Sequence record: OR545507.1
Length of the DNA: 64,000 nucleotides
Direction: 5' to 3' (one strand)
Shown piece after piece: positions 1-64,000 of the stretch. Numbering within the stretch: position 1 is the first letter of the stretch; every line of letters begins with the position of its first letter. The position numbers were made by a program, and so were the translations under genes. The notes below the pieces were generated by a model. That model ran no database searches. It saw only the letters and a program-made list of their open reading frames with translations, and had not been told where the DNA came from.

Positions 1-1
1 C

Positions 2-328
2 TGACTCCGTTGGTACGTAGTCATTACAAAACTCAGTAGGGAAGCCGCTAATGTCGTTTACTTCAGTGTTTTGAATCTTCATACCACGACGCAGACATTC
101 GTTGACAATATCAATATGACGCTTCTGTAAGTACAATAACTTGTCGTAAAAGAATGTCACATGACCTGAACCTAACAGATAAGTACTATTAATTTTGAAA
201 TCACGTACACGCTTACGTGCTTGAACGTGTTTTTGTACAGCACCAAATACACGTGGGAGTTCACGATATTCAGCCATCAGATGTTGGTCAGCAAGTTCTT
301 TAACGTGTACTAAGTTAATGCGTGTCAT
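2..328 (-). CDS. denV: Pyrimidine-dimer DNA glycosylase / endonuclease V (3' end runs off the window)
   Basis: Manual translation [64 protein letters not shown] closely matches T4 DenV; GAGGA RBS upstream. Not in the ORF track. Confidence 0.95.
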
Positions 329-356
329 GTATTCATCCTCTCGTCTTGATGAAATA

Positions 357-393
357 ATTATAGCAAAAAGGGCTGACCGAAGTCAACCCTTTT
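357..393 (-). promoter_or_regulatory. Terminator/promoter cassette copy 1 (GGGTTGAC-TTCG-GTCAGCCC-T5; TTGACT-18-TGnTATAAT)
   Basis: UUCG-capped stem plus U-tract; -35 lies in the 5' arm and an extended -10 follows; sits upstream of denV. Confidence 0.85.
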
Positions 394-395
394 CT

Positions 396-683
396 TTATT
401 CAATGATCCCCAACTTCACAATCTCATACCCGTCCAGATAGCCGTAGGAACACTCAGGTGTTTCATAAGATGAACCATCATGGATGCCCTGGCATTGACT
501 TTTGGAATTCTCAAGCAATCGTTGCAGTACTGATACGTCATCAAGAACGTAATACAAGTTAGCATATAGGTCAGTTACAATACAGTACTCCAACATATCA
601 AATGTATCAATCGAAATTTCAACCTTAGCAAATCGTTTCTTTTCTTTATTATACAGTGCGTACATATTAATCTCCATAATCAA
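396..683 (-). CDS. Hypothetical protein (95 aa)
   Basis: ORF track; co-oriented and tightly packed. Confidence 0.7.
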   Translation of the reverse strand: MIMEINMYALYNKEKKRFAKVEISIDTFDMLEYCIVTDLYANLYYVLDDVSVLQRLLENSKSQCQGIHDGSSYETPECSYGYLDGYEIVKLGIIE

Positions 684-1083
684 GTTTAACTAACTTACCA
701 CCCAGATACCCAAAGTTTTCTGGCTTCGCATCTGAATAGAAGAAGTCAGTACTTAACTCTGAATTCAATGCTAAAGCACACAACTCCACCCAAAATAAAC
801 CCCTATGTTGAACTGGCTTACAACGTTTCTGTACAGTTACTAGTCCAGTACATGATGACCACAACGTAGGACAGATACTACTATCACTACGATTGGAGTA
901 CTGCATCCACGAACGTTCATTGAGGTTAGCTATCATCCCTGTTAAGAATAGCTTCCAACTTTTAAAGGTTGGAATCTTGATAGCATATTCCCCAATGAGG
1001 ATAACAGTTCGTGTTGCACCTTTCAAATCTATATTCATATTTTTAATTAGAAGAACACAAACCAAGTCCAGAACAAATTCCAC
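667..1083 (-). CDS. Minimal protein-kinase-like fold protein
   Basis: GATRTV..(YAIKIP) N-lobe with the invariant Lys, catalytic-loop-like DAKPENFG and DFG-like DYG at the C-terminus. Confidence 0.6.
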   Translation of the reverse strand: MEFVLDLVCVLLIKNMNIDLKGATRTVILIGEYAIKIPTFKSWKLFLTGMIANLNERSWMQYSNRSDSSICPTLWSSCTGLVTVQKRCKPVQHRGLFWVELCALALNSELSTDFFYSDAKPENFGYLGGKLVKLDYGD

Positions 1084-2791
1084 ATTACAAATAAAGACAT
1101 AGTGGTTTTATGTACAATATCAGCAGTACTGGTCCATCCTCCACCGTGTCCTATTCCATTTATGAATAGAACTAAGAACAAGATACCATTTACTACAATA
1201 GTACATACTAAGTACACAAATACATTCCATGCAAGTCCAGGGGATACTAAAGTAAATGGTAAAACTATTAGTAGTATTAGAACTAATAATATTTTCATTT
1301 ATCGCCTCACTTAATTAACGTGACATATCACGTAATATTAGTACGAATCAGATTCCCAGTACTCGATTGCTTCTTTCAGCAATTCTTTAGCACGTTGTTT
1401 TGCAATGCGAGCGGGGAACTGATATGTGTACATTAACTGACGCTTCACTTCATTCAGTGAAAGCTGTTCATGGTACAGTGCATCCATCAGTCGATTACGA
1501 GTACGTAGTTTCATATAAGTTATCCTTATTTCAAAGAATCATAGTAAGCAGTGTCAAAGATTGGAGTCATAATAACATAGTCAATACGGTCAATGTAAGT
1601 TGAACTCCACATTTCTGGTTTGTCATATAACTGACGCTCGCGTTCATTCATACGAGTCAGTACTTCTTCCAATTTACTACGTGAATCCATCAATGTATTA
1701 CTCGAACCATAAGTGAAGTACTCAGTCCAATGATATTCATATTCAGTACTGATAGATTGAATAGTACCATCTTTGAAATGAGCTAAGGCATAACCTTTCT
1801 CTACAAAGTTATCAGGTGGAAGAACACCATCTGGATTAGTTTTCAATGCTTGTGCTAACTTTTCTTTAATTTCATTTAACGTGCATACTGAACGAATGTT
1901 CTTCAGGTTTGATACTTGAAAATCACTGTACTTTCCAAAGAAAAAGACACGCCAATCTTTAGGTTCATTATCAGATACGGTAGCATCAGGGTGATGGGCG
2001 AGTAAACGAAGAAGGCCAGCTTTGTGACCGTTAATGTAGATTTCATGGATGTGGTTAGCAGTTTTCTTAAAAGTAATCATGGTAGTTCCTCGATTGTAGG
2101 GATGAGAAGTTCATCCCCTTGATAAGCATTATACAGTACTGAATGTGTTTGTCAACTCAAAATAAATTCATTTCATGTGCGTATTGTGGTTCAAGATAAG
2201 ATAAGTTTTTGAAACTGTCTTTCAATTCTGCATCATCTACGTACACAGTACCAGGTACATTCCCCATAGTGAAGCCAACCCAAACAGTCATGTTTCCAGT
2301 TCCTAAGCGGGGCATTGATAGCGTCCCGTCAGGTGAAACATCAAACGCTACACTAAAGTCATCCGTTACAACTTCCGAACCATTTTCCAGAATAATACAA
2401 CCACGTTCTTTAAGCTTCTGAATGTGGATAGAAGCCTCTACTGCACGTTTAAAGTTATAGTAAGACTCTTTATCCTCAAACATAGATTGTTTAACCAGAC
2501 GCTTGTTTAGCTCGGTTACTTTGTACATTTGTCGCATTACTTCAACTCCCACAGTTGTAGAATTTCATAAGAGCCTGGTGGTGCTGGATTGATAATCTCA
2601 GGGTATTCAGTACTGTTAGGATTACCACCAGCATTGAACTCAGCAAGTAATAATTCGAGTTCATTCCTATCATGTACAACAAACACGCAATATCCAGTTC
2701 CTTCTTCAAGAACTGTAGTTGACCCCGCACAATCCCATACGGTATCAATACATAATAATTCTTTAGTGTTTTTATTACGCAACGCAAACAT
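1047..2791 (-). CDS. Run of 5 hypothetical ORFs (1047-1298 membrane; 1338-1514, 58 aa, not in track; 1526-2080; 2157-2552; 2537-2791)
   Basis: Co-oriented, abutting ORFs with RBS-like motifs; no recognisable domains. Confidence 0.7.
2128..2155 (-). promoter_or_regulatory. Sigma70-type early promoter TTGACA-16-TATAAT
   Basis: Consensus hexamers, AGTACT in the spacer, followed by a GGGATGA/TCATCCC leader hairpin. Confidence 0.8.
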
Positions 2792-2800
2792 ATTTGTCTC

Positions 2801-3169
2801 CTATCGATTCGGCATATTCTTTCGTAGTCGCAAGAGAAATTCAACCACTGACCATGTTGTAATGAAGGCAATATAAGTTGCAAGGAATCCAGTAAGAATA
2901 AATGCAACCAGCGTACTACCATTTGGGGAATCAGTTTTAATGCCGATGACACCATCGGCTACAGTGAAACATGTAGCCATTAATGTGTAACCTACGTACA
3001 ACACAAAGAAAAACTCATTCTCCATTGAAGGATAGAAACGGTTAAACACTTTATAAAATTTAAAGTACAGTAGGATTATACCAACAAAGGCATAGAATGT
3101 AAACAGTGTTGTTATAATATATGAGATTAGGTTCAAATTATACATATCAACGCTCCGGTAGATTATCAC
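2801..3169 (-). CDS. Membrane protein, tandem paralog 1 of 3
   Basis: About 3 hydrophobic segments; YKVFNRFYPS motif. Confidence 0.75.
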   Translation of the reverse strand: MIIYRSVDMYNLNLISYIITTLFTFYAFVGIILLYFKFYKVFNRFYPSMENEFFFVLYVGYTLMATCFTVADGVIGIKTDSPNGSTLVAFILTGFLATYIAFITTWSVVEFLLRLRKNMPNR

Positions 3170-3494
3170 GTAATGTTTTAATTCGATGATACATTTTCAT
3201 ACCAATATTACCAAAGATACCATATCCAAGTACTAAAATGTATGCGATAAGCATAGTAATAATTACTATAGTACCAAAACTATAATGTACACTACTGATA
3301 CCCATTGTAGTTTCAACGATTATTTGAGAAACTGAAAGAATCAAAAGTACAACTACAATTGGATGATTTGGGTACATTCGGTTGAACAACGTTTTGTACT
3401 TAAAGAAGCACAGTACTCCACCAAATAAGAAGTAAACAATGTAAATGCAAGCAACAGCATAGGCAAACATGTTAGTGTAATAAATCATTACCAA
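3147..3494 (-). CDS. Membrane protein, tandem paralog 2 of 3
   Basis: About 3 hydrophobic segments; YKTLFNRMYPN motif. Confidence 0.75.
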   Translation of the reverse strand: MVMIYYTNMFAYAVACIYIVYFLFGGVLCFFKYKTLFNRMYPNHPIVVVLLILSVSQIIVETTMGISSVHYSFGTIVIITMLIAYILVLGYGIFGNIGMKMYHRIKTLRDNLPER

Positions 3495-3497
3495 TCC

Positions 3498-3836
3498 TTA
3501 CTTTTCAGGGATATTAGAACGCCATATATCAATGCGATGAACTAGTCCAAAGAACAACCATACTGGAACGGCAGCTATCATAACAACAAATGAAAACCCA
3601 GTCAAGACCGATACCAGATTTAATTCATCAGTACTATACCCACATATCAGTACTTCTAATATTCCCCACGTACATGCACAAAACATCAAGAATGAAATTG
3701 GGGCATCATAGTAGATACGTTCATATAAAGTAGTGTATCGGAAGAATGCAATAATGTAGCAAAACATATAATACACCCAAACCAAAGATACTACATAAAA
3801 TGATACTTTGTTTATTAATTCAAAATATTGTTCCAT
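3498..3836 (-). CDS. Membrane protein, tandem paralog 3 of 3
   Basis: About 3 hydrophobic segments; YTTLYERIYYD motif; C-terminus NIPEK resembles NLPER and NMPNR. Confidence 0.75.
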   Translation of the reverse strand: MEQYFELINKVSFYVVSLVWVYYMFCYIIAFFRYTTLYERIYYDAPISFLMFCACTWGILEVLICGYSTDELNLVSVLTGFSFVVMIAAVPVWLFFGLVHRIDIWRSNIPEK

Positions 3837-3838
3837 TT

Positions 3839-4120
3839 TTACCCCAATATATATTCAGAGAGTAATGTATTAGCTTCATCTTTGTTCTTAAGGTAATACA
3901 TGTAATATAGATTCGGTTCACCATCTTTAGCACTCAAATCGAAGTACTTTAAACTATGTACTTTCATAGTAAAAACAAATAATGACTTAAAACCAATCTC
4001 ACCGTACTTAATAAACAGTTCATCCAAATGAATGTAACTTTTTGATTTGGATAATTCTTTAACGTCTGCATCAATTTCAGATAAAAGATGCTTACCTATT
4101 AAGTTTTCAAATGAACGCAT
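3839..4120 (-). CDS. Hypothetical protein (93 aa)
   Basis: ORF track; upstream TTGACA-17-TATTCT promoter at 4157-4185. Confidence 0.7.
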   Translation of the reverse strand: MRSFENLIGKHLLSEIDADVKELSKSKSYIHLDELFIKYGEIGFKSLFVFTMKVHSLKYFDLSAKDGEPNLYYMYYLKNKDEANTLLSEYILG

Positions 4121-4181
4121 GATTTTATCCTTTACCGCAATTTTTATGGTTTATTAAGAATACATCAGAACATCAGTTCTG

Positions 4182-4856
4182 TCAATAAAAAACTGGATCT
4201 TCTTCAGTAATTGGTATTTCTCTACGCACATCACACGAAAGAGGATCAGTAATGAATACATTCCCATCTTTATCCATCATCACATTACTTGAATGAATGT
4301 CTGGTACAAAACGCCCGTGAAACTCTTTCATGATGTTAGCAGCGACCGTTGCAATAGCAATCTCTTCAGAATTTCCACGCATATCATTCACTGAAGTTGC
4401 GTACTGACCAGCATGTGCATACGAATACAAATCTCCAATTTTAGTACTAACAAAGTCATCATAATTATTTTTTTGTTTAATTATAGGATAGTACTTGTCC
4501 ATCTCATACCATCCAAAGTTTCCTTGTTCGTTTGCACTGTAGATCACAGGAAGAAACTTGGTTCCTGCGTTTTCAATGCAGTACTTTGCATAAGCACGAA
4601 AACCATCCCAGCGTGAAGTGGTTACTTTAAATGCACTTCCAGGATAGTTTTTATGTTCAACTACTACAGAGTACATCCCCATTCCAAGCAAAGTAAGTCC
4701 AGCAGCTTTAACTTGTGGAAAGATTACGCGTTCAGCATAAGGAATATCAAACTCCATCGCACAACGAGTTTTTGATGGACGCAAAATGTCAATTAAAGTT
4801 TTGAATATTTCTTGCTTAGTCATTACTTTATCCTCTGTAGTTAATACCAACATCAT
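4182..4856 (-). CDS. Ser/Thr protein kinase, T7 gp0.7-like kinase domain
   Basis: LTLLGMGMYSVV..H..YP..AFKV, D..RAYAKYC, DIHSSNVM and ITDPLS parallel the T7 gp0.7 kinase motifs (LLGNGHFS, VIKV, DMHSGNIM, ITDPVS). Confidence 0.85.
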   Translation of the reverse strand: MMLVLTTEDKVMTKQEIFKTLIDILRPSKTRCAMEFDIPYAERVIFPQVKAAGLTLLGMGMYSVVVEHKNYPGSAFKVTTSRWDGFRAYAKYCIENAGTKFLPVIYSANEQGNFGWYEMDKYYPIIKQKNNYDDFVSTKIGDLYSYAHAGQYATSVNDMRGNSEEIAIATVAANIMKEFHGRFVPDIHSSNVMMDKDGNVFITDPLSCDVRREIPITEEDPVFY

Positions 4857-4888
4857 AACAAAAAAGGCTGACCGAAGTCAACCCTTTT
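4852..4888 (-). promoter_or_regulatory. Terminator/promoter cassette copy 2 (TTGACT-18-TGnTATGAT)
   Basis: Same UUCG hairpin as copy 1. Confidence 0.85.
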
Positions 4889-4892
4889 ATTA

Positions 4893-5312
4893 TCATTTAC
4901 AGTTTTCTATAACTATTGCACGTTTTAGTATTTTACTTTCATAAACATACTTAAGATGACCTTCTTCACGAATACGATTGAACACATATCCTAGTTTATC
5001 TTTTAGTACTGAAGCGGTATCAATGTCAAGATTAACTTCAACCCCTCCTGTTAATTTAACTTTATATGTAAAGCTAAAAGCATCACCAGATTCAACCAAT
5101 GGGACTACTTGTTCATACGTATTCAACATAACTCGTTCATCATTAACTAAATTATATATTACTATATCACAAGTTTTTACCCCAATTTCCTCTAAGGTAG
5201 GAGCATTGTCTACTATAACATCTTTTACTGTATTAGCAACCTGTTTAGCATCTGCTGCATATACATTAAAACTAAAAAGTACTAAAATAATACTTAAAAA
5301 AATCTTTTTCAT
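4893..5312 (-). CDS. Secreted/periplasmic protein
   Basis: Signal-peptide-like MKKIFLSIILVLFSFNVYA-A. Confidence 0.7.
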   Translation of the reverse strand: MKKIFLSIILVLFSFNVYAADAKQVANTVKDVIVDNAPTLEEIGVKTCDIVIYNLVNDERVMLNTYEQVVPLVESGDAFSFTYKVKLTGGVEVNLDIDTASVLKDKLGYVFNRIREEGHLKYVYESKILKRAIVIENCK

Positions 5313-5321
5313 TATATATCC

Positions 5322-5651
5322 TTATTTTATTTTACACGTCATATCGGGTTGTGCTGGTTTATTATTTTTAAACGGATTAGGTTTTTTATCTTTCTTTTTA
5401 TCTTTTAAAGGTTTTTTGTCTTCTTTTTTATCTTTATCTTTGTCTTTTTTATTTTTATCAGGTTCAGAGGGAGTATTACATTGTGCTGGGGGTTGATTAG
5501 TTGGAGTACAGCTATTGTCTGATGGGAGTATTACTTCTTTACAATTGTAAAATAGTAAACTTTTATTTGTGGTTAAATTATGAAAACGATAGTTACGTTC
5601 ATTATTATAATAAATTGTTTTAGTACTTTCAATGTCATTACACATTGCCAC
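5322..5651 (-). CDS. Protein with Pro-rich linker and Lys/Asp low-complexity tail; possibly the C-terminal part of the upstream ORF
   Basis: PDKNKKDKDKDKKEDKKPLKDKKKDKKP tail; in the +1 frame of 5656-5907. Confidence 0.6.
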   Translation of the reverse strand: MAMCNDIESTKTIYYNNERNYRFHNLTTNKSLLFYNCKEVILPSDNSCTPTNQPPAQCNTPSEPDKNKKDKDKDKKEDKKPLKDKKKDKKPNPFKNNKPAQPDMTCKIK

Positions 5652-5655
5652 GGAA

Positions 5656-5907
5656 TCACCGAAACTCTTTTTCTATTCCCATTACATCAGTCTTACGCTC
5701 AGATAGTATACCTGAAGTATATGAATCTTTGTTGTCAAACGCATTAAATCCAATAGTTCTGTCGGTGTCGTGTATTATTCCTTTTGTGTATGAGGTAGTA
5801 TAGAACTCCCCATTTCTGAAATCCTGCCTTGCTACGGAGCAATGATAATCTGCACCATAAGCAGTACTGGAAAATAATACAATTCCAAATATAATATATT
5901 TTTTCAT
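5656..5907 (-). CDS. Secreted protein (likely start 5907, MKKYIIFGIVLFSSTAYG-A)
   Basis: Signal peptide with GAGG RBS; the longer track start at 5982 crosses a terminator. Confidence 0.65.
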   Translation of the reverse strand: MKKYIIFGIVLFSSTAYGADYHCSVARQDFRNGEFYTTSYTKGIIHDTDRTIGFNAFDNKDSYTSGILSERKTDVMGIEKEFR

Positions 5908-5936
5908 TGTAATCCCTCTTCTTAATTCCTCTTTTG

Positions 5937-5971
5937 TATTTACAAAAAAAGGCTGACCGAAGTCAACCTTT
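5937..5971 (-). terminator. Cassette copy 3 (GGTTGAC-TTCG-GTCAGCC-T7, followed by GTAAATA)
   Basis: Same hairpin, just after the stop of the 514-aa gene. Confidence 0.85.
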
Positions 5972-5978
5972 AGTTTTA

Positions 5979-7523
5979 TCATTTACCGTATTTGCTCATG
6001 ATGTCCTTTTCCCAATGAGTTACGTTACCGTTATCGTAATCTTTAAAGGAATTATCAAGAGTAGTTAATGCATATTCGTATGCTTCAGGTGATTCAATGT
6101 CAACATCATCAGCACCATTTACTAAATCAGTCCATGCTTTTTGTAGTTTACGAGCATTTTTACCAACATTACTTTTAATCCAACTAATGTTTTTGTTGAT
6201 ACTCTTATTATCAGCACCAGCTTTTTTACCAATATCGGATATCCACATCATTAGCTTTTGGAGTTCATGAATGGAGTTGTCGTTCATTTCACGATCTTTA
6301 GCCAATTCTGCTTCCATGCCATCAGTATCAGTACCATCTTTAGAACCTACATCAATTCCATGTTTAGCTAATAGTTTACCAAGTTCAAAGAATGCTGCCT
6401 CAGCAGGGAAGTCATAACCTTTGTCTTTGTAGTTGTTCCATGCACTATCAAACTCATCTACAAATCGGTTGGCATAATCTGGATTGTCCACGAGAGCTTT
6501 GTACACTGCCATTGCATGTTCAAATCCTTCTTTGTCAGAACCAAACTCTCCCATTTCTGGACGATGAATGTAACCATCCATATCAACAGTATCAGGTAAA
6601 TCATCATGAGATGTTTCAGCATCTTTCTGGTCAACTGCACCTTCTTCATCTGCACGAACTAAGTAACCATCTTTTGATACTTTCTCACCATGTTCAGCTT
6701 CATACTTTTTCATAGTATTGAATGCAGAATTCATAACAGTGATGAATCGAGACTTCTCACCTGGTGAGTAAGAATCTAATGCTGCTTTAATAGCATCATG
6801 TACTAATTGAATCTTATCATCTTTGCCTTCAAGACGATTTTCTAACTTAGCAAGAACATTCTTAACTTGCTGGGCGTTAGCACGGTCTTCTTTACCTATA
6901 CGGTTAACAGTATGGAGGATGCTTTCAAGACTTGCTTCTTCAGCAGTCGCTTCTTCTTGTCCTTCAAGTGCACGCATGATAGTACTGAATACTTCAGTTG
7001 GTTCAGTACTGGTATTTCCACTCATTGCATCAAGTACAGCTTGTGCTTTGACTTTTAATTCTTCTTTAGGTACAGATTGCAATTCTTTCACAATACCTTG
7101 GATAAGTTGTGGTTTATTAGCAAAAATCTTACCTAACTTATCAGACAATTCTTTGACAGGGTTAACCGCCTTTGGTGCTTCTTGTTTTGGTTCTTCTTTC
7201 GCAGGAGAAGACTTTTCTTTTTCTTCACGTTCCATATCAGCTAGGCGTTGTTTTTGTGTAGCATTAAGAAGTCCCAATGAATTAACATAACGTAGCTTTT
7301 CTAGCTCAGTCATGTTCTCAGTACTCTTAACTTCACCTGCTTCTGCGTTTGCTTTACCAGCTAGACCAGTTCCTTGGTTACGTGATCCACGTGAACCTTG
7401 ACCTGCTTGATAACTATTTGGTCGGCGGTTGCGTTCACTCCATTTATCCGAGTGACCAGCCATGTTACCACCATTTTTATCAGTAAAATTACTTGGCATT
7501 TGATTTCTCTCCATAGATTTCAT
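5979..7523 (-). CDS. Large acidic helical protein, possible late/virion-internal protein
   Basis: 514 aa, D/E-rich; upstream TATAAATA (7540-7547) matches the T4 late promoter consensus; paralogous to 7769-8152. Confidence 0.55.
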   Translation of the reverse strand: MKSMERNQMPSNFTDKNGGNMAGHSDKWSERNRRPNSYQAGQGSRGSRNQGTGLAGKANAEAGEVKSTENMTELEKLRYVNSLGLLNATQKQRLADMEREEKEKSSPAKEEPKQEAPKAVNPVKELSDKLGKIFANKPQLIQGIVKELQSVPKEELKVKAQAVLDAMSGNTSTEPTEVFSTIMRALEGQEEATAEEASLESILHTVNRIGKEDRANAQQVKNVLAKLENRLEGKDDKIQLVHDAIKAALDSYSPGEKSRFITVMNSAFNTMKKYEAEHGEKVSKDGYLVRADEEGAVDQKDAETSHDDLPDTVDMDGYIHRPEMGEFGSDKEGFEHAMAVYKALVDNPDYANRFVDEFDSAWNNYKDKGYDFPAEAAFFELGKLLAKHGIDVGSKDGTDTDGMEAELAKDREMNDNSIHELQKLMMWISDIGKKAGADNKSINKNISWIKSNVGKNARKLQKAWTDLVNGADDVDIESPEAYEYALTTLDNSFKDYDNGNVTHWEKDIMSKYGK

Positions 7524-7539
7524 TTTTTCTCTATGTCTA

Positions 7540-7579
7540 TATTTATAGTATAAAGAAAAGGCTGACCGAAGTCAACCTT
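7540..7579 (-). promoter_or_regulatory. Cassette copy 4 (TTGACT-17-TATACT) overlapping a T4-type late box TATAAATA
   Basis: Read directly from the sequence. Confidence 0.8.
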
Positions 7580-7585
7580 ATTTTG

Positions 7586-7699
7586 TTACTTAGATTGTTC
7601 TTGTGCAGGTGGATTTACTTTTTGATCCACTACATAGAATACACCACCAACCAGTACTGCGGCGATGAGTGCAGCAACTACAAATTTCAAACCTTGCAT
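7586..7699 (-). CDS. 37-aa single-pass membrane micro-protein (not in track)
   Basis: MQGLKFVVAALIAAVLVGGVFYVVDQKVNPPAQEQSK; GAGG RBS; flanked by two cassettes. Confidence 0.7.
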   Translation of the reverse strand: MQGLKFVVAALIAAVLVGGVFYVVDQKVNPPAQEQSK

Positions 7700-7728
7700 A
7701 TATGATACCTCAGTTATATTGAGAAGTT

Positions 7729-7767
7729 ATGATACAACAAAGGGCTGACCTTAGTCAACCCCTTTTT
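7729..7767 (-). promoter_or_regulatory. Cassette copy 5 (loop TAAG; TTGACT-18-TATCAT)
   Basis: GGGGTTGAC-TAAG-GTCAGCCC variant. Confidence 0.8.
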
Positions 7768-7768
7768 A

Positions 7769-8152
7769 TTACTTCTTGAACTTATGTTTTTCACTTTCGA
7801 TTGCATTCACGATTTCATCATGAATTTTACGAAGATTGTGAGTTTTCTTGAGAGAATCATGCAATGCACGGAATGCAGAGTGTACAGTTGCTTTAAAGTG
7901 CTCTTTAGGAGTTACTTTAAGTTTCTCGATAATATCACGTACATAGATTGGGTGATCTTCAAACACACGGTTTAGCTCGTGGCCTAGAGACTCTAGACTA
8001 AACGCTTTTTCACGTGAAGGACGATCATGTGCAAGACTTTGGTCAGGTTTTAGAAGACCTAGTGAATCTAGATATTTGTGCTTATGTGCATTGTCTAGAC
8101 CAGAAATATCAACATCATGGGATGGATCTTTCTTATTCCATTTATCAACCAT
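7769..8152 (-). CDS. Short paralog of the N-terminal part of the 514-aa protein
   Basis: KYLDSLGLL vs RYVNSLGLL; LNRVFEDHPIYVRDIIEKLKVTPKEHFK vs LGKIFANKPQLIQGIVKELQSVPKEELK; TATAAATA at 8189-8196. Confidence 0.75.
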   Translation of the reverse strand: MVDKWNKKDPSHDVDISGLDNAHKHKYLDSLGLLKPDQSLAHDRPSREKAFSLESLGHELNRVFEDHPIYVRDIIEKLKVTPKEHFKATVHSAFRALHDSLKKTHNLRKIHDEIVNAIESEKHKFKK

Positions 8153-8267
8153 TTTTATAACTCCTATAAGAGATAAATTTTACTATAATATTTATAGTTC
8201 CTGTGTCATTTATATGAACTGACATAGAAAATTATATCATATTAAAAATGGTTGTCCCAAAGTTAAA

Positions 8268-8741
8268 TCAGTACTGATCAAGTTCAGATGTAAAAATGAA
8301 TGCATCCATGTCTTCCAACGTAAGTTTTAAGTCTGGTACGTACTTAAGAATAACGCACTCTGGCTTCTTAATAGCAGCTTGATAAGCAGCAATGGCAAGG
8401 GATTCCAACTGCTGTGCTGTATAATTTTTACGTTCTGCATTAAAAACTTTGTTTTTGATATCACCACCTGGGAGTTTTTCAAACTCACGCATAACTGCGG
8501 TAAGAACATCGTCAGCAGTGTTACTATATACCCATTGGGGTAATTGCATTACATTATAAATCACACCACTATCATCCATCAAAGAGATCCATTTATATCC
8601 ATCACTCGCACTAAACAAACGCCCTTTTAGTACTGTGTTATTAGTTAAATTTACAAATGCAAAAATATCTTGTTCGTTAAGTTCAATACTATTAACATTT
8701 ACCCAACTCATTACGATTCCCCATTCATAAATCACGAACAA
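8268..8741 (-). CDS. Hypothetical protein (157 aa)
   Basis: ORF track. Confidence 0.7.
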   Translation of the reverse strand: MFVIYEWGIVMSWVNVNSIELNEQDIFAFVNLTNNTVLKGRLFSASDGYKWISLMDDSGVIYNVMQLPQWVYSNTADDVLTAVMREFEKLPGGDIKNKVFNAERKNYTAQQLESLAIAAYQAAIKKPECVILKYVPDLKLTLEDMDAFIFTSELDQY

Positions 8742-9321
8742 TATTCATTAAACACAATTTAGGTTTTATAGCATTCAACACCCATATGCATTCTTTGTAA
8801 GTAGCTATTATATCATCTAAATGCTCAGTTACAATGCTTTCTTGAAAATATTCTTCATCATTGAGCTTTGCTAATTTAGTAACATCACACGTAGGCACTA
8901 TAGGTCTGGATTGTACACCCATTCCATTATTGATATTAGTGAAATGTACAAAATGGTACTTCACAACACCTTTATCTAGATTTACTATACATGACAAGTT
9001 TTCCAACTCAGTTAGTTCTTTACTACAAGTAACATTAATGAAACCAGTATTATAGGCTCTATAATCATCTACTGATATCTCAAAATCATTACGCTGAAAT
9101 ATAAGTGAAATGAGTTTGTCCAGTGGTTTTACATTCATATATTTTAATGAATTTACGTATGATACTTCAATCTTAGATGAAATTATTTTTTTACTAAGTG
9201 CAGTCAATTCTTTATTAGATTTACCTGTTAATACTATAGGTTTAAACCTAGAACTCTTATTTTTCTTTGATACTTTAAAACGACCTTTACGATTCATATT
9301 TTCCTCAATTAATAATTTCAC
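8725..9321 (-). CDS. EExxFQxS family protein
   Basis: NDEEYFQESIVTE near the C-terminus. Confidence 0.7.
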   Translation of the reverse strand: MKLLIEENMNRKGRFKVSKKNKSSRFKPIVLTGKSNKELTALSKKIISSKIEVSYVNSLKYMNVKPLDKLISLIFQRNDFEISVDDYRAYNTGFINVTCSKELTELENLSCIVNLDKGVVKYHFVHFTNINNGMGVQSRPIVPTCDVTKLAKLNDEEYFQESIVTEHLDDIIATYKECIWVLNAIKPKLCLMNIVRDL

Positions 9322-9526
9322 ATTTAACGTGTGGTTTATATAACATAATTAACCCATTTTTAAGTACAATGATTGTTCCTCGGTCAGTAATAGAAACGTT
9401 TTTAATTATACTTTTTTTATATGTTTCAACATATTTCTCTTCGTAATTTATACATTTAACATATTCTTTTTGTTTAGCACTTACAACAGTACTGAATAAT
9501 ATCAGTACAAGTACTATATATTTCAT
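9305..9526 (-). CDS. Small secreted protein
   Basis: MKYIVLVLILFSTVVSA-K signal-like N-terminus. Confidence 0.6.
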   Translation of the reverse strand: MKYIVLVLILFSTVVSAKQKEYVKCINYEEKYVETYKKSIIKNVSITDRGTIIVLKNGLIMLYKPHVKCEIIN

Positions 9527-9543
9527 TACTATACCTTATAAAC

Positions 9544-9574
9544 AAAAAGGAATTCATTTAAGAATTCCTATTTT
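9544..9574 (-). terminator. Intrinsic terminator
   Basis: AGGAATTC/GAATTCCT stem followed by a T-tract. Confidence 0.7.
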
Positions 9575-9578
9575 ACAA

Positions 9579-10509
9579 TCATTTATCTAACATACCATTG
9601 TGTAAACGTTCATATACTTCAGTTCGACGCAAATTCACAATATCTTCTGCGTATTTTAATGTAAATGCCCATGCTTTTGGATGTACGTTAAGCTTCATAC
9701 GAATTCGATTTTTCATCAACTCTCCACTTAAACGAATAAATTCGTGTACACCACGACTACCGTATTCAGTAATTAAATCATTAATGTACATATCACGAAG
9801 AGTTTCATCTGCACATTCTTTAACCATTTCTACGTCAGCGACGATGCTTTCATTAACTGAAGTACTGATCATTTTAATTTACCTTATTTAAATTCGACTG
9901 TAATTTTATCACCTTCAACTACGAACTTACAGTTGTAGCGACGTGCCATATCCATGTACATATGCTCAGAGTACCAGGGAACATCAATAATCGGATGCTC
10001 TGCGTATTGTAGAACTTCACGGTCGCCAACTGTAGTGATGACGAAAGAAATGTTCATCTCTCGTAAAAACAGTTCAGCACCAGGAGAACGATTAATAAAT
10101 TCAGTATCATTACGTAAAGTAAATCCATTATATTGTAATTTAAGCTTCATATGTTATCCTCTATTCAATACCATTCTTTAAAACCATTAAGTTCGGCTAT
10201 GTGAGTAATTATAACACATATAACATTCAGGTCAAGTATAATTTGATCATAATTTAATTTTATACGATCATCATTATATGCCCTAAAGACTACATCGTAA
10301 TCAAAGAAATTTGCGTTTTCATCATTCATTGAAACGATTCGGTATCTACGTCTTCCATCTGTATTGAATATTGTTAAACACTGTTGAAACTTTCTCATTA
10401 ACTGTTTAGATAGGATATTATAATATTCAATATCTTTTTGTGAATTACGTGGGTCATCAGGAAGATAGAATGAAACAAATTTCTTTAATTCTATTTGAGT
10501 TTTATCCAT
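9579..10509 (-). CDS. Three hypothetical ORFs (9579-9872, 9884-10150, 10165-10509)
   Basis: ORF track; co-oriented. Confidence 0.7.
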
Positions 10510-10942
10510 ATATTACCTCATGTGTTTCTCTTTTACTTTGTCGGAACTCATCCTTTGCTTCCTTAACTGACATGATACGAACTAATTTAGCACTACCGCA
10601 ATAGTACTGAACCTGATTACGACCAATGTCTACATGGTGGTCTGGAACTTCATATACAGATATAGCAAACCCAGCACGATGCAATTTACCTAAGTCCATA
10701 GTGAAGAATCTGAACAAATCTTTCAAACTTTGACAGCCAAATACCCATCCACTTTTGATTGAATAGATCCCATCCTCAGTTGGTTCAGGTTGGAATTGAG
10801 AAGGTGTAGTCATGAGCATACGGTCAAATCCATTTTTAGTACTGTATCTGGTTGAATACCGTGCAAACGGACCTACAGTTCGTGCAGGATCTAAGTTAGG
10901 TTCAATGTAACTAAATTTAAGTTCAAAACGATATACATACAT
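10502..10942 (-). CDS. Phage protein of the YRxE...GP[FY]...FG type, function unknown
   Basis: MYVYRFE, VGPF, PEPTEDG, VFGC.S, GF.ISVYEV, GRNQV motifs. Confidence 0.55.
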   Translation of the reverse strand: MYVYRFELKFSYIEPNLDPARTVGPFARYSTRYSTKNGFDRMLMTTPSQFQPEPTEDGIYSIKSGWVFGCQSLKDLFRFFTMDLGKLHRAGFAISVYEVPDHHVDIGRNQVQYYCGSAKLVRIMSVKEAKDEFRQSKRETHEVIYG

Positions 10943-10970
10943 AATTAAAATCCTCTAATTTATTAAGAGA

Positions 10971-11005
10971 ATTATAACAAAAAAGGCTGACCGAAGTCAA
11001 CCTTT
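10971..11005 (-). promoter_or_regulatory. Cassette copy 6 (TTGACT-18-TGnTATAAT)
   Basis: Same hairpin; contains the TGA stop of 10997-11242. Confidence 0.85.
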
Positions 11006-12294
11006 GTTTTGAAGTTCTTGAACTAATTGTCGTACTTCGTTAATATTTTTACACTGCTTTACAGTGAAGTAATCATACTTACGACCATAGGTTCTTGGGT
11101 CATCACCTTCCATATACTGCTGCACATCAAAGATTTGTAAGTAGGGATGCTGCATAACACGAATATTATCACTTTGATAAATCAACATAATATCAATCCT
11201 TATATTTACACAAGCCACCAAAACTAGTTTCTTTAGCACCACGACGCATCATAACTAATTTAGCATATTGTGTGCCATTACTATCTTCATATACATCTAC
11301 TTCAATAAACGCTAAGAAGTTAGGGTCTGTGTCGTTAGAAAACTCAGTGAAGCTAATGTCGCCTACTGTATGCTCTTTAACAAACGTATATGATTGTCCA
11401 TCAATATATACAATATCTCGATCGTCACTATCACCTTGATAGATATGTTTAATATTACCATCGGTACAAACTAAACCTTCCAATGGTTCAGCATATGACA
11501 ATCCACACATTAACATACATACAAAAAATAAAATAATTTTCATGATTATTTTCCTCCAACGTTAAGTGATTTCTTGTACTGATATTCTTTATAAGTACTA
11601 TACCATATATCACCAACGTAAATCAAGTACCACGTAGCAGGATAAAGAGCCAATCCAGTACTGATATATACGAACTTTTGGTCAAGGACATCAAATACAT
11701 ACAGAAGGAAAGTTACTCCCATAATGCAAGAACAAATTAACCACAAGTTATAAGCAATCGAATCGCAAGCAAAAATAGAATCAAGCTTAGAAATTAGGAC
11801 ATATTTGTTTGTTAAAATGAAATGAATTACTGCAACTAAACAATATCCTGCCATAAAAATAGAAATTAAAAAAGACAGAATAATTGGAATATTCAACAAC
11901 AAAAGTAAAATAGTGTTTACCATTTTTTTAAGTCCTATATTTCACAGTGTAAGTTCAATTTATCTATATCTAGGTCACGGCGTACCGATGAGTCCAAGTA
12001 AATTACTATATAGATATCACCATTACCAGTTCTTGGGTCTACAATTAATATTACGTTTGCTAATGTACCAGAATCATCTCTATAAGTCGAGATTTTTTTA
12101 TTACCGATAATACTTTCTACTTTAAAACGATAAATCACACCATCAACAACTATATTTTTACCATTTCTAGGGTCGTTAGTCAATACATGCCACGTTCCCT
12201 TAGTACTACGACAATATGTTTCTGCTGCTGCACCATAACTAAAACATGAAAATAATGCACACACAAGTGCTATTAATTTTATATAACTCTTCAT
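10997..12294 (-). CDS. Four ORFs: 10997-11242 hypothetical; 11193-11543 secreted; 11546-11923 membrane; 11935-12294 secreted
   Basis: Signal-like MKIILFFVCMLMCGLSYA-E and MKSYIKLIALVCALFSCFSYG-A; hydrophobic helices in 11546-11923. Confidence 0.7.
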
Positions 12295-12372
12295 AACAAA
12301 CCTCTAACGAGAAATACTTCTGTACTATATATATGTACAGAAGTATTTAATACTATAGAGATATTTTCACTG

Positions 12373-12999
12373 TTACATCTTATTCGTGAACTTGAATTTG
12401 ATAATATCAATCCAAATTTTAACATTTCCTGCAAATAGTGCTTTGATTAGCCACATAATTGCAACAAAGTTCTCAACTAAATCCAAAGTTTTAACTACTG
12501 CACCGAGTGGGAAGATAAAACTCAAAACCCATACAATTACTGAAACCACAACGACTGTATAGAAAATACGCACAATCGGTGAATCAAGCATAAACAACTC
12601 AGAGAACTCTTTTTTATCATTATCATCAGTAATAAAGCATTCGTAAACCAGAAGCCAAATCAGAATTAAAGACGGAATTGAAATTAGTACTGATAGCATA
12701 TTTTTTACCTCAAGTTTAAGTGTTAAGTTTCAGACTACAGGAACCATTATACAGTACTACGAACGTTTGTCAACATTTGTTTCTTCAATAAGCATAAGAT
12801 AACTTAACACGAAGAGTAATACCGAAATAATATCAATAACTGTAAAGCTCACTGGAATGATAATAGACACCAGTACTAATGCCACGTTTAGCAAGAATAC
12901 AGTAGTGAGATCTACCATCGTTCGTCTAGTGGCTAATGCCACTAGTGTAGGATAGAACATAAACAATAGTGCAACAACAAAACTTAGTACTAGATACAT
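12373..12999 (-). CDS. Two small membrane proteins (12373-12699, 12757-12999)
   Basis: Multiple hydrophobic segments; promoter TTGACA-16-TATAAT at 12746-12773. Confidence 0.65.
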
Positions 13000-13670
13000 T
13001 TCTTTTTCACCTTAATAAAATTATAACACAAAACCACATCAACATCTGGTTCATCATACAAGTACTCAAAACGTTCTTTACTTCGTTTAGTACCGATATA
13101 CTCACCATTCTTATGCCAACGCCATCCACCATCCTTTGGTTGTTCAGACTTAAGTACTGGGTGATAGCACAGGACAATTTCTTCTGGACCTTCAATTAGG
13201 TTCTTGTACTTATTCATAATCTGTTCAAGCGTATCTGCTACACCATAAGATGGATGCATAAGATAAGACTCAGGACGTGGACGTCCACTTGGTAGAATAT
13301 CATCAGTACTATTAAAGATAGCACGGAAGTCTTCAGATGTGTATAGACTTCCATCTTCATGGATCATTGGGTATTCATCCACTACATCGTAATCAGTGAA
13401 GTGTTCAATTGCATGTCCAGGTCGATAACCTGCAAGGATACCTGCATGTTTAGTCTGGACAATAGTCATAACAGATGTATTGTTGTTTACAGTTGGATCA
13501 TGAATTTCAGCCCAGAACGGATGATTTGGGTCAAAAGTTGCATTTACCAATGTACACTCACCAATGTAATCAAACATAGTTTCCTTGAAGTTTAAAGAAA
13601 CCCCACGTAATGCCCAGTCAGGTGAAGTGATGAAATTAAGATTAACTAACATAAGTATCCTCAGATGCAA
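12990..13670 (-). CDS. Conserved-looking phage protein, function unknown
   Basis: YGVADT..QI, GGWRWHKNGEYIG and EYLYDEP motifs. Confidence 0.65.
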   Translation of the reverse strand: MHLRILMLVNLNFITSPDWALRGVSLNFKETMFDYIGECTLVNATFDPNHPFWAEIHDPTVNNNTSVMTIVQTKHAGILAGYRPGHAIEHFTDYDVVDEYPMIHEDGSLYTSEDFRAIFNSTDDILPSGRPRPESYLMHPSYGVADTLEQIMNKYKNLIEGPEEIVLCYHPVLKSEQPKDGGWRWHKNGEYIGTKRSKERFEYLYDEPDVDVVLCYNFIKVKKKCI

Positions 13671-13683
13671 TTTTTTGATGTGG

Positions 13684-14335
13684 TTATTGTATCAAAGATG
13701 TATCTATTTGTACAACATTTATTGTAACTATTTCGTACATATAGTCAGGTGCATTGAACTCAGCATACCACTCAATGATCTCACAGGCAGCATCAACTTG
13801 GTTGTTCGCATTAACACGTCTTGCATAGGTACTAGACATTTTATATCTACCATTTACATACACGTTATATACACCATGACACCACCACATCTTAGTCATT
13901 TATGCTAGGCCATACTTTGTATTGTAAGTTCTGGTATTGAAATTTACCAATTTCATTTTTCTTACGGAATGATTCATCTACTTGAATTTCCGCATCGTAC
14001 TGACCATCAGCCTGTACAACGTACTTAAATTCTTCTACGTGTGAAAAACGTTGACCTTCACCTTCTGGTTTATAGACTTGTACTAAACCTTCAACTAGAT
14101 ATAAATTCATTTATCATTCCTCATCACTTTCAGTTAGCATAATGCTATGTACAGTTTCCACATAGCGGTGTGTTTTGGGTGTGTTATACTTTGTAATTTC
14201 ATCAAACAATTTAAACAGTGCATCTACTTCACTAAGAGCACGAATGAATACATCCATCTTGGTGACTACTCTGGAAAACCCGCGTATGTTATTAAATTCA
14301 GAGACGTGTTCATACACAACATAGTATCTATTCAT
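13684..14335 (-). CDS. Three small hypothetical ORFs (13684-13899, 13892-14110, 14114-14335)
   Basis: ORF track; overlapping start/stop codons. Confidence 0.7.
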
Positions 14336-14850
14336 ATATTAAAAAGTTCCATGAATTCATTGAATAAAGAAGTTCTAATGCACATAACAAATTCAAAGTC
14401 AACATCGATGGTGTCAAGTAGTTTGAACAACTTTGGTACTAATGGATCATTCACCTCAAAGTTATGAATCAAACTTTGTTGAAACACATTTTCTTCAGTA
14501 CTATAATCAATAACAAAATATTCAGCAATACCAGGTGGTGTGTAAACATCATATAAAATATGGCGGTGATGATTTGTTTTAGAACTAGGGGAATATATAA
14601 GTTCTATTTCATAAGATTTATCAGCACTGCGTGCGTAACAAACAATATCAGTACTTGTTATTTCTGAACCATCACTTCTCTCTGAAAAACAAACATCAGC
14701 ATAGCGTTTTCCAGAGAGATTCAAAAGATCATGAGTTGTTTTACCATAACAGAAATCAGTTTCAATGCGTATCACATCTTGATATTCAATTGGTCTTGTA
14801 TCGCGGCGTTCACGATTAAACACTAATTTCAACAACTCATTAATATCCAT
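14332..14850 (-). CDS. EExxFQxS family protein
   Basis: STEENVFQQSLIHNF. Confidence 0.75.
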   Translation of the reverse strand: MDINELLKLVFNRERRDTRPIEYQDVIRIETDFCYGKTTHDLLNLSGKRYADVCFSERSDGSEITSTDIVCYARSADKSYEIELIYSPSSKTNHHRHILYDVYTPPGIAEYFVIDYSTEENVFQQSLIHNFEVNDPLVPKLFKLLDTIDVDFEFVMCIRTSLFNEFMELFNI

Positions 14851-15417
14851 TACTTAGTCTCAATAACCTTTAGATTTACAAAGTCACCTTTAACCTTCAT
14901 ACATTTGTATTCAGTGCGAGTTTCATCACCAGCATCACGAGGCCAATGAGTTGCAGAGTAACACTGATCAGGTGTTTTATATACACCTTCACCAACGGTG
15001 CGAGTGATTTCACCATTAGTTAGTACTACTGCAAGATATAAAGTAAACATATTAGTCCTTAGAATAATTTATTAATAATAATAGCACCCAAACCAAGTAC
15101 TGCAATAATTGCAGATACCCACATTACCGCGTTCACTGCACCTGTGAGTTCTTTATCAAACTCTCGGCACTTCTTGCGGTAATCTTCCCACTCTTTGTTA
15201 TTCACACTACCACTCCTAATAGGTCGGTAGCTTTCTTGAGAACTACATCAATCGTTTCCAGTACTGCACCTTTGTGTTCAATTGATACAATATTATTATA
15301 AGTATCAAGGTCCAAGTACTCCATATATTCTGTTTTGAATACACGAACTTCAGTACTGGTGATTTTAATATCACAACCTTTATCCCAAATAACCTGCATC
15401 ATTTCATTGGTAGTCAT
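14850..15417 (-). CDS. Three small ORFs (14850-15050; 15059-15205 membrane, not in track; 15202-15417)
   Basis: ORF track plus manual translation. Confidence 0.65.
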
Positions 15418-15692
15418 TATTCAACCTTATCATAAACAAGTTTGTGTGTGCTTAGTACTTTGTTGTGATGTCCAGGGCATTCATATACATACAATCGCTC
15501 CTGACGTTTTTCCCAACCACCACAGATACGACCTGATTGTGTACATATTTCATACTCGTTAATAAAAGACTTGCCTGTGAATGTACAATCCTGACGAACT
15601 AAGTCTTTTGCACTAAACCTGCCGTCATCATTACATGCTGTAAGAAACATTGTACAGAATACAAAGACAACTGTCAATAGTTTTTTAATCAT
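15417..15692 (-). CDS. Putative lipoprotein
   Basis: Lipobox-like FLTA-C. Confidence 0.7.
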   Translation of the reverse strand: MIKKLLTVVFVFCTMFLTACNDDGRFSAKDLVRQDCTFTGKSFINEYEICTQSGRICGGWEKRQERLYVYECPGHHNKVLSTHKLVYDKVE

Positions 15693-16057
15693 TGAATATC
15701 ACCCCAACGGAAACCTTTCATATAATTCAAATTCACCTCAACTAGTTCATGTGTTTTTGTACACCAAATGGAGAGAGTTTTTGTAACATCACCAGGTTCA
15801 GATTCATAATTCACACAATAACCTTCAATGCGTAGAGTTTTGTTAGTCCAATGTTCCCACTCAATCCAAATTTCATTTGGATAATAAACCATATCTTCTT
15901 TGAACGTATGGAATTGATCCATTGGTAAATGACCTTTAACTTCAATTACTTCAGCACTTCGAGCCAGTTTTTCAAGCTTGTACTTTATTTCAGCAAGATA
16001 TTCTTCATCATTCAGACGAGTGAATAAATCTGTTGCACGGGTTGTATCAAGGCTCAT
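15689..16057 (-). CDS. Hypothetical protein (122 aa)
   Basis: ORF track. Confidence 0.7.
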   Translation of the reverse strand: MSLDTTRATDLFTRLNDEEYLAEIKYKLEKLARSAEVIEVKGHLPMDQFHTFKEDMVYYPNEIWIEWEHWTNKTLRIEGYCVNYESEPGDVTKTLSIWCTKTHELVEVNLNYMKGFRWGDIQ

Positions 16058-16305
16058 TGTTGTACTCCATTAATCACTGAAGTGTTGATTCGTGTTTTTC
16101 CGCTAGTGTATCCAGTACTGGTGTTTGCATTAGGACAATAAACTGTATACAACGTTGCACCAGCACCTTCCTGTTGCATACGATAAATCTTACATCCTGC
16201 TTCTTTTAATTCAGTAGGGAGTTCAAAATCACTTGTGCGTTCTTTGGTTGAAGCATCACATGCAGTGAGTAAAAATGCGACGAGTACTGCTACAATGTAT
16301 TTCAT
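16054..16305 (-). CDS. Putative lipoprotein
   Basis: Lipobox-like LLTA-C. Confidence 0.75.
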   Translation of the reverse strand: MKYIVAVLVAFLLTACDASTKERTSDFELPTELKEAGCKIYRMQQEGAGATLYTVYCPNANTSTGYTSGKTRINTSVINGVQQ

Positions 16306-17574
16306 TAACGAACCTCCACTTCTTGAGAAAGAGCATGAGTCAGTGCATTTGAGTTCGAACCATTCATTTCACGCTGACATACAAACATAATGGCATCTTG
16401 TACTGAACCTGCGATTTCATACTCACGACCTTCTGGATCAGTTACCAGATGTTCAACGATACAACCACCTCTCAGTACAGAAGCACCAGTACTTACACTA
16501 ATTCTGTAACCTAAGAAATCAAACTGCATACATGCGTCAGTAGGTTTCATCCAATAACCGCTGTTTTGATTCAAATCGATGATTACAAAACCTTGAGTGT
16601 TAGTTTGAAACATAGTTAATTCCTCATTTAATTTAAAAGGGCGGGAACGCAGTGACGAGTACGATTATGCTGTCTTTCCTTTCACTGCATTCCCTTTGAT
16701 ATAAACATTATACTGCTATTATTCAGTACTGTCAATCGATATAAGTACCTTTTTTAACATCACAGACTTCTTCCATCCAATGTGGATTTTCGTTTTTATC
16801 AGTGAAGATTTGTTCTGCTTCTTCTTTTGTTTCAGCTAGGACAATACGATCCCCTTCATCCAAATCACGGATACGATACACTTTCAGTTCTTGTTTCTTC
16901 TCAAGGATATTACACAGTTCACGTGCTTTTTCTTCATCGCACTTCCCTTCATTAGCATAAAACCAAATTGCTTTTTTAATAAGGTCACGTTCTTCTTTAG
17001 AAAAAGACATAATATTTCCTATCATTTGTTAAAGTGGATTTCGTTTGATATAAACATTATACAGTACTGATATCTTCTGTCAAGTATTAATCACCAAAAA
17101 TCATCATATACCCAAAGCAAGCAACACAGATGACTAAAACTAACAATACCAACGATAGCCTCTAACATCATTTTATATCCTTAATCGATAATTTTATATT
17201 CACGATGACCATAGAAGCCAGCTTCAAGGATGCGATTACCATCAGCATCTTCCAAGTCCCAACCACGGGATGTTTCGGCAATAATAGTCATGATGTGACC
17301 TCTTGGGAAAATTCCACTCAGAGTGGATACATCCTCAAGTAATTGAACTTTCTTTCCAACATTGGAATTCGGTTTAAACATTTTATGGCCCTTATTCATT
17401 GATCACATCAAGTACTTTGTCCAGCTTTTTACCAATACTTTCCTTTGGTTTCTCACCATTCTGGAATACATTAGTACTGCAATACTCAGGACGCGTATTA
17501 GGAAACTTCTCGTTCATCCAGGAGTGACCGTAAACACCCAGCATGATGCCAACGATAAGAATGATAATTTGCAT
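16305..17574 (-). CDS. Small hypothetical ORFs (16305-16613, 16732-17025, 17181-17399, 17392-17574)
   Basis: ORF track; promoters at 16707-16735 and 17056-17083. Confidence 0.7.
16707..16735 (-). promoter_or_regulatory. Early promoter TTGACA-17-TATAAT(GTTTAT)
   Basis: Consensus hexamers; -35 overlaps the upstream TGA stop and an AGTACT. Confidence 0.85.
17056..17083 (-). promoter_or_regulatory. Early promoter TTGACA-16-TATAAT(GTTTAT)
   Basis: Consensus hexamers, AGTACT in the spacer. Confidence 0.8.
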
Positions 17575-17589
17575 GATAATTTCCTCTGA

Positions 17590-18378
17590 TTAAATGTTAG
17601 TAGTATAGTACTTGATTTCGTTTTGAATTGCAAGTTCTATTTGTTTATTGAAAAGAATTCCAAACTCTTTAATTGATTCACAATCGAATTCAATAGAAAA
17701 AGTATACTCTGGTACACGTACATTGTCAATACCCAAATACTCTTTTATGTAAATTTTAATGAGTTTACATAGTGCAGTACTAAGACATTGAATTTCAAAA
17801 TGTTTTGCACCTTTGTCAAAATACTTGAATGCATCAATATCACCGACAATAAAACTATTCTTTAATGTAGTGAATAGGTTCTCAGGAAACACGGTAATAG
17901 GTGACATTGATTTAAGAATGTATGTATCTTTGGCATTCTTAATGTACTCAATGAAGCAGTAGTTAACGTCAGGCTCGATTGAACGATCCGCGTTATGATA
18001 CCAGTGTTTAAACTCACTGTACTCAGCAAACTTATGCTGGCGTAATGCGTTACAATCTTCACACAATGCAGTCATGTTCTCTTTATCATTACCGCCCTGA
18101 AGACAGTCCAGTATGTTATGGTCTAACGTCATGCGTACAAGACGTTTCCCTTTAAGTACATAAGGTCTGAATTTATAACGTTCTTTAGTACTGTGCTTAT
18201 GTAAAGTGAATACCACATTGGATTCACCACAACAATCACATTTAAAGCCATCACGTGACATTACATGAATGAGTTTGCGTGTGTTCGGTCCAAACTCAGA
18301 TTTAGTAATGTTATCCACAATTTCTGATGGTTGGTAATATTTTGAATTCCGTTGAATCAGTTCATCGATAGTGCTCAT
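17590..18378 (-). CDS. HNH endonuclease family protein
   Basis: CDCCG zinc knuckle, TLDHN...GGND.EN...LCEDCN motif. Confidence 0.8.
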   Translation of the reverse strand: MSTIDELIQRNSKYYQPSEIVDNITKSEFGPNTRKLIHVMSRDGFKCDCCGESNVVFTLHKHSTKERYKFRPYVLKGKRLVRMTLDHNILDCLQGGNDKENMTALCEDCNALRQHKFAEYSEFKHWYHNADRSIEPDVNYCFIEYIKNAKDTYILKSMSPITVFPENLFTTLKNSFIVGDIDAFKYFDKGAKHFEIQCLSTALCKLIKIYIKEYLGIDNVRVPEYTFSIEFDCESIKEFGILFNKQIELAIQNEIKYYTTNI

Positions 18379-18815
18379 TTACATTATTCCTTCTATGCAA
18401 CAACCAAGAATTACTTTTTTAACTTCAACAACTCGTACCAAATAGAATCCATTTGAAAAGTTAAAACTATACATTTGTACTAAGGCATCTGCTTCAGATT
18501 TCGCACGGATACATGATAGATAAATTTCACGTATATCATCATCCAACGATACTTGTTTCTCTGCATTGATGACAATAGAACGAATCTCAAAACTAACACC
18601 ATAACTCATTGAGTTTGTCCTACAATAAGCTTTGTGTTAGTATTACTATTGTAACACCACATTTGTTCTTTATTAACTGTAATCCAAATATCTTTGTTTA
18701 CTTGTTCGTATGTACTATCACGTACTGCTATGCATTGATTCATGGAATTCATTGGGGTTATTTGTATACCGGAATTAACAGAGAAAGCGACTACTAAAAA
18801 GATTACTGAATTCAT
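18379..18815 (-). CDS. Two small hypothetical ORFs (18379-18609, 18606-18815)
   Basis: ORF track; promoter TTGACA-17-TAGAAT at 18880-18908. Confidence 0.65.
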
Positions 18816-18911
18816 TGGATATTCCTTAATGGTTAATCATCCATCTCTTCGAGATGTCTGTTCGCTTCTAATACTACGTATTCTACGCGAATGATTAATA
18901 ACTGTCAAGGA

Positions 18912-19395
18912 CTTTTAATATTGACGGGATTTGAGGAAGGGATTTTTCTTCCCCCCACAAGGAGGGAAATTTGACGCTGATGGTATCAGAGCTATTGCAT
19001 TGAAGATTACTCATAACGAGTGCGAAAGCGGGTCATCCTGTTTCTCTCTACTTCAGTTTCATATGACGGTCTACACTTTTAAACATAGTGTATCTTCATT
19101 AAGTATCTATGCAATCAAATACTTAATGTGAGTACTCAAATTTTGGACGCAACTTTCCTGTACAAAATTCGATAACTCTCCCTTAGATAATTCGTAAGGT
19201 GTTATCCTTATATGTCTATCAAGGAACCACCAGCTATCCTAACGTGGTTCTTTATACAGCCGCATTGCCGTGAGGGGTTCAAACTATGCCCACATCTAAC
19301 GGGTTTCTTTTGCTGTTCGCACTGTCGGACTGCTCAACTGCCCTCTACGTTTTCGAGTGGATCAGGTACATGAATATCATGCCAACAGAATTGTA
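18912..19395 (-). ncRNA. Candidate large structured non-coding RNA
   Basis: No credible ORF; visibly richer in GC; extended -10 TGATATAAT at about 19403-19411; at least 5 hairpins. Confidence 0.5.
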
Positions 19396-19432
19396 CAAGA
19401 TAATTATATCACAAACTTTTACTTCATCCCAT

Positions 19433-19463
19433 AAAAAAAGGTTGGCATAAGCCAACCTTTTTT
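19433..19463. terminator. Bidirectional intrinsic terminator after the sigma gene
   Basis: A7-GGTTGGC-ATAA-GCCAACC-T6. Confidence 0.9.
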
Positions 19464-19465
19464 CT

Positions 19466-20431
19466 TTAGAAATCTTCGTATTCGTACCCTTTTGCAAGTA
19501 CTAGCTTCTTAAGCTTTTGCATAGCTTCACTGTACTTTCGATGTATTGATGAACGGGATTTAACATATTTTCCATTATCATCAACAAAACCATTATCAGC
19601 AATCTCACGAAGCGTTTCAGGTTCATATTCACCTAGACCATGAACACGCTGGATAATCTCACGTTCTTTAGTACTCAATTCGTTAGTCAGTTCATTGATA
19701 GCATAACGTAAAGGTGCACGAATACTATCAACATTGAGGTTAAAATCAGAAGCAGGTGAATGAATAATGTCACCTAGTGTACCATCGGTAACACCGTCTA
19801 ATGGTGCATCCAGAGAAGTGTATTCGCTTTGAAATAACAAACAGTTATTAACATGCTGAATCTCAATCCCAGTACCCTCTGAGATTATTTCAGGAGTTGG
19901 GCGAACACCATGTTTACGCATATATTCCTGGCAGAATCTTTTTACTTTGATCTTATGAACACTCATATAACGTGGGAAGTGTACCATATAGTTAGCGTCA
20001 GAACTTTCGTTATAAACTGTCATGTAAATACTAGAAGAAGCATAGGTAATGAACTTCACATTCTTATTAAGATCAAAGGTTTTTAGTGCTCTCATGAACC
20101 CCTCAACACCATATGAAATCTTATCTTCAAATGGGATATAACAAGTACATTTACTTGCTACATCAATAATAAGTCCATAATTGTAACGAACTAACAGTTC
20201 AGTGTTTTTCTTTACATTGATACCAGCTTGAATATCACGAATTAGATCTTCATTGGAAACATTTGGTGGTCGCTTAAGTGTAATATTATATTTGAAACTG
20301 CTTTGTACTTTACCTTCATTTTCATCTTTATCTTCAACGAAATCTAAGGCTTCTAGTGTGTTGACTTCTTCATTAGCAAAACATTCATCCAGAACTTCTT
20401 CGGCAATTGTATTTAAATCAAGCTTTTTCAC
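19466..20431 (-). CDS. Sigma-70 family RNA polymerase sigma factor-like protein
   Basis: Region 2 (LVRYNYGLI...FEDKISYGVEGFMRALKTFD..KNVKFITYA), region 3 (PTPEIISE, YTSLDAPL) and region 4 (LSTKEREIIQRVHGL...ETLREIA). Confidence 0.9.
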   Translation of the reverse strand: MKKLDLNTIAEEVLDECFANEEVNTLEALDFVEDKDENEGKVQSSFKYNITLKRPPNVSNEDLIRDIQAGINVKKNTELLVRYNYGLIIDVASKCTCYIPFEDKISYGVEGFMRALKTFDLNKNVKFITYASSSIYMTVYNESSDANYMVHFPRYMSVHKIKVKRFCQEYMRKHGVRPTPEIISEGTGIEIQHVNNCLLFQSEYTSLDAPLDGVTDGTLGDIIHSPASDFNLNVDSIRAPLRYAINELTNELSTKEREIIQRVHGLGEYEPETLREIADNGFVDDNGKYVKSRSSIHRKYSEAMQKLKKLVLAKGYEYEDF

Positions 20432-20452
20432 TTACATCTCCTAATGACGAAA

Positions 20453-20950
20453 TCAAAATCGATATACATTAATATTATCATCTGTGAAGCAATCATGGTT
20501 ATGCACATCCATGAAAGTACTAAACACTTTATCATATAAAGTTGTATGTTCTTCATGAATAGCAGCATCTAGCATGTATTCTCCACCACTACCCATAAAG
20601 AAAGTGTAGTCTTCATGTAGATATTCAAGTTTTTTAATAAACTTTCCTTTAGTTAAAATCATATGAATAACATAATCTTTAGAAAGAAGCACACAATGGC
20701 AACTTAACTTTCTGTCAGGTATAACTGGTACTTTATTAATTAACCAATCCAGTACTTTATCAATTTCACTTACTGACCCACTAGCACTGAATAAACGGTC
20801 ATGTACATATAAAGTTTTTTGATTAACAACTCCATATTGATATTTTGGTCTTAGTGGGAAAAAACCAAATAAGTTTCGTGGTATAGTTGACGTAACTCTA
20901 GAATCGGTAATCAATAAATTTAATCGTTTATCAATATAAACAGTTGTCAT
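20453..20950 (-). CDS. Ntn-hydrolase / HslV-like peptidase
   Basis: MTT N-terminus, TDSRVT, ASGS and MGSGG motifs typical of the proteasome-beta/HslV fold. Confidence 0.6.
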   Translation of the reverse strand: MTTVYIDKRLNLLITDSRVTSTIPRNLFGFFPLRPKYQYGVVNQKTLYVHDRLFSASGSVSEIDKVLDWLINKVPVIPDRKLSCHCVLLSKDYVIHMILTKGKFIKKLEYLHEDYTFFMGSGGEYMLDAAIHEEHTTLYDKVFSTFMDVHNHDCFTDDNINVYRF

Positions 20951-20951
20951 A

Positions 20952-21963
20952 TTAAACCTTATCTAAGAATTTATCGTATATATAAAATTCTTTATCGGTG
21001 AATACATTAATTCTAGTATCGAATCTTTGCATCGTGTTCATATACAATGAACTTTTTAAATAAAAATACAAAGCAACAAATTCTGATATATGCATATTCT
21101 TTTTATTGTTACATAAATTCTTTAGCATTTTGATGCTATCAAATTCTTCTTTATCAAATCTGTACTGGTAAAAATTGTATCTATTGGAACGGCACTCATA
21201 GATACGAAGTGCCATTATATCAATACATTCTTTAGATTTACAGTACTTATTCAATACGTCATAATCACCCGTACATAATGCTACAAAGATTTTATGTGCA
21301 AGCGTAGCTTTGCCCTCAATCGTATAATAGCCAAAGAATTTAATGATTAAGTACTGAATGAATGTAATCATTTGATTTAGAATTTCTCCGAAATTACTAG
21401 AGTGTCATCATAATCTTCTGCAATCTCATGAAGAACTTTTAAGTTACTTTCACCAGAAACGCTTTGTACTTCGTTCAAAAGATAGTTTAGATCAACTTTA
21501 GTTACTTTTTCTGAATCAAATACACAGAAAGTCAATTCAGCGTTTGGACAGATCTTCTTCAGATTATCAGCAACAACTTGTTTGAAGTTGAAAGATGGGG
21601 AAGCAACCAGGTTAACTGCAACGAGAATAGATTTCATAATGTTTTCCTTTTTAGCTGATAATTAAATTAGGAGCACATTGTACTCCATATTATTTGTTAT
21701 GTAAAATACTTTTAGATACCAAGTGCAGTAGATAACTCTTTACGTTTGTTATATGAATCAGATTCAATCTTACTTTTCTTGTTGAAAAGGGATTCAATAT
21801 CCTTATAGATTGCTTCGATAGATTTAGTTACTACCCATTCTGATTCTTGAAGCATACCTTGGAGTCGTGCGTACTCAACTTTAATAGTACTGCGAAGTTC
21901 TTCACAAACTTCTTCATTCTTAATTAGTGCAGCACTAAGTTCTTTGACCTTATCGATGTTCAT
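20952..21963 (-). CDS. Three hypothetical ORFs (20952-21371, 21377-21637, 21712-21963)
   Basis: ORF track; promoter TTGACA-17-TATAAT at 21998-22026. Confidence 0.7.
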
Positions 21964-22022
21964 AAGTTCCTTACTCTAATTTGTTTTTAACAAAATAATT
22001 ATATATAACATACTAAATTATG

Positions 22023-22867
22023 TCAAGTATTTTTAGTACCTTCTTCTGCCATTTTTGTGATATACCAATTAAGTACTGATTTGTGTACCATAAAAAATGT
22101 GAATGCAAATATAGCAATAGCTGCTGATGTAACACTATTAGATAATGACCCAAGTTGGATGTTAGTACCTAAAATAACAATAAATGGATACAACACAATT
22201 AATCTACTGTAAGGTTCGTCTCCAGTATCACGGAGAAATACAAGCCTTTCATGATCAGTATCCATTGTGACAATTGAACAGAACATAAGTGCAGACATAA
22301 GAGCAATACCAATTTGTGCTACATTAGAAATTGTAAACCACAAAGGATTTAAACCATATGAAATATTATTTTCTGTACAGTAGTAACCAAACGAATTGAA
22401 TGCACAAACTAAAAATACAAAAATACAAATCTTATTATAACCTCTCATTTGTTTAGCTCCGTTAATTTTCGTTTAACTTCTAGATCATGAAACTCATCTG
22501 CATATGAGTTTTGAACAGTTCTGATGTATTCCAACATAACAAACATAGTTCCACATACCCATAGATATGTATAGTAATCAAATACAAATGCATATAACAT
22601 ACACGGTACTAAAATGAAAGTGTAAACAAAACTATATCGTGTAGTTCCAAATACTTTCAGATATAACAAACGTCTATAATCACGGGCAAATGTATTGATG
22701 CACACTGAAAATGTAATTAATGTATACCATGAAATACCCTGAATTAAACCTGAAACATTTAAAAGTTTATGTTCATCGGAAAACCCCAGTGCATTTAGCA
22801 CTGGAGCCATAACCCAACCAATAATACTAATAAGAAAAAGATATTTTGCATTACTTAGTGTGAACAT
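22023..22867 (-). CDS. Pair of paralogous 4-TM membrane proteins (22023-22448, 22445-22867)
   Basis: ERLVFLRDTGDEPYS vs RRLLYLKVFGTTRYS; similar length and hydropathy. Confidence 0.65.
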
Positions 22868-22868
22868 A

Positions 22869-24530
22869 TTACTTTAGTCCCCATGCTTTTTTGATTGCAT
22901 CAACAGAGTTTTGGTCCACTACTTCCTTTTTTTCTGATGTAGTTTGAAGTTTATTAATTACATATTCCTTTGCATCTTTTTCTATCATAAATTTACCATC
23001 AACCAACACACCAAAAACTTTAGAATTTCGGGCTGGATATGGATTAATTTCATCAAGAGTACGGACTTTCTTATCAACTATAATGGCTTTGATGTAACCA
23101 GTTTCAAGTACTGTTGTAATCACAGTCATTTCAATTGCAACTGGTGAATCTTCCCAATACGCAATCCATTTAGTAAAGCTACGATCAGGTGAATCTTTTG
23201 TGCATTTTAATTTAATTGCACTATTAAAAATGTATTGTTTAAAATTGTCATCGACAACTTCACTAATACTAAAATAACCTTCACGCTCTTCAACATTACG
23301 TTTGAAATTTGTAGCTAATACATCCATTTTCCATCCCCCTTGGGTTACTTGGTGTGTTAATTATAATACTAAGAATCTTTGTTGTCAAACTTTTCCCTCA
23401 AATATTTTTCTATTAATCTAATTTGTGTTGGTGGTAAGATAAAGTAATCGTACATAGATTTACTACCATGTATCGAACAACCTACACTAATACTATAATC
23501 ATATGGATATAAGTATATTGGGTCTTGTATATCAGGTATGAAAACTATTCTTGATATATTACCATTTCCTATTCTTACTTGGACGTTATCATTATTATTA
23601 AGATAATTTCTTATACAGTACTCAATTATACCATTTACTTTAGAATCATAACCATAATTTTTATATTCAGGAAAAATGAAATAGCGTTCATGGTATAGAT
23701 ATGAGCATAGTAACGCTGGGAAAAAATTCCAAAATCCTTCATGTTTTGCAATTGTTTGTGCATATTTAAAATGATTAGCATTACTAAAAATATTATACAG
23801 CACAAAATACACAAATGGACTTACCAACAACACTATTGTTAACATCAGAAGCCTCTGTATTTTTCATACACTTCAACGCATTCCATGATTTTGTCATCGT
23901 CCATCATATCATAGCCTTGTAGAAATTCTTCTTTATCAACCTTCCCTGCCATCATGTCTGTGTCAGAAATTCTGGAGTCATAGAAGGAATACATATCTTT
24001 ATAGTACTGGTTTTTGTGCTGCTCAATCTTTACTTTAGCATATCCAGCACAAAATGAAGGAGATTTAACAACTTCCCATTTATGCTTCTTGATGGGTTTA
24101 TCATTAGCATGTTTTTCTCTGTATGTCTGACGATAACGTTCACGCATTTCAGGCATGTATTCTTCAGCAGTACGTTTAGGGGGAGTTTTACCAGTCCCAA
24201 TAGTTTTAATAGTTTGACGTTGTTCTTCTGCGTGTACTGGGGAAATAAAACATGATGTACCAAACAGTACTGCTACGATAACCATAAAATTCTTAAACAT
24301 AATCAAACCTCTTTTACAATAATATCGATTGATACTGGAATTGCAATTTCACTATTACATGAATATACATCAGCACAGTACTCAATATCTAGTACTTTAT
24401 AATATTTCTCAAAACCACAAATGGTAAGATTCAACGTTGACCCAACTGCTGGGAGTTCAGGAAATGATAAGAACGCAATTTTAGAATGAAATTCTTCATT
24501 GATATCTTGATATACAGTTGCAGTAATCAC
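22869..24530 (-). CDS. Four ORFs (22869-23327; 23369-23845; 23845-24306 secreted; 24303-24530)
   Basis: ORF track; signal-like ...FISPVHA-E in 23845-24306. Confidence 0.7.
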
Positions 24531-25111
24531 AATGGTAACTCCTGTAGTGGTTTCATAATACCGAGTACTGGGTGATTTTCAATCATTGGTCGCCCTGGTA
24601 CACCAGTGAGGATAACTGGGATAGAACTAATATCTTTTACATAGTTGAATCCCTCAAACGTGAACTCTTGTTTTTTCTCATTATACAATACCCATAGTAT
24701 TACGTCAGCTTTTTTCTGGATATTTTTTAACTGTCGAGTACTAACACATGGTCCAAAGTCAGTCCATGATTTATACTTGATACCTTTTACTTCAATACGA
24801 AGGTTGTTTACCTTAATATCACATTCACCGTCACGTGCTTCATTTTGGAATGCTGGATCGATATTAAGTTTAATACCAGTATTGTTTTCAATTTCATTAA
24901 AAAGTACTAAAGATGCGTGCTCACATACCATACCAACAAAATGACTATGTGCATGATTAAAACCATATGGCGATTTACTGGCTGGAGCCAAAAGTTTATA
25001 TCGTTCTGATTTTTCAATCGCTTTTGCCATGAAAGAATCAGCTTCATCTTTATATAACTTAACAGTCATTTTTCCATTTTTCAGTACTAATCTATTATCA
25101 ATAACATTCAT
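24527..25111 (-). CDS. PD-(D/E)XK nuclease-like protein
   Basis: GMVCE...DGECDIKVNNLRIEVKG fits the E...D-x(n)-EVK catalytic pattern. Confidence 0.6.
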   Translation of the reverse strand: MNVIDNRLVLKNGKMTVKLYKDEADSFMAKAIEKSERYKLLAPASKSPYGFNHAHSHFVGMVCEHASLVLFNEIENNTGIKLNIDPAFQNEARDGECDIKVNNLRIEVKGIKYKSWTDFGPCVSTRQLKNIQKKADVILWVLYNEKKQEFTFEGFNYVKDISSIPVILTGVPGRPMIENHPVLGIMKPLQELPL

Positions 25112-25227
25112 AAAAACACCTCATTATTCATTCACTACATGATAACACCAAATCATACACCAGTCAAGCTCATTTTTTGGATATGCATAATAAATACGTT
25201 ATAATAATTATACCAATGGAGGGATAA

Positions 25228-26382
25228 ATGTCAAGGTCAATTGCTGCGGCTGGACGCTATAAGTTTGGTGAATGTGGTTATGTTGTTGATGGTGCAATCC
25301 TCAACGATGGAACTAGACTAAAAAATATTAGAATCTATCGCCAAAGAAGCCATAGATTATATGATTTAGTTGATCCCAGAACTAATATAATATATCGTAA
25401 AGTACAAATAACAACTAAAGATAATAAAGGTTATCTATTAAATTACAATAAAACTAATGACCAACTATTAAGTGAAATTAATAAAAATTGTTTCTTTGTT
25501 CGTGGATATTCCGAAGAGCCACAAGAAACTGATACTGGATTTGTATATAAATTCATGCTACATAAAACAATTTTAGGTAGTTCACAAACCTTGTATCATA
25601 TGTATACACCTGAATGTGGTATTATAGATCGTGATATAGATAATATTCTCATTTCACCAGTATTTGTTGGTAATGACTCAATTAGTGGTAAATTATTCAA
25701 CACTGGTTCAGAAATTGATACTAACGGTATGGTAATAACAATCGTATTACCAGACGGGACAGAATACTTTACTACCCAATTTGTTAATGATGCATTTACA
25801 ATTCCAGTTGATGTTATCACACAATCAGGGAAAGGTACTGCTACGCTCACTTCTCCATATTATAACACTAAAGTGGTGGAATTTGATGTTCTTGAAAGTG
25901 GTGAGGATATTGATTTTGTTACATCAGTTCTTCTATCCCAATTTGAACCTGTTTCGGAAGGTGTATTTTCTGCGGTTGTTCCATTTGATGTTCATGATCG
26001 TGGACAGTACTTAGCACTTCAAGCATACAGTGGTGACTTATATCAAGTTGGTGTAGATCTTTCTGTAGACGCAGAAGGTAATATTACTGTGTATCAAACT
26101 GATAATTTACCTGTTTCTTTGAGTATAATCGGAAAAACACTGCATACTACTCCTTTCCATAAAGAATATACTTTAAGTGAGTGGGTTCTCGGTGAAGACT
26201 CTATGTACTCTATCTCAGTTCCAGTAACTGAACATGGTAAAGCACTACCACAAGTTCAATTATATTCTTCAGACAATCATGTAGTTCATAGTGAAATACA
26301 AGTGGATGAAGATGATAATGTAATTCTTAAAGTAGTAGAACCGCTTGACTGCTCAGTCGTAATAGTTGGTTACAACGCATAA
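25228..26382 (+). CDS. Probable late/virion structural protein with two tandem C-terminal beta-rich repeats
   Basis: Only credible plus-strand gene; repeats ...VVPFDVHDRGQYLALQAYS...VDAEGNITV and ...SVPVTEHGKALPQVQLYS...VDEDDNVIL; AATAAATA at 25189-25196. Confidence 0.65.
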   Translation: MSRSIAAAGRYKFGECGYVVDGAILNDGTRLKNIRIYRQRSHRLYDLVDPRTNIIYRKVQITTKDNKGYLLNYNKTNDQLLSEINKNCFFVRGYSEEPQETDTGFVYKFMLHKTILGSSQTLYHMYTPECGIIDRDIDNILISPVFVGNDSISGKLFNTGSEIDTNGMVITIVLPDGTEYFTTQFVNDAFTIPVDVITQSGKGTATLTSPYYNTKVVEFDVLESGEDIDFVTSVLLSQFEPVSEGVFSAVVPFDVHDRGQYLALQAYSGDLYQVGVDLSVDAEGNITVYQTDNLPVSLSIIGKTLHTTPFHKEYTLSEWVLGEDSMYSISVPVTEHGKALPQVQLYSSDNHVVHSEIQVDEDDNVILKVVEPLDCSVVIVGYNA

Positions 26383-26383
26383 T

Positions 26384-26412
26384 AAAAAAGCCACTACATT
26401 GTAGTGGCTTTA
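26384..26412. terminator. Bidirectional terminator between convergent genes
   Basis: AAGCCACTAC-ATT-GTAGTGGCTT with A/T flanks. Confidence 0.9.
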
Positions 26413-26423
26413 ATTTTATCTAA

Positions 26424-28961
26424 TTATTTGAAATTGTCACGTAGAACTTCTTCAAGTGTTTTATCTGGATTGCTAATGGCTACATTATAAATCAATTCTT
26501 TAAATGCAGTTAGTGCCTGCTCAGTTGCTTCTGGACCAAAGTTCTCACTAATGCTTTTAAACATACTTTGTGCACGTTCTGATTTGATACAACTAGTTAC
26601 AAACTTGTCAATTTCATTACGAAGCTGCTTAGTTGTCATGTCACCAATGAGCATCTCACTAATTTCTTTTGGTTCATCTGCACTTGTTCGGTCATTCGTA
26701 AAACCAAACACATCATCACCTGAGCCAAAGCTACGTTTTTCTTTTTTAGTTTCTTTTACTGGTTCTTCTTCAACTTCTTGTTCGTATTCTTTAGTAAAGA
26801 GATGAGATAGTACATCATCAAGATTTTTAACCATACCGTCAATACGAGATTCAGCATTCTTGGATACATGTTTGAATGCTTGCTCTAGTGCTTTTTCTTG
26901 AATCTGGTCACGAACATTATTAACTACATTACGAAGTTTTTCATTACAGTTGTCTAAAATTTCTAATACTTCACCAGTTTTGATTTTTTCCAAAAGTACA
27001 TCTAAATCAGATTTTACATGTTGTTTTTGACTTACTTCACCATTAAGAATTGAATTCAATTCTTTAGCACCTTCAACTGCTTCTTCATGTGTTTTAAATT
27101 CAACTGGTACGTCAACACCATCCAGTACAATATTAAGCACTTTACCATCAACGTAGGCGTAGGAGTAAGATGCTTTTTTGAAAGAAATAGTTTTGAAGAA
27201 AATGTTGCTCATATTGATATACTCCTTAATGCCCACTAGCTGGGAAGGTTTTAAACATATAGTGACATTGTACTAAATCATCGAACTTCAAGCCGAAGTC
27301 TTTAGTACCCATCAGTGTGTGGTAAAAATAATGCGAAATTGTATTAGTTTCAGCGTCTTTAATATAGATACCAAATTCGGTACAGCAAAACTGAACAACT
27401 TCATTATAACTTTCTAACTTGGAAATTACAAGTACTTGATCATAAGAATTTTTATCAAATCCAATGATGTACATTTCCTCTGTTTCTGGGTGTACAATCA
27501 TCCCACCGCGAGAAATAATTTTCTCGAAGTTACTGCTCAAGTACTGAATTGTTGAACTTAAGTTCATTTACAACTCCTTACGTATTACTCGTCCGGTAAG
27601 ATGTTCATCTGTACAGAACTTCATTATAAATGCTTTTAGATGGAAGTCTTCTAAAATTCTATATGCTTGCTTTTTCATAACGACTTCCTTCTTCTCCACA
27701 TCAACAATTATATCATGTTTCTCGTGAAGTTCCTGGATCATTTGATATGAATTCAAACTTAGTACGCTCATAACCACCAATGTCCTCCATCTCCCACAAA
27801 ATTTGAACTGCCACTTCTAATTCGTGGTGAATTTGAAAATAACCATTACTTGCAGTATAGATGTAGCCATTTTTAGTAATTGCATAACCCCACTTTTTAC
27901 TTTGAGAATGCATCTCACGTTTCAACCCATAAGGTGATGGTGGCTTCTTGACTGGTTCTGGTTCTCGGTTTTCGTTGTAAATCTCTTGTTCGATTCGCAA
28001 CGCTTTATAATATGAGTATACATGAATCAGGCGACAAAGTACAATAGTAATGCAACAAATAATTGTAAATGTTATCAAGCTCATCAATTTGCCCTCTGCC
28101 TAGATACATATTCATTAATTGCATCTTCCAAATCATACCCTGACATTTTTACATTATCAATTGAAACATGATATTTTTTCAGCACTTTTTGTCCAGCAGT
28201 GTTCTCCCATATAGACCCATCAGGCTCAATATGAACTTTATGGTTCAGGATGAAATCGAACATTTCTTCTTTTGATAAGTTTGCTTTACGGGTTTCAATG
28301 TGATTAGTATTAAGTAATTCACGAGTATGTTTAATGCCATATTCAGTGTGCACACCAACACTACGATGCAAAACTTTTAACTGCTCGGAAGCAGTCTCTT
28401 CATCATAAACATGAATAGTTTCAGTACTATATAAAATATCCTGAATATTACCAGTACTTACTTCTGTCCAAGTGTCTTTGAAATGAATTTTGATTGTTTT
28501 CATGGAAGCTCGTATTAGTTATATGCTGTGAATAGGTCAATGTTTTTATCATCTACACTGATTAATTTACCAGTTGAACTAACAAACACAATATTACCAC
28601 CAGGGGTGATTTGAACACGCTGGTTTACTGAATATTGATCACTAAGGTTATAATTAGCCCATTCAACTACATAACGCTGTTCAACACCGTTAGTATCATA
28701 TAGATAAACGTGTGTAACGTCACGCATTTTTAAACGGTCTAACAGTGTAGAGTTGTCCATGAAATCCGATGGTGTATTGCTGCGTAATGCAATACCGAAC
28801 TCACCGATAACAGTACTAATTGTCAGACCGTTTGAAAAACGGCTACAAAGAGTCTTCTCATCAGCAATATGCATCCATAAAACATTCTTTACATCAATAT
28901 CAACAAATTCACAGTTTTCAAAAACCAAACCTACTTTGGAAACTTTACCATTAAATTGCAT
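26424..28961 (-). CDS. Six hypothetical ORFs (26424-27236, 27226-27567, 27568-27780, 27713-28087, 28084-28503, 28515-28961)
   Basis: ORF track; co-oriented and abutting. Confidence 0.7.
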
Positions 28962-30200
28962 TAGTAACTCCTATTTTTTTATATTTTAAAATTAAATCAC
29001 TCACTGCTTTCATTAGCTTATATGGAATAGCTAACTCTTGAACAGTACTTTCCATAAAATGTTCTTCTTCTGTATCATAAAATGTTGAACTACAGTGTTC
29101 ACAATCATCTATACTATCATAAAAAGAAGACGTAAGTTTATCAACAATGACAGTGATTTGTTTGTCAGTTTTGGTACATCCTACCTGAACGGTTAATCCA
29201 ATATCATCAGCCTCTACACGAATTATAAACGAATTATTAGTATAGTTCAGCCAACAATCTTCACCAAAGTATACAACACTGTGTTTCTTCTGAAATGAAG
29301 TTGCGGTGTTAAGAACACCAATAACAACATCAACTGTTTTTTCATTTAAAATATTAGACATTTTTATTCCTGCTTCGTATGTTTCGTGAAATCTCAAATA
29401 TTCCATTCAACTGCTCAACAGTTAAACCCTGTAAATCGTAAACTGTTGATAGTTGAAAGAACATCTCTGAATCTATAGTATCATGTTCAATTGGAAGACT
29501 CAAGAGGTCTTTATTAATAAAATAATCATATGTTCGAATTGTCAAAGAATCACCAAAGATATCAATGTAAAATTTCGGAACATTATGTAACGAAACATCT
29601 ATTAATATGTTTTCAGCATATCTACAAGAAATTTTAGAATTATTTTTATAAGATTGGTATGAAAAATTATAAGGTTCATCGACCAATGTGTATGATGAGG
29701 TATCACCTTCGGAAAATATTACACCACATTCAATAAGATGTGTTAACGACTTAGGTGGAATTTTTAACATTTCACTTCCTATCCTTACTCATATTACTAC
29801 GGATCACCCCACTAAGAAAACATATTTTCCTTAATGTATCATAACTGATATTTGTAAGATCATGTACAAAATTCAACTGCAAGTACATTTCTTCAGTTAA
29901 TTGATTAAATGTATCATCAACATGAATGTTAGTATGTTCCGTTATATCTATTTCTATATTATTTTCCCAAATATCAATGTTAACAGCATAGTCTGATGTA
30001 TGTCTGGATTGAACTGAAATAAAAATATTATTACTGTTGTATAATGTCTCGGTGTATCCATTCAAAAATGATCCAACGACAACATCAAAAATGCCATCTC
30101 TAATTGGATTTTTTGTTTCAAACGTATCACTACAAACTTGACGGTATACAATGTCAACATACTTATCAATTAAAGTAAACAAATAACTCATTGCATTCAC
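28951..30200 (-). CDS. Three tandem EExxFQxS family proteins (28951-29406, 29354-29770, 29772-30200)
   Basis: TEEEHFMESTVQE; DSEMFFQLSTVYD; TEEMYLQLNFVHD. Confidence 0.75.
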
Positions 30201-30425
30201 CTATATAAGAAAAAAGGCCGATTCATCGAATCAGCCTTAAGTATAACACAGTAGAAGTTAAAAAGTCAACTTCTAAATTACAGCATCCAAGAGGAATAAA
30301 AAGATACTGTTAGAGGGTAACGAATATAATGAATTTGAGGGTAATATCATTATACGTAAAAAAGTGATAGCTTCTATACATAAGGAGGAATCAGTACTGA
30401 CTAGAAGCTATCGGGTTAAACGATT

Positions 30426-30901
30426 TCAGTACTGAGTGTTTAGTTTAGGATGAGTATTTCCATCTTCGATTTGTTTTAGAATCGAGTCACGAATTTCTAC
30501 TGCCCCTTGATAACTATATTTATCTTTTGGGATCACCCATGTATATTCGCCATCAGTGGTTTTAAAATCAATACATGGATTATCCCTGTATTCAGATGCA
30601 ATGATTGCAATAACATGTAATGAATTCAATGAATGATTTGTATAAGGATAATTGTTATTATCTCTGAACGTGAATGTTTTAAGTTCATCAGGTGCAACAA
30701 TGAATTCCATTATTCATCCTCGTACTTCTTGAATGGTGGAACATCTACCTTGAAGTCTTTGCACATCTTAGTTGTACGAACTTCAGTATTGTTGTGATAA
30801 TTTTTCTTAAATTCATAAGAAACATAATTACGAATACCAGGTGTATGAATAATAGCAAGAACCAATGTACGACCAAACAAGCATAATAAATTCCAGAACA
30901 T
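30426..30901 (-). CDS. Two small hypothetical ORFs (30426-30710, 30710-30901)
   Basis: ORF track. Confidence 0.65.
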
Positions 30902-30910
30902 ATGAATCTC

Positions 30911-31694
30911 CTAATTGTGGGTTTTAACCAAACGTGAGACAGCTAGTATAGCATTAACCTCATCCAATGTCAACCCACCAATGTCATTAATCATTGAGTA
31001 CTGAAATAGTGATTCTTCAGTGTAATGGTAATCATGAGAAGCAATAAAGATTGCTGGTTTAGAGGCATCCAAAATTATCTTTGTCATTGTACTATATATA
31101 TCAAATTGATATAATAGATTTTCACCTGTATATGCTACGTAGATATTATTTGAATAGGCTGGATGTACCATTGTAAAACCATCATAACATAATATTTTTA
31201 TGTTCGGATCGTCAAAATTGCCTGTATAAAGGTTATTACAAACATCTTGCATTATACGTACTATTAGACTAGTCATTTAATGGATTTAGTACCTCTTCTG
31301 GAATCAACTTTTGAACTTTAAGTATAGCTTTAATGTCCTCAAATGTTAATCCTAATATGTCGTTAAGGAGGCAGTACTGGAAGAATTTTTCTTCAGTATC
31401 AATATCGTTAACATTCAATTCAATTGATTCATCATCATAATCATAATCTTCATTATCACATTCATAACTTCTGAATATAACTTTTTCAAAATACACATCA
31501 AATGAATAAAAATGATTATTGAATTCATAACCAAGAAAAATATTAAAACATTTACTCAAATCTGTGGTTTGATTCAAATCTGGATCATAGCAAAATACTC
31601 TAACTTCACCAATATCTTCTAATTGTACATCATGCAGTGACCATGCGTTGTTTTTTAATACATAGTTCACCATTTTAACAATGTTGTATGTCAT
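30911..31694 (-). CDS. Two tandem EExxFQxS family proteins (30911-31276, 31269-31694)
   Basis: TEESLFQYSMINDIGGLT; TEEKFFQYCLLNDILGLT. Confidence 0.8.
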
Positions 31695-31700
31695 AGTGTA

Positions 31701-31790
<90 letters not shown>

Positions 31791-31802
31791 AGAAGTAAGA
31801 TA

Positions 31803-31903
<101 letters not shown>

Positions 31904-31955
31904 GCCAAGAGTCGGCATAGGTGCAGCACTACAAAGTTCTTCAAGCTGCTTGGTA

Positions 31956-31987
<32 letters not shown>

Positions 31988-31988
31988 T

Positions 31989-32045
<57 letters not shown>

Positions 32046-32047
32046 TA

Positions 32048-33275
<1,228 letters not shown>

Positions 33276-33296
33276 TTATACCTCTCATTGTTTATG

Positions 33297-33368
<72 letters not shown>

Positions 33369-33372
33369 TAAT

Positions 33373-33980
<608 letters not shown>

Positions 33981-34031
33981 ATAAACCTCACTATACGTAA
34001 CTTACACCATATACGTCTGATTGTGGAATTC

Positions 34032-34056
34032 ATTATATCAGTACTGAACTATTTAG

Positions 34057-34061
<5 letters not shown>
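34032..34061 (-). promoter_or_regulatory. Repeated promoter copy b (TTGACT-17-TATAAT)
   Basis: 23-bp direct repeat. Confidence 0.85.
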
Positions 34062-34470
<409 letters not shown>

Positions 34471-34479
34471 CTTTTTTTT

Positions 34480-34967
<488 letters not shown>

Positions 34968-34990
34968 GGTTTTTAACCTTTAATTAAAAT

Positions 34991-35067
34991 TGGCCGAGGT
35001 AGAGGGACTTGAACCCCCAACCTAGAGATTAGAATTCTCTTGCACTATCCAATTGTGCTATACCCCG
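34991..35067 (-). tRNA. tRNA-Arg(TCT)
   Basis: CGGGGTA/TACCTCG-G-CCA; AGAGA-ATTCTAA-TCTCT. Confidence 0.95.
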
Positions 35068-35071
35068 TATT

Positions 35072-35187
<116 letters not shown>

Positions 35188-35220
35188 ATGTTATGTCCCA
35201 TTATATAATGAATTAATGAT

Positions 35221-35547
35221 TTATGCAAGTGCTTTAGATACACCGACACCAATAATTCCAGTGATATCGATATGGATATTGGCAAGTTGATTACTATCAT
35301 ATGGGTTTGTTTCTGTAATAACCAATGTTGTATCATTGACTAAAACCACAGTACCTTTTACACGATAACCATGTAGTAGTACTTGAACCTCATCTTCAGG
35401 TTTTAATGATTGAATAACTTCAAATAAAGTTGTTTCCATTTTTTGTATTCCTTGTTTAGTTTTGATTATTTGACTTTCTAAATGCCAGTTCGCATATAAA
35501 CCAGGGTTTTCTGGTATCCAAAACATATGACCTGAAAAGATTTTCAT
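35221..35547 (-). CDS. Hypothetical protein (real start probably the internal METTLF)
   Basis: ORF track; GGA RBS precedes the internal ATG. Confidence 0.6.
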   Translation of the reverse strand: MKIFSGHMFWIPENPGLYANWHLESQIIKTKQGIQKMETTLFEVIQSLKPEDEVQVLLHGYRVKGTVVLVNDTTLVITETNPYDSNQLANIHIDITGIIGVGVSKALA

Positions 35548-35639
35548 CTCTTAATATATCATAATGTACCTGACGAATGCCATTCCCAAAGCAGTCATGT
35601 TCTTTATGCTGTTTGGACATCCATTCTTCGTGTGTCATT

Positions 35640-35656
<17 letters not shown>
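35456..35656 (-). CDS. MTHEEW family micro-protein
   Basis: (MYWIHK)MTHEEWMSK...FGNGIRQVHYDIL...WFICELAFR. Confidence 0.75.
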
Positions 35657-35975
<319 letters not shown>

Positions 35976-35980
35976 TCTTA

Positions 35981-36597
35981 CTATTTTTTATCTCTAATAG
36001 CAAGCTCGTAGATGAACCAGTGGTTGGAATCTTCGTCCAAAACCAATGATTCGAACGTTTTTTTATCGTTCAAAACATCATAATGGCCTTGGCGTATACC
36101 AAATCCAAAATGATCATGTTTATATTTTAGTGACTCTATCCATTCTTCATGTGTCATTTTATGTATCCAGTTCAATTAAGTGTTTCATTTATTCTTCTGT
36201 AAAGAAAGCATTGCAATGGACAATGGAAAAGGTTATTATATTTTTTTGTCTCTAACCGCAAGCTCATAGATGAACCAACGATTTCCATTCTCATCTAGTA
36301 CATATGATTCGAACTTATATTTGTCTCGTAAAATATCGAAATGACCATCAATAAATCCATTTCCAAACTGGTCATAACGTTTTTTCATCATTGCCATCCA
36401 TTCTTCATGTGTCATCTCTTAATATCCATAACGGCTATACTAAAATATGTACCAAAATCATCACAATTGATAATGTTGTTATAGTACTCAATTGGGTTAC
36501 GCAATGATATATACAATTCAAGCTTAAAATAGTATATATCTGCTGCATTTATATTATAGTGTAGATTAAACCACTCATCAAATGTCTTAGGCTGCAT
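35981..36597 (-). CDS. MTHEEW family micro-proteins (35981-36175; 36236-36415, not in track; 36412-36597, divergent TFDEW)
   Basis: MTHEEW...FG.G...GH.D.L.D...FES.VLDE....WFIYELA.RDKK shared by the first two. Confidence 0.75.
36163..36230 (-). pseudogene. Remnant of the 3' end of the 71-aa ORF
   Basis: Reads IVHCNAFFTEE*MKHLIELDT* versus IVHDSAFFTKEEMQHLIVLDT*. Confidence 0.6.
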
Positions 36598-37491
36598 TAT
36601 ATTTATCTTTATAAAAATCCATGATTTTAGTCAACAGTACTGCAATCGTATAATCTAAATCAGGATAAAGTAAATTGTACTGAAATTCTTCCTCAACACT
36701 ATAGTTAGTGGTACAGTACTGGTAATCTTTATAACCTATTGAAAAATAATTCGGATACAATGTACAACGAAAGCGATAAGCTTCATCTGTCATATAATCA
36801 TTGTATTCAACACAGAAGTATAGTGATTTTGAATTTAATTCGATAAGCTCAACGAATCCATCAGGTAATGAATGGTTATAAATTACTGAATCTTCATTAA
36901 ACCATTCATAGTATTTTTCCAAAAAATCACTAATGGATACATCCAGACTTTGTATAGGTGGAGTTATGATAATTTGAACTTCTTTATTCATTTCGACCCC
37001 TTACTATATTTCACGTATGGGTTATCATACAGATCATAACTTTTTTGTGCACGTTCTTTTCGGCGTTCATACATGATTCTATCATACTCTTTAGCTTTCT
37101 GATTTGCTTCATTATACAATTTTAAAATTAGCAAAAATGCATCAAGATCGGGATAGTTTGCCGGATTGATAGTACTCAGCATAAATCGTTCTTCTTCAGT
37201 TCTAGCTAAGTCAAATTCATACTTAATAGTTTTATACCCACTCCATTTATATATATGCGTTACTTTATTAGTAAGTACATTATATTCAACGAAGTCAGTA
37301 CTACCATCAAGTACACGAGTAATCTTAATAGATGTACCAATGACAATCTGCACAGAACTCATTTCTGAAGTTTTAAAGTAATAAATGTTATTACGGCGAA
37401 GATTAACTTCTCGATCTCCAATGCGAACATGCTTAATAACTTCCATTAATGGTTCTGGGACACCACGAATCGGCATGTTAGTATTCCTCAA
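36587..37491 (-). CDS. Two EExxFQxS family proteins (36587-36991, 36988-37491)
   Basis: SVEEEFQYNLLY; TEEERFMLSTIN. Confidence 0.7.
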
Positions 37492-38047
37492 TAACGGTTA
37501 GGAATCTATCCCAACCAGTATAAGTGAAATGATCAAAGTATTGTTTTTCGCCACCTACCATATATACTTCAATTAAACCGTGGTCGAAATAATTTTTTGG
37601 TTTTTTAACTTCAGTTACGATTGCTTTATGTCTGAAACCATTATAATCAGTATATGTTACAATATCGTGAATTTTGATATTATCAGGTGTATAAGTGTTG
37701 GCGTTATTATTGAGAACATGAAGATGATGGTCTACGATTTCTTTACTGGAAATTACTCCAAATATGTTACCAGAAAATACTTTATTACCATTACAGGTCA
37801 ATGCCCAGCCATCACCAACTTCAATAGATTCAAATACATAATGTGTGCAAATTTTAGATACATCTGACGTATCCCAGTAATCACCATCAAGATTGGTGAA
37901 TTTATAAACAGTTTTGAGTTTTTCGCCATCAAATGAAAGCAATGATACTCCGATAACAACCGTTCCGTCTTTAAGAATAATATTAAATTTATTATTTGTA
38001 TTAAAATATGCTTCTGACTCATATGTGTTGAATTTAATAAAGTTCAT
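37478..38047 (-). CDS. Hypothetical protein (189 aa)
   Basis: ORF track. Confidence 0.7.
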   Translation of the reverse strand: MNFIKFNTYESEAYFNTNNKFNIILKDGTVVIGVSLLSFDGEKLKTVYKFTNLDGDYWDTSDVSKICTHYVFESIEVGDGWALTCNGNKVFSGNIFGVISSKEIVDHHLHVLNNNANTYTPDNIKIHDIVTYTDYNGFRHKAIVTEVKKPKNYFDHGLIEVYMVGGEKQYFDHFTYTGWDRFLTVIEEY

Positions 38048-38094
38048 ATGTTCTCCTTAGTAAGTCATAGTATTATATCAGAGTTTCATTGCAC

Positions 38095-38487
38095 TTACCA
38101 GCATGTTTTCATAACTTCTGTGATGTAAATCATTTTATCTTTAAGTTCGTGAGGGATGCAAATTTCACCTGGGTTTAACGTTGTGTTCTTTTGAAACTCA
38201 TCTTCTTCGGAATCAGCCAGGTAAAATGGGTGTGTCACAAAGGTATCATCAACTGTACGCTTATTTGGTTTCATTAATGCATCATGATTTATAAAATAAT
38301 AGGCATCAATATCAGGACGGTAATACAAACAATCAACCTTGAAGTTCGGGTGTAACCATAAAGACAACGAATAGGTCATTTGGTTACCAATTTGTCTTGG
38401 TCCAGTAGTAATTGTATTGATGTTATTTTTATCTTGCACCATTTCATAAATGAAATCTATCATTTCGTGTAGTTCTGATTCAGTCAT
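38095..38487 (-). CDS. EExxFQxS family protein
   Basis: SEEDEFQKNTTLN. Confidence 0.7.
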   Translation of the reverse strand: MTESELHEMIDFIYEMVQDKNNINTITTGPRQIGNQMTYSLSLWLHPNFKVDCLYYRPDIDAYYFINHDALMKPNKRTVDDTFVTHPFYLADSEEDEFQKNTTLNPGEICIPHELKDKMIYITEVMKTCW

Positions 38488-38498
38488 TTTATTTCCTT

Positions 38499-38529
38499 AA
38501 AAAAATACCCAGTACTTGACTGGGTATTT
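38499..38529 (-). terminator. Intrinsic terminator
   Basis: AATACCCAGT/ACTGGGTATT stem plus T-tract. Confidence 0.85.
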
Positions 38530-38541
38530 ACAAAGTAACGT

Positions 38542-41500
38542 TTAATCAGATTTCTTTTCGTAATCTGTAAAAACAGTCAGGATTGTTGCACATAGTGAAT
38601 CAACTACTGATGCACGTGTGTTATCAAGGTCTTTAGCTAGTGCTTGAATCTCTTGAAGTTTTACTACTAAGTCGATTTTTTGATTACTCATTACTTCTCC
38701 TATTGGATGTTTTTTAGATATTAATTTTTATACCACTAAGGTCTAGAACTTTTTTATTAGATACTGTTTCTGATTCTAATTTAGTTTCTTTTACCTCAGT
38801 GTTAATATTTACGTCATCTTTGAGAATATCAGGGATAATACCATGTTGAATATCATCGTACATAGAAACAACGGTTTCGGCACAAGATAACATTTCACGA
38901 ACTTTGTACTGATAACCCTGTGGTAACTCATTGATGATTTCCATAATATCTAGTAATTTAGTTTGGACATCAATAAGAATTTTTCTTGATTTTTCTGGTT
39001 CCATTACTCCAACTCCACAACATTACTTTTTTTGGATTTAATCACTGATGGTGGCTCATTAACGCTTGTTTGACCACGAAGTGATTTTTCCAACGCAATG
39101 ATGCGTTTTAAAGTTTTTATTGATGGTCGCTTCTTCGTCAACTCAGCTTTTGCTTCTGAATAATATTTTCTTACATATCCATAGGCATAATATTTTGAAC
39201 CAATGAAAATTTCAGCAACTACTGGATTTGAGTATTGTGTATCAATTCCATCTAGATCCGTGTCTACCGAGTAGAATGAAATATTTGTATCACATGCTGA
39301 AATTTTAGCCACCAAAAGATTTGCATCGAACTTATCTAAAATTAGAGAAATTGTTTTTTCGGCATCAGCACTATATGGCATAGCAGACATTAAAAGTTGG
39401 AATGTCTTAAAGTACTTACTTCCACTAATCATGGTATTGAAAATCAATCCAATGGTGATTAATGCAAGTGTACCAATACACACAAACAAAAACCAATATT
39501 CAACACTCATTTATAAATCCTCTTACTTTATATGATTAAAATGCCCCATCAAAAATGATGAGGCGGTAAGATAAATTACTTACGATTTGCTTTACGCAGT
39601 TCAGATAGTTCTTCTTGAAGACTTTTCTTCCATGCAATCAAGTGAGCAAAACGGATTGGCCTTGCACCAGTACCGTGGAATACTGCTAGAGCTTCTTCTG
39701 CTTGATGAATCTGGAATTGAATGTAGTTCACAGTGCGGTCGAAGTCGGTGATATCTAGTACTTGTGCGTTAGTTTCTTTAGCCATTTTAATACCCTTTTA
39801 TTTCTTTTTTATGAAAAACCCTCATCATTGAGGAATGGTTTGCATTTTAATATCTGCCGATAACAAACATTATATCACAATATCTGTTCTTGTCCAATTT
39901 TTAATTATTAGAAAGAACAATTTTTGAAACTGGTAAATCTGTATTATTTACACGTTGTTCATTATATCCATTCTGTACAAGAATGTCAATAACTTTAGAC
40001 TTATCAATTGTAAATGATTCTAACATATCATATCGGTAATAACCAATAGTCTGACTGAACTCATATTTTCCTGGCTGTTGACGACAACACGTATTTGTTT
40101 CAGCCATAATCTTATTGATTAGGTAATATGTTTCAGTACTATCAATATTTGGAATATAGATCTTATCATCAAAATGAATTACTTCATGTTTATTCATAGA
40201 GTGATTCAATCTCCGCTTTAAGAATGGAAATAATCTCTTTCTGAAGGCCAGTAATTTCACTGTTCAAAGATGATAGTCGCTTCGATAATGCCATGAATTG
40301 CTTTGCATCTTCTTTAGAACGGTCATTTCGTACTTTATCAGAACTCCAGTTAGCATATGATTGCTCATCTTTCCTGTTAAGGATATCCCAGTCTAAACGT
40401 ACTAGTTTACGTTCTTTCTTCAGTTCGCTTAAGCGAGATTTCATTTCTTCTTTAGTCATTAAATTGTTCCTTTCATGAAGTCTGGAATAACGATTACGAT
40501 AGGAGGATTATACTCTACATAACCATTTTTTGTCAATAGACTTTTAATATCTGAAATCACATTATCATGCTGTTCAATATCTTTATCACAAAAGATTTCC
40601 AATTCTTTCTGAAACGGTTTTTTAACCGAGATGTTTTGAGTCAGTGTTTGGATTCTCTGTAACATATCAATTGGATCTGGACTGAACTCATTACCAACAT
40701 AAAGAGTACCAGATGCATCTTTTTCTAGCAAGACTTCTAAAATTTTCATTTCGTATCCTTCAATTTACTAAAGTTTTCTCGTGTAAATCCAGGAACTGGA
40801 AAATATACATCACAGTCAACATCAGGATTCATAATTACCATGTCATTACATATTATATCACGAATTTTACTGCCGTCCACGATTTTTTGCATTAAATCAT
40901 TCCATTTTTTACGAGAAATAACGAATGTACTAATTATACATAAATCATGTCCACGTTTTGAAATATATCCTAGTACTTCATTATCGTAAACAACACGTAT
41001 GGTAACTTTTCCAATTGTAACCCCTCTTACTGGATTAATACTAGTATCTTCAAAAATTAATTCTAATTTAAGTTTACCATTCGAAATAAGTGATGAAGTA
41101 TATTTAGAAACCATTTTATCAATTTCTTGAGTTAAATCATCTCTACCTAGATATTCAAATACAGAATAAGTTAATTCGTCTGCACCTAACTGTTGGATAG
41201 TTGGAAGCTGTGCAACCATATCTAAAGATACAGGTTCGATATATATTCTTTCAATATCAGAAGATTGTACAAATAGACAACCATCAGGTGTCGTATCTCT
41301 AACAATTTCGGCATAATATGTATAAAGATAAAAAACATTAGACTCGGATGAGTCAGTTTCTACCCAAATCTCAGATTGTTTCATTTCATCTTTATGAAGA
41401 ATTCGTTGAGTAAATCCTATGTAAAAACCAAGATATAAATCATCATCAGTTTCAAACGGATTAAACATCAAATACGGATATTTGTCAAGGTACTCATTGA

Positions 41501-42733
41501 ACTTACGCTGTACATCTCTATCACAATCCATGATATACTTTCGGAATTCAGAAATGATTATTTTTTCTAATGACATAATCAATCCTCAAGATGCATGTAG
41601 TACATAAACATCGCCAACCATATAAAAAACCCGAAACAACGAAGTAAAATATCAATTGTTGGATCTGTCCCACCATTAACTTGGTAAACGATTACTGGGA
41701 TTAAAGCAATAGTAATAGACACAGCACATAAGATGAATGCAACAAACACCTCAAACATAAACTTAATCGTTTCCATTATTATCCTTCAATGTGTAGTGTA
41801 GTACATCTAAAAAGTTATACATTGATTCATTACGCATAACCTTGATTGTTAAATTACGACAACCCAACATACGTTTGAGGCGACGCTTCACCGCAGTTAA
41901 ATCATGTGTACTATTCGTATACAGACCATTAACCTGACCTGGAACAGTTGGCACATGAAGAATGTAATCATAATTCATTAGTAAGCGTTGATTATATTTC
42001 TTTAATGCTTGCTTGTATTCTGAAATATTTTCAAAGAATGTACAATAACGGTCGTAACGATTCATTTTATTCAAAATTGAAATACGAAAAGCGTTACCAC
42101 TATTCCAATCATCTTCAGTTGGGTTTGGGTTGATATGTGCCATGTTAGCTGTACTGTACCCACCACTTGTGAAAACTTCAGAATATCCATTCTCAAAAAC
42201 ATACAATGTTGCTTTGTGGCCTCGGAATTCTTTACGGTACTTTGACAGTACTTGAATGTGATTACGCTTGGACTTGTACATCTCGTAACCTTCATAATCT
42301 GAACTGAATTCACAAATTTTATCAACACCAGCCATTTCGTATATCCTCGTTTAATTAATATAGGAGTATTATATATACTCCATTTTCATGTGTCAAGCTT
42401 TATAATACGGAAGACTTTTTACTAAAGATTCAGACGTATTATTTTTTACCCATGTACTACCGTTATCATTAGATACGTATCCAGTACCATTAATAAATTT
42501 ACGCATAATACCAGTAAAAATATTAGTATACACCATTACTCAGTATCCTTTGGTTTAGAATGTAAACCATACTTTTCATCATAACGATCATAGGTAGTAC
42601 CATTAGTACTAGCTTTGATGCTTTCAGTACGATTGATTGGTTCAATCTTAACACCACGATAACCAATCTCTTCTTTAAATTGTTCCCATGATTCACGTAA
42701 ACTCATTTTAGCCCCTTTTGTTATTTCATACAC
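38542..42733 (-). CDS. Run of about 12 hypothetical ORFs (including 38714-39004, 39004-39510, 39576-39785, 39901-40260, 40190-40459, 40459-40749, 40746-41582, 41579-41776, 41763-42335, 42536-42733)
   Basis: ORF track; co-oriented; no domain recognised. Confidence 0.7.
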
Positions 42734-42866
42734 TCACGTAGGTCAATCTTTTCTACTGACCCACCGAGCACTAGATAGTGAAAATTAGAATCTTTGTTTG
42801 CCATATTCAAAAGATCTGCTTTCTGTTGAAGCGTAAAGCGTGAAGTACTGTTACGTACTGGCATAG

Positions 42867-43310
42867 TTACTCCTTAAAGTAGATATCACGAATTTGTTTA
42901 ATCATCTCTAACTCTTGAAGTCCTATCATACCAAAGTCTTCTTGTATTGTCAACTGCTGAAAGTACATTTCCTCTAAATTATCATAAGGAATATCCACTA
43001 ATGATAAAGGAACACGTTCACCACGGTATAGCAGATCTTCAACTAAAAGTTTTAAAATCATGATAGAAAATGAATCTTTTTGGATATGAAATTTGTAAAA
43101 TGTCTGGTTAGTACTGAACATTGTATTTGATGGATTGAAACCCATTTCAACAAATACTGTATCTTTATCATTATGTGTGACATATGTACATCTTGAATTC
43201 GCAAGAACTTTAGATTTTGGGAAATAAAAATCACCCATCAACTTCTGTCGTTTCCAATCCTCGTATACAACTGGATGCTTAACCTTCTTCAATTGGTGCA
43301 GTACTGTCAT
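42867..43310 (-). CDS. EExxFQxS family protein
   Basis: LEEMYFQQLTIQE. Confidence 0.7.
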   Translation of the reverse strand: MTVLHQLKKVKHPVVYEDWKRQKLMGDFYFPKSKVLANSRCTYVTHNDKDTVFVEMGFNPSNTMFSTNQTFYKFHIQKDSFSIMILKLLVEDLLYRGERVPLSLVDIPYDNLEEMYFQQLTIQEDFGMIGLQELEMIKQIRDIYFKE

Positions 43311-43690
43311 AGTTTTTTCCAGTCCAATGAATCGAAATCGATTTGCTCAGGATTATCAACAGCGACAACTCGTGCATTATGAAGAGTTTCAAAGTAGCCG
43401 TTCCACGGTGTTCGTAATGGAACTGTCACATCGCCAACTTTAACCAAGAATGAATATTCTGGTGATATTGGGTCAAACCACTCTTTTTGTTTAGCATTTT
43501 CAACGATAGTTTCGTGTTCTTTAGTATAGCAATTATCTTGCTTCATATAAAACACCCAATGCTCTTTTAGGCACTGTAAAGCAGCAACTGCTTCCTCTTT
43601 AGAAGACCATTGAATATCAATTGTATTAAGAACGTCATAACAATTTTCAGTGTCCCCTGTAGTATAATGTACTTCAATGCTGTATTTCAT
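43307..43690 (-). CDS. Hypothetical protein (127 aa)
   Basis: ORF track. Confidence 0.7.
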   Translation of the reverse strand: MKYSIEVHYTTGDTENCYDVLNTIDIQWSSKEEAVAALQCLKEHWVFYMKQDNCYTKEHETIVENAKQKEWFDPISPEYSFLVKVGDVTVPLRTPWNGYFETLHNARVVAVDNPEQIDFDSLDWKKL

Positions 43691-44684
43691 TAATCATCGC
43701 CTTTTAGTAATTTACAAATTTCAATCATATGATAATAACATGTATTCCAAAATTGTCCATTAGTACTTCCAACATCATGCACAGTACTTTGCTGGAACAC
43801 ATATTCATCGTTGAACATCATTTTAATATCATCAATGTAAAATTCTGGTTTTGAATCATTATTGTATTCAATACTCGTTTCACCATCTGGATCAAGTGAA
43901 ATTGATGATATGTCGTGAATTCCTCTCGGATTTGTTGGATAAATTCTCAACGTAAGAGGATAGAAGTCTGGATCGGTTTCATAGGTATATTCGATTATGT
44001 AATAACCATCACCAGTAATTGATTGATATTTAAATGTAGTTTCAATTGAATTTGAGATGTTATATCCCAGTTTCTTTATCTCATGTAGATGTGATAATAT
44101 TTTATGTAAAGATCCTAAAACATGAATCAAATTATCAATTTTCATTTACGATCCTTTGAAAAGTTCAGTTTAAAAGTTTTACCAAATTCCATTGTAGCTT
44201 TACCCAGATTGTTAATATTTTCTTTCAACATTTCTTGCATCTTCCTAATACTTTCAATCCAGGCTTCTTCTTCGATACGAAGAATTGGTCGCAATCGTTC
44301 CTGAATATCGTTAAAACGTGTATTGAGTTCAACCAATGATTCATATGTGAAATCTTTCATATCGATAATAGTACTTCTTTGAAAGAATTCTTCTTCAGAC
44401 AAATTACTTAAAATGATTTTATCACGACCAATAGATAATGTCAATTCATCATCTTTATTTTTTTTAATTACAATACTAATAGGTGTTTTTAATGTAATAC
44501 AAATATCATGATTATTAAATGTTTCAGTTTGGTTTGACATTCTGAATTGAAGTTTCCCAGATAAAGCATGTACTGGTGATGGTTTCTTTTTACCAGTAAT
44601 AACATCTTCCCATGAATCGAGAATATTATTAATAATTTTAACATAAGGAATTGGCATATATGCACCTATGAAAAATCCACGCAA
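43690..44684 (-). CDS. Two EExxFQxS family proteins (43690-44145, 44142-44684)
   Basis: NDEYVFQQSTVHD; SEEEFFQRSTIID. Confidence 0.75.
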
Positions 44685-44699
44685 TGCGTGGATTTGTAA

Positions 44700-45230
44700 T
44701 TATTCAAGTATAGTAATTTCAATTAAACGAATTTCGATAAACTCGTTTTCAGTTTCCCATGACGTGCCAAATTTCTTTTCAAGTTCAGATTTCACATCAC
44801 TTTTAAATTTTCCCATAGTATTAGGAATAATTTGTTTGGTTAATTTGTCGTAACCACAATAAAACATAGGTTTCTCCCTTCGAGATATTAGCTGAACAAA
44901 ATCTTTTGGATATGCAGGTATGTTATGCATCACTTCATGAATACACTCAGTACTTGAATCTTGTACTTTGTACATTACATTAAGTTTACCTCTGAAATTT
45001 GCGGTCATATCAACAATAGTTCCTTTACCCGATTTAAGTAAAGTTCCATTCTTTGAATGAGAGCAATAAAATACCTCATCACCAATATTAGGATAATACA
45101 AATTAAATTCTAATTCAGATTTTACAGCCAGCCGTTTGAAACTTTCTGTACGTTTTATATAAGTTTGGTATTTGTTTATGTTCAAAAGAATATCTCTCTT
45201 AGTAAATGTGATATAACTGGCATAGTCCAT
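44700..45230 (-). CDS. Hypothetical protein (176 aa)
   Basis: ORF track. Confidence 0.65.
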   Translation of the reverse strand: MDYASYITFTKRDILLNINKYQTYIKRTESFKRLAVKSELEFNLYYPNIGDEVFYCSHSKNGTLLKSGKGTIVDMTANFRGKLNVMYKVQDSSTECIHEVMHNIPAYPKDFVQLISRREKPMFYCGYDKLTKQIIPNTMGKFKSDVKSELEKKFGTSWETENEFIEIRLIEITILE

Positions 45231-46042
45231 CCATTCCCAAGCATTTTGTATGCTTGTGTCTTACTAGACACTTTAAAGAAATCTTCAGGAACACCCTGTA
45301 ATTTACAACATTCTACTACACTTAAGTGTCTATAGTCAATATTTCTTTTGCCATTCTCTAATAGATATTGACGACTGATCACTGGGTCACGAAACACCAA
45401 TTGTCGTCTGGATTTATTAAAGTACTGGTTACAATCACCACCTTTAAAATAGTTAGCATCTATACAGTACGAAGCGGTTCTGTCAGTGTACCAACCATCT
45501 TCAATAATATCTTGAAGTTTAGGTGCATTGGATAATGCAGGTGGTATAAAAAGCTTATCAGTACTGTACCAGTAATATCTCTGCCTGAAGTGAGGCGTAT
45601 AATGCTGGGAGTTTATCAGTACTGGCGTGATTCCTAAAATACTATTAATGTATTCTTTGAAATCTTCCTTCATTTTAACATTTTCAAACAGAAATTTCAA
45701 GTTAGGATTGAGACTTTTGATATGATCAAAAATTTCAACCATTACTAAAAATAACTGCCCACGTATATCATTTAAACCACCCTGTTTACCTGCAACTGAC
45801 CAGGCTTGACATGGGAAACCACCCATTAATAAATCTATTTTATCCCACTCAATATCCCATTCTCTCCACTTAGTTACATCACCCAATTGGATAATATCAG
45901 GAAAGTTAGCTTGAGATTCAGCTATTGCGTACTTGTCAATTTCGGATGAATAATATTTTTCAACTGGGATACCAGCATCTTGCAATGCCATATATCCCAC
46001 ACTCATTCCATTAAAAAGAGAAAGTACTCGGATAGGTTTCAT
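45182..46042 (-). CDS. dcm: DNA (cytosine-5)-methyltransferase
   Basis: Motif I VLSLFNG, EID, GDV, motif IV GGFPCQ, motif VI ENV, RQR, and motif X YKMLGNGW. Confidence 0.95.
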   Translation of the reverse strand: MKPIRVLSLFNGMSVGYMALQDAGIPVEKYYSSEIDKYAIAESQANFPDIIQLGDVTKWREWDIEWDKIDLLMGGFPCQAWSVAGKQGGLNDIRGQLFLVMVEIFDHIKSLNPNLKFLFENVKMKEDFKEYINSILGITPVLINSQHYTPHFRQRYYWYSTDKLFIPPALSNAPKLQDIIEDGWYTDRTASYCIDANYFKGGDCNQYFNKSRRQLVFRDPVISRQYLLENGKRNIDYRHLSVVECCKLQGVPEDFFKVSSKTQAYKMLGNGWTMPVISHLLREIFF

Positions 46043-46094
46043 ATAAAATCCTTTTTATATTGTTAAGGTACTATAATATATTATAGCATCTTAT

Positions 46095-46685
46095 TTAGAA
46101 ATCTTCCAAACTTTTTTCATCACACCATCGTGATGTACAGATGATTGCAGATGCCAGAATTGAAGCACTTGCACGTCCTCCACCAAGTAAGTACTGGCTA
46201 ATTACACCAATCATATTGAACACTTTATCATACTCGGTTAGTTGTTCAAAACCTTTCTTCCAATGCTGATATTCTTCTTCTGTGACATTAAACTCACCAT
46301 CAAGTTCCTTTAAAATCTTTTTAAGCACAGCACTATGTTCACTCATCATCATCTCCATATCGTTCGTCATAAAAATCATCATCACGATCTAATGGTTCTT
46401 TTGGCTTTTCAGACATATATTTCCTCACATGGTAAAGGTATTATCACCATCCATATCTTCATCAGTTGCTTCAGCTAATGTCTTGATTGTAAGTAATCCA
46501 CGCTTCACGTACAACATGAAGACCTTTTCATAATTACCAAACATAATCTCAGGTGACATGTAATTCTCTGTTACAATGACGATTGGACGGCCCTGTGAAA
46601 GCATACGAAACATAGTACGATATTTGTCAAATGTACGAAATTCATCCATGTTCATCATGTGGCGTTTACGAACTACTTTAGTCAT
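46095..46685 (-). CDS. Two hypothetical ORFs (46095-46385, 46425-46685)
   Basis: ORF track. Confidence 0.65.
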
Positions 46686-46699
46686 CTTATTACCTTTAG

Positions 46700-49232
46700 T
46701 TAATTGAACTCTACTTCTGGATAATGATTATAGAACATCTCACGAACTGCGTCAAGATGTTCTTGAAATTGTTTTATATCTTCTAATGATGGTGCATCAA
46801 TAACAGTACTAAGTTGAAACAACGATTCTTCTGTGTTATATAGTGACATATCAAATGAGTTATTGTTGTCATCAGTTATGATATTATCACAAATTTCGTA
46901 AGTGTCAATACAAACATCATCAAGTGTTGTATTATCATATACAGTGTATACGAATACAAAAATAAAAGAAGAATGTTCTTTACCATAACGCGGTGGGTCA
47001 TATGTCACATAGCATTTGTGGTCAAATGTATCGAGTTCCATAGACACCACCCCAGCTTCACGATATTCATTAGTTTCACTGGTAAGATCCGGTATTGATG
47101 TTATCGAAAGTAAGTGGAGAAATTTACTTGGATTTAGCATTTCACCACCATTGGATTTTGCGACTGTATATTAAAAAGGGATAATACAAAAGTACTCAAT
47201 TTTTCGAAACAATCTACTAATACATTTAACTCATCATAACTAACACCAATTTCACGAATAAGCGATTGTTGAAAGAATCCTTCTTCGGTTAACGTTAAAC
47301 TACTAACCTCAGTTATGTTATAATAACTGTGGGATGTTGTGGTTGATATTAGTTGTATTGCAATCGTATCTGATGTTGTGTTGTACAGATATAAATATTT
47401 TGTTTTTCTTTCCAATGGATCTATACATGAAAGATCGATCATGTCATAGGTTTTTCCAATAAAAATATTACAATCATCTGACAATTCACAACAAATGCGT
47501 ATATGTTCTTTCGGGTCATGAACACGTTGTGTGTCAAATTCACATGACATTGCAATTTCAAAATGATTTTTTATTTCGTCAACATTCATCTGCACCCACC
47601 ATTAATTCTTATATTTGTATAGTTTAATGCTTTTTTAATAATACCAATTTCTGTAATTCCTATTACATTTTTCTCAATCAATGACAATTGGAATAGTTCC
47701 TCTTCGGAAATATCAATACTGTGGATTCTTGTACAATAATCGTTGAAGTCATATACATATCGTATTGTATAGTCGTTTATAGAAACTGATACAATTGCAA
47801 TCCCATCATGGATGTAAGTTAGTTCATTTGAGTATCTATTAAAAATTAACCTATCTGGTGAACCTATTGGTAGTTGAAATGTATTTCTAGTATCTTGAAC
47901 AATAACAAAATCATCATCTATATTTCTACTCAGAACACCCAAAATATCATATATAGTAGTCATGTTATTCTTTACCTTCAGCAGTTCTGATAATTTTCAT
48001 AACTTCTCTGGATAGTGCGTATATTTTTTTATAGTACTCAAATGTAACTGAACCAAAATCATTAATAGTACTAGCCATGAAGAACGATTCTTCTGTATAT
48101 AGTTCATTTGACAAAGCAACCAGTTCTTGGTGAAATTTTGCGTCCTTCCAATAACGAAATTCAAAAACAAATTGTCCGTCATGACCGACTCTACAACATT
48201 CAGAACGATCACTGTCTACACAGCTAAACACAATATCCCTTTCAGAGTCGTACCAGATATTTCCAATATTTGTTTCAATAACAGCATAATCAATTTTTTT
48301 AGAATTTGGAATTAAACCTTTTTTCACCAGCACTAAACTGGTATTATCAATATCTAGTAAACTTACCATATCAATTCCCCATTACTAAAGTGTTTTTAAT
48401 CTCCAACAATTCACTATACATATTCTTCAATTGTAATATATCTTCAAAAGTAATACCACCAAGATCATCAACTAATGAACGTTGGAATAAAGATTCACTT
48501 GTTTGTAATGTATCTAAATCGGTGATTTTTAATAAAGAACTTGGATTAAGTGTTTCGACTAGTAGTATGTTTTTGTATGGTACATATGTGATCTTGATGT
48601 TCTTTTTATAATTAATCTTATAAAATCGCATAATTGACGATTCATCACTTAGTTGGATAATTGGGTCGTCTTGATCATTAGACCACCATACAGTACTAGT
48701 CATATGATTGACGTGGTGGTTCAATTCTGATATGTCCAAATCTAAAAAATATTTTAGTTCATTGTGTAAATCTAAACTCATAAATTTATCCTCAATGCAG
48801 CATCATCATGTATTGTAGGATAAACCCACAATAATGTCAAGATGTGAAATAATTATACCAGTAATATAGTTCTTTTAATTCTTCAGTACTGAACAATACT
48901 TCTTCTATTGTAGATTGTTGAAAGTGATATTCATCATTTAGATACATAGAAATATTACTATATACTTTCCTATTGTATTGACATAAAAAAGAAGTTTTTT
49001 GATTAATGTATTCCGTAAATGTTAATTTATCTAACTCAATATCGAATGATAATTTAATAATATGACTATTATCATTTACATACATTAGTTTCTTTGAAAA
49101 ATGATCAATTGTAATATATTCTTTATGAGAGAACTGAAATATATTATTAAATTTATTACCATTTGTGCTTCTAAATTTTTCAAGGTAATAAGAAAGTGGT
49201 TTAATTATTGAAGTTCCAATATTGTTCTTCAT
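46700..49232 (-). CDS. Six tandem EExxFQxS family proteins (46700-47140, 47134-47595, 47586-47963, 47965-48369, 48371-48781, 48837-49232)
   Basis: TEESLFQLSTVID; TEEGFFQQSLIRE; SEEELFQLSLIEK; TEESFFMASTIND; TSESLFQRSLVDD; NDEYHFQQSTIEE. Confidence 0.85.
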
Positions 49233-49395
49233 ATATCCTCAATTTTAGATAAGAAAAATGCCCCGAAGATCGGGGCAGTACTAAAATGATTTTGTACCAA
49301 AAGGGGAATAAGAACAAAATGAAAATATAATAACGCATCATTATTATGATGTAAGGGAGGAAAGTAACATGATATGTTAACCATTTCTGGTATAT

Positions 49396-49947
49396 TTATT
49401 TATCATTTAATTCTTTAAGTTGGGTTTGTATATCTTTAGTTATATTTCGAATTTTCTTAAAGCAATAAACACTATCGTCCAATTCGATTTTAAGTTCATG
49501 TGTAAATGCATACAGAAGTTCAGCAAATACTAAATCTTGACGCATCCAGTTTCCATCTTTATATAAAGTCATTACACAATATGGGCATTCACTATTAGAA
49601 GTTTGCTTTCCAATAAAAACACTTTGAATTGATTCATGCTTAAAGCCAATAAAACTTTCATTTATTTTTTTAATTTCAGTACTGATATCGAATTTAGCAC
49701 TGGTGTTGATTGCAAAAATTTTATTCCCACTTTCATCAGTATTGATATTGAGTTCAATATCACTACCTAGTTTACGTACTGCTAGAGTATAAAGAAGTAA
49801 TTCATACATGTCGTAACTTGTTACATTACCATTTGGTGCAATTACATCAACACTAACACCGTGCATTTTTACTTCTGTATTAAATCCATCTTTATCAGAA
49901 AGAAAATCAGTGATTTGCTTTGTAAGGATTTTAATTTGGTCTATCAT
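49396..49947 (-). CDS. Hypothetical protein (183 aa)
   Basis: ORF track. Confidence 0.7.
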   Translation of the reverse strand: MIDQIKILTKQITDFLSDKDGFNTEVKMHGVSVDVIAPNGNVTSYDMYELLLYTLAVRKLGSDIELNINTDESGNKIFAINTSAKFDISTEIKKINESFIGFKHESIQSVFIGKQTSNSECPYCVMTLYKDGNWMRQDLVFAELLYAFTHELKIELDDSVYCFKKIRNITKDIQTQLKELNDK

Positions 49948-49967
49948 ATTTCATTTCCTTATGTGAT

Positions 49968-49992
49968 AAAAGCCTCCATAATGGAGGCTTTT
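49968..49992. terminator. Bidirectional intrinsic terminator
   Basis: AAAAGCCTCCAT-A-ATGGAGGCTTTT. Confidence 0.85.
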
Positions 49993-50000
49993 GTATTTAC

Positions 50001-50429
50001 TTAGAGAGATTCTTCGTATTCAGCAACAATCTCAACCATTTCATTAATGAACTTGATGTGAGAATGTGTCACTGTACGGAAGTCGTAAACAAGTGACTGT
50101 TGGAAAAATACATCTTCATCAAGAGAACCATCAAAGTTCAAATCAATGTTTTCATCGTCATTGCTTGGTGCAACTTTAATATTCAGAAGATTTTCATCAA
50201 CTGCAAGTTTTACAACACAACCCAGTGCAATGGCAAGAACATATGCTGGTTTCTTAGCTTTTTCATTACGGAATGGTGCACGTAGAGCACAAAAAGTACT
50301 GCTAATCTCATCATTTGGTTCTTTGTATTTAACATTGACCATTAGTTCTTCGATTTTGACGCTCTCAATAACACGACCAGTTTCTGGAGCGAAGAAAGAA
50401 TGTTCACGGATAGTTTGTTCGATATTCAT
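50001..50429 (-). CDS. EExxFQxS family protein
   Basis: DEDVFFQQSLVYD. Confidence 0.75.
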   Translation of the reverse strand: MNIEQTIREHSFFAPETGRVIESVKIEELMVNVKYKEPNDEISSTFCALRAPFRNEKAKKPAYVLAIALGCVVKLAVDENLLNIKVAPSNDDENIDLNFDGSLDEDVFFQQSLVYDFRTVTHSHIKFINEMVEIVAEYEESL

Positions 50430-50432
50430 ATA

Positions 50433-52027
50433 TTATTCCTTATTTAGATTGCTAAAAATACGAAGATTGCGGTTTGCTTTAAACTGTTTCAAATCACCAA
50501 ATCTATCATCAACGATGAAAGTTGCTGATTTCTTTGACTGACATATTGTACAAATCAACATACCTTGTATTGTATACTCAGTTGAGCAATTTGTACAGTA
50601 CTTTTTTTCATAAAGTTCAGTACTCATAAAACCTTCACATCAGTACGTTTTTCTCTTTGTTCTTTTTTAACCTCATCAGTTCTAGTATCTTCTAATTGTA
50701 ACACAACTTCTTTTAGAATGTCAACATCAATTGTTGCTTCTACATATTGATAGTCGTTTACACCAAAAACATACTTTACTGCAACCCATACACGGTTATA
50801 CCATTTTAAAAAAGGATTTAAACGCATACTTATCAGACATTGACCAAGTTTATCATCTCCATATTCCTCTGTCAAGTCAAATTGTGCAATGTGAACGCAA
50901 TGCTCCATTTTATCGCCACAAGAACAACGTAAAATATACTCTTTACTATCTTCACTCATACTGGATAAGCCTTTAAAAATTGTTTAAGAACTCCAAACTT
51001 AGATGAATCGTAATCGTATTGATAGTTAAGCTCTCGCTTATCATTCATACGATACACCATATGAAAATTTGGATAACCAATTCTAACAGGTTTTTTAGGA
51101 TTAGCAAGTAAAATTGCCCATTCTTTTACTGGAAATACGTTTTCAGTCAGCATTTTGATATTTGTTTCAAAATACTTCATGGCTTGCTTTCCGTGTTTGT
51201 AATCTTCTTCACTAATCTCTTGACAATCAATTCTATGTGTTTCGGTATCTAACACCCATTGTTGATCTTCGGTATATAAATCAATTACATCATCAATAGT
51301 ATAACTATCAGGTAAATCATAAAATACCCAATGAGATAAACCAGAACTTACACCAATTCGAATTTTAAAGAACTTCATTCTTTATCACCTTTTACATAAT
51401 TATAACACACGACACAGTGAATTACAAGAAGAATTATTTCCACAATGTTAAGAGACAATACATGACTCTGCGGTGTGAAAAGTGCCAATAACAACATTAT
51501 AGCAGGTATTGTGAATATTTTCCAAGTTTTTTTCATTTTATTCCTTTGTATATGCATATGGTAAAAATAAAACCTCTGCATTAGGAATGCATTGTGCCAA
51601 TCCTTCAACAATAGATTTGTTTTTATTACATTGCCAAACTTTAGTAATTTTATGTCTAAATACTTTTTTATCAACGACAATCCAGTACATGTCCATTTTA
51701 ACAGTACTGTTATCAGATGGTGTTAGTAAAGTATCGATGTCATATGTATCAAAGATTTTGTCGTTCATATAATCTCCTAATAAAATATTCTCGATTCTCT
51801 CTTATATACCCAGATACACAGTTAGTTGTGGCTTGGTTAGTGAATGAAATCTCACTATTGGACACGCCATTTGCATCACACAAAGGACATATTCCCATGT
51901 ACTTGGGGGTCGGGTAGGTGTCCAATTTGTATTTTTCATTACACACCATGTACTGCTGTGGCAATACATCTAATATTATTTCATATTCTTCATCAAACAC
52001 CTTGAAGCATACCCAACATTTACCCAT
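50433..52027 (-). CDS. Small hypothetical ORFs (50433-50627 CxxC; 50624-50959; 50956-51378; 51538-51768; 51749-52027 CxxC)
   Basis: ORF track; CxxC pairs suggest zinc binding in two of them. Confidence 0.65.
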
Positions 52028-52511
52028 TATAGTTTTCCTTTAACACCGTTCTTATATATTCGAATGTTTTAACAAACCAATCATGTTCGTCGGATACATC
52101 TACAACTTTACCACCATATACATAGTAATGGTAAAAAGGTAACTTGCTTTTTCTTAATCTTTCGGCTAACTCTGGATTTTGAATTATCTTAGCACAAATA
52201 GCATCTTGAATAATAGAAATACAATCATCCGTCATTTCAATTCGATCATGCATATATTTGTTAGCGGCTGCTTTTGCTGCTGCACCAGATACTTTTCTAA
52301 GGTCATCATGTTTTTGCCCAGTTAAAAACCAAAAGTAAAATGTTTCAACTGAAGGGAACCAACCATATGGTTCAAGTGTGAAGCTATGTGAAGAAAAGTT
52401 AGATAGATCTCTACCTAACTTAGTTCTAGCTTTACTATAAATGTTAATGTGTCGGTATCCATCATCAGTAGGGTCAATAAAGTCAAATGACTCTTCTGGA
52501 AACTCAAACAT
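52020..52511 (-). CDS. NADAR-like protein (T4 gp30.3/YbiA type)
   Basis: LSNF..HSF......FPSVE.FY...AK..QNPELAERL pattern. Confidence 0.65.
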   Translation of the reverse strand: MFEFPEESFDFIDPTDDGYRHINIYSKARTKLGRDLSNFSSHSFTLEPYGWFPSVETFYFWFLTGQKHDDLRKVSGAAAKAAANKYMHDRIEMTDDCISIIQDAICAKIIQNPELAERLRKSKLPFYHYYVYGGKVVDVSDEHDWFVKTFEYIRTVLKENYNG

Positions 52512-52513
52512 AA

Positions 52514-54034
52514 TTATTCTTCTTCTCCTGAAGGAGTTCCACGTAGTTTGTCAAAATCAACCCAAATACCATGCTGATTTTTAAATCTACATTTCTCATA
52601 GTACCAGCTATAGTCAGTTTCAACACCTTGTGATATAGATCTAACACTACAATCATACATATTATATAAATGATCCCTGACAATATACGTATTAATCAGA
52701 ATAACAAACAATACAATAATACCACAGACTTTAGGATGATCCATAATCAAATCTAGAACGGAACTCGTTTCAGTACTGTCAATTTTACTACGACCGATGG
52801 CAACAGCTTTCAGTACTGCTAATGATACCAGTAATGAAATAACAAGAACACTCAAATAAATTAGCATAATTAGACTCCTACACCAAAACGTAAAAGGATG
52901 TTATTAACAAACACAAAATCAAATGGAGACTTTGGTTCAGATACCGAGTACTGAAAAGTTTCAGCGGAGAAACTTTCCCTATTGTGCCATGTTGATGAAT
53001 CGATTAGTAATTGTTTATCACCAATTGACGTTGAATGTAATGGAAAGTGTGCTGATGAATTTATGGAATACGCATTTAGTTTTCCTTGTTCATCTAATGT
53101 GATACTAAGATAATATTTTTTCTCAATATCAGGAATAAGTTCTTTTGTATACGAATAGATTGAATCAACCCATTCATCATGTACATTTTCTGCACCAATC
53201 AGGTGTCCGAATGATAAATTACGTTTAACTGGCTTTGATCCTGGTCGAGTTAGAATGAATTGTTTTGTTAAGTAAAAATTATTATGTTTTACTTCAATAT
53301 TAACATTTTTAAAATTCACAACTTTATCATATACATTTCGAAAAACTGTTATATCCCAAGTACTAATTTCATCCATAATACTTATCACCAGTTCTTCTAG
53401 TTCTTGGATAAATGGCAAATCATCCTGATGAAATCTAGTCATGGTTTTCATATACCTTTTTCAAATTCATAATTTCTAGAATGCTGTATTCTTTATCACC
53501 AATCAAATCTTCAGTGAATGCAGTGGGGTCGGCATCGCTATACAACTTACCATTGATGATAACACAACCATTACTAAGATACAATGCACTCATGATCTGT
53601 TGTCCTTCTTTCACATTTTGTGCTAGACCTGTATTTGTTACTACAAATCCATTTGTTGCTAATGATGATGTTAGTTCTGACCATTCAACTGATATTAAGT
53701 CGCGATAGTCCTTAGATACTTTTATATTCACAATACAAGCAACTCGTTTAATAGGTGGAGTGCTAATCGTGTACATTTGTGGTTGTTGGTAATTAGAGTT
53801 GTATGTTTGTGGTGTTTTAACAGCAGTTCCTGAATTTTGAGTTGATTTGGTAATTACTGGTTCTACACTGGGGACTATTGTTCTTAGTGATATAATACGT
53901 CCAGTTTCATCCAATTTAAGGACTAAACGATGAGTTTCATCCTCAGAGTAATAGGGAAACAAGCCACCGGAATTCATATTTTGAAGCATTTTAATTAATT
54001 CATAAGTATTTTTTAAAAACATAGTACACCCCAT
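52514..54034 (-). CDS. Three hypothetical ORFs (52514-52867 membrane, 52870-53451, 53435-54034)
   Basis: ORF track. Confidence 0.7.
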
Positions 54035-54036
54035 AG

Positions 54037-54060
54037 AAAAGGGGAGTACAAAGTACTCCC
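54037..54060 (-). terminator. Intrinsic terminator
   Basis: GGGAGTAC-TTT-GTACTCCCC-TTTT. Confidence 0.85.
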
Positions 54061-54069
54061 AACATTTAA

Positions 54070-54624
54070 TTATAGTTTAATTGATTCTTGAATACCAGTA
54101 TCCATTGCTTTCTTGGTACGTGTATCAGATACTACTGTACAAAGGTGTTCAATATTTTCACTTGGAAACGTATTCGAATCAAGAATTTTGGAATTCCAGA
54201 AGCCTTTGCGGAACTTAGCATAATCAGTACACTGGTCAATTTTCATTTTCTGAAGATTGTTGAACTTTGTACGTCCTGCTTCAATTGTCACCATCAATTC
54301 CTGATAAATTTTAGGATCAAGATTTGGAACCTGTTGTTGAATCTGTGACATTACAAACTTCTGGTCAACACCTTCACGCCCTTTAAAGTATGACTCAATC
54401 GTTTCTTTCAACGCATTTTTGTACTTATCTGCTACTTGAACCTTATCTTGAATAGTAAGAGTATAATTGCTAAGTTGACTTTCAGATGCATCATAGTACT
54501 TTTTAATGTTTCCTTCAAACTCAACTGCACGATCATGTGCACCAACATACATACTAATAGAACCAAACACCATTAGTACAATAACTACCAAAATACCAAT
54601 TAACGCAAGGAGTTTACCATTCAT
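54070..54624 (-). CDS. LemA-like membrane-anchored helical protein
   Basis: N-terminal TM followed by a helical domain with QQVPNLD..IYQELM..IEAGR..F. Confidence 0.6.
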   Translation of the reverse strand: MNGKLLALIGILVVIVLMVFGSISMYVGAHDRAVEFEGNIKKYYDASESQLSNYTLTIQDKVQVADKYKNALKETIESYFKGREGVDQKFVMSQIQQQVPNLDPKIYQELMVTIEAGRTKFNNLQKMKIDQCTDYAKFRKGFWNSKILDSNTFPSENIEHLCTVVSDTRTKKAMDTGIQESIKL

Positions 54625-55715
54625 AAATCGTTATCCCTCATATAAAGGCCAATGAAAATAGACAGAATCAACAAAACAATGGAAGCACCGATAAGAACAT
54701 CTTTTCTAGGTTCCATTTTTACTGACAAGTACTCAAACTCTTTATTAGAGAGTCTCTCAAACTGTGTGTCAATATTATGTACTTCTTTAACTAGTAAGTC
54801 AAGAGTTAATTTTTCATTTAATGCATCAATACGCATCTTTGCATGTAACTCTTCATTCTTCATTCCTTGTGCAAATGATGTACTGTAAAATTTGACAACG
54901 TTACCATCATTGTCAATACCAAAGAACATAATAACATCATTCTTCTTACCACCACGCCACGATGCAAGGGTAGCATCAACAAAATCCACATCTTTGTAAT
55001 CATAAACTAGTACTTGGATGTTTACCTGCTTTCGTGCACCCATCGTTTTTAGCTCATTACGAAGGTATTCATCGTAACCATCAACGTTGTAATTTGTAGT
55101 GTTAATTACGTGATGTGTTTTGTAATAATCAACTACACTTGGGTATTCTGGAATAGTACTAAGATACTTTTCATCATACATGTTGTGTAGTTCTTCAGGA
55201 CTAAACAATGAGTTCTTATCAGCAAATAGATAGTTGATATATGAACTCTCTGCGGCGGCATAGTCACCAATCATAACTTGCTGCCAACGTGGTGGTGTCA
55301 TTGTACCTTGACGGTTCACACGTTCAATCTCAAACTCACCTACTGTACTTTTCACATACCAATCAACTTCATATGAGTAATCAAAAACCTTATATGATTC
55401 ACACTCACGATGTGATTTACCTTTACTATCATATCGCGTATGGCACTTCTCATGCCATGTATAGTGCTTACATGAACTAGATTGTGTGCAATATTCTTTG
55501 TGGCTGTATTTTGAAGTTACTTGACCATTCAGAATCTCAACATCATAAAGCTGGCTATAGTTGATTGCGTATGAAATACCAAGAACAAGAGCCGCACCAA
55601 CCAGACAACAAGCAATATGAATCAATAGTTCTTTAGTACTGATATGCTTATCGTACATGTATTTCATAACGAATACAACGATAAGAGCAGGTATTAACAG
55701 AATAATGAAATTCAT
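54621..55715 (-). CDS. Membrane protein with a periplasmic TPM-like domain
   Basis: 2 N-terminal TMs, Cys-containing loop, GARKQVNIQVLV...W.GGKKNDVIMFFG, C-terminal TM. Confidence 0.55.
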   Translation of the reverse strand: MNFIILLIPALIVVFVMKYMYDKHISTKELLIHIACCLVGAALVLGISYAINYSQLYDVEILNGQVTSKYSHKEYCTQSSSCKHYTWHEKCHTRYDSKGKSHRECESYKVFDYSYEVDWYVKSTVGEFEIERVNRQGTMTPPRWQQVMIGDYAAAESSYINYLFADKNSLFSPEELHNMYDEKYLSTIPEYPSVVDYYKTHHVINTTNYNVDGYDEYLRNELKTMGARKQVNIQVLVYDYKDVDFVDATLASWRGGKKNDVIMFFGIDNDGNVVKFYSTSFAQGMKNEELHAKMRIDALNEKLTLDLLVKEVHNIDTQFERLSNKEFEYLSVKMEPRKDVLIGASIVLLILSIFIGLYMRDNDL

Positions 55716-55718
55716 GTA

Positions 55719-56408
55719 TTAATCCATTTTAAGCTTGTTTAGACAGAATGAAATCTGGATTGCTTCACGTGCTGCATCAAACAGTGGGTGATGTAACTCC
55801 AACCCATTAATCCCACACGTATTTGCATATGTGATAAATTTATCCAACTGTACCGAAACGATTTCATCCATTTCAATACGAGCTTCTTCATTCAATAAAC
55901 GTTTCAATGTGCGTGCATTTTCAGGTGCATCATACTTCCACAACTCACCAGCGTTCATTAGTTTTAAATGGTTTGCTTGTAAAATACTACAATCGAAGTT
56001 ACATCCGTTGCCCCAGACTGAATGAGGAACTTCTTCACCATAATCATTGTAACGTAATTCTTTCCAGAAATCAACAATACTACTGTATGCAAAAAATCGT
56101 CGTGATTGACCATTCGGTCCATACAGTTCAGGTGCTTTGAGTTTCATAGTACTGGCAACTTCAGAATATGCATTAGAGTATTCTTTCTGACATGTATTCA
56201 TCCAAAAATCCATTGCACCTGCGTCTGATTTTAAACCAGCAGCAACTTGATCCTGGTATGGTAATTTAATATATAAGAACTGACGAATGTCATTTTCAGG
56301 TTTACTTGGAACTACTACTGCTGCGTAATTTGGGATAATAATATCATAACCGGAAAGTTCAGGTGTTCCAAGAGCTTCAATATCAACACTAATATGACGA
56401 CGTTTCAT
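55719..56408 (-). CDS. 3'-5' exonuclease, DEDDh/DnaQ-like (T4 DexA-like)
   Basis: VDIEALG (ExoI), VWGNGCNFDCSIL (ExoII), HHPLFDA (ExoIII). Confidence 0.85.
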   Translation of the reverse strand: MKRRHISVDIEALGTPELSGYDIIIPNYAAVVVPSKPENDIRQFLYIKLPYQDQVAAGLKSDAGAMDFWMNTCQKEYSNAYSEVASTMKLKAPELYGPNGQSRRFFAYSSIVDFWKELRYNDYGEEVPHSVWGNGCNFDCSILQANHLKLMNAGELWKYDAPENARTLKRLLNEEARIEMDEIVSVQLDKFITYANTCGINGLELHHPLFDAAREAIQISFCLNKLKMD

Positions 56409-56487
56409 AAGTTAGTTCCTTATCTGTACATTAAAAAGAGTGCGTTTTCAATAAGATTATATTAAAAACGCACTCATATGTCAACTA

Positions 56488-57624
56488 TTACTTGTTAGCT
56501 TTTTCGGCAATTTCACGAAGAGTGTCTTCCAGTTCATAGGAAAGTTGTGCAATTTCCTGTTTAGCACGTTCACGTTCCAATTTGCCTTTTTTCTCTTCTT
56601 CAATAACTGCTTCAATACTGTCAATCATCGTTTTATGTACATTACGCAAGGTTTTAATATCCACAATACCACGGTTGTTTGCCTTTGCTGCGTCCAACAT
56701 ATTTGCTGCAACCATTTTAGAGTTAGTTTCCAAAAGACGGTTTGTCTCATTATCAATTAGATTGCCTAGTTCATTATCCTTACGTTGACGCTCGGAAATT
56801 AACTGTTCAGCCAATTGAGACTTCCATGCTGGAATAACAACAGATTTTAAATCTTCAAACTTAGAAACAGTGTTCAAGTTTACTTTTTTCATACTCATCA
56901 AACGTGGACCACTTAGCTCGCACATCATGATAAGACGACGAATCTTATCTTCTTGTTTAGAAAGTGCTTCACAAATCATCTTTTGCTCTTGAATAGCAAA
57001 AGAGTCTACATTTTTGTCTGCTTGCATTTCTAATAATAATGCATCTTGTGTTTTAGTTACTTCTTCTAAACCAACTAATGTATCACGTAATTCAAACAAA
57101 TATTCTTTGTTTTCATTATATGCTTTATCAAGCCATTCACATTCTCCGTGCTGGCGATTAATACCAGTTTGAAGAGTTTTCATAATTTCGTCAATTTGCT
57201 CTTTACTGTTTTTGTACTGATCACCTACTTTCTGTTGAGCATTAACAAAGAATTTCTTAATACGACCAACAATTGATTTATCTTCTTGAAGACTGTCAAT
57301 ATCAACTGCACGAGTCAACGTAAGAATTGTGGTGATTGATTTACCAAACTCGGTATTGTCATCCGTTACATTAACTTTAGACATAATTTCATCAGCCAAA
57401 CGCCCAACAGCAGCACCAGCAGTTGTACCAACAGTATTGATGTTTTGAACTGTTAGAGACATAGTATTTCCCTTAACATCTTTCAGTACTGGTAGTGATT
57501 TTGTAGTTTGGTTAAAAATATCACTTGCATCAATTGTATGACCTTTAGACGCAGTTTTAGTAGTGCGTTTTGCTGATTTAGCTGCGGTGGATGCTTTTTT
57601 AGGATTGATTTCTTTCTCGGACAT
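56488..57624 (-). CDS. telA: Toxic anion resistance protein (TelA/KlaA family)
   Basis: 378-aa helical protein; SIVGRIKKFF...Y..S.EQIDEI, IPAWKSQL, ETN.LL..NS, NRGIVDI.TL motifs. Confidence 0.85.
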   Translation of the reverse strand: MSEKEINPKKASTAAKSAKRTTKTASKGHTIDASDIFNQTTKSLPVLKDVKGNTMSLTVQNINTVGTTAGAAVGRLADEIMSKVNVTDDNTEFGKSITTILTLTRAVDIDSLQEDKSIVGRIKKFFVNAQQKVGDQYKNSKEQIDEIMKTLQTGINRQHGECEWLDKAYNENKEYLFELRDTLVGLEEVTKTQDALLLEMQADKNVDSFAIQEQKMICEALSKQEDKIRRLIMMCELSGPRLMSMKKVNLNTVSKFEDLKSVVIPAWKSQLAEQLISERQRKDNELGNLIDNETNRLLETNSKMVAANMLDAAKANNRGIVDIKTLRNVHKTMIDSIEAVIEEEKKGKLERERAKQEIAQLSYELEDTLREIAEKANK

Positions 57625-57672
57625 TTAGTATTCCTCGTTTAATTTAATATGATGTGCTGCTCTGTGATAAAC

Positions 57673-57701
57673 ATTATACGGGCAGCACGTATGATAGTCA
57701 A
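57673..57701 (-). promoter_or_regulatory. Early promoter TTGACT-17-TATAAT(GTTTATC)
   Basis: Consensus hexamers; -35 overlaps the upstream TGA. Confidence 0.85.
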
Positions 57702-58837
57702 GTATTTTTTAACTCTTTGTTACCATATGCCAGATTACGAATAATTTCTACAGTACTCTCATCCACAGCTTTACCTGTCTGTGATTGTAAACGATTGATA
57801 ATCAAAGGAATAGTAATAGTTTGAAGATCTACCATACGATTCATATCAACTTGATATTGCTTACTTGTTGCAATAATGCTCGTTTCAGTCATGGAGGTGG
57901 TGATTCCCATTTTCATAATACGTTCTAATGTTAATTCATATTCAAACGCATCATCCACACAACGTAGTGCGTATTCACAACCCAACTTACCATATTCAAG
58001 TTCATTTTTGATTTCATTAACTTCGTTTCTAAGTTCTGAAAACATCGTACTAAGACCACTAAACTTATTAGTGTCATACTTAACTGCTTCATTTAGTGCT
58101 TTCATCACTTTTGGCAAATCTGATGGTTGCACTTTGATATCAGTTTTACCAAACAATTTCTGTGTAAAGGTCGGCTTCAATGGGAACAACGTCTCCAACG
58201 CAACAGTAAGGTTATTCATAAGCATTCTAATATAATCACTATGCTGTTGTAATGCTGAGTTAAGATCCAATTGACGTTCTGAAATTTGTTGAATCTTAGT
58301 TCCAATTTCTTGTGCACAAACTGGTAAGTTTACAAACCAGTCTAGTACTTTTACTGAATTCTTTTCAATAGTACTAGGGAATTCAACCCATCTTTCAATG
58401 TCATCAATTCTGCTATCGTCTGGGTTGATAGGTTTTTTCTTAAGAACAATAGGTGCAGGTACATCTGGTGATGTTTGTACCAAGTCTAAACGTGGTTTGG
58501 CACGACCTTCTTTCCATTCACGATATTCACGCTCTAATGGCGGTACTGGCATGTTAGGATCAATTCTAATATTACTAAAATGAATTTTATCCTTCATTAA
58601 ATCAAGAACTTTCAGACGTTTATTATCAAAATAGATTTCATCTAATGACAGAGTTTTTACATCAAATAACGGATTACCCAGCGAGTCATAGGTGCGACGT
58701 ACAATTACATTGTAAATGTATTTTTTGTTTGATGAACGGTCATATTGTTTCAATAAAGAGTTCAGTACATAATTATAGTTAAATTCTTGAATCTCAACTT
58801 CTTTGCCATTTTCAATGAAAAAATATTTACCTTTCAT
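57698..58837 (-). CDS. Hypothetical protein with a C-terminal coiled-coil region, possible TelA partner or degenerate paralog
   Basis: Adjacent to telA; helical C-terminal half with a FTQKLFG motif. Confidence 0.45.
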   Translation of the reverse strand: MKGKYFFIENGKEVEIQEFNYNYVLNSLLKQYDRSSNKKYIYNVIVRRTYDSLGNPLFDVKTLSLDEIYFDNKRLKVLDLMKDKIHFSNIRIDPNMPVPPLEREYREWKEGRAKPRLDLVQTSPDVPAPIVLKKKPINPDDSRIDDIERWVEFPSTIEKNSVKVLDWFVNLPVCAQEIGTKIQQISERQLDLNSALQQHSDYIRMLMNNLTVALETLFPLKPTFTQKLFGKTDIKVQPSDLPKVMKALNEAVKYDTNKFSGLSTMFSELRNEVNEIKNELEYGKLGCEYALRCVDDAFEYELTLERIMKMGITTSMTETSIIATSKQYQVDMNRMVDLQTITIPLIINRLQSQTGKAVDESTVEIIRNLAYGNKELKNT

Positions 58838-58933
58838 TATAAAACCTCATAATCAATTAAAATTTACGCTATGGTGATATTGTACATACTTCGACTACAC
58901 ATGTCAACACCTGAAAAGAAAAAAGGACGCACC

Positions 58934-60992
58934 TTAGTGCATCCTTTTGTTACTTTTATCCTTGTACCATACAAATGTCTTGACAGGTGGATATTTTTCA
59001 TTCTTTGGTGGTTCAGGCATGTCGTATACAGTTGCATTTCTAAACTTAAGAATGTATGTGTCCATTAAACGGATTATACAATAGTTTAAACATTTTTGTG
59101 CTCTTTCTTTCCAAAAATGTTTATATGGTTCTGGACAACCAAGATAATCAAGTTTATACATACTCATAGCAACTTGCATAAATCTTTGGGCCGAGAATTT
59201 TCGCTTATCAATCTTACTTGCTCTGTGTTGGTCACATGTCCAACTTGATACACCAGGCAAGTGACAAAACAAATCAAAACTAACCATACTATCAAAGTAT
59301 TTGTTATGACCATGTAACTCACCATAAAATACAGCTTCTGACACAGTATCATATAATGAGAAATTTGAATGTATATGTTCATTATCAAAAATACTTTTTA
59401 AATCTTTATAAGTTTCTGGAACAGGTGGCTCAGGTAATACTTCACCGAATACTTCAACACACCATATCTTCCATAAACCTTTTGTAAATTTATTTTCTAA
59501 TTCTCTATCACTATCAATATAAAAAGTTTTTTCATTTATGAAAACTTTTCTAGCCATGTATGCTTTAAAAATTGCATCTGGATCAATGTCTTCACGATTT
59601 ACATCATCCCAGCCTTTACCAATTCTTGAAATTTCAAATCTACGCATATACATACGACATGCTAAATCTTTAGTAAGGCTGCGACGATACTTTTCATCCT
59701 GATGTAATTTGGTTGTTTCGTGAAGAGATTTAAGCATATTTAAAATTCTCATCGCAACACCAAATATTTCCCGTTTCTTCCAATTACATATTGATCACCA
59801 CTTCGTAGTACTGTATAGCTTTCCCCTAGTATGGAACTAAGACGCGAAGTGTCTAATTGTGTATCATTCTTTAATAACTTTTTCACATATGTTTCTGAAA
59901 CAAAACCGCTTCCAGTACTGTAATGTAATTTACCATATGCTGTTTTTAATGTCAACATGTTTCCTTCTTTGATTACTGAAACACCAGCATAATCAAGGAA
60001 CTCACTAATTGAACTAGGAATACCCAAATCAATTCTCTGCTGTATTTCTTCAAAATCAACATCGATTGGGTCATTAACACCATATAGTTGTATTTTCCAA
60101 CCTGGGTCTGGACAAATATTTTCAATAGTTTTAATTAAACGTAAAAGTTTTTCAGGGAATTCAGCATTTCGTTCCATTTCAACATAAACTTGATATCGAC
60201 CATCTAAATTTGGTGTTTCTGCTGCTTCTGTATCAGCTACATCAATAGGTGATTTTTCAATAAAAGAAGATAAATCATATGCTGCATCAAAATTGTTAAG
60301 TACCTGAAACATAATAACAATATTACTATCTTCAATTTTAGGAGTATATTCATCAACACTAATGATAGGATGAATCAAATCTTTGAGAACTTGCGGACGT
60401 AAGCCTTGTTCATTTAATTTCTTTTTCATTACATTCCACCTTCTTGTGTCTCATCCGTTACTTCTACATCTAAATCCACATCATCACCAGTTACAGGTTC
60501 TTCAATATTCTCAGGAGAATTCATTGGATTACTATTGAATTCTGCTGCCATTAGTTTATATTCATCAAAACTTTCTGGATTAATCAAGTTTCGTGGAATC
60601 TGCACTCTAACCAATAGTACTGGTATTCTTTCATTTTTTGGTATACGTACCGATCCTGATTGTGTCGCAACACTTTTCATATCAGCTTGTCGATTAGGTT
60701 CTTTGATAGGAGTTATTTCATAATCAGCTTTAACATATACTTTAGTACCATGCTTCTCCAAAATAGAGAATGCTGTCGGATCAGGGAAGTTTTCACGATA
60801 GTATTTAAAAGTTACAGTACACCAATACTTACTTACAATTGGCCCCTCTACCAACTCACCCTCAATAATTCCTTTATACGCATATAAATCATTATCATCG
60901 AAATATTTCTCTACAGCAAGAAGTATATCTAACATACCACTGTTATCATACAACTGCTGAATAGCATTATCTGTATAATCTAAATCGTCCAT
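58934..60992 (-). CDS. Three hypothetical ORFs (58934-59752, 59749-60429, 60429-60992)
   Basis: ORF track; GTAAATA upstream of 60992. Confidence 0.7.
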
Positions 60993-61088
60993 ATTTTATA
61001 TTATCCTTAAAAACTAGCACATATAATACTATTTACTACTTTTAAAATACAACAAAAGGGGTTTGAATCAAACCCCAATTTAAAAGTT

Positions 61089-61733
61089 TTATTTGTAATA
61101 TTTACCTAGTACTGAATAAATTTTCAATCTAAGATCTGTCCAGTTCTCAATGTATTCAAAATTACCAGTGTTCTTATACATTGAATTATGAGAACATCCC
61201 ATCATAACTGACGGAATGCCAAGTCCCATTGCAGTTTCAATATTATTGATATAATCATCAATCATAAGTTTTACATCATATCTAGACTGTAAATCCTCTA
61301 GTGCTTGTTTCTTTGATTCATTCATTTCGATAATAATAATCTCATCAAAACAGTTTTCACCAAATTCACGCATTAGGTTTACATTACGTAAAACTTCACC
61401 ATAACCTTTTTTACCACATTTCGTTAGTACTACAAATTTTTCTTTATGAAAACGATCACGTAGCTCTTGTACAATATCAACTGTATTTGGTTCGACTGGT
61501 TTTAACAACCCAAACAAATATGATTGTTGGTTGAATTGTTCAAGAATTTTTTTAACTTCTTGTTGGGGGACACCCAACCAATCGGATAAATCATATTCTA
61601 ATGGGTATGGTGTTGATGGTGTGATATTATAAGTTTGTTTTACAAACTCAGAAAGCATACCCATATGGTCCAATAGAACTTCATCACAATCAAAAACTAT
61701 ACAACGTGGTTTCATTACATGTTCCCCGAACAA
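61089..61733 (-). CDS. HAD-family 5'(3')-deoxyribonucleotidase
   Basis: IVFDCDEVLLD motif I, VLTKC, MIDDY motif. Confidence 0.85.
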   Translation of the reverse strand: MFGEHVMKPRCIVFDCDEVLLDHMGMLSEFVKQTYNITPSTPYPLEYDLSDWLGVPQQEVKKILEQFNQQSYLFGLLKPVEPNTVDIVQELRDRFHKEKFVVLTKCGKKGYGEVLRNVNLMREFGENCFDEIIIIEMNESKKQALEDLQSRYDVKLMIDDYINNIETAMGLGIPSVMMGCSHNSMYKNTGNFEYIENWTDLRLKIYSVLGKYYK

Positions 61734-62704
61734 ATTAGGTCAATCTCACACAGTAAAGCACTAAGATTCATTTCACGGTCTGATACTGTTGCTTGCTTAA
61801 CAACTGCATCACGAATTTTAACTTTAATCTTCATCAGTGTGATTTCATCAGTACTGAACATTTCAGCATTTCTGTACAAGTAAGAGAAAAATGCATCCAT
61901 CTCATCATCAGGGATATTTTGTACAATTTGTTCACGCATTTGGCGAATGTTGCCTGCCTTTAATGCTTCAACAATTGCAGTACGATACCCTGCTGAATTT
62001 TCAATACTATCTTCAAGTTTTACTAGCTTACCATCAACAACTGAACTTTGCAATACGTTTAGTGTTTTACGGAAATCAGGATAGGAAGCATTGATGTACT
62101 TTTGAACTTGTTCAACACTATCATCACTACTCAAATCAACACCTTCTGCTAGAAGAATATTATAAATTCGAGTCATGAATTGTTCCATATCATGCTTTTC
62201 GATTGTAATAACTTGAACACGAGAAATGATAGGTTTTTGAATTTTATGTGGTTCGTTACTTGTTAAAATAAAGCGAGCATTTTCATGATAGTCTTCCATT
62301 ACACGTTTCAAACTACCTTGTGCTTTGTGGTTCATCTGCTCCATTTCTTCAAGAACAAAAATACGATATCTACCAAAACATGATAGCTTTGCTGCGGCAT
62401 CGATTTTGTCACGAACAGCATCAATGCCTTCATCGGACATGTTAAGCGTGGTCACATCACTTGGATCAAGGTGTCCATTTTGAACTAGTCCATTAATTAG
62501 TACTTTGATCGCAGATGTTTTACCAGTTCCTGCTGGGCCAAAAAACCCAATATGTGGAATGTCACCAGTCTTAATCCATTCTTCCATTTTCTGGCGTAGT
62601 GCATCGTTTTTTGATACATAATCTTCCATTGATTGTGGGCGATATTTTTCAGTCCATAGTGTGGTCATTTGTATTTCCTTATGTGTACGTGTTATAGAAT
62701 CCAA
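61715..62704 (-). CDS. Sliding-clamp loader AAA+ subunit (T4 gp44 / RFC small subunit-like)
   Basis: LWTEKYRP, Walker A GPAGTGKT, LEEME Walker B variant, FILTSN, ISRV, PDFRK.LN.LQ. Confidence 0.95.
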   Translation of the reverse strand: MDSITRTHKEIQMTTLWTEKYRPQSMEDYVSKNDALRQKMEEWIKTGDIPHIGFFGPAGTGKTSAIKVLINGLVQNGHLDPSDVTTLNMSDEGIDAVRDKIDAAAKLSCFGRYRIFVLEEMEQMNHKAQGSLKRVMEDYHENARFILTSNEPHKIQKPIISRVQVITIEKHDMEQFMTRIYNILLAEGVDLSSDDSVEQVQKYINASYPDFRKTLNVLQSSVVDGKLVKLEDSIENSAGYRTAIVEALKAGNIRQMREQIVQNIPDDEMDAFFSYLYRNAEMFSTDEITLMKIKVKIRDAVVKQATVSDREMNLSALLCEIDLICSGNM

Positions 62705-62964
62705 TCGGCTGAATTATATAATAAAGCCGTGAAAAGTTCTTCTGTCATTTCCAATTGATTTAATAAAAAATTAAAAGAATTTGCCTTATTTTTAATCCCA
62801 GTACTTTCAGCTTGGGCTGATGCAACTAATAAAACTTTAAACATATCATGTGAAACTTCATATACATATTTGGTATTTTTTCTATCTTCAAACATGAATC
62901 TTCCGTTTTTAGATACTAATGTTACATCCTTGAAACTAAATTTTCCATCATCAGTTATCATCAA
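62692..62964 (-). CDS. Hypothetical protein (90 aa)
   Basis: ORF track. Confidence 0.65.
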   Translation of the reverse strand: MMITDDGKFSFKDVTLVSKNGRFMFEDRKNTKYVYEVSHDMFKVLLVASAQAESTGIKNKANSFNFLLNQLEMTEELFTALLYNSADWIL

Positions 62965-63017
62965 AATCTGTCCAAATAAAAAGCCCAGATATTCATCCGA
63001 GCTTTAATTATATTTTA

Positions 63018-63344
63018 TTAACGACCAAAGGTTAGCATTTTAGTTCGTGGATCTTCATCTGAAACTAAACTAACTGCGGCTGGATAATCAACCAAGTTTA
63101 ATTCAATACCATCAACTTCAATAGTTCTTGACCATCGACCATGATCAATTAAAATCCATTGACCTTCTTTAATATCAGTAATGTCTTCGCCTACAGAATA
63201 AACTTTTGCCCAGCGAGAACGAATACCTCTAATTTTACCGTCATCGTTTGTTAAAACGATACCACCTGCTGTTTTGCGTTCACCATGTTCCAGTTCAGTT
63301 ACCAGTACTTTACCTTTACATGCAGTCATTACTTTATTAGTCAT
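63018..63344 (-). CDS. groES: Co-chaperonin GroES-like
   Basis: KVLV..., mobile loop KTAGGIVL, KVYSVG, IKEG..ILI. Confidence 0.9.
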   Translation of the reverse strand: MTNKVMTACKGKVLVTELEHGERKTAGGIVLTNDDGKIRGIRSRWAKVYSVGEDITDIKEGQWILIDHGRWSRTIEVDGIELNLVDYPAAVSLVSDEDPRTKMLTFGR

Positions 63345-63352
63345 TTAATATA

Positions 63353-63697
63353 TTACTCCTGATCTTTGGTTCTAGCTCGACGTGGTGCTTTCTTCTCTTC
63401 AGAAACCTCAGCTTCTTGTTCTTCGGGCTTAACTTCAAAACTCTCATCATCCCATACTTCATCCGTACCATGTTCAGTACTATGAAGTTGATGTTCAGGG
63501 ATATAATCAGGAATTTGCATTTCTCGTTCTTTTTCTTGAATCAACTCTTCACGAGTTTTAATAATTGTTCCACCTGAACCGATTTTATCACCACGTGCGT
63601 TTAAATTAGCATTACCTAATGCTACCTGATGTTGATTTTGGTACTTGAGCATATCCATGTCAATTGTTGTACCACGATAAGTTGTATGTTTAGACAT
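63353..63697 (-). CDS. Hypothetical protein (114 aa)
   Basis: ORF track; acidic C-terminus. Confidence 0.7.
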   Translation of the reverse strand: MSKHTTYRGTTIDMDMLKYQNQHQVALGNANLNARGDKIGSGGTIIKTREELIQEKEREMQIPDYIPEHQLHSTEHGTDEVWDDESFEVKPEEQEAEVSEEKKAPRRARTKDQE

Positions 63698-63760
63698 ATC
63701 AAAATCCTTTTATTGTATGTGTGATATAAGCCTACAATAAACATTATATCACATGTTTTT

Positions 63761-64000
63761 CTACCATTTCAAAAATTCGTTAACATCAAGTTCATACTTC
63801 AATGAATCTACCATATGTAGTCCAATCAAAAACAAACAGTATGATGCAACAGAGCTTCCACGACCTAGACCCCAAAAGATCTCATTTTCTTCCATATAAT
63901 CAACAAGCCATATCATACATCTTAGTAGCTTTGTCATATTATAATATTCATATAAATCAAGTTCATACTCAACACGTTTTCGTGCTTCATCGGATGTGCA
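63761..64000 (-). CDS. DNA polymerase III alpha (DnaE)-like fragment; 5' end outside the window
   Basis: Manual translation RKRVEYELDLY...LVDYMEENEIFWGLGRGSSVASYCLFLIGLHMVDSLKYEL...FLKW* carries the DnaE G.GRGS motif. Confidence 0.8.
   Translation of the reverse strand, partial: CTSDEARKRVEYELDLYEYYNMTKLLRCMIWLVDYMEENEIFWGLGRGSSVASYCLFLIGLHMVDSLKYELDVNEFLKW

Follow-up and report, generated by a model that had tools for sequence, protein, structure and literature searches.

A dispersed AGTACT palindrome in Rak2-like jumbo phages: candidate recognition sites for a phage DNA-binding protein

Why would a phage genome carry one hexameric palindrome, AGTACT, at many times its expected frequency, when phages normally purge short palindromes? 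The stretch of DNA analyzed here (the window; 64,000 nucleotides of record OR545507.1) belongs to an Asteriusvirus with ~99.9% identity to coliphage vB_EcoM_G17. Within this window, AGTACT occurs 168 times, compared with 18.5 ± 4.0 expected from dinucleotide-preserving shuffles (shuffle maximum, 30). At a density of ~1 site per 380 bp, it is the top over-represented hexamer of the window (9.5-fold over an order-1 Markov expectation). An earlier note on this DNA had drawn attention to the word, and all ten positions that it gave for the first 2 kb are exact. However, the ~15-fold enrichment that it estimated holds for the first 2 kb only, the overall value across the window being 9- to 10-fold. 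With respect to the ordinary phage avoidance of palindromic restriction targets, AGTACT behaves oppositely to other palindromes of the same genome, in which GCGC and many GC-rich hexamers have counts of zero.

Such an excess could be a passive by-product of codon usage, of a favored dipeptide, of base composition, or of amplified repeats. Both AGT and ACT are codons in common use, and the Ser-Thr dipeptide occurs somewhat often; Ser-Thr and Val-Leu dipeptides are also in excess themselves. However, the 146 sites in coding sequences of the window compare with 38.4 ± 5.2 after synonymous shuffling within genes and 20.5 ± 4.2 after permutation of codon order. The sites are spread over frames 0, 1, and 2 (66, 34, and 46, respectively), and in the window, coding DNA carries 2.6 sites/kb and non-coding DNA 3.0 sites/kb, with a genome-wide non-coding density of 4.7/kb. 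AGT-ACT encodes 66 of the 106 Ser-Thr dipeptides in the window, and the excess is similar by odds ratio across contexts (Ser-Thr, 66 vs 15.6; frame 1, 31 vs 5.4; frame 2, 46 vs 11). In addition, the enrichment holds over a GC range of 0.31 to 0.385, and synonymous positions within the sites are under constraint. Repeat amplification was ruled out as a source because the contexts of the sites are unique (146 distinct contexts among 149 sites in the terminal repeat). The earlier note had argued that codon bias does not explain the excess, and this proved correct, as the excess outlasts both codon-aware nulls and is not confined to one frame or dipeptide. The AGTACT excess acts at the DNA level, and a passive origin is improbable in the extreme.

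The excess is a clade-wide trait of the Rak2-like giant enterobacterial phages. Every Rak2-like genus sampled, namely, Asteriusvirus, the RaK2-like phages, Eneladusvirus, GAP32, and relatives in IMG/VR, is enriched 7- to 12-fold, and two whole genomes contain 919 and 945 sites (~930 each, in a genome of ~350 kb). Phages outside the clade, namely, a PA5oct-like outgroup and another coliphage, have zero AGTACT, with counts of 0 vs 12.9 expected and 0 vs 7.6 expected. We found no mention of this excess in the papers on Rak2-like genomes.

The earlier note had also proposed that an active process maintains the sites, and comparison among relatives bears this out. In TH47, 73% of the AGTACT sites are intact, compared with 43 to 44% for matched control hexamers. 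Third-codon identity is 0.86 within sites vs 0.70 outside (p = 2e-9), and non-coding identity is 0.97 within sites vs 0.86. Lineage-specific sites number 35 vs 40, recent branches show 7 gains vs 4 losses, and between genera only 2 to 3 of 19 positions are shared while density is maintained. Existing sites are protected from substitution while new ones keep arising, and positions turn over at a constant density, with a steady state of ~2.6 sites/kb. Wherever coding or functional demands leave room for it, AGTACT is favored by a per-site force of similar strength (odds of ~6- to 10-fold), be it in any of the frames, in intergenic DNA, or elsewhere along the 350-kb genome. Selection and biased gene conversion predict an identical pattern of conservation and of gain and loss, and only two lines of evidence separate them: (i) the behavior of the variant AGTACA and (ii) the anatomy of promoters and arrays.

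Concerning this anatomy, AGTACT forms the center of a graded 10-bp palindrome, TCAGTACTGA (T-C-AGTACT-G-A). C precedes the hexamer in 83 of the 168 window sites, in agreement with the earlier observation of a frequent preceding C, and G follows it in 72; at −1, G is the rarest base (7 of 168). The extended form CAGTACTG accounts for 38 of the 168 window sites, where ~36 would be expected under independent halves; the flank preferences are symmetric and independent on each half-site. No quasi-periodic or regular long-range spacing was found (CV of 0.85 for the window, 1.24 for the genome), and apart from a spike at 20 bp (and 10 bp), which derives from promoters and an array, the spacing is close to random. 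The Klebsiella phage has 23 pairs at exactly 20 bp where 3.4 would be expected, and ECO103 has 9 where 3.1 would be expected. This spike is composed of ~18 promoters built as AAAAAGTACTTGAC-N10-CAGTACTGTATAAT and a tandem (AGTACTGAAT)x5-6 array with a 10-bp period. More than 90% of the sites are intragenic, without an obvious regulatory role, and the only departures in the metagene profile around starts and stops are dips at the start codon and immediately ahead of the stop and a rise right behind it. Site density peaks at 6 to 8 sites/kb in the terminal-repeat zone (in two genera), and the terminal repeat carries early genes.

In many early promoters, sites stand at fixed operator-like positions, one overlapping the −35 box at its upstream edge and one adjoining the −10 box, two helical turns apart. 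In ECO103, a site adjoins the −10 box in 15 of 36 consensus promoters. The placements named in the earlier note, in promoter spacers, in a terminator stem, and in a tRNA gene, could all be located in the window (Table 1). A promoter-like site at 16725, near one of the tabulated promoters (17056 to 17083), has AGTACT overlapping its TTGACA box. Near-identical terminator hairpins recur within the window.

Table 1. Coordinates of AGTACT-bearing elements and related genes in the 64-kb window
Feature	Position	Strand	Details
Dispersed AGTACT sites	1..64000	.	168 total: 146 within ORFs (all three frames), 22 outside ORF calls
Sigma-70-type early promoter, TTGACA-N10-CAGTACTG-TATAAT	2128..2155	-	AGTACT 2135-2140 adjoins -10 box
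Early promoter, architecture as at 2128..2155	12746..12773	-	AGTACT 12753-12758
Early promoter, architecture as at 2128..2155	17056..17083	-	AGTACT 17063-17068
Phage sigma-70-family factor	19466..20431	-	Regions 2, 3, and 4; context for early-promoter architecture
Promoter with two AGTACT 20 bp apart	33572..33605	-	33600-33605 overlaps -35 upstream edge (AGTACTTGACT); 33580-33585 adjoins -10
Promoter TTGACTAAATAGTTCAGTACTGATATAAT	34032..34060	-	AGTACT 34040-34045
Promoter TTGACTAAATAGTTCAGTACTGTATAAT	34442..34469	-	AGTACT 34449-34454
tRNA-Gly(tcc) gene	35881..35953	-	AGTACT 35921-35926
Intrinsic terminator	38506..38526	-	AGTACT 38511-38516 in stem
C5-cytosine DNA methyltransferase	45182..46042	-	PF00145, Dnmt3-like, short recognition region

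An 8-kb gene block of Asteriusvirus that lies outside the window lacks ACT on one strand, the coding strand. There, GTACT of the half-palindrome persists on a single strand. Of the variants, only AGTACA, altered at an outer position, is enriched (45 vs 3.7), and those in which the inner GTAC is disrupted show no such excess. Enrichment of AGTACA alone is predicted by graded binding affinity and not by a mismatch-correcting drive. Outside this block, half-variants showed no sense-strand preference of the kind expected for an RNA-level motif, and in a second genus, no strict one-sided block was found, only a mild skew.

We propose that AGTACT represents dispersed recognition sites, kept by selection, for a putative dimeric double-stranded DNA-binding protein common to the Rak2-like jumbo phages, and we rate the chances of this reading as about even. 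The binder probably engages its site as a dimer. We infer that the underlying force would be selection for binding rather than a repair bias, and the candidate reader would be a phage protein that marks, organizes, or regulates phage DNA. Such a protein could switch early promoters and also coat or structure the genome. The earlier note had listed methylation-directed repair or conversion, a recombination signal, and the site of a DNA-organizing or packaging protein as options; among these, the site of a DNA-organizing protein fits the promoter-fixed sites, the 20-bp pairs, and the 10-bp tandem array best. No candidate for the binding protein was found among the genes inspected in the window: Pfam revealed no DNA-binding domain among the neighbors of the sigma factor, which were considered as regulator candidates, and the larger ORFs, one of which is a virion structural protein, gave only a weak HNH match, below the Pfam threshold. 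A "restriction enzyme" annotated in CRJP21 (window 2157-2537) was also rejected, as it has no Pfam or PDB match, belongs to a PHROG of unknown function, and yields an unusable AlphaFold model (pLDDT of 35).

The first choice of the earlier note was a mechanism linked to a methyltransferase. In its HIP1-type form, a methyltransferase would mark AGTACT or its GTAC core, and methyl-directed or very-short-patch-like repair acting on recombination heteroduplex would convert near-matches, making the excess a by-product of biased conversion and not a sign of site function. Several observations agree with such a drive: (i) the abundance, conservation, and turnover of AGTACT match those of HIP1 (Elhai 2015, PMC4390886); (ii) sites are densest in the terminal repeat, a recombinogenic region that has to recombine in each cycle, and this peak would also suit a conversion drive; (iii) a Dam-family N6-adenine methyltransferase, the candidate enzyme, is present in every Rak2-like genus; and (iv) the phage must tolerate ScaI-type host enzymes, and other coliphages avoid AGTACT. 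However, the C5 methyltransferase of the window is Dnmt3-like, in RaK2 it is a CpG methylase according to bisulfite data (PMC3622015), and AGTACT contains no CpG. The list of genera with this C5 enzyme lacks just two entries, the Eneladusvirus group and the Salmonella 7t3/Munch type; the syntenic place in the equally enriched Eneladusvirus holds no homologue, and a coliphage with a 51%-identical enzyme has 0 AGTACT in 50 kb. The C5 methyltransferase was accordingly rejected as the cause of the excess. A very-short-patch-repair signature was likewise not seen, since the deamination neighbors AGTATT (O/E 0.85) and AATACT (O/E 1.37) are not notably depleted. A repair drive also does not explain why, in the ACT-free block, AGTACA is in 12-fold excess and inner-position variants are not enriched, nor does it account for the fixed promoter positions, 20-bp pairs, and 10-bp array, and overall we regard it as unlikely. 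Survival of host ScaI-type restriction leaves room for an undetected modification at the ~930 AGTACT sites.

The palindrome could instead be the substrate of a phage enzyme, such as a nicking or cutting endonuclease, a type II topoisomerase, or a priming or recombination initiator, with a high site density needed to replicate, untangle, or package the 350-kb genome. The symmetry of the site, its genome-wide spread, and its clade-wide conservation agree with this explanation, as does the presence in the phage of genes for topoisomerase II subunits and for a T4-type replisome. In the topoisomerase variant, cleavage as A/GTAC/T would yield a symmetric 4-base stagger, and the restriction of GTACT to one strand in the ACT-free block is as expected if one-strand action is tolerated. 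Nevertheless, a nuclease candidate was not found, the operator-like promoter positions and the tandem array suit binding better than catalysis, and no other examined jumbo phage needs such sites, making an enzyme substrate quite unlikely. Recruitment or titration of a host protein, for example, the nucleoid-occlusion factor SlmA, another host regulator, or RNA polymerase, would agree with two facts, namely, that the sites lie within sigma-70 promoters and that the 12-bp palindromic SlmA site, GTGAGTACTCAC, has an identical core, with G at −1, C at +1, and outer GT/AC (PMC3020112). However, the flanks of AGTACT are opposite to those of SlmA, no full SlmA site was found, and GAGTACTC occurs in only 1 of 168 sites in the window and 4 of 919 in the genome. 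Moreover, phages that infect Klebsiella, Erwinia, Cronobacter, and Yersinia share the trait, and other coliphages lack it. A host protein as the reader is therefore very improbable.

To our knowledge, Rak2-like jumbo phages have neither a nucleus nor hypermodified bases. GCGC is absent throughout the Rak2-like clade. A broader and rather doubtful possibility is that these phages carry a "self" code based on word usage instead of base modification, consisting of the ~930 AGTACT sites, the exclusion of GCGC, and, in Asteriusvirus, the ACT-free block. A phage protein devoted to AGTACT would then read these sites, mark and organize the 350-kb genome, and time its expression, and the mRNAs of the ACT-free block might form a natural set that an RNase cutting at ACU could not attack, or its strand might resist a triplet-specific nickase.

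The closest parallel to the AGTACT pattern is HIP1 (GCGATCGC) of cyanobacteria, the function of which has long been a puzzle. Like AGTACT, HIP1 is a short palindrome that is many-fold over-represented in all frames and in non-coding DNA and is conserved lineage-wide, at a level exceeding background, with positional turnover. In contrast, AGTACT is a viral hexamer with a graded 10-bp context and fixed promoter positions; it has no evident cognate methyltransferase, whereas HIP1 goes together with GATC and CGATCG methylases, and it shows no periodicity beyond the 20-bp promoter pairs, whereas HIP1 is quasi-periodic. The pattern thus resembles HIP1, but the mechanism is probably different. The sites of global DNA-binding proteins (SlmA SBS, MatP matS, and SeqA GATC clusters) share with AGTACT a palindromic dimer site, helical-phase pairs, arrays, promoter overlap, and a DNA domain defined by numerous copies, although AGTACT has ~930 mostly intragenic copies and a putative binder, with flanks that exclude SlmA. 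DUS/USS and Chi also reach hundreds to thousands of copies per genome, enter coding DNA through biased codon choice, and show a steady state of gain and loss, but they are asymmetric, orientation-biased, and serve uptake or RecBCD, while AGTACT is symmetric; for a lytic phage, we know of no uptake step. The CCWGG excess of E. coli likewise reflects a raised palindrome count, there through the methyltransferase-tied repair bias of Vsr/Dcm. That effect is well under 2-fold and comes with a depleted T:G neighbor, whereas AGTACT is in 9- to 12-fold excess without depletion of its neighbors. Finally, T4-type early promoters and mobile promoter/stem-loop (PeSL) cassettes offer a resemblance in that strong sigma-70 promoters with additional conserved positions recur ahead of many small early genes, with the difference that the extra element here is the same palindrome that is scattered genome-wide.

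For one hexamer, the Rak2-like clade does the opposite of palindrome purging, while the nearest outgroup and another coliphage have none. AGTACT sites predict early-promoter architecture. With a 350-kb genome, an E. coli K-12 host (Sharanji), and defined promoters, the AGTACT system gives the unsolved HIP1 problem a tractable counterpart on the scale of a virus. A reader protein, if there is one, would represent a novel type of phage DNA organizer or regulator acting genome-wide.

AGTACT is the most over-represented hexamer of the window (9.5-fold), with 168 copies vs 18.5 ± 4.0 expected from dinucleotide-preserving shuffles, and the positions listed in the earlier note were all exact on recount. 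The spacing of the sites is close to random (CV 0.85). Their flanks are mirrored, 49% of sites having C at -1 and 43% having G at +1; each half-site preference is independent of the other, and G is the rarest base at -1. By our own ORF calls (n = 143, covering 88.5% of the window), 66, 34, and 46 sites fall in frames 0, 1, and 2 and 22 lie outside ORFs, giving 2.6 sites per kb of coding and 3.0 per kb of non-coding DNA. The 146 coding sites compare with 38.4 ± 5.2 after within-gene synonymous codon shuffling and 20.5 ± 4.2 after codon-order permutation. Ser-Thr dipeptides are encoded as AGT-ACT in 66 of 106 cases (15.6 expected), and the other two frames hold 31 vs 5.4 and 46 vs 11 expected. 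The proposal that codon bias does not explain a word found across reading frames therefore stands: the excess survives both codon nulls, is not confined to a single frame or dipeptide, and extends to non-coding DNA. Passive bias is refuted as its explanation. An odds ratio of ~6-10 in every context indicates a per-site force acting on DNA and, since Ser-Thr and Val-Leu dipeptides are in excess themselves, one that extends into protein sequence.

The window derives from an Asteriusvirus jumbo coliphage. It is 99.95-100% identical to Escherichia phage vB_EcoM_G17 (MK327931.1, ~46.2-110.4 kb), one 153-bp repeat copy excepted; a tandem repeat of ~153 bp at 50039-50200 is one copy short of the G17 record, the sole structural difference from G17. 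Nearly all genes are small and on the minus strand, and a tRNA cluster, a sigma-70-family factor, a C5 DNA methyltransferase, and a clamp loader are also encoded. A 514-aa virion structural protein (5979-7523, minus strand; phrog_20398) lies amid a run of small early-type genes. The "restriction enzyme" label on the CRJP21 orthologue of 2157-2537 (minus strand) looks unfounded, with no Pfam or PDB support, a PHROG with no assigned function, and an unusable single-sequence AlphaFold model. Terminator hairpins of nearly identical sequence (GGTTGACTTCGGTCAGCC followed by a T-run) are repeated 3' of many small early genes, much as T4-type phages repeat their mobile promoter/stem-loop cassettes, and these recurring hairpins contain no AGTACT.

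Coordinates of features discussed in the text (window positions unless a genome is named)
Feature	Coordinates	Strand	Details
AGAACT/AGTACT exchange, examples	15022, 15096, 15239, 17473, 32231, 43204		
C5 methyltransferase	45182-46042	minus	286 aa, PF00145
Recurring terminator hairpins	370-389, 4866-4886, 5950-5969, 7559-7578, 7742-7761, 10984-11003		
ACT-free block, G17 (MK327931.1)	~334.8-342.5 kb		locus L016:1575-9222
ACT-free block, ECO103 (OR844650.1)	285452-293663		
ACT-free block, TH47			locus L017:1529-9633

The excess is shared by relatives of the window with GC contents of 0.315 to 0.385. Near the clamp loader, AGTACT is in 7-12-fold excess (~2.0-2.6 sites/kb) in phages 121Q, ECO103, and TH47, and the same excess is found in four IMG/VR relatives (clamp loader ~75% identical), Erwinia Eneladusvirus pEa_SNUABM_47, and Cronobacter GAP32. 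Whole genomes hold 919 vs 101 expected (ECO103, 352 kb) and 945 vs 80 expected (RaK2-like Klebsiella phage OU509535.1, 348 kb). A literature search turned up no paper that mentions the motif in Rak2-like phages.

Of the 153 sites that align to TH47 (83% nucleotide identity), 112 (73%) are intact, compared with 43% of all hexamer windows and 44% of same-composition hexamers. Third-codon identity in this comparison is 86% inside sites vs 70% outside (p = 2e-9), and non-coding identity is 97% vs 86%. Turnover is balanced: 108 sites are shared, 35 occur only in the G17/ECO103 lineage, and 40 only in TH47. When changes are polarised, the two recent branches show 7 gains and 4 losses, and by a rough estimate gain runs at ~2x and loss at about half the neutral rate. 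By far the commonest route of gain or loss, in the window and the ECO103/TH47 alignments, is AGAACT/AGTACT exchange, which on the sense strand reads GTT/GTA (Val, synonymous), TCT/ACT (Ser/Thr), or TTC/TAC (Phe/Tyr). Across genera, 12 orthologous genes carry 17-28 sites per genome, 52 of the 84 site columns have a site in one genome alone, and the window has only 2-3 of its 19 sites in common with any one other genus (0.05 by chance). With such positional turnover at steady counts, density is held by continuing gain and protection and not by inherited fixed sites, the same pattern of constant density as in HIP1. The general view that AGTACT is actively maintained in a HIP1-like manner is thus sound.

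The layout of the sites points to a protein that reads them. Genome-wide, non-coding DNA has about twice the density of coding DNA (4.7 vs 2.4 sites/kb), although some DNA scored as non-coding may be coding, as our ORF calls miss genes <150 nt. The densest zone of ECO103 (~301-323 kb; 149 sites in 22 kb, 6-7 sites/kb, 146 distinct contexts) maps to the direct terminal repeat region of phages G17, fEgEco12, and vB_Ec-M-J; the repeat has been confirmed by experiment in fEgEco12 and carries an annotation in vB_Ec-M-J. A matching 20-kb zone of higher GC (30-50 kb, ~8 AGTACT/kb) occurs in OU509535.1. The terminal repeat carries small early genes at a GC of ~0.36-0.39 vs 0.31-0.34 elsewhere, with 6-8 AGTACT per kb, 2.5-3x the genome mean; just upstream of the ECO103 zone, 5 kb (296.1-301.1 kb) lack AGTACT and are sparse in GTAC. 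AGTACT lies directly upstream of the -10 box in 15 of 36 consensus TTGACW-N15-19-TATAAT promoters in ECO103, and its reported occurrence in promoter spacers was borne out by six window promoters with AGTACT at the -10 box. Pair spacing peaks sharply at 20 bp and no other value nearby (23 pairs vs 3.4 expected in the Klebsiella phage, 9 vs 3.1 in ECO103). In the Klebsiella phage, these pairs represent ~18 promoters of the form AAAAAGTACTTGAC-N10-CAGTACTGTATAAT, with one site over the upstream edge of the -35 box and the other abutting the -10 box. At the edge of the dense zone (OU509535.1, 30182-30240), (AGTACTGAAT)x5-6 forms a tandem array with a 10-bp period that resembles an iteron or a centromere-like array for protein binding. 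The sites are dyad-symmetric, helically phased, placed like operators, and in one case arrayed like iterons, all hallmarks that make AGTACT a candidate site of a dimeric DNA-binding protein.

The sole long AGTACT-free stretch in ECO103 (285.4-293.7 kb, equivalent to G17 334.8-342.5 kb) contains ~20 small minus-strand genes without assigned function. TGTACT occurs there 40-45 times on the plus strand and its complement never, in G17, ECO103, and TH47 alike, because the trinucleotide ACT is totally excluded from the coding strand, intergenic DNA and every frame included (0 vs 146 expected); Thr codons are ACA/ACC/ACG = 76/18/15 and never ACT. The resulting 8,213-bp AGT-free run is unique within ECO103 (~1e-65 such runs expected), a comparable run is absent from the Klebsiella phage genome, and the exclusion is kept in TH47 but for a single AGT, with the block only 77-90% identical. 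We know of no precedent for such an exclusion in a phage; it might protect a set of mRNAs from an ACU-specific RNase, or the strand from a nickase or primase with triplet specificity. As ACT is present on both strands of AGTACT, the palindrome is forbidden in the block. AGTACA, the nearest allowed word, is 12-fold enriched (45 vs 3.7), and allowed variants breaking the inner GTAC show no enrichment. Partial matches are therefore rewarded and outer mismatches penalised least, which behaves like binding affinity under selection.

We attach about even confidence to AGTACT being a dispersed recognition site for a putative, probably dimeric DNA-binding protein specific to the clade; the word would be maintained by weak selection across the genome and by stronger selection at early promoters. 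The earlier note listed methylation-directed repair or conversion first among its options; methyltransferase-based mechanisms are unsupported. The nearest solved relatives of the C5 methyltransferase are Dnmt3 catalytic domains, its orthologues occur in most genera, and RaK2 is reported to carry methylated CpG by bisulfite sequencing (PMC3622015); AGTACT contains no CpG. AGTACT is lacking in a coliphage whose homologue is 51% identical, pEa_SNUABM_47 lacks a homologue in the region taken as syntenic and is still 10-fold enriched, and the deamination neighbours are undepleted in the window (AGTATT O/E 0.85, AATACT O/E 1.37). All genera encode a small Dam-family (PF05869) enzyme, one core gene among hundreds. 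Virion DNA of fEgEco12 was cut normally by ten enzymes, a set without ScaI, and is thus not globally hypermodified. A methylation-directed conversion drive creating AGTACT is unlikely: a repair enzyme correcting near-matches to AGTACT would not enrich AGTACA, our main reason to prefer selection for binding. That AGTACT is instead the substrate of an enzyme we regard as slightly more doubtful still. Use of a hijacked host protein is very improbable; the E. coli SlmA site GTGAGTACTCAC has a core in common with the phage motif (PMC3020112), but the phage flanks are opposite to those of SlmA and no full SlmA site is present.

Other words are avoided. GCGC is absent from the window and from all sampled Rak2-like loci and genomes (loci L003-L007, L016-L021, and L029, ECO103, OU509535.1), with ~28, 180, and 131 copies expected in the window, ECO103, and the Klebsiella phage; counts are normal in the PA5oct-like outgroup. 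Ordinary restriction avoidance is far less strict, and the absence is odd in a phage that methylates CpG; a phage nuclease that distinguishes host from phage DNA by GCGC could account for it. Many GC-rich palindromes have no copies in the window; GGATCC, CTGCAG, CCATGG, GCATGC, CAGCTG, and TGGCCA are each missing with 5-7 expected, and GATC and CATG occur at about half of expectation. AGTACT itself is missing from the Pseudomonas phage 30-2 locus (0 vs 7.6 expected), a PA5oct-like jumbo phage and the nearest outgroup sampled (clamp loader 33% identical), and from 80-130 kb of a Justusliebigvirus coliphage (OZ035799.1; 0 vs 12.9 expected), which suggests ScaI-type restriction pressure in their hosts, a pressure that Rak2-like phages would have to survive with ~930 sites. 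Since the word is shunned by other phages, the Rak2-like clade has its excess as a derived trait.

Follow-up and report, generated by a model that had tools for sequence, protein, structure and literature searches.

A very large multigene family of small proteins sharing one conserved helix in 121Q/RaK2-like jumbo phages

The window analyzed in this study, a stretch of 64,000 nucleotides from sequence record OR545507.1, belongs to Escherichia phage Sharanji (Asteriusvirus), a 121Q/RaK2-like jumbo phage of E. coli with a 350-kb genome. It contains 22 open reading frames (ORFs) for small, mostly acidic proteins that have in common little beyond one short conserved helix. We read these ORFs as part of a very large multigene family that is found specifically in RaK2-like jumbo phages and probably supplies early proteins that bind host proteins; to this explanation as a whole, function included, we give about an even chance. 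The narrower joint claim, that the family is real and has the architecture and genomic context described here, is made with considerable confidence. About a tenth of the genes in a 121Q-like genome belong to the family.

All 22 ORFs named in the original prediction are present on the minus strand, with sizes ranging from 117 to 198 aa; because of this strand, the positions that had been given as their starts are low-coordinate ends. An acidic-Phe-Gln/Met block followed by a helix-like segment was found in each of them, and the tandem arrays of 2-6 were correctly described. The block had been placed 25-60 aa from the end, whereas the measured distance from the C-terminus is 28-80 aa. Matches to the 10-residue pattern number 11, against 0.0015 expected from composition and a maximum of 1 in 2000 shuffles, and 16 copies of the 6-residue core were seen where 0.16 would be expected. 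Strict matches fall exclusively in minus-strand coding frames, with none in the other frames. A chance origin of the motif is excluded.

Table 1. Family members and promoter-like sites in the window (positions of the whole stretch).
Feature	Position	Strand	Evidence and remarks
Isolated member, AlphaFold model 2	8725..9321	-	External profile 13.4 bits, weakest robust member; hhalign probability 90%; pI 9.1; start at 9297 (190 aa) in source record
Isolated member, 172 aa	14332..14850	-	External profile 18.7 bits; hhalign probability 95%; pI 4.7
Member, first in array of three	28951..29406	-	External profile 35.0 bits
Member, array of three	29354..29770	-	External profile 40.5 bits; full-length BLAST link to 30911
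Member, array of three	29772..30200	-	External profile 19.5 bits; hhalign probability 95%; Leu for Phe at offset 0
Promoter-like site, sigma-70 type	30240..30269	-	10/12, extended -10 TG; upstream of three-gene array starting 30200
Member, array of two	30911..31276	-	External profile 36.5 bits
Member, array of two	31269..31694	-	External profile 36.3 bits; very acidic, pI 4.1
Probable divergent member	33597..33980	-	Shorter motif variant; hhalign P = 1e-4, 34 columns, expected position
Promoter-like site, sigma-70 type	34032..34060	-	11/12 consensus match; upstream of probable member starting 33980
Member, shortest, 117 aa	34057..34410	-	External profile 38.4 bits
Promoter-like site, sigma-70 type	34442..34469	-	11/12 consensus match; ~30 nt upstream of member starting 34410
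Probable divergent member	36587..36991	-	Shorter motif variant; external profile 4.7 bits; hhalign P = 1.4e-3, 34 columns
Member	36988..37491	-	External profile 25.4 bits; basic C-terminal extension, pI 9.3
Probable divergent member	38095..38487	-	Shorter motif variant; external profile 2.3 bits
Member	42867..43310	-	External profile 27.6 bits
Member	43690..44145	-	External profile 20.7 bits; hhalign probability 95%
Member	44142..44684	-	External profile 37.2 bits; long C-terminal extension, motif 80 aa from end
Member, array of six	46700..47140	-	External profile 29.8 bits; very acidic, pI 4.1
Member, array of six	47134..47595	-	External profile 43.7 bits
Member, array of six	47586..47963	-	External profile 20.9 bits; hhalign probability 93%
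Member, array of six, AlphaFold model 1	47965..48369	-	External profile 47.4 bits, top-scoring copy
Member, array of six	48371..48781	-	External profile 34.4 bits
Promoter-like site, sigma-70 type	48812..48840	-	11/12 consensus match; ~30 nt upstream of member starting 48781
Member, array of six	48837..49232	-	External profile 26.7 bits
Member	50001..50429	-	External profile 32.6 bits; one non-member ORF between array of six and this gene

Membership was assessed by profiles. With leave-one-out profiles, 21 of the 22 members outscored all 257 other ORFs, and the member at 36587 was marginal. An external-only profile, constructed from non-window sequences with close orthologues left out, recovered 19 of the 22 ORFs at 13.4-47.4 bits, and every other ORF scored at most 7.3 bits. 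The three that this profile did not recover (33597, 36587 and 38095) carry a motif variant one residue shorter. The whole block was aligned in these three by hhalign with P = 1e-4 to 1.4e-3 (for 38095, P = 1.3e-3 over 33 columns with its orthologue alignment), whereas 15 control ORFs gave P of 0.01 or more and fragments only; they are probable divergent members. Profile, domain and PHROG searches agree with the earlier view of a single genuine family whose C-terminal block is constrained and whose N-terminal part varies greatly. Orthologue-only profile-profile comparisons among four members stayed short of significance, at a probability of at most 9%, and were centred on the motif in the right register. 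A word-indexed protein search with the family profile returned close orthologues only. Array neighbours without the motif (28515, 28084, 43307, 44700, 37478 and 49396) and the small ORF at 14114-14335 are not members according to the external profile and hhalign. No stretch of the family alignment was conserved enough for back-translation.

Two very different members were modelled with AlphaFold. Model 1 (47965; pLDDT 92.3, pTM 0.84) has its strands within residues 13-87, the motif helix at 93-102 and another helix at 110-130. Model 2 (8725; pLDDT 68 overall and 76-93 in the core) consists of a tail at 1-42, seven strands, the motif helix at 147-156 and a helix at 160-176. Both display one compact domain of seven antiparallel strands and two helices in the same register, in which the motif forms the first helix and the second helix is long. 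A common fold, for which AlphaFold models had been proposed as a check, is suggested by the same topology in these two of the 22 members, but the two models are not fully independent because their alignments contained the same paralogues. A two-module architecture with a variable N-domain and a constant docking module had also been expected; instead, both models are single domains with the motif as an integral helix. Even in 8725, whose N-terminal part is the longest, the extra length is predicted as a disordered basic tail, which makes this member basic, and not as a separate domain. The BFVD model of the RaK2 orthologue, which was computed independently, agrees with model 1 at TM 0.88. Model 1 also matches several uncharacterised proteins of 121Q-like and GAP32 phages (TM 0.5-0.6, probability 1.0, 14-18% identity), which are possibly paralogues. 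A BFVD search with model 2 gave no significant structural neighbour, and no match at E <= 0.001 was found by fold search of the PDB. The topology, the similar size and a few full-length BLAST links of ~30% identity between paralogues, such as those of the 30911 member to the 47965 and 31269 members, point to common descent of the strand region as well. The fold is without a solved relative, and the profile could serve as a future family entry.

The family extends far beyond the window. The window together with the remainder of a 99.8%-identical genome contains 52 ORFs at E < 1e-3 and ~15 with weaker scores, every one of them on the coding strand. A 121Q-like genome would therefore encode at least 52 and probably 65-70 copies; the original figure of about 22 holds for the window but not for the genome. 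A second cluster outside the window, which Sharanji holds too, contains ~43 copies in 30 kb. Other copies were found in RaK2 (15 in 86 kb), GAP32 (10 in 87 kb) and a metagenomic contig (11 in 20 kb). Individual members have RaK2 orthologues at ~30% identity, and matching arrays are present in GAP32. The profile search suggested earlier gave specific matches: 132 clusters among 1.84 billion proteins in an exhaustive HMMER search, with the core ~36 aa from the C-terminus in 123 of the 130 clusters inspected. Most of these clusters are 114-170 aa in size, with a median pI of 4.8. Acidity also sets the family apart from other small ORFs, with a median pI of 4.7 against 6.1 (p = 1e-4). One of two long outliers is an unrelated DUF11-repeat protein, and the other, P0064, is without a Pfam match. 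No members were found in the early region of PA5oct, the only relative of the clade with RNA-seq data.

In PHROGs, every window member founds a separate group of unknown function (24941, 17453, 23322, 24321, 27549 and others). Weak cross-matches between these PHROGs fall on the motif region, and no resource unites them into one family. As the original prediction had it, no family name exists in Pfam, NCBIfam, PADLOC or PHROG searches. Searches of Pfam, NCBIfam and PDB sequences gave no match, and none of the 22 members matched the PADLOC defence-protein models; a lone MutS_IV match in one member (E = 7e-4, under its cut-off) is noise. As far as could be found, the family is undefined and unstudied in the literature, and no paper describes it. 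An array of tens of tandem small genes in the same genus was read as tandem duplication in 2017 (PMC5646251), and this array is probably the second cluster found here. That report mentions it in a single sentence, names no motif, fold or count, does not define a family and does not connect it with the arrays of the window. Its genes were called 'very similar', whereas most members in this study are not, and BLAST detects few pairs (8 of 210 in the window and 39 of 325 in the second cluster). The family was overlooked because BLAST does not link its members to one another and they are divided among separate PHROGs.

The motif helix has a Thr/Ser N-cap, two Glu residues in the first turn, and conserved Gln and Ser at offsets +1 and +3. 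Its hydrophobic face is made of Phe at offset 0, Thr/Leu at +4 and an aliphatic residue at +5, and an acidic residue lies just past the helix. Among 174 sequences, the only variable columns are offsets -2, +2 and +6, and the others are 77-95% conserved, offsets 0, +1 and +5 being set by the anchoring pattern and carrying no independent weight. To judge from this periodicity only, the conserved residues would be buried. Conserved Glu, Glu, Gln and Ser on a helix with non-conserved packing partners hint at more than a structural role. The family evolves three times faster than neighbouring genes (dN/dS 0.25 versus 0.08, p = 3e-4). The motif helix is the slowest region at 0.10, compared with 0.33 for the strands and 0.27 for the C-terminal helix, and the contrast between motif helix and strands fits the earlier idea of a constant element with variable surfaces. 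No dN/dS value reaches 1, however, so these data do not demonstrate positive selection, and relaxed constraint would give the same numbers.

On the coding strand, near-consensus sigma-70 promoter-like sites are about ten times as frequent as expected, with 35 sites there, 1 on the other strand and 3.6 expected. The surroundings of the second cluster are likewise enriched. Four promoter-like sites, putative promoters by their sequence, are listed in Table 1. A terminator-like hairpin lies just downstream of the site at 30240..30269. Because the family expanded in tandem in regions rich in host-type sigma-70 promoters, its early transcription by the host RNA polymerase is probable. In the related phage CBB, the equivalent region was described as early and devoted to host takeover (PMC5259590). 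No member in RaK2 or E9.1 is labelled 'virion structural protein' in the record annotation, a label based in part on MS/MS analysis for RaK2, according to PMC3622015. These labels suggest that the members are not virion proteins. The ORF at 50624-50959 of the window, which does bear this label, is not a family member.

Our tentative proposal for the function is a diversifying set of host-protein binders for host takeover or counter-defence. Each member would be one small, usually acidic domain, a seven-stranded antiparallel beta-meander with two helices. The family has grown by tandem duplication, and its strand region has diverged until most paralogues became unalignable. Early transcription by the host RNA polymerase would yield early, host-acting proteins, with the variable sheet surface giving each copy specificity for its own host protein. 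The motif helix is the one invariant element of the fold and not a detachable docking peptide; in this proposal it would stabilise the scaffold and might also serve all copies as a common functional site.

The conserved helix could be read differently, as a surface on which all copies mainly dock to the same partner, be it a host machine or a protein of the phage, with the variable sheet of each paralogue bringing in a different target. This adaptor model, a revised form of the original prediction that we regard as unlikely, draws on the conservation of Glu -4, Glu -3, Gln +1, Ser +3 and the acidic residue at +7, at 85-92% in the 174 sequences from several genera (with the anchoring caveat for +1), in proteins otherwise under 20% identical; fold stability alone rarely needs such sequence identity, and the low dN/dS of the helix agrees with it. 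However, the motif is an integral helix of a compact domain and not a linear motif in a flexible region, and one helical stripe alone varies, as is expected for a helix between the sheet and the second helix. Moreover, the N-cap, the first-turn acidic residues and the flanking hydrophobic positions fit the ordinary rules of helix capping. The likeness to F-box-type adaptors drawn in the original prediction did not hold up, as neither an F-box nor any other Pfam adaptor domain was found in the 22 members and the models comprise one domain only. The loose resemblance to the beta-clamp-binding motif QL[SD]LF also fails: the motif lies inside a confidently predicted helix away from the C-terminus and not in a flexible tail, the position after the aliphatic residue is variable, and the terminal aromatic residue is absent, as had been noted.

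Acidity is the basis of another explanation, in which the members would sequester host proteins that bind DNA or RNA, either by mimicking nucleic acid or as acidic oligomers of the p32/MAM33 type. The pI is below 5 in 17 of the 22 window members, and p32/gC1qR chains are the best neighbours in the PDB. The p32 protein is acidic and, like the models, built of seven antiparallel strands and helices, and p32/MAM33 forms a doughnut-shaped homotrimer. However, the match is weak (E = 0.03, TM about 0.3, best 0.32, rmsd ~10 A) and stays below the TM of 0.5 that marks a common fold, no Pfam MAM33 domain is found in the family, and members of the second cluster are less acidic (median pI 5.0, 49% below 5). 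Phage proteins of the Ocr, Arn and ArdA types are likewise small and acidic, are made early and counter host defences through mimicry. The family resembles them in size, acidity, probable early expression and fast evolution, but they are single-copy and here there are 50 or more copies. Proteins of these types were absent from sequence searches and from fold searches of solved structures, where no DNA mimic was matched. We consider this explanation improbable.

It is about equally doubtful that the copies are largely dispensable tandem duplicates, without specific individual function, that fill an enlarged capsid through the genome-expansion ratchet that has been proposed for jumbo phages. The threefold higher dN/dS is in favour of this, but a value of 0.25 still denotes purifying selection, and the reading frames are intact in all genomes examined. 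The RaK2 orthologues and the matching GAP32 arrays mean that copies have been kept across genera, which also argues against dispensability. A processing or targeting signal, either a protease cleavage site or a capsid-targeting tag for packaging and injection, is very improbable: an acidic-rich, Gln-centred segment loosely resembles sites cut by Glu- or Gln-specific viral proteases and in RaK2 the head-maturation protease gene has a family member nearby, but a segment confidently predicted as a helix inside a fold is a poor protease substrate, no member in RaK2 or E9.1 carries a virion-protein label, and the motif is C-terminal, unlike the N-terminal capsid-targeting sequences known from T4.

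A binder repertoire would have parallels in large eukaryotic DNA viruses, where expanded multigene families (e.g. ankyrin/F-box-like and MGF-type) are well known. Like the family found here, with its predicted fold and probably early setting, these consist of dozens of tandem paralogues that diverge fast on a common scaffold, lie in variable or early genome regions and are presumed to interact with the host. They differ in that there is no relationship in sequence or fold, and the present family has neither F-box nor repeats but a single small domain in a bacterial virus. A single family with about a tenth of the genes of a bacteriophage had, as far as could be found, not been defined before. 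The boldest version of the binder proposal, in which ~70 paralogues on a new beta7-alpha2 fold each capture a different host protein with a hypervariable sheet surface and the invariant helix couples all of them to a common machine, is rather unlikely. If true, no adaptor-type multigene system for counter-defence would have been described in a bacteriophage before; it would form a scaffold-based repertoire for recognition, with a loose analogy to libraries of antibody-like or repeat proteins. Its targets could, for example, belong to the various defence systems found across Enterobacteriaceae. The copies, diverged on a shared scaffold, offer a natural series that points to a possible site of host-interaction specificity. 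Uniting the PHROGs accounts for 50-70 'hypothetical proteins' per 121Q-like genome, in addition to the RaK2-like and GAP32-like copies, and such phages are in therapy development against E. coli, Klebsiella and Salmonella, which gives the role of a tenth of their genes practical weight. For annotation, the true start of the ORF at 28951..29406 is probably internal at residue 16, where its PHROG match starts.

The window corresponds to positions 62,001-126,000 of OR545507.1 (100% identity), the record of Escherichia phage Sharanji, an Asteriusvirus and 121Q/RaK2-like jumbo myovirus of about 350 kb, for which E. coli K-12 MG1655 is the published isolation host. Nearly all genes in the window lie on the minus strand, the GC content is about 33%, and every ORF named in the original prediction is annotated as 'hypothetical protein' in the source record. 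All 22 predicted ORFs, designated here by their low-coordinate ends, are present and carry the described C-terminal motif block. The 10-residue block pattern occurs 11 times against 0.0015 expected in 18,792 coding residues, the 6-residue core is found 16 times where 0.16 occurrences are expected in the coding residues of the window, and strict matches are confined to minus-strand coding frames. With leave-one-out profiles, 21 of the 22 members scored above every other window ORF. A non-circular profile was built from 129 sequences of Klebsiella phage RaK2, one metagenomic contig and an exhaustive search, with near relatives of the window members removed; it recovered 19 of the 22 ORFs at 13.4-47.4 bits, while all other window ORFs stayed at or below 7.3 bits. 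The three that were missed (33597, 36587 and 38095) share a motif variant that is one residue shorter before the Phe. Their profile-profile alignments cover the block from end to end in the expected place (P = 1e-4 to 1.4e-3), compared with fragments only at P >= 0.01 in 15 control ORFs, and they are probable family members by this sequence comparison. None of the motif-less array neighbours qualifies as a member.

The original count of about 22 is right for the window and too low for the family. Across the window and the rest of the genome, 52 of 1,292 ORFs reach E < 1e-3, every one of them on the coding strand, and the copy number rises to about 65-70 per genome when weaker ORFs are included. 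Regions outside the window were scanned piecewise in the remainder of OR844650.1, an unannotated genome with 99.8% identity. A second cluster found there (cluster 2 in the table) lies within about 30 kb and comprises 25 ORFs at E < 1e-3 together with 18 weaker ORFs having the same core at the expected C-terminal distance; both groups are confined to the coding strand. Its Sharanji copy is located at the record end and annotated solely as hypothetical proteins. Five solid copies outside the window and cluster 2 are found at about 199-200 kb, 213 kb, 253 kb and 325 kb of the record. The syntenic 86 kb of RaK2 yielded fifteen members at E < 1e-3, while ten came from 87 kb of Cronobacter phage GAP32 and eleven from 20 kb of a metagenomic contig.

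When 1.84 billion representative proteins were searched exhaustively with HMMER, 132 clusters matched at E <= 1e-3, and the hits to unrelated proteins at background rates that would speak against a family did not occur. Among 130 inspected clusters, which are mostly 114-170 aa with a median pI of 4.8, the core motif lies about 36 residues from the C-terminus in 123. For 86 clusters, the block is all that links them to the members in Sharanji or RaK2; the origin of ten of them was looked up and was in every case a metagenome assembly. One long outlier was rejected as an unrelated DUF11-repeat protein, and another has no Pfam match. The motif-bearing proteins constitute one genuine, very large, lineage-restricted and tandemly arrayed family. 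NCBI lists four orthologues (P0001, P0004, P0009 and P0021) under assemblies labelled 'Escherichia coli', where their contigs measure 348-366 kb. Whole phage-sized contigs are thus present within bacterial genome assemblies, perhaps owing to a carrier state or to contamination.

The family was overlooked because its members are hardly connected by conventional comparison. BLAST detects only 8 of 210 window pairs at E < 1e-3, three of them full-length at about 30% identity, and no full-length match between any window member and any cluster 2 member. Every member is placed in a separate PHROGs family of unknown function, and none matches Pfam, NCBIfam, PADLOC or PDB sequences. The RaK2 paper gives paralogues as nearly 10% of RaK2 proteins and says nothing further on them (PMC3622015). 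A tandem small-gene array mentioned in PMC5646251 is probably cluster 2. The Sharanji, phAPEC6 and UE-S1 papers and a 2026 jumbo-phage review contain no description of the family.

AlphaFold models were obtained for two members. Model 1 represents 47965-48369 (134 aa), the member with the best score; its input alignment contained orthologues and paralogues, and the model reaches a pLDDT of 92.3 and a pTM of 0.84. It shows seven consecutive antiparallel strands (13-87), a short helix (93-102) that is the motif itself, and a long helix (110-130). Model 2 represents the member whose N-terminal part is longest, 8725 (annotated as 190 aa); its pLDDT is 68 for the whole chain and 76-93 for the core. 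It consists of a disordered basic tail (1-42) followed by the same seven strands, the motif helix in the same register (147-156) and the long helix, so the separate variable N-terminal domain proposed originally, joined to a docking module, is not seen. The two alignments share paralogues and the models are therefore not fully independent. Independently of them, BFVD's own model of the RaK2 orthologue superimposes on model 1 with a TM of 0.88. Several uncharacterised 121Q-like and GAP32 phage proteins in BFVD also resemble model 1 (TM 0.5-0.6, probability 1.0, 14-18% identity) and are possibly paralogues; model 2 has no significant BFVD neighbour. Orthologue-only profile comparisons of four members were not significant, yet centred on the motif. 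A PDB fold search returned nothing at E <= 0.001, and hence no solved relative is detectable; the top neighbours are p32/gC1qR chains at a TM of about 0.3. The predicted architecture is a single beta7-alpha2 domain.

The table gives the motif columns of 174 family sequences, with the Phe as anchor. The variable offsets are spaced by four residues and form a single helix stripe, with the remaining circumference held; the second helix opens with Thr at +12 and Glu at +14. By the rules of helix capping, a Thr/Ser cap, acidic residues in the first turn and hydrophobic positions to either side are usual at the start of a helix. The packing face of the motif helix is made up of the Phe, the Thr/Leu and the aliphatic positions. 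Packing alone is no sufficient explanation for the near-invariant Gln and Ser and the overall strength of conservation.

Positions of cluster 2, motif columns (offset from Phe, shares of 174 sequences) and neighbouring window features
Feature	Position	Strand	Detail
Cluster 2	L013 (a stretch of OR844650.1) ~7,600-37,000 = OR844650.1 ~265,600-295,000	coding	25 solid and 18 weaker ORFs
Cluster 2 equivalent in Sharanji	record 329,996-350,079, continuing past record start		98.4% identity
Motif	-5		Thr 59%, Ser 18%
Motif	-4		Glu 87%
Motif	-3		Glu 87%
Motif	-2		variable (Glu 46%)
Motif	-1		hydrophobic 85%, mostly aromatic
Motif	0		Phe, fixed by anchoring
Motif	+1		Gln 89%, Met 11%, restricted by anchoring
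Motif	+2		variable
Motif	+3		Ser 85%
Motif	+4		Thr 52%, Leu 41%
Motif	+5		Val/Ile/Leu 97%, restricted by anchoring
Motif	+6		variable
Motif	+7		Asp 62%, Glu 15%, Asn 15%
Motif	+8		hydrophobic 80%
Sigma factor and methylase genes	19466-20431 and 45182-46042	minus	RpoD-like; HaeIII-type cytosine
Seven tRNA genes	31711-35953	minus	interspersed with arrays
Lone plus-strand ORF	25228-26382	plus	384 aa
Perfect sigma-70 site	25234-25207	minus	abuts start of the 384-aa ORF
Non-member ORF	50624-50959	minus	111 aa, adjoins arrays
Other tandem duplications	34481-34967 and 35981-36415	minus	unrelated to the family
Weak paralogue pair 3147/3498	within 3147-3836	minus	25% identity
Weak paralogue pair 5979 (514 aa)/7769 (127 aa)	within 5979-8152	minus	24% identity

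Orthologues were compared between Sharanji and Ecwhy_1, another Asteriusvirus, in which the 47965 orthologue is about 83% identical. Nineteen family pairs display a median amino-acid identity of 81% and a dN/dS of 0.25, against 89% and 0.08 for 47 other genes of the same region (p = 3e-4, or p = 0.006 when the comparison is with ORFs of matching size). For family members, the strands have a dN/dS of 0.33 (0.28-0.38) and an identity between orthologues of 73%; the corresponding values are 0.10 (0.06-0.14) and 88% for the motif helix, and 0.27 and 79% for the C-terminal helix. The short helix is constrained within an otherwise fast-diverging small protein. No region exceeds a dN/dS of 1, and positive selection is thus not demonstrated.

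Members are acidic, with a median pI of 4.7 (below 5 in 17 of 22) compared with 6.1 for other small ORFs (p = 1e-4); each of the three basic members has a basic tail. Sites that match the sigma-70 promoter consensus at 11 or 12 of 12 positions number 35 on the coding strand of the window, 12 of them perfect, and one on the opposite strand, with 3.6 +/- 1.8 expected. Several are directly upstream of members. The cluster 2 stretch is similarly rich, and a structural-gene stretch has four in 50 kb. By these predicted sites, the window has the look of an early-type region with dense promoters, transcribed by host polymerase. In the related phage CBB, the corresponding region has been interpreted as an early one that serves host takeover (PMC5259590), and this analogy together with the predicted promoters suggests early expression of the family. 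No members were found in the early region of PA5oct, the clade relative with RNA-seq data.

We infer that the family comprises diversifying host-protein binders on one scaffold, for host takeover or counter-defence. Each binder would owe its specificity to the variable sheet, and the motif helix would be the keystone of the scaffold and possibly also a functional site common to the members. A weaker version of the adaptor idea is retained, in which a common partner would contact the helix; its modular architecture is lost, since the models show one domain. The position of the motif in a helix inside the predicted fold of both models speaks against the suggested beta-clamp link, and the absence of any Pfam domain in the 22 members and the single domain in both models speak against F-box membership.

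The 'virion structural protein' label of the RaK2 record, based in part on MS/MS analysis according to PMC3622015, is on none of the RaK2 members; the 111-aa non-member ORF bears it in RaK2 (ORF182) and phage E9.1. The RpoD-like sigma factor and the methylase are encoded among the arrays, and the former is kept throughout the RaK2-like clade, as far as Xanthomonas phage XbC2 (31% identity). Among the tRNA genes are a tRNA-Met of unusual length (90 nt) and a tRNA-Ser of 92 nt called with the uncommon anticodon ACT. The 384-aa ORF is the sole annotated plus-strand gene among more than 100 minus-strand genes. The other tandem duplications comprise three consecutive 165-nt ORFs (54 aa each) and a nearby pair of ORFs of about 60 aa with 62% mutual identity, and two weaker paralogue pairs are also present.

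Follow-up and report, generated by a model that had tools for sequence, protein, structure and literature searches.

The intergenic region beside a phage sigma-factor gene

The DNA analysed here (the window) is a stretch of 64 000 nt of sequence record OR545507.1, which derives from the Escherichia jumbo phage vB_EcoM_G17 (RaK2-like, Asteriusvirus). Within it, the region 18816–19465 (650 nt) contains neither a minus-strand ORF of at least 60 aa nor any conserved ORF. A sequence-only reading had taken this region for the largest ORF-free gap; strictly, it is the third-largest, but since both larger gaps contain tRNA genes, it is the largest that tRNAs leave unexplained. The same reading had described the gap as GC-rich and bounded by a sigma-gene terminator plus promoter on one side and the promoter of the next operon on the other, all of which was confirmed. 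The GC content is 41.1 % (18919–19402) versus 33.4 % in the window and 35 % in the flanks. The upstream sigma-factor gene ends in an intrinsic terminator on the minus strand (19433–19462; annotated in the G17 record, hairpin GGTTGGC/GCCAACC followed by a T-run), which lies outside the RNA described below, and the other boundary, on the same strand, is a sigma-70-type promoter of the downstream genes (TTGACA-17-TAGAAT, 18880–18908, 11 of 12 matches). The upstream ORF (19466–20431) carries sigma-70 regions 2, 3 and 4, in agreement with its proposed identity.

An extended −10 promoter read from the sequence, TGTGATATAAT (19403–19413, minus strand), precedes the RNA, placing its candidate start at around 19394–19396 on the basis of promoter spacing, some 7 nt downstream of the TATAAT. 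Either TGnTATAAT or TATACT is found at the equivalent place in most copies of phages and islands alike. The promoter also resembles the one preceding the tRNA cluster (35169–35208). At the other end, conservation across copies stops at ...CCCGTCAATA. The whole RNA is predicted to span about 478 nt (18919–19396, minus strand), i.e. a core (18970–19396) and a 3′ module (18919–18969), and the window copy matches the family profile with an nhmmer E value of 5e-130.

Coding capacity and conservation of the fold

Protein-coding conservation was looked for and was absent in all copies: every copy has at least two stops (2–5) in each reading frame with no frame conserved, just 15 % of the indels are divisible by 3, and 3-base periodicity is missing, the entropy being flat by position modulo 3. 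Based on stops, indel lengths and periodicity, the element is neither a protein-coding gene nor a pseudogene.

Folding of the single sequence was not significant (z = −1.3 for both strands), so the evidence beyond chance rests on the homologues instead. RNAalifold on 41 copies returned 76 pairs, 51 of them compensatory. In the alignment A4, 93.6 % of the cells were paired versus 77.0 % in shuffled alignments (0 of 500 reached the real value), and the covariation score was 0.453 versus 0.05–0.11 with slid partners. With the collection extended to 61 non-redundant copies, double (compensatory) changes were present at 86 of the 113 proposed pairs, pseudoknots included, and the four crossing helices PK1, PK2, PK3 and PK-alpha were paired in 99.5–100 %. 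Around 80 positions are invariant, most of them unpaired. Read as minus-strand RNA, the helices contain many G-U pairs, which identifies the minus strand as the RNA strand. Comparison of the homologues thus shows one elaborate fold, with about 20 predicted helices and four crossing long-range helices, which is under strong selection.

Several helices had been proposed from the single sequence, and they fared differently. CATGA/TCATG, GAACCAC/GTGGTTC and CATTAAGTAT/ATACTTAATG display compensatory changes across homologues, as does TACACT/AGTGTA in the shorter form TACAC/GTGTA. ATAAC..CCTTA/TAAGG..GTTAT is unsupported, covariation pairing its first UAAG with CUUA instead, and GGAAG/CTTCC is confined to the window copy.

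Domain organization of the RNA

All elements of the predicted fold are given for the minus strand. The 5′ domain (19320–19388) comprises H1 (19382–19388:19322–19328) and H2 (19377–19381:19369–19373), both with compensatory changes, the likewise covarying H3 (19355–19365:19338–19345) with its conserved loop GAAAAYGUA, and an invariant UGAG. H1 is crossed by PK1 (19331–19332:19320–19321), which is 100 % paired (UA/AU/CG and AU/UA).

The central domain (19195–19316) is built from H5 (19312–19316:19256–19260), H6 (19299–19302:19268–19271), which encloses a variable hairpin, H9 (19244–19250:19224–19230) and H11 (19207–19210:19195–19198), together with PK3 (19263–19265:19212–19214, AUG:CAU; GC:48/AU:13 at one pair). 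Its invariant blocks are GAAACCCGU, CACGGCAAUGCGGC, UAUAAAG and GAUAGAC, and the model helices 7, 8, 10, 11 and 12 are 100, 100, 100, 88 and 97 % paired, respectively. It is followed by a long hairpin (19130–19178; GAGU:ACUC and AAUUUUG:CAAAAUU) whose apex bears a conserved module, GUACA..AAAGUUGCGUCC. According to the alignments, some copies have this module in a later hairpin instead, and G17 copy 4 has both; it is thus a peripheral module that swaps between two hairpins among copies.

Invariant GACCGU, AGAAAC and ACCCGCUU mark the 3′ core domain (18994–19128), in which the model helices 16, 18, 20, 21 and 22 are 88–100 % paired. It contains H14 (19119–19128:19097–19106), H15 (19088–19092:19072–19076), H17 (19051–19055:19001–19005), H18 (19044–19048:19024–19028) and H20 (19018–19021:19009–19012). 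The H14 loop (19109–19115, AUUGCAU) pairs with 18994–19000 (AUGCAAU) to form PK2, with double changes in 7 of 7 pairs and 99.5 % pairing over the 61 copies, and PK-alpha (19063–19067:19032–19036, GUCAU:AUGAC) crosses H17 and H18 and is 100 % paired.

The 3′ module (18919–18969), found in 61 of 61 copies, consists of a hairpin (18961–18968:18949–18956) with the invariant G run GGGGGG and a tail, CAAAUCCCGUCAA (18921–18933), repeating the CGUCAA that closes the core at around 18971–18976. The G strand of this hairpin is invariant and the C strand varies only between C and U, so that G-U pairs are kept. In the G17 genome the module occurs four times only, each time joined to a core. About half of the copies, G17 copies 3 and 4 among them, have a hairpin and U-run between core and 3′ module, and the retention of the module behind such a terminator-like structure is more in keeping with a function in cis or at the level of DNA than with an RNA that simply acts in trans.

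Motifs noticed by eye did not lead further: a hammerhead core in CAGAUGAG lacks the essential U, a T-loop in the H14 loop is the PK2 strand, a mini-ORF after UAAGGGAG is present in a subset of copies only, and neither an anti-Shine–Dalgarno CCUCC nor the GGA loops of a CsrA-type sponge are conserved.

Expression

Two wastewater metatranscriptomes and a single RNA-seq run yielded contigs that lie inside the RNA or just beside it; these are assembled contigs from runs selected for holding the RNA stretch, and DNA carry-over is possible. In the same runs, less than 5 % of the coding sequence in the adjoining 6 kb was present, and none of the three sources yielded a contig of the sigma gene; one other piece, of low depth, mapped to 17867–18026. 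Together with the covariation and the promoter, the transcript contigs support the earlier suggestion of a large structured non-coding RNA of about 480 nt that is transcribed independently from its own promoter on the minus strand. In the metatranscriptomes, the RNA was recovered as though it were abundant and stable. In all, the comparative evidence shows an element that is conserved, non-coding and strongly selected for one fold.

Distribution in jumbo phages

G17 harbours four diverged copies, all on the minus strand (E values 1e-81 to 1e-130), and every RaK2-like phage examined among the related jumbo phages carries 3–5 copies per genome. Around 440 nt are found at about 70 % identity in 71 jumbo-phage records covering nine host genera, mostly unannotated. 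A pattern scan of IMG/VR identified 46 loci, all on contigs of 350–380 kb or shorter, with 2–4 loci per large contig; the non-matching pattern hits included no remote homologues, all being due to chance and one appearing coding-like by eye. INPHARED matches were limited to RaK2-like jumbo phages, with none in temperate phages, and plasmids had no match to the RNA. Paralogous copies, pseudoknots and homologues on bacterial chromosomes are all features that a sequence-only reading of the window could not reveal.

The gene neighbourhood varies between Eneladusvirus, Mimasvirus, Munch-like phages and the bacterial islands as well as between copies, and in G17 only the window copy adjoins this sigma gene, the other three being far from it. 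The element lies elsewhere in other phage genera, so its adjacency to the sigma gene is incidental, i.e. an accident of the genus Asteriusvirus. This bears on the 6S-like sigma decoy raised by the sequence-only reading, according to which the RNA would occupy RNA polymerase or the neighbouring phage sigma factor. Such a decoy would also be an ncRNA conceivably acting on the transcription machinery, and the adjacent sigma-70-family gene in Asteriusvirus and the early promoter would suit it. 6S RNA is an extended hairpin of about 180 nt with a central open-promoter-like bubble, whereas the fold found here is multi-domain with four crossing helices; moreover, neither RF00013 nor its relatives match even at E = 10, and the islands described below lack a sigma gene. 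The sigma link was therefore dropped, and we consider a 6S-like decoy barely credible.

Across genera, the copies occupy conserved syntenic positions while diverging from each other by about 30 %, suggesting ancient paralogues rather than recent spread.

Copies in enterobacterial islands

Small integrative islands in Serratia, Citrobacter, Enterobacter, Silvania, Buttiauxella and E. coli each carry one full-length homologue as well, the matches in bacterial chromosomes and MAGs having E values of 1e-56 to 1e-98. The islands are about 10 kb in size without a recognised replication gene, and their RNA lies near an integrase and usually also a CI-like repressor. Among 5426 complete E. coli genomes, the island version was present in two. 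E. coli LR-29-1 is an example of a strain with such an island. Phage and island copies interleave in the tree; of the island proteins, none has a homologue in G17 except a DUF4326 cargo gene.

These findings raise the question of whether the element, as RNA or as DNA, is selfish and spreads by itself in the manner of an intron or a MITE, without a function for its carrier. Multiple copies, their occurrence in unrelated mobile elements with interleaved phylogeny, and the short direct repeat CGUCAR at the core end and the 3′ end could be read in this way. The conserved syntenic positions at about 30 % divergence, however, point to ancient paralogues, and each copy keeps about 80 positions under purifying selection, which argues for a function. 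In addition, every copy lies between genes behind a promoter of its own and is not flanked by exons, and neither group I nor group II introns of Rfam match. A selfish origin is thus highly improbable.

The islands carry defence cargo, i.e. Kiwa KwaA/KwaB, and DarT with an ADP-ribosylglycohydrolase, and a conserved protein of around 286 aa accompanies the RNA in ten island loci while being absent from the phages. This protein looks like a membrane protein; Pfam, PHROGs, NCBIfam and PADLOC contain no family to which it belongs, and an Atlas search was uninformative. Its gene and the RNA form separate operons, usually with a convergent repressor gene between them. The sharing of the RNA between phages and defence-carrying islands points towards a role either in replication or in the conflict of mobile elements with their hosts. 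One form of such a conflict would be an RNA antitoxin or decoy: the island RNA would restrain an island-encoded effector or a host defence in the manner of type III toxin–antitoxin systems, and several early-expressed phage copies would neutralise the island system, much as some phages use pseudo-ToxI against toxin–antitoxin systems. The defence cargo, the membrane-like protein beside the RNA, its absence from phages that nevertheless have the RNA, and strong host-type promoters with multiple phage copies are consistent with this model. Known RNA antitoxins, on the other hand, are short tandem repeats, which in ToxI-like systems lie immediately upstream of the toxin gene and are processed by the toxin, unlike a pseudoknotted single unit of 480 nt without repeats, and the gene of the 286-aa protein is not co-operonic, usually lying beyond the convergent repressor. 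Furthermore, the RNA is core and syntenic in every RaK2-like genus examined rather than a sporadic accessory, and an island version present in so few E. coli genomes gives weak selective reason for universal carriage by phages. We therefore regard an antitoxin or decoy function as improbable.

Comparison with known RNA families

The sequence-only reading could not assign the RNA to a known family, and neither could we. Searching the 4227 Rfam families in the window at the gathering score, in the region at E = 10 and in eight homologue loci at E = 5 gave only terminator look-alikes outside the RNA, those at the sigma-gene terminator being of the terminator-type sRNA kind. ARAGORN predicted neither tRNA nor tmRNA in 18500–19800, and no description of this RNA was found by full-text literature search. 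The RNA is therefore new as a family, neither Rfam 15 nor the searched literature containing a relative.

With tmRNA and RNase P RNA (350–400 nt) it shares the approximate size, multiple pseudoknots and invariant single-stranded blocks. In the case of tmRNA, ARAGORN and Rfam were negative, and tRNA-like end pairing and a tag reading frame are missing; RNase P RNA (type A/B, defined by the P4 pseudoknot and the universally conserved CR-I and CR-V) did not match at E = 10 for the window copy or at E = 5 for the eight loci, and the new RNA lacks a GGAAAGUCC-type partner strand. The block ACAG..ACCCGCUU bears what we take to be a superficial resemblance to RNase P CR-V, to be read as a lead only.

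Similarly, Rfam models of ROOL, GOLLD, OLE, HEARO, raiA and T-large did not match. Phages and prophages carry ROOL and GOLLD, which are large ‘ornate’ RNAs with structures solved by cryo-EM (bioRxiv 10.1101/2024.12.08.627333). Like these, the new RNA is hundreds of nucleotides long, highly structured, rich in conserved unpaired nucleotides and organised in own transcription units on phages and mobile elements; by analogy to their RNA cages, the PK2-type loop–strand pairing could be intermolecular. In contrast to them, it occurs in Enterobacterales and their jumbo phages, as several diverged paralogues per genome instead of one gene, and not beside tRNA genes, and there is no match in sequence or structure.

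Large orphan RNAs in phages already have precedents. RNA-seq of the jumbo phage PA5oct revealed the abundant non-coding transcripts ncRNA001–004 of 236–619 nt, of which ncRNA002 (451 nt) accounts for about 5 % of phage reads in early and middle infection (PMC7318152). PA5oct is distantly related to the RaK2-like phages; ncRNA001 and ncRNA002 showed no similarity to the new RNA (nhmmer, E = 10, filters off).

Possible functions

On balance, we consider it probable that the gap is the gene for a large ncRNA of an uncatalogued family acting in trans as a folded RNA. Host RNA polymerase would start transcription at about 19396 and end it at about 18919, acting early during infection and constitutively in the islands; the RNA would then fold into a compact particle and work in trans. 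It could be a ribozyme, a self-assembling or scaffold RNA resembling ROOL and GOLLD, or an RNA that binds tightly to a conserved machine of enterobacteria, with an activity serving the mobile elements. As a counterpoint to such a trans model, the four G17 copies have the same orientation and are spread round the genome, as origins might be.

The sequence-only reading had named a replication origin as its alternative. With an origin acting in cis, the promoter would yield a structured transcript that serves as a primer, as in ColE1 RNA II or the T4 R-loop origins: a persistent hybrid around the G-run and the CGUCAR module would be processed to start DNA synthesis, giving the jumbo phages 3–5 origins, while the islands would use their copy for replication with host factors or for amplification during phage infection. 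GC skew, suggested as a check, gave no such signal, since in the assembled G17 genome it tracks gene orientation only, which is weak evidence in a phage; what keeps an origin as a rival is the layout, with 3–5 copies scattered over each phage genome at positions that are conserved (and, in G17, sharing an orientation), and the 3′ module with its invariant G6 run surviving downstream of terminator-like hairpins. As in the ColE1-type and T4 systems, there is a promoter followed by a long structured transcript of similar length (about 550 nt for ColE1 RNA II) with a G-rich element near the 3′ end. RNase H of the host or the phage could serve, RNase H-type enzymes being encoded by the phage, and dispersed copies recall T4 and its relatives, which use several R-loop origins (oriF, oriG). 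The absence of a recognised replication gene in the islands would also fit. Nevertheless, known primer RNAs need far less constraint on structure and sequence than is seen here, with four pseudoknots and some 80 invariant positions, most of them unpaired, and the RNA was recovered from metatranscriptomes as if abundant and stable. Neither an analogue of RNA I nor a conserved antisense promoter was found on the plus strand, where the candidate −10 of a −35-like TTGACG is not conserved and lies inside the covarying PK2 strand, and a clear AT-rich unwinding element was not found. We thus judge an origin in cis to be unlikely, though still to be taken seriously.

Few large RNAs combine many pseudoknots with many invariant nucleotides. 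Those known are mostly ribozymes or core cellular machines, and the few orphan classes (ROOL, GOLLD, OLE, raiA) are structurally unprecedented. Beyond the trans-acting folded RNA favoured above, it may be speculated that the RNA is a catalytic or self-assembling machine, either the first of a class of ribozymes or an RNA forming cages or rings, whose paralogue-specific PK2 pairings keep the copies orthogonal, and that it is exchanged between and needed by phages and islands, or else that it is the structured primer of a new origin type which the islands copied for amplification by phages; we put this forward tentatively, as possible but not the expected outcome. If true, either an RNA machine or a new origin-type primer would represent a new functional RNA class in phage biology.

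The presence of the RNA in culturable E. coli phages (G17, 121Q, PBECO4, phAPEC6 and Sharanji) makes genetics and biochemistry feasible now, with natural sets of 3–5 diverged paralogues per genome available. In the jumbo-phage genomes, around 2 kb each are unannotated or mis-annotated as tiny hypothetical proteins, an annotation that can now be corrected.

A non-coding gap beside the sigma gene

Positions 18800–19500 of the window are 100 % identical to Escherichia phage vB_EcoM_G17 (G17; accession number MK327931.1), a RaK2-like jumbo myovirus of 371 kb in Asteriusvirus (G17 position = window position + 46223), and at least 99 % identical to 121Q, PBECO4, phAPEC6, Sharanji and others. The sequence-only reading had described an ORF-free, GC-richer and bounded gap, which ORF scanning, GC content and the boundaries confirmed: no minus-strand ORF of at least 60 aa lies in 18816–19465, the only two larger ORF-free gaps in the window both contain tRNA genes, and GC content is 41 % (18919–19402) compared with 33 % for the window. 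On the upstream side lie an ORF with detectable sigma-70 regions 2, 3 and 4 (19466–20431), the terminator of this sigma gene as annotated in the record (19433–19462) and a minus-strand extended −10 element found in the sequence, TGTGATATAAT (19403–19413); on the other side, the promoter of the downstream genes (TTGACA-17-TAGAAT) occupies 18880–18908.

Each reading frame has at least 2–5 stops in each copy of the element, with no open frame kept, indel length in pairwise comparisons is divisible by three in only 15 % of cases, and a 3-base period in variability was not seen across the copies. Rfam 15 returned no family, whether for the window copy at a threshold as lax as E = 10 or for eight further loci of the element at E = 5, bearing out the earlier remark that it could not be assigned to a known family; ARAGORN found no tRNA or tmRNA. 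For the distantly related jumbo phage PA5oct, ncRNA001 and ncRNA002 have been defined by RNA-seq (PMC7318152), and no similarity to either was found. The RNA is nowhere described in the literature searched; it is a family without known relative and, as a phenomenon, one of the few large orphan RNAs of phages.

Copies in jumbo phages

By blastn, around 440 nt of the gap matched 71 jumbo-phage records at around 70 % identity, at 3–5 places per record, the hosts being Escherichia, Klebsiella, Salmonella, Erwinia, Yersinia, Serratia, Pectobacterium, Cronobacter and ‘Xanthomonas’. The matched region nearly always lacks annotation or carries tiny hypothetical ORFs, and the 3–5 tiny hypothetical proteins annotated across the element in other records are most likely over-annotation. 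In the phage UE-S1 record, part of the element (L001:3449–3606) is entered as ‘repeat_region’.

A profile built from 13 homologues, run against the whole G17 genome, located four minus-strand copies: the sigma-adjacent one (window 18881–19418), one downstream of the gene for an adenine methyltransferase (G17 310872–311384; L019:673–1185), a third between the genes for the baseplate and for endonuclease VII (G17 176075–176606; L016:15876–16407), antisense to these plus-strand late genes, and a fourth at G17 254813–255406 (L017:44614–45207). The G17 record has no RNA annotation for the three further copies, and the small ORF G17_00407 overlaps the fourth. The copies are around 70 % identical to each other and have long identical blocks in common.

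The best matches in other phages occupy one or other of the syntenic copy positions of G17, such as the baseplate/endonuclease VII position in Munch and the methyltransferase position in XbC2 and TH47, while in Eneladusvirus and Mimasvirus the element lies away from this sigma gene. Therefore, the adjacency to the sigma gene is incidental, and of the earlier proposal of a structured non-coding RNA tied to the sigma gene only the structured RNA stands. A role as a 6S-like decoy is poorly supported and hardly credible. In the phage collection searched, the RNA occurred in RaK2-like jumbo phages only; 46 loci were located in IMG/VR by exact-pattern scanning, each on a contig of 350–380 kb or shorter, with 2–4 loci per large contig.

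Bacterial islands

Metagenomes and one genome for each species were scanned for the pattern, and a profile screen of the hits gave 74 further true matches. Among these were homologues in the chromosomes of Serratia fonticola and Serratia sp. L9, on contigs of Citrobacter amalonaticus, Enterobacter chinensis, Silvania hatchlandensis and Serratia sp. 2723, and in one Enterobacteriaceae isolate and MAGs of Buttiauxella and Enterobacteriaceae; the plasmids searched gave no match. These bacterial copies are full length, with the same invariant blocks and 3′ module, and carry their own TGnTATAAT or TATACT promoter.

They lie in a family of small integrative islands in Enterobacterales, possibly phage satellites (loci L214, L204, L121, L085, L115, L189, L207, L221 and L225), of around 10 kb where the ends could be delimited, with the order integrase, RNA, CI-like repressor, protein of around 286 aa, LprI-like protein, small serine invertase and cargo. 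Nine loci have a large serine recombinase as integrase and three a tyrosine recombinase; the convergent CI-like repressor (HTH and S24 peptidase) and the conserved membrane protein of around 286 aa, which belongs to no known family, each occur in 10 loci. The island of E. coli LR-29-1, around 10 kb between ffs and ybaA, has no phage structural genes, and such an island is present in only 2 of 5426 complete E. coli genomes. In the Serratia fonticola chromosome (L214:61–4155), a large serine recombinase and two ParB/RepB-like genes are followed by the RNA, which is on the opposite strand; this variant locus adjoins a duplicated rof gene and tilS.

The variable defence cargo comprises Kiwa, or DarT with ADP-ribosylglycohydrolase and a helicase, and also DUF4326/DUF488/dual-OB genes. 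An antitoxin or decoy role would match this defence-island context, but is improbable given that the phages carry the RNA universally and syntenically. Except for one DUF4326 cargo gene, no island protein has a homologue in G17, and the two kinds of mobile element that harbour the RNA have only their host range in common. Island and phage copies interleave in a quick tree built from 61 copies and read leaving support values aside, which suggests repeated exchange. That the RNA is itself a selfish element is poorly supported and very doubtful.

Conserved fold

Since single-sequence folding was no better than shuffles (z = −1.3 on both strands), the structure is unproven by the sequence alone. 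Across 41 copies, 51 of the 76 pairs that RNAalifold predicted showed compensatory double changes; a RIBOSUM-scored consensus had 93.6 % of cells paired vs 77.0 % after column shuffling (reached by 0 of 500 shuffles), and the covariation score was 0.453 vs 0.05–0.11 with partners slid by 1–3 columns. A mutual-information scan of 62 copies recovered the same helices and four more, which cross them.

When the G17-copy helices and the four crossing ones were imposed on an independent MAFFT alignment of 61 copies, 86 of 113 pairs showed double changes. PK1 (19331–19332 with 19320–19321), PK3 (19263–19265 with 19212–19214) and PK-alpha (19063–19067 with 19032–19036) were 100 % paired; PK2, joining the H14 loop (19109–19115) to 18994–19000, was 99.5 % paired, with double changes in all seven pairs. 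Helices 2–4, 9, 14, 15 and 23 scored low, being peculiar to the G17 copy or in unreliable parts of this alignment; on alignment A4 of the RNA copies, helices 1–3 reached 91–93 %. G-U pairs are frequent when read as the minus strand (e.g. GU:38/AU:23 and UG:33/CG:28), and the fold therefore belongs to the promoter-bearing strand.

Around 80 positions are invariant among the 61 sequences, at a mean column identity of 45 %, and the conserved module GUACAAUAUAGAUCCGUCCAAAAUU sits in one hairpin in some copies and in an alternative one in others, a swapping reminiscent of the peripheral elements of ribozymes. The CGUCAR motifs at the core end and the 3′ end (within 18919–18976, all copies) covary in identity (G/G or A/A), and a U/C pair upstream of each varies in step; the joint change may reflect phylogeny, a shared ligand or alternative pairing.

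Transcription and probable function

The extended −10 is kept upstream of most copies, phage and bacterial, and resembles the promoter preceding the phage tRNA cluster. Assembled contigs of public runs were mapped to 17500–21000. Two wastewater metatranscriptomes contributed, the first with a contig at 19040–19338 and the second with contigs at 18831–18981 and 19103–19253, and one RNA-seq run gave contigs at 18936–19220 and 19247–19296 plus a low-depth piece at 17867–18026; none of these runs had a contig in the sigma gene. In the same runs, coverage of the neighbouring 6 kb of coding sequence stays below 5 % of its words, a level reached by other samples of the same study. The contigs point to transcription of the RNA, although, coming from runs chosen for containing this stretch and being unstranded, they are suggestive rather than proof.

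The element is conserved, non-coding and multi-copy, and strong selection maintains a single elaborate, pseudoknotted fold on the strand with the promoter; we consider the element very likely to be a functional structured RNA gene. It shares its size, pseudoknots (four here), module swapping and many invariant unpaired nucleotides with ribozymes and with ‘ornate’ RNAs such as ROOL and GOLLD, and its folded RNA probably acts in trans: the host polymerase would transcribe the gene and the product would work as a folded particle. All invariant positions are retained in unrelated gene contexts, and therefore the RNA seems to need only itself and something universal in enterobacteria.

A cis-acting, RNA-primed replication origin would account for the dispersed copies sharing one orientation, for the invariant 3′ module (the G-run hairpin and CAAAUCYCGUCAR) being kept even past a terminator-like hairpin and U-run, and for CGUCAR recurring at the core end and the very end; it would also offer a possible replication route for the 10 kb islands, which have no recognised replication genes. 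However, the extreme structural constraint on the RNA and its apparent stability, together with the absence of a conserved antisense regulator and of a skew signal, count against an origin, the less likely reading. The RNA family is directly testable in cultivable coliphages.

Other features of the window and G17

The 262-aa minus-strand ORF at 17590–18378, HNH endonuclease-like according to the G17 record, had no Pfam match at E = 0.001. Within the G17 terminal repeat, around 1.9 kb (19040–20934; locus L014) is free of annotation except for one predicted terminator; it gave no match to the RNA profile and is unrelated to the family. Two further stretches of this densely packed genome, 25112–25595 and 25851–26423, also lack minus-strand ORFs of at least 60 aa, and a 161-nt tandem duplication (83 % identity) lies at 34623–34944 beside tRNA genes. 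Many terminator-like hairpins have GTAC in their stems. A promoter-like consensus, TTGAC(A/T)...CAGTACTGTATAAT, is repeated at six minus-strand sites (2119–2156, 12742–12774, 17047–17091, 33569–33609, 34029–34069 and 34433–34478) and probably represents the early promoter class of the phage.
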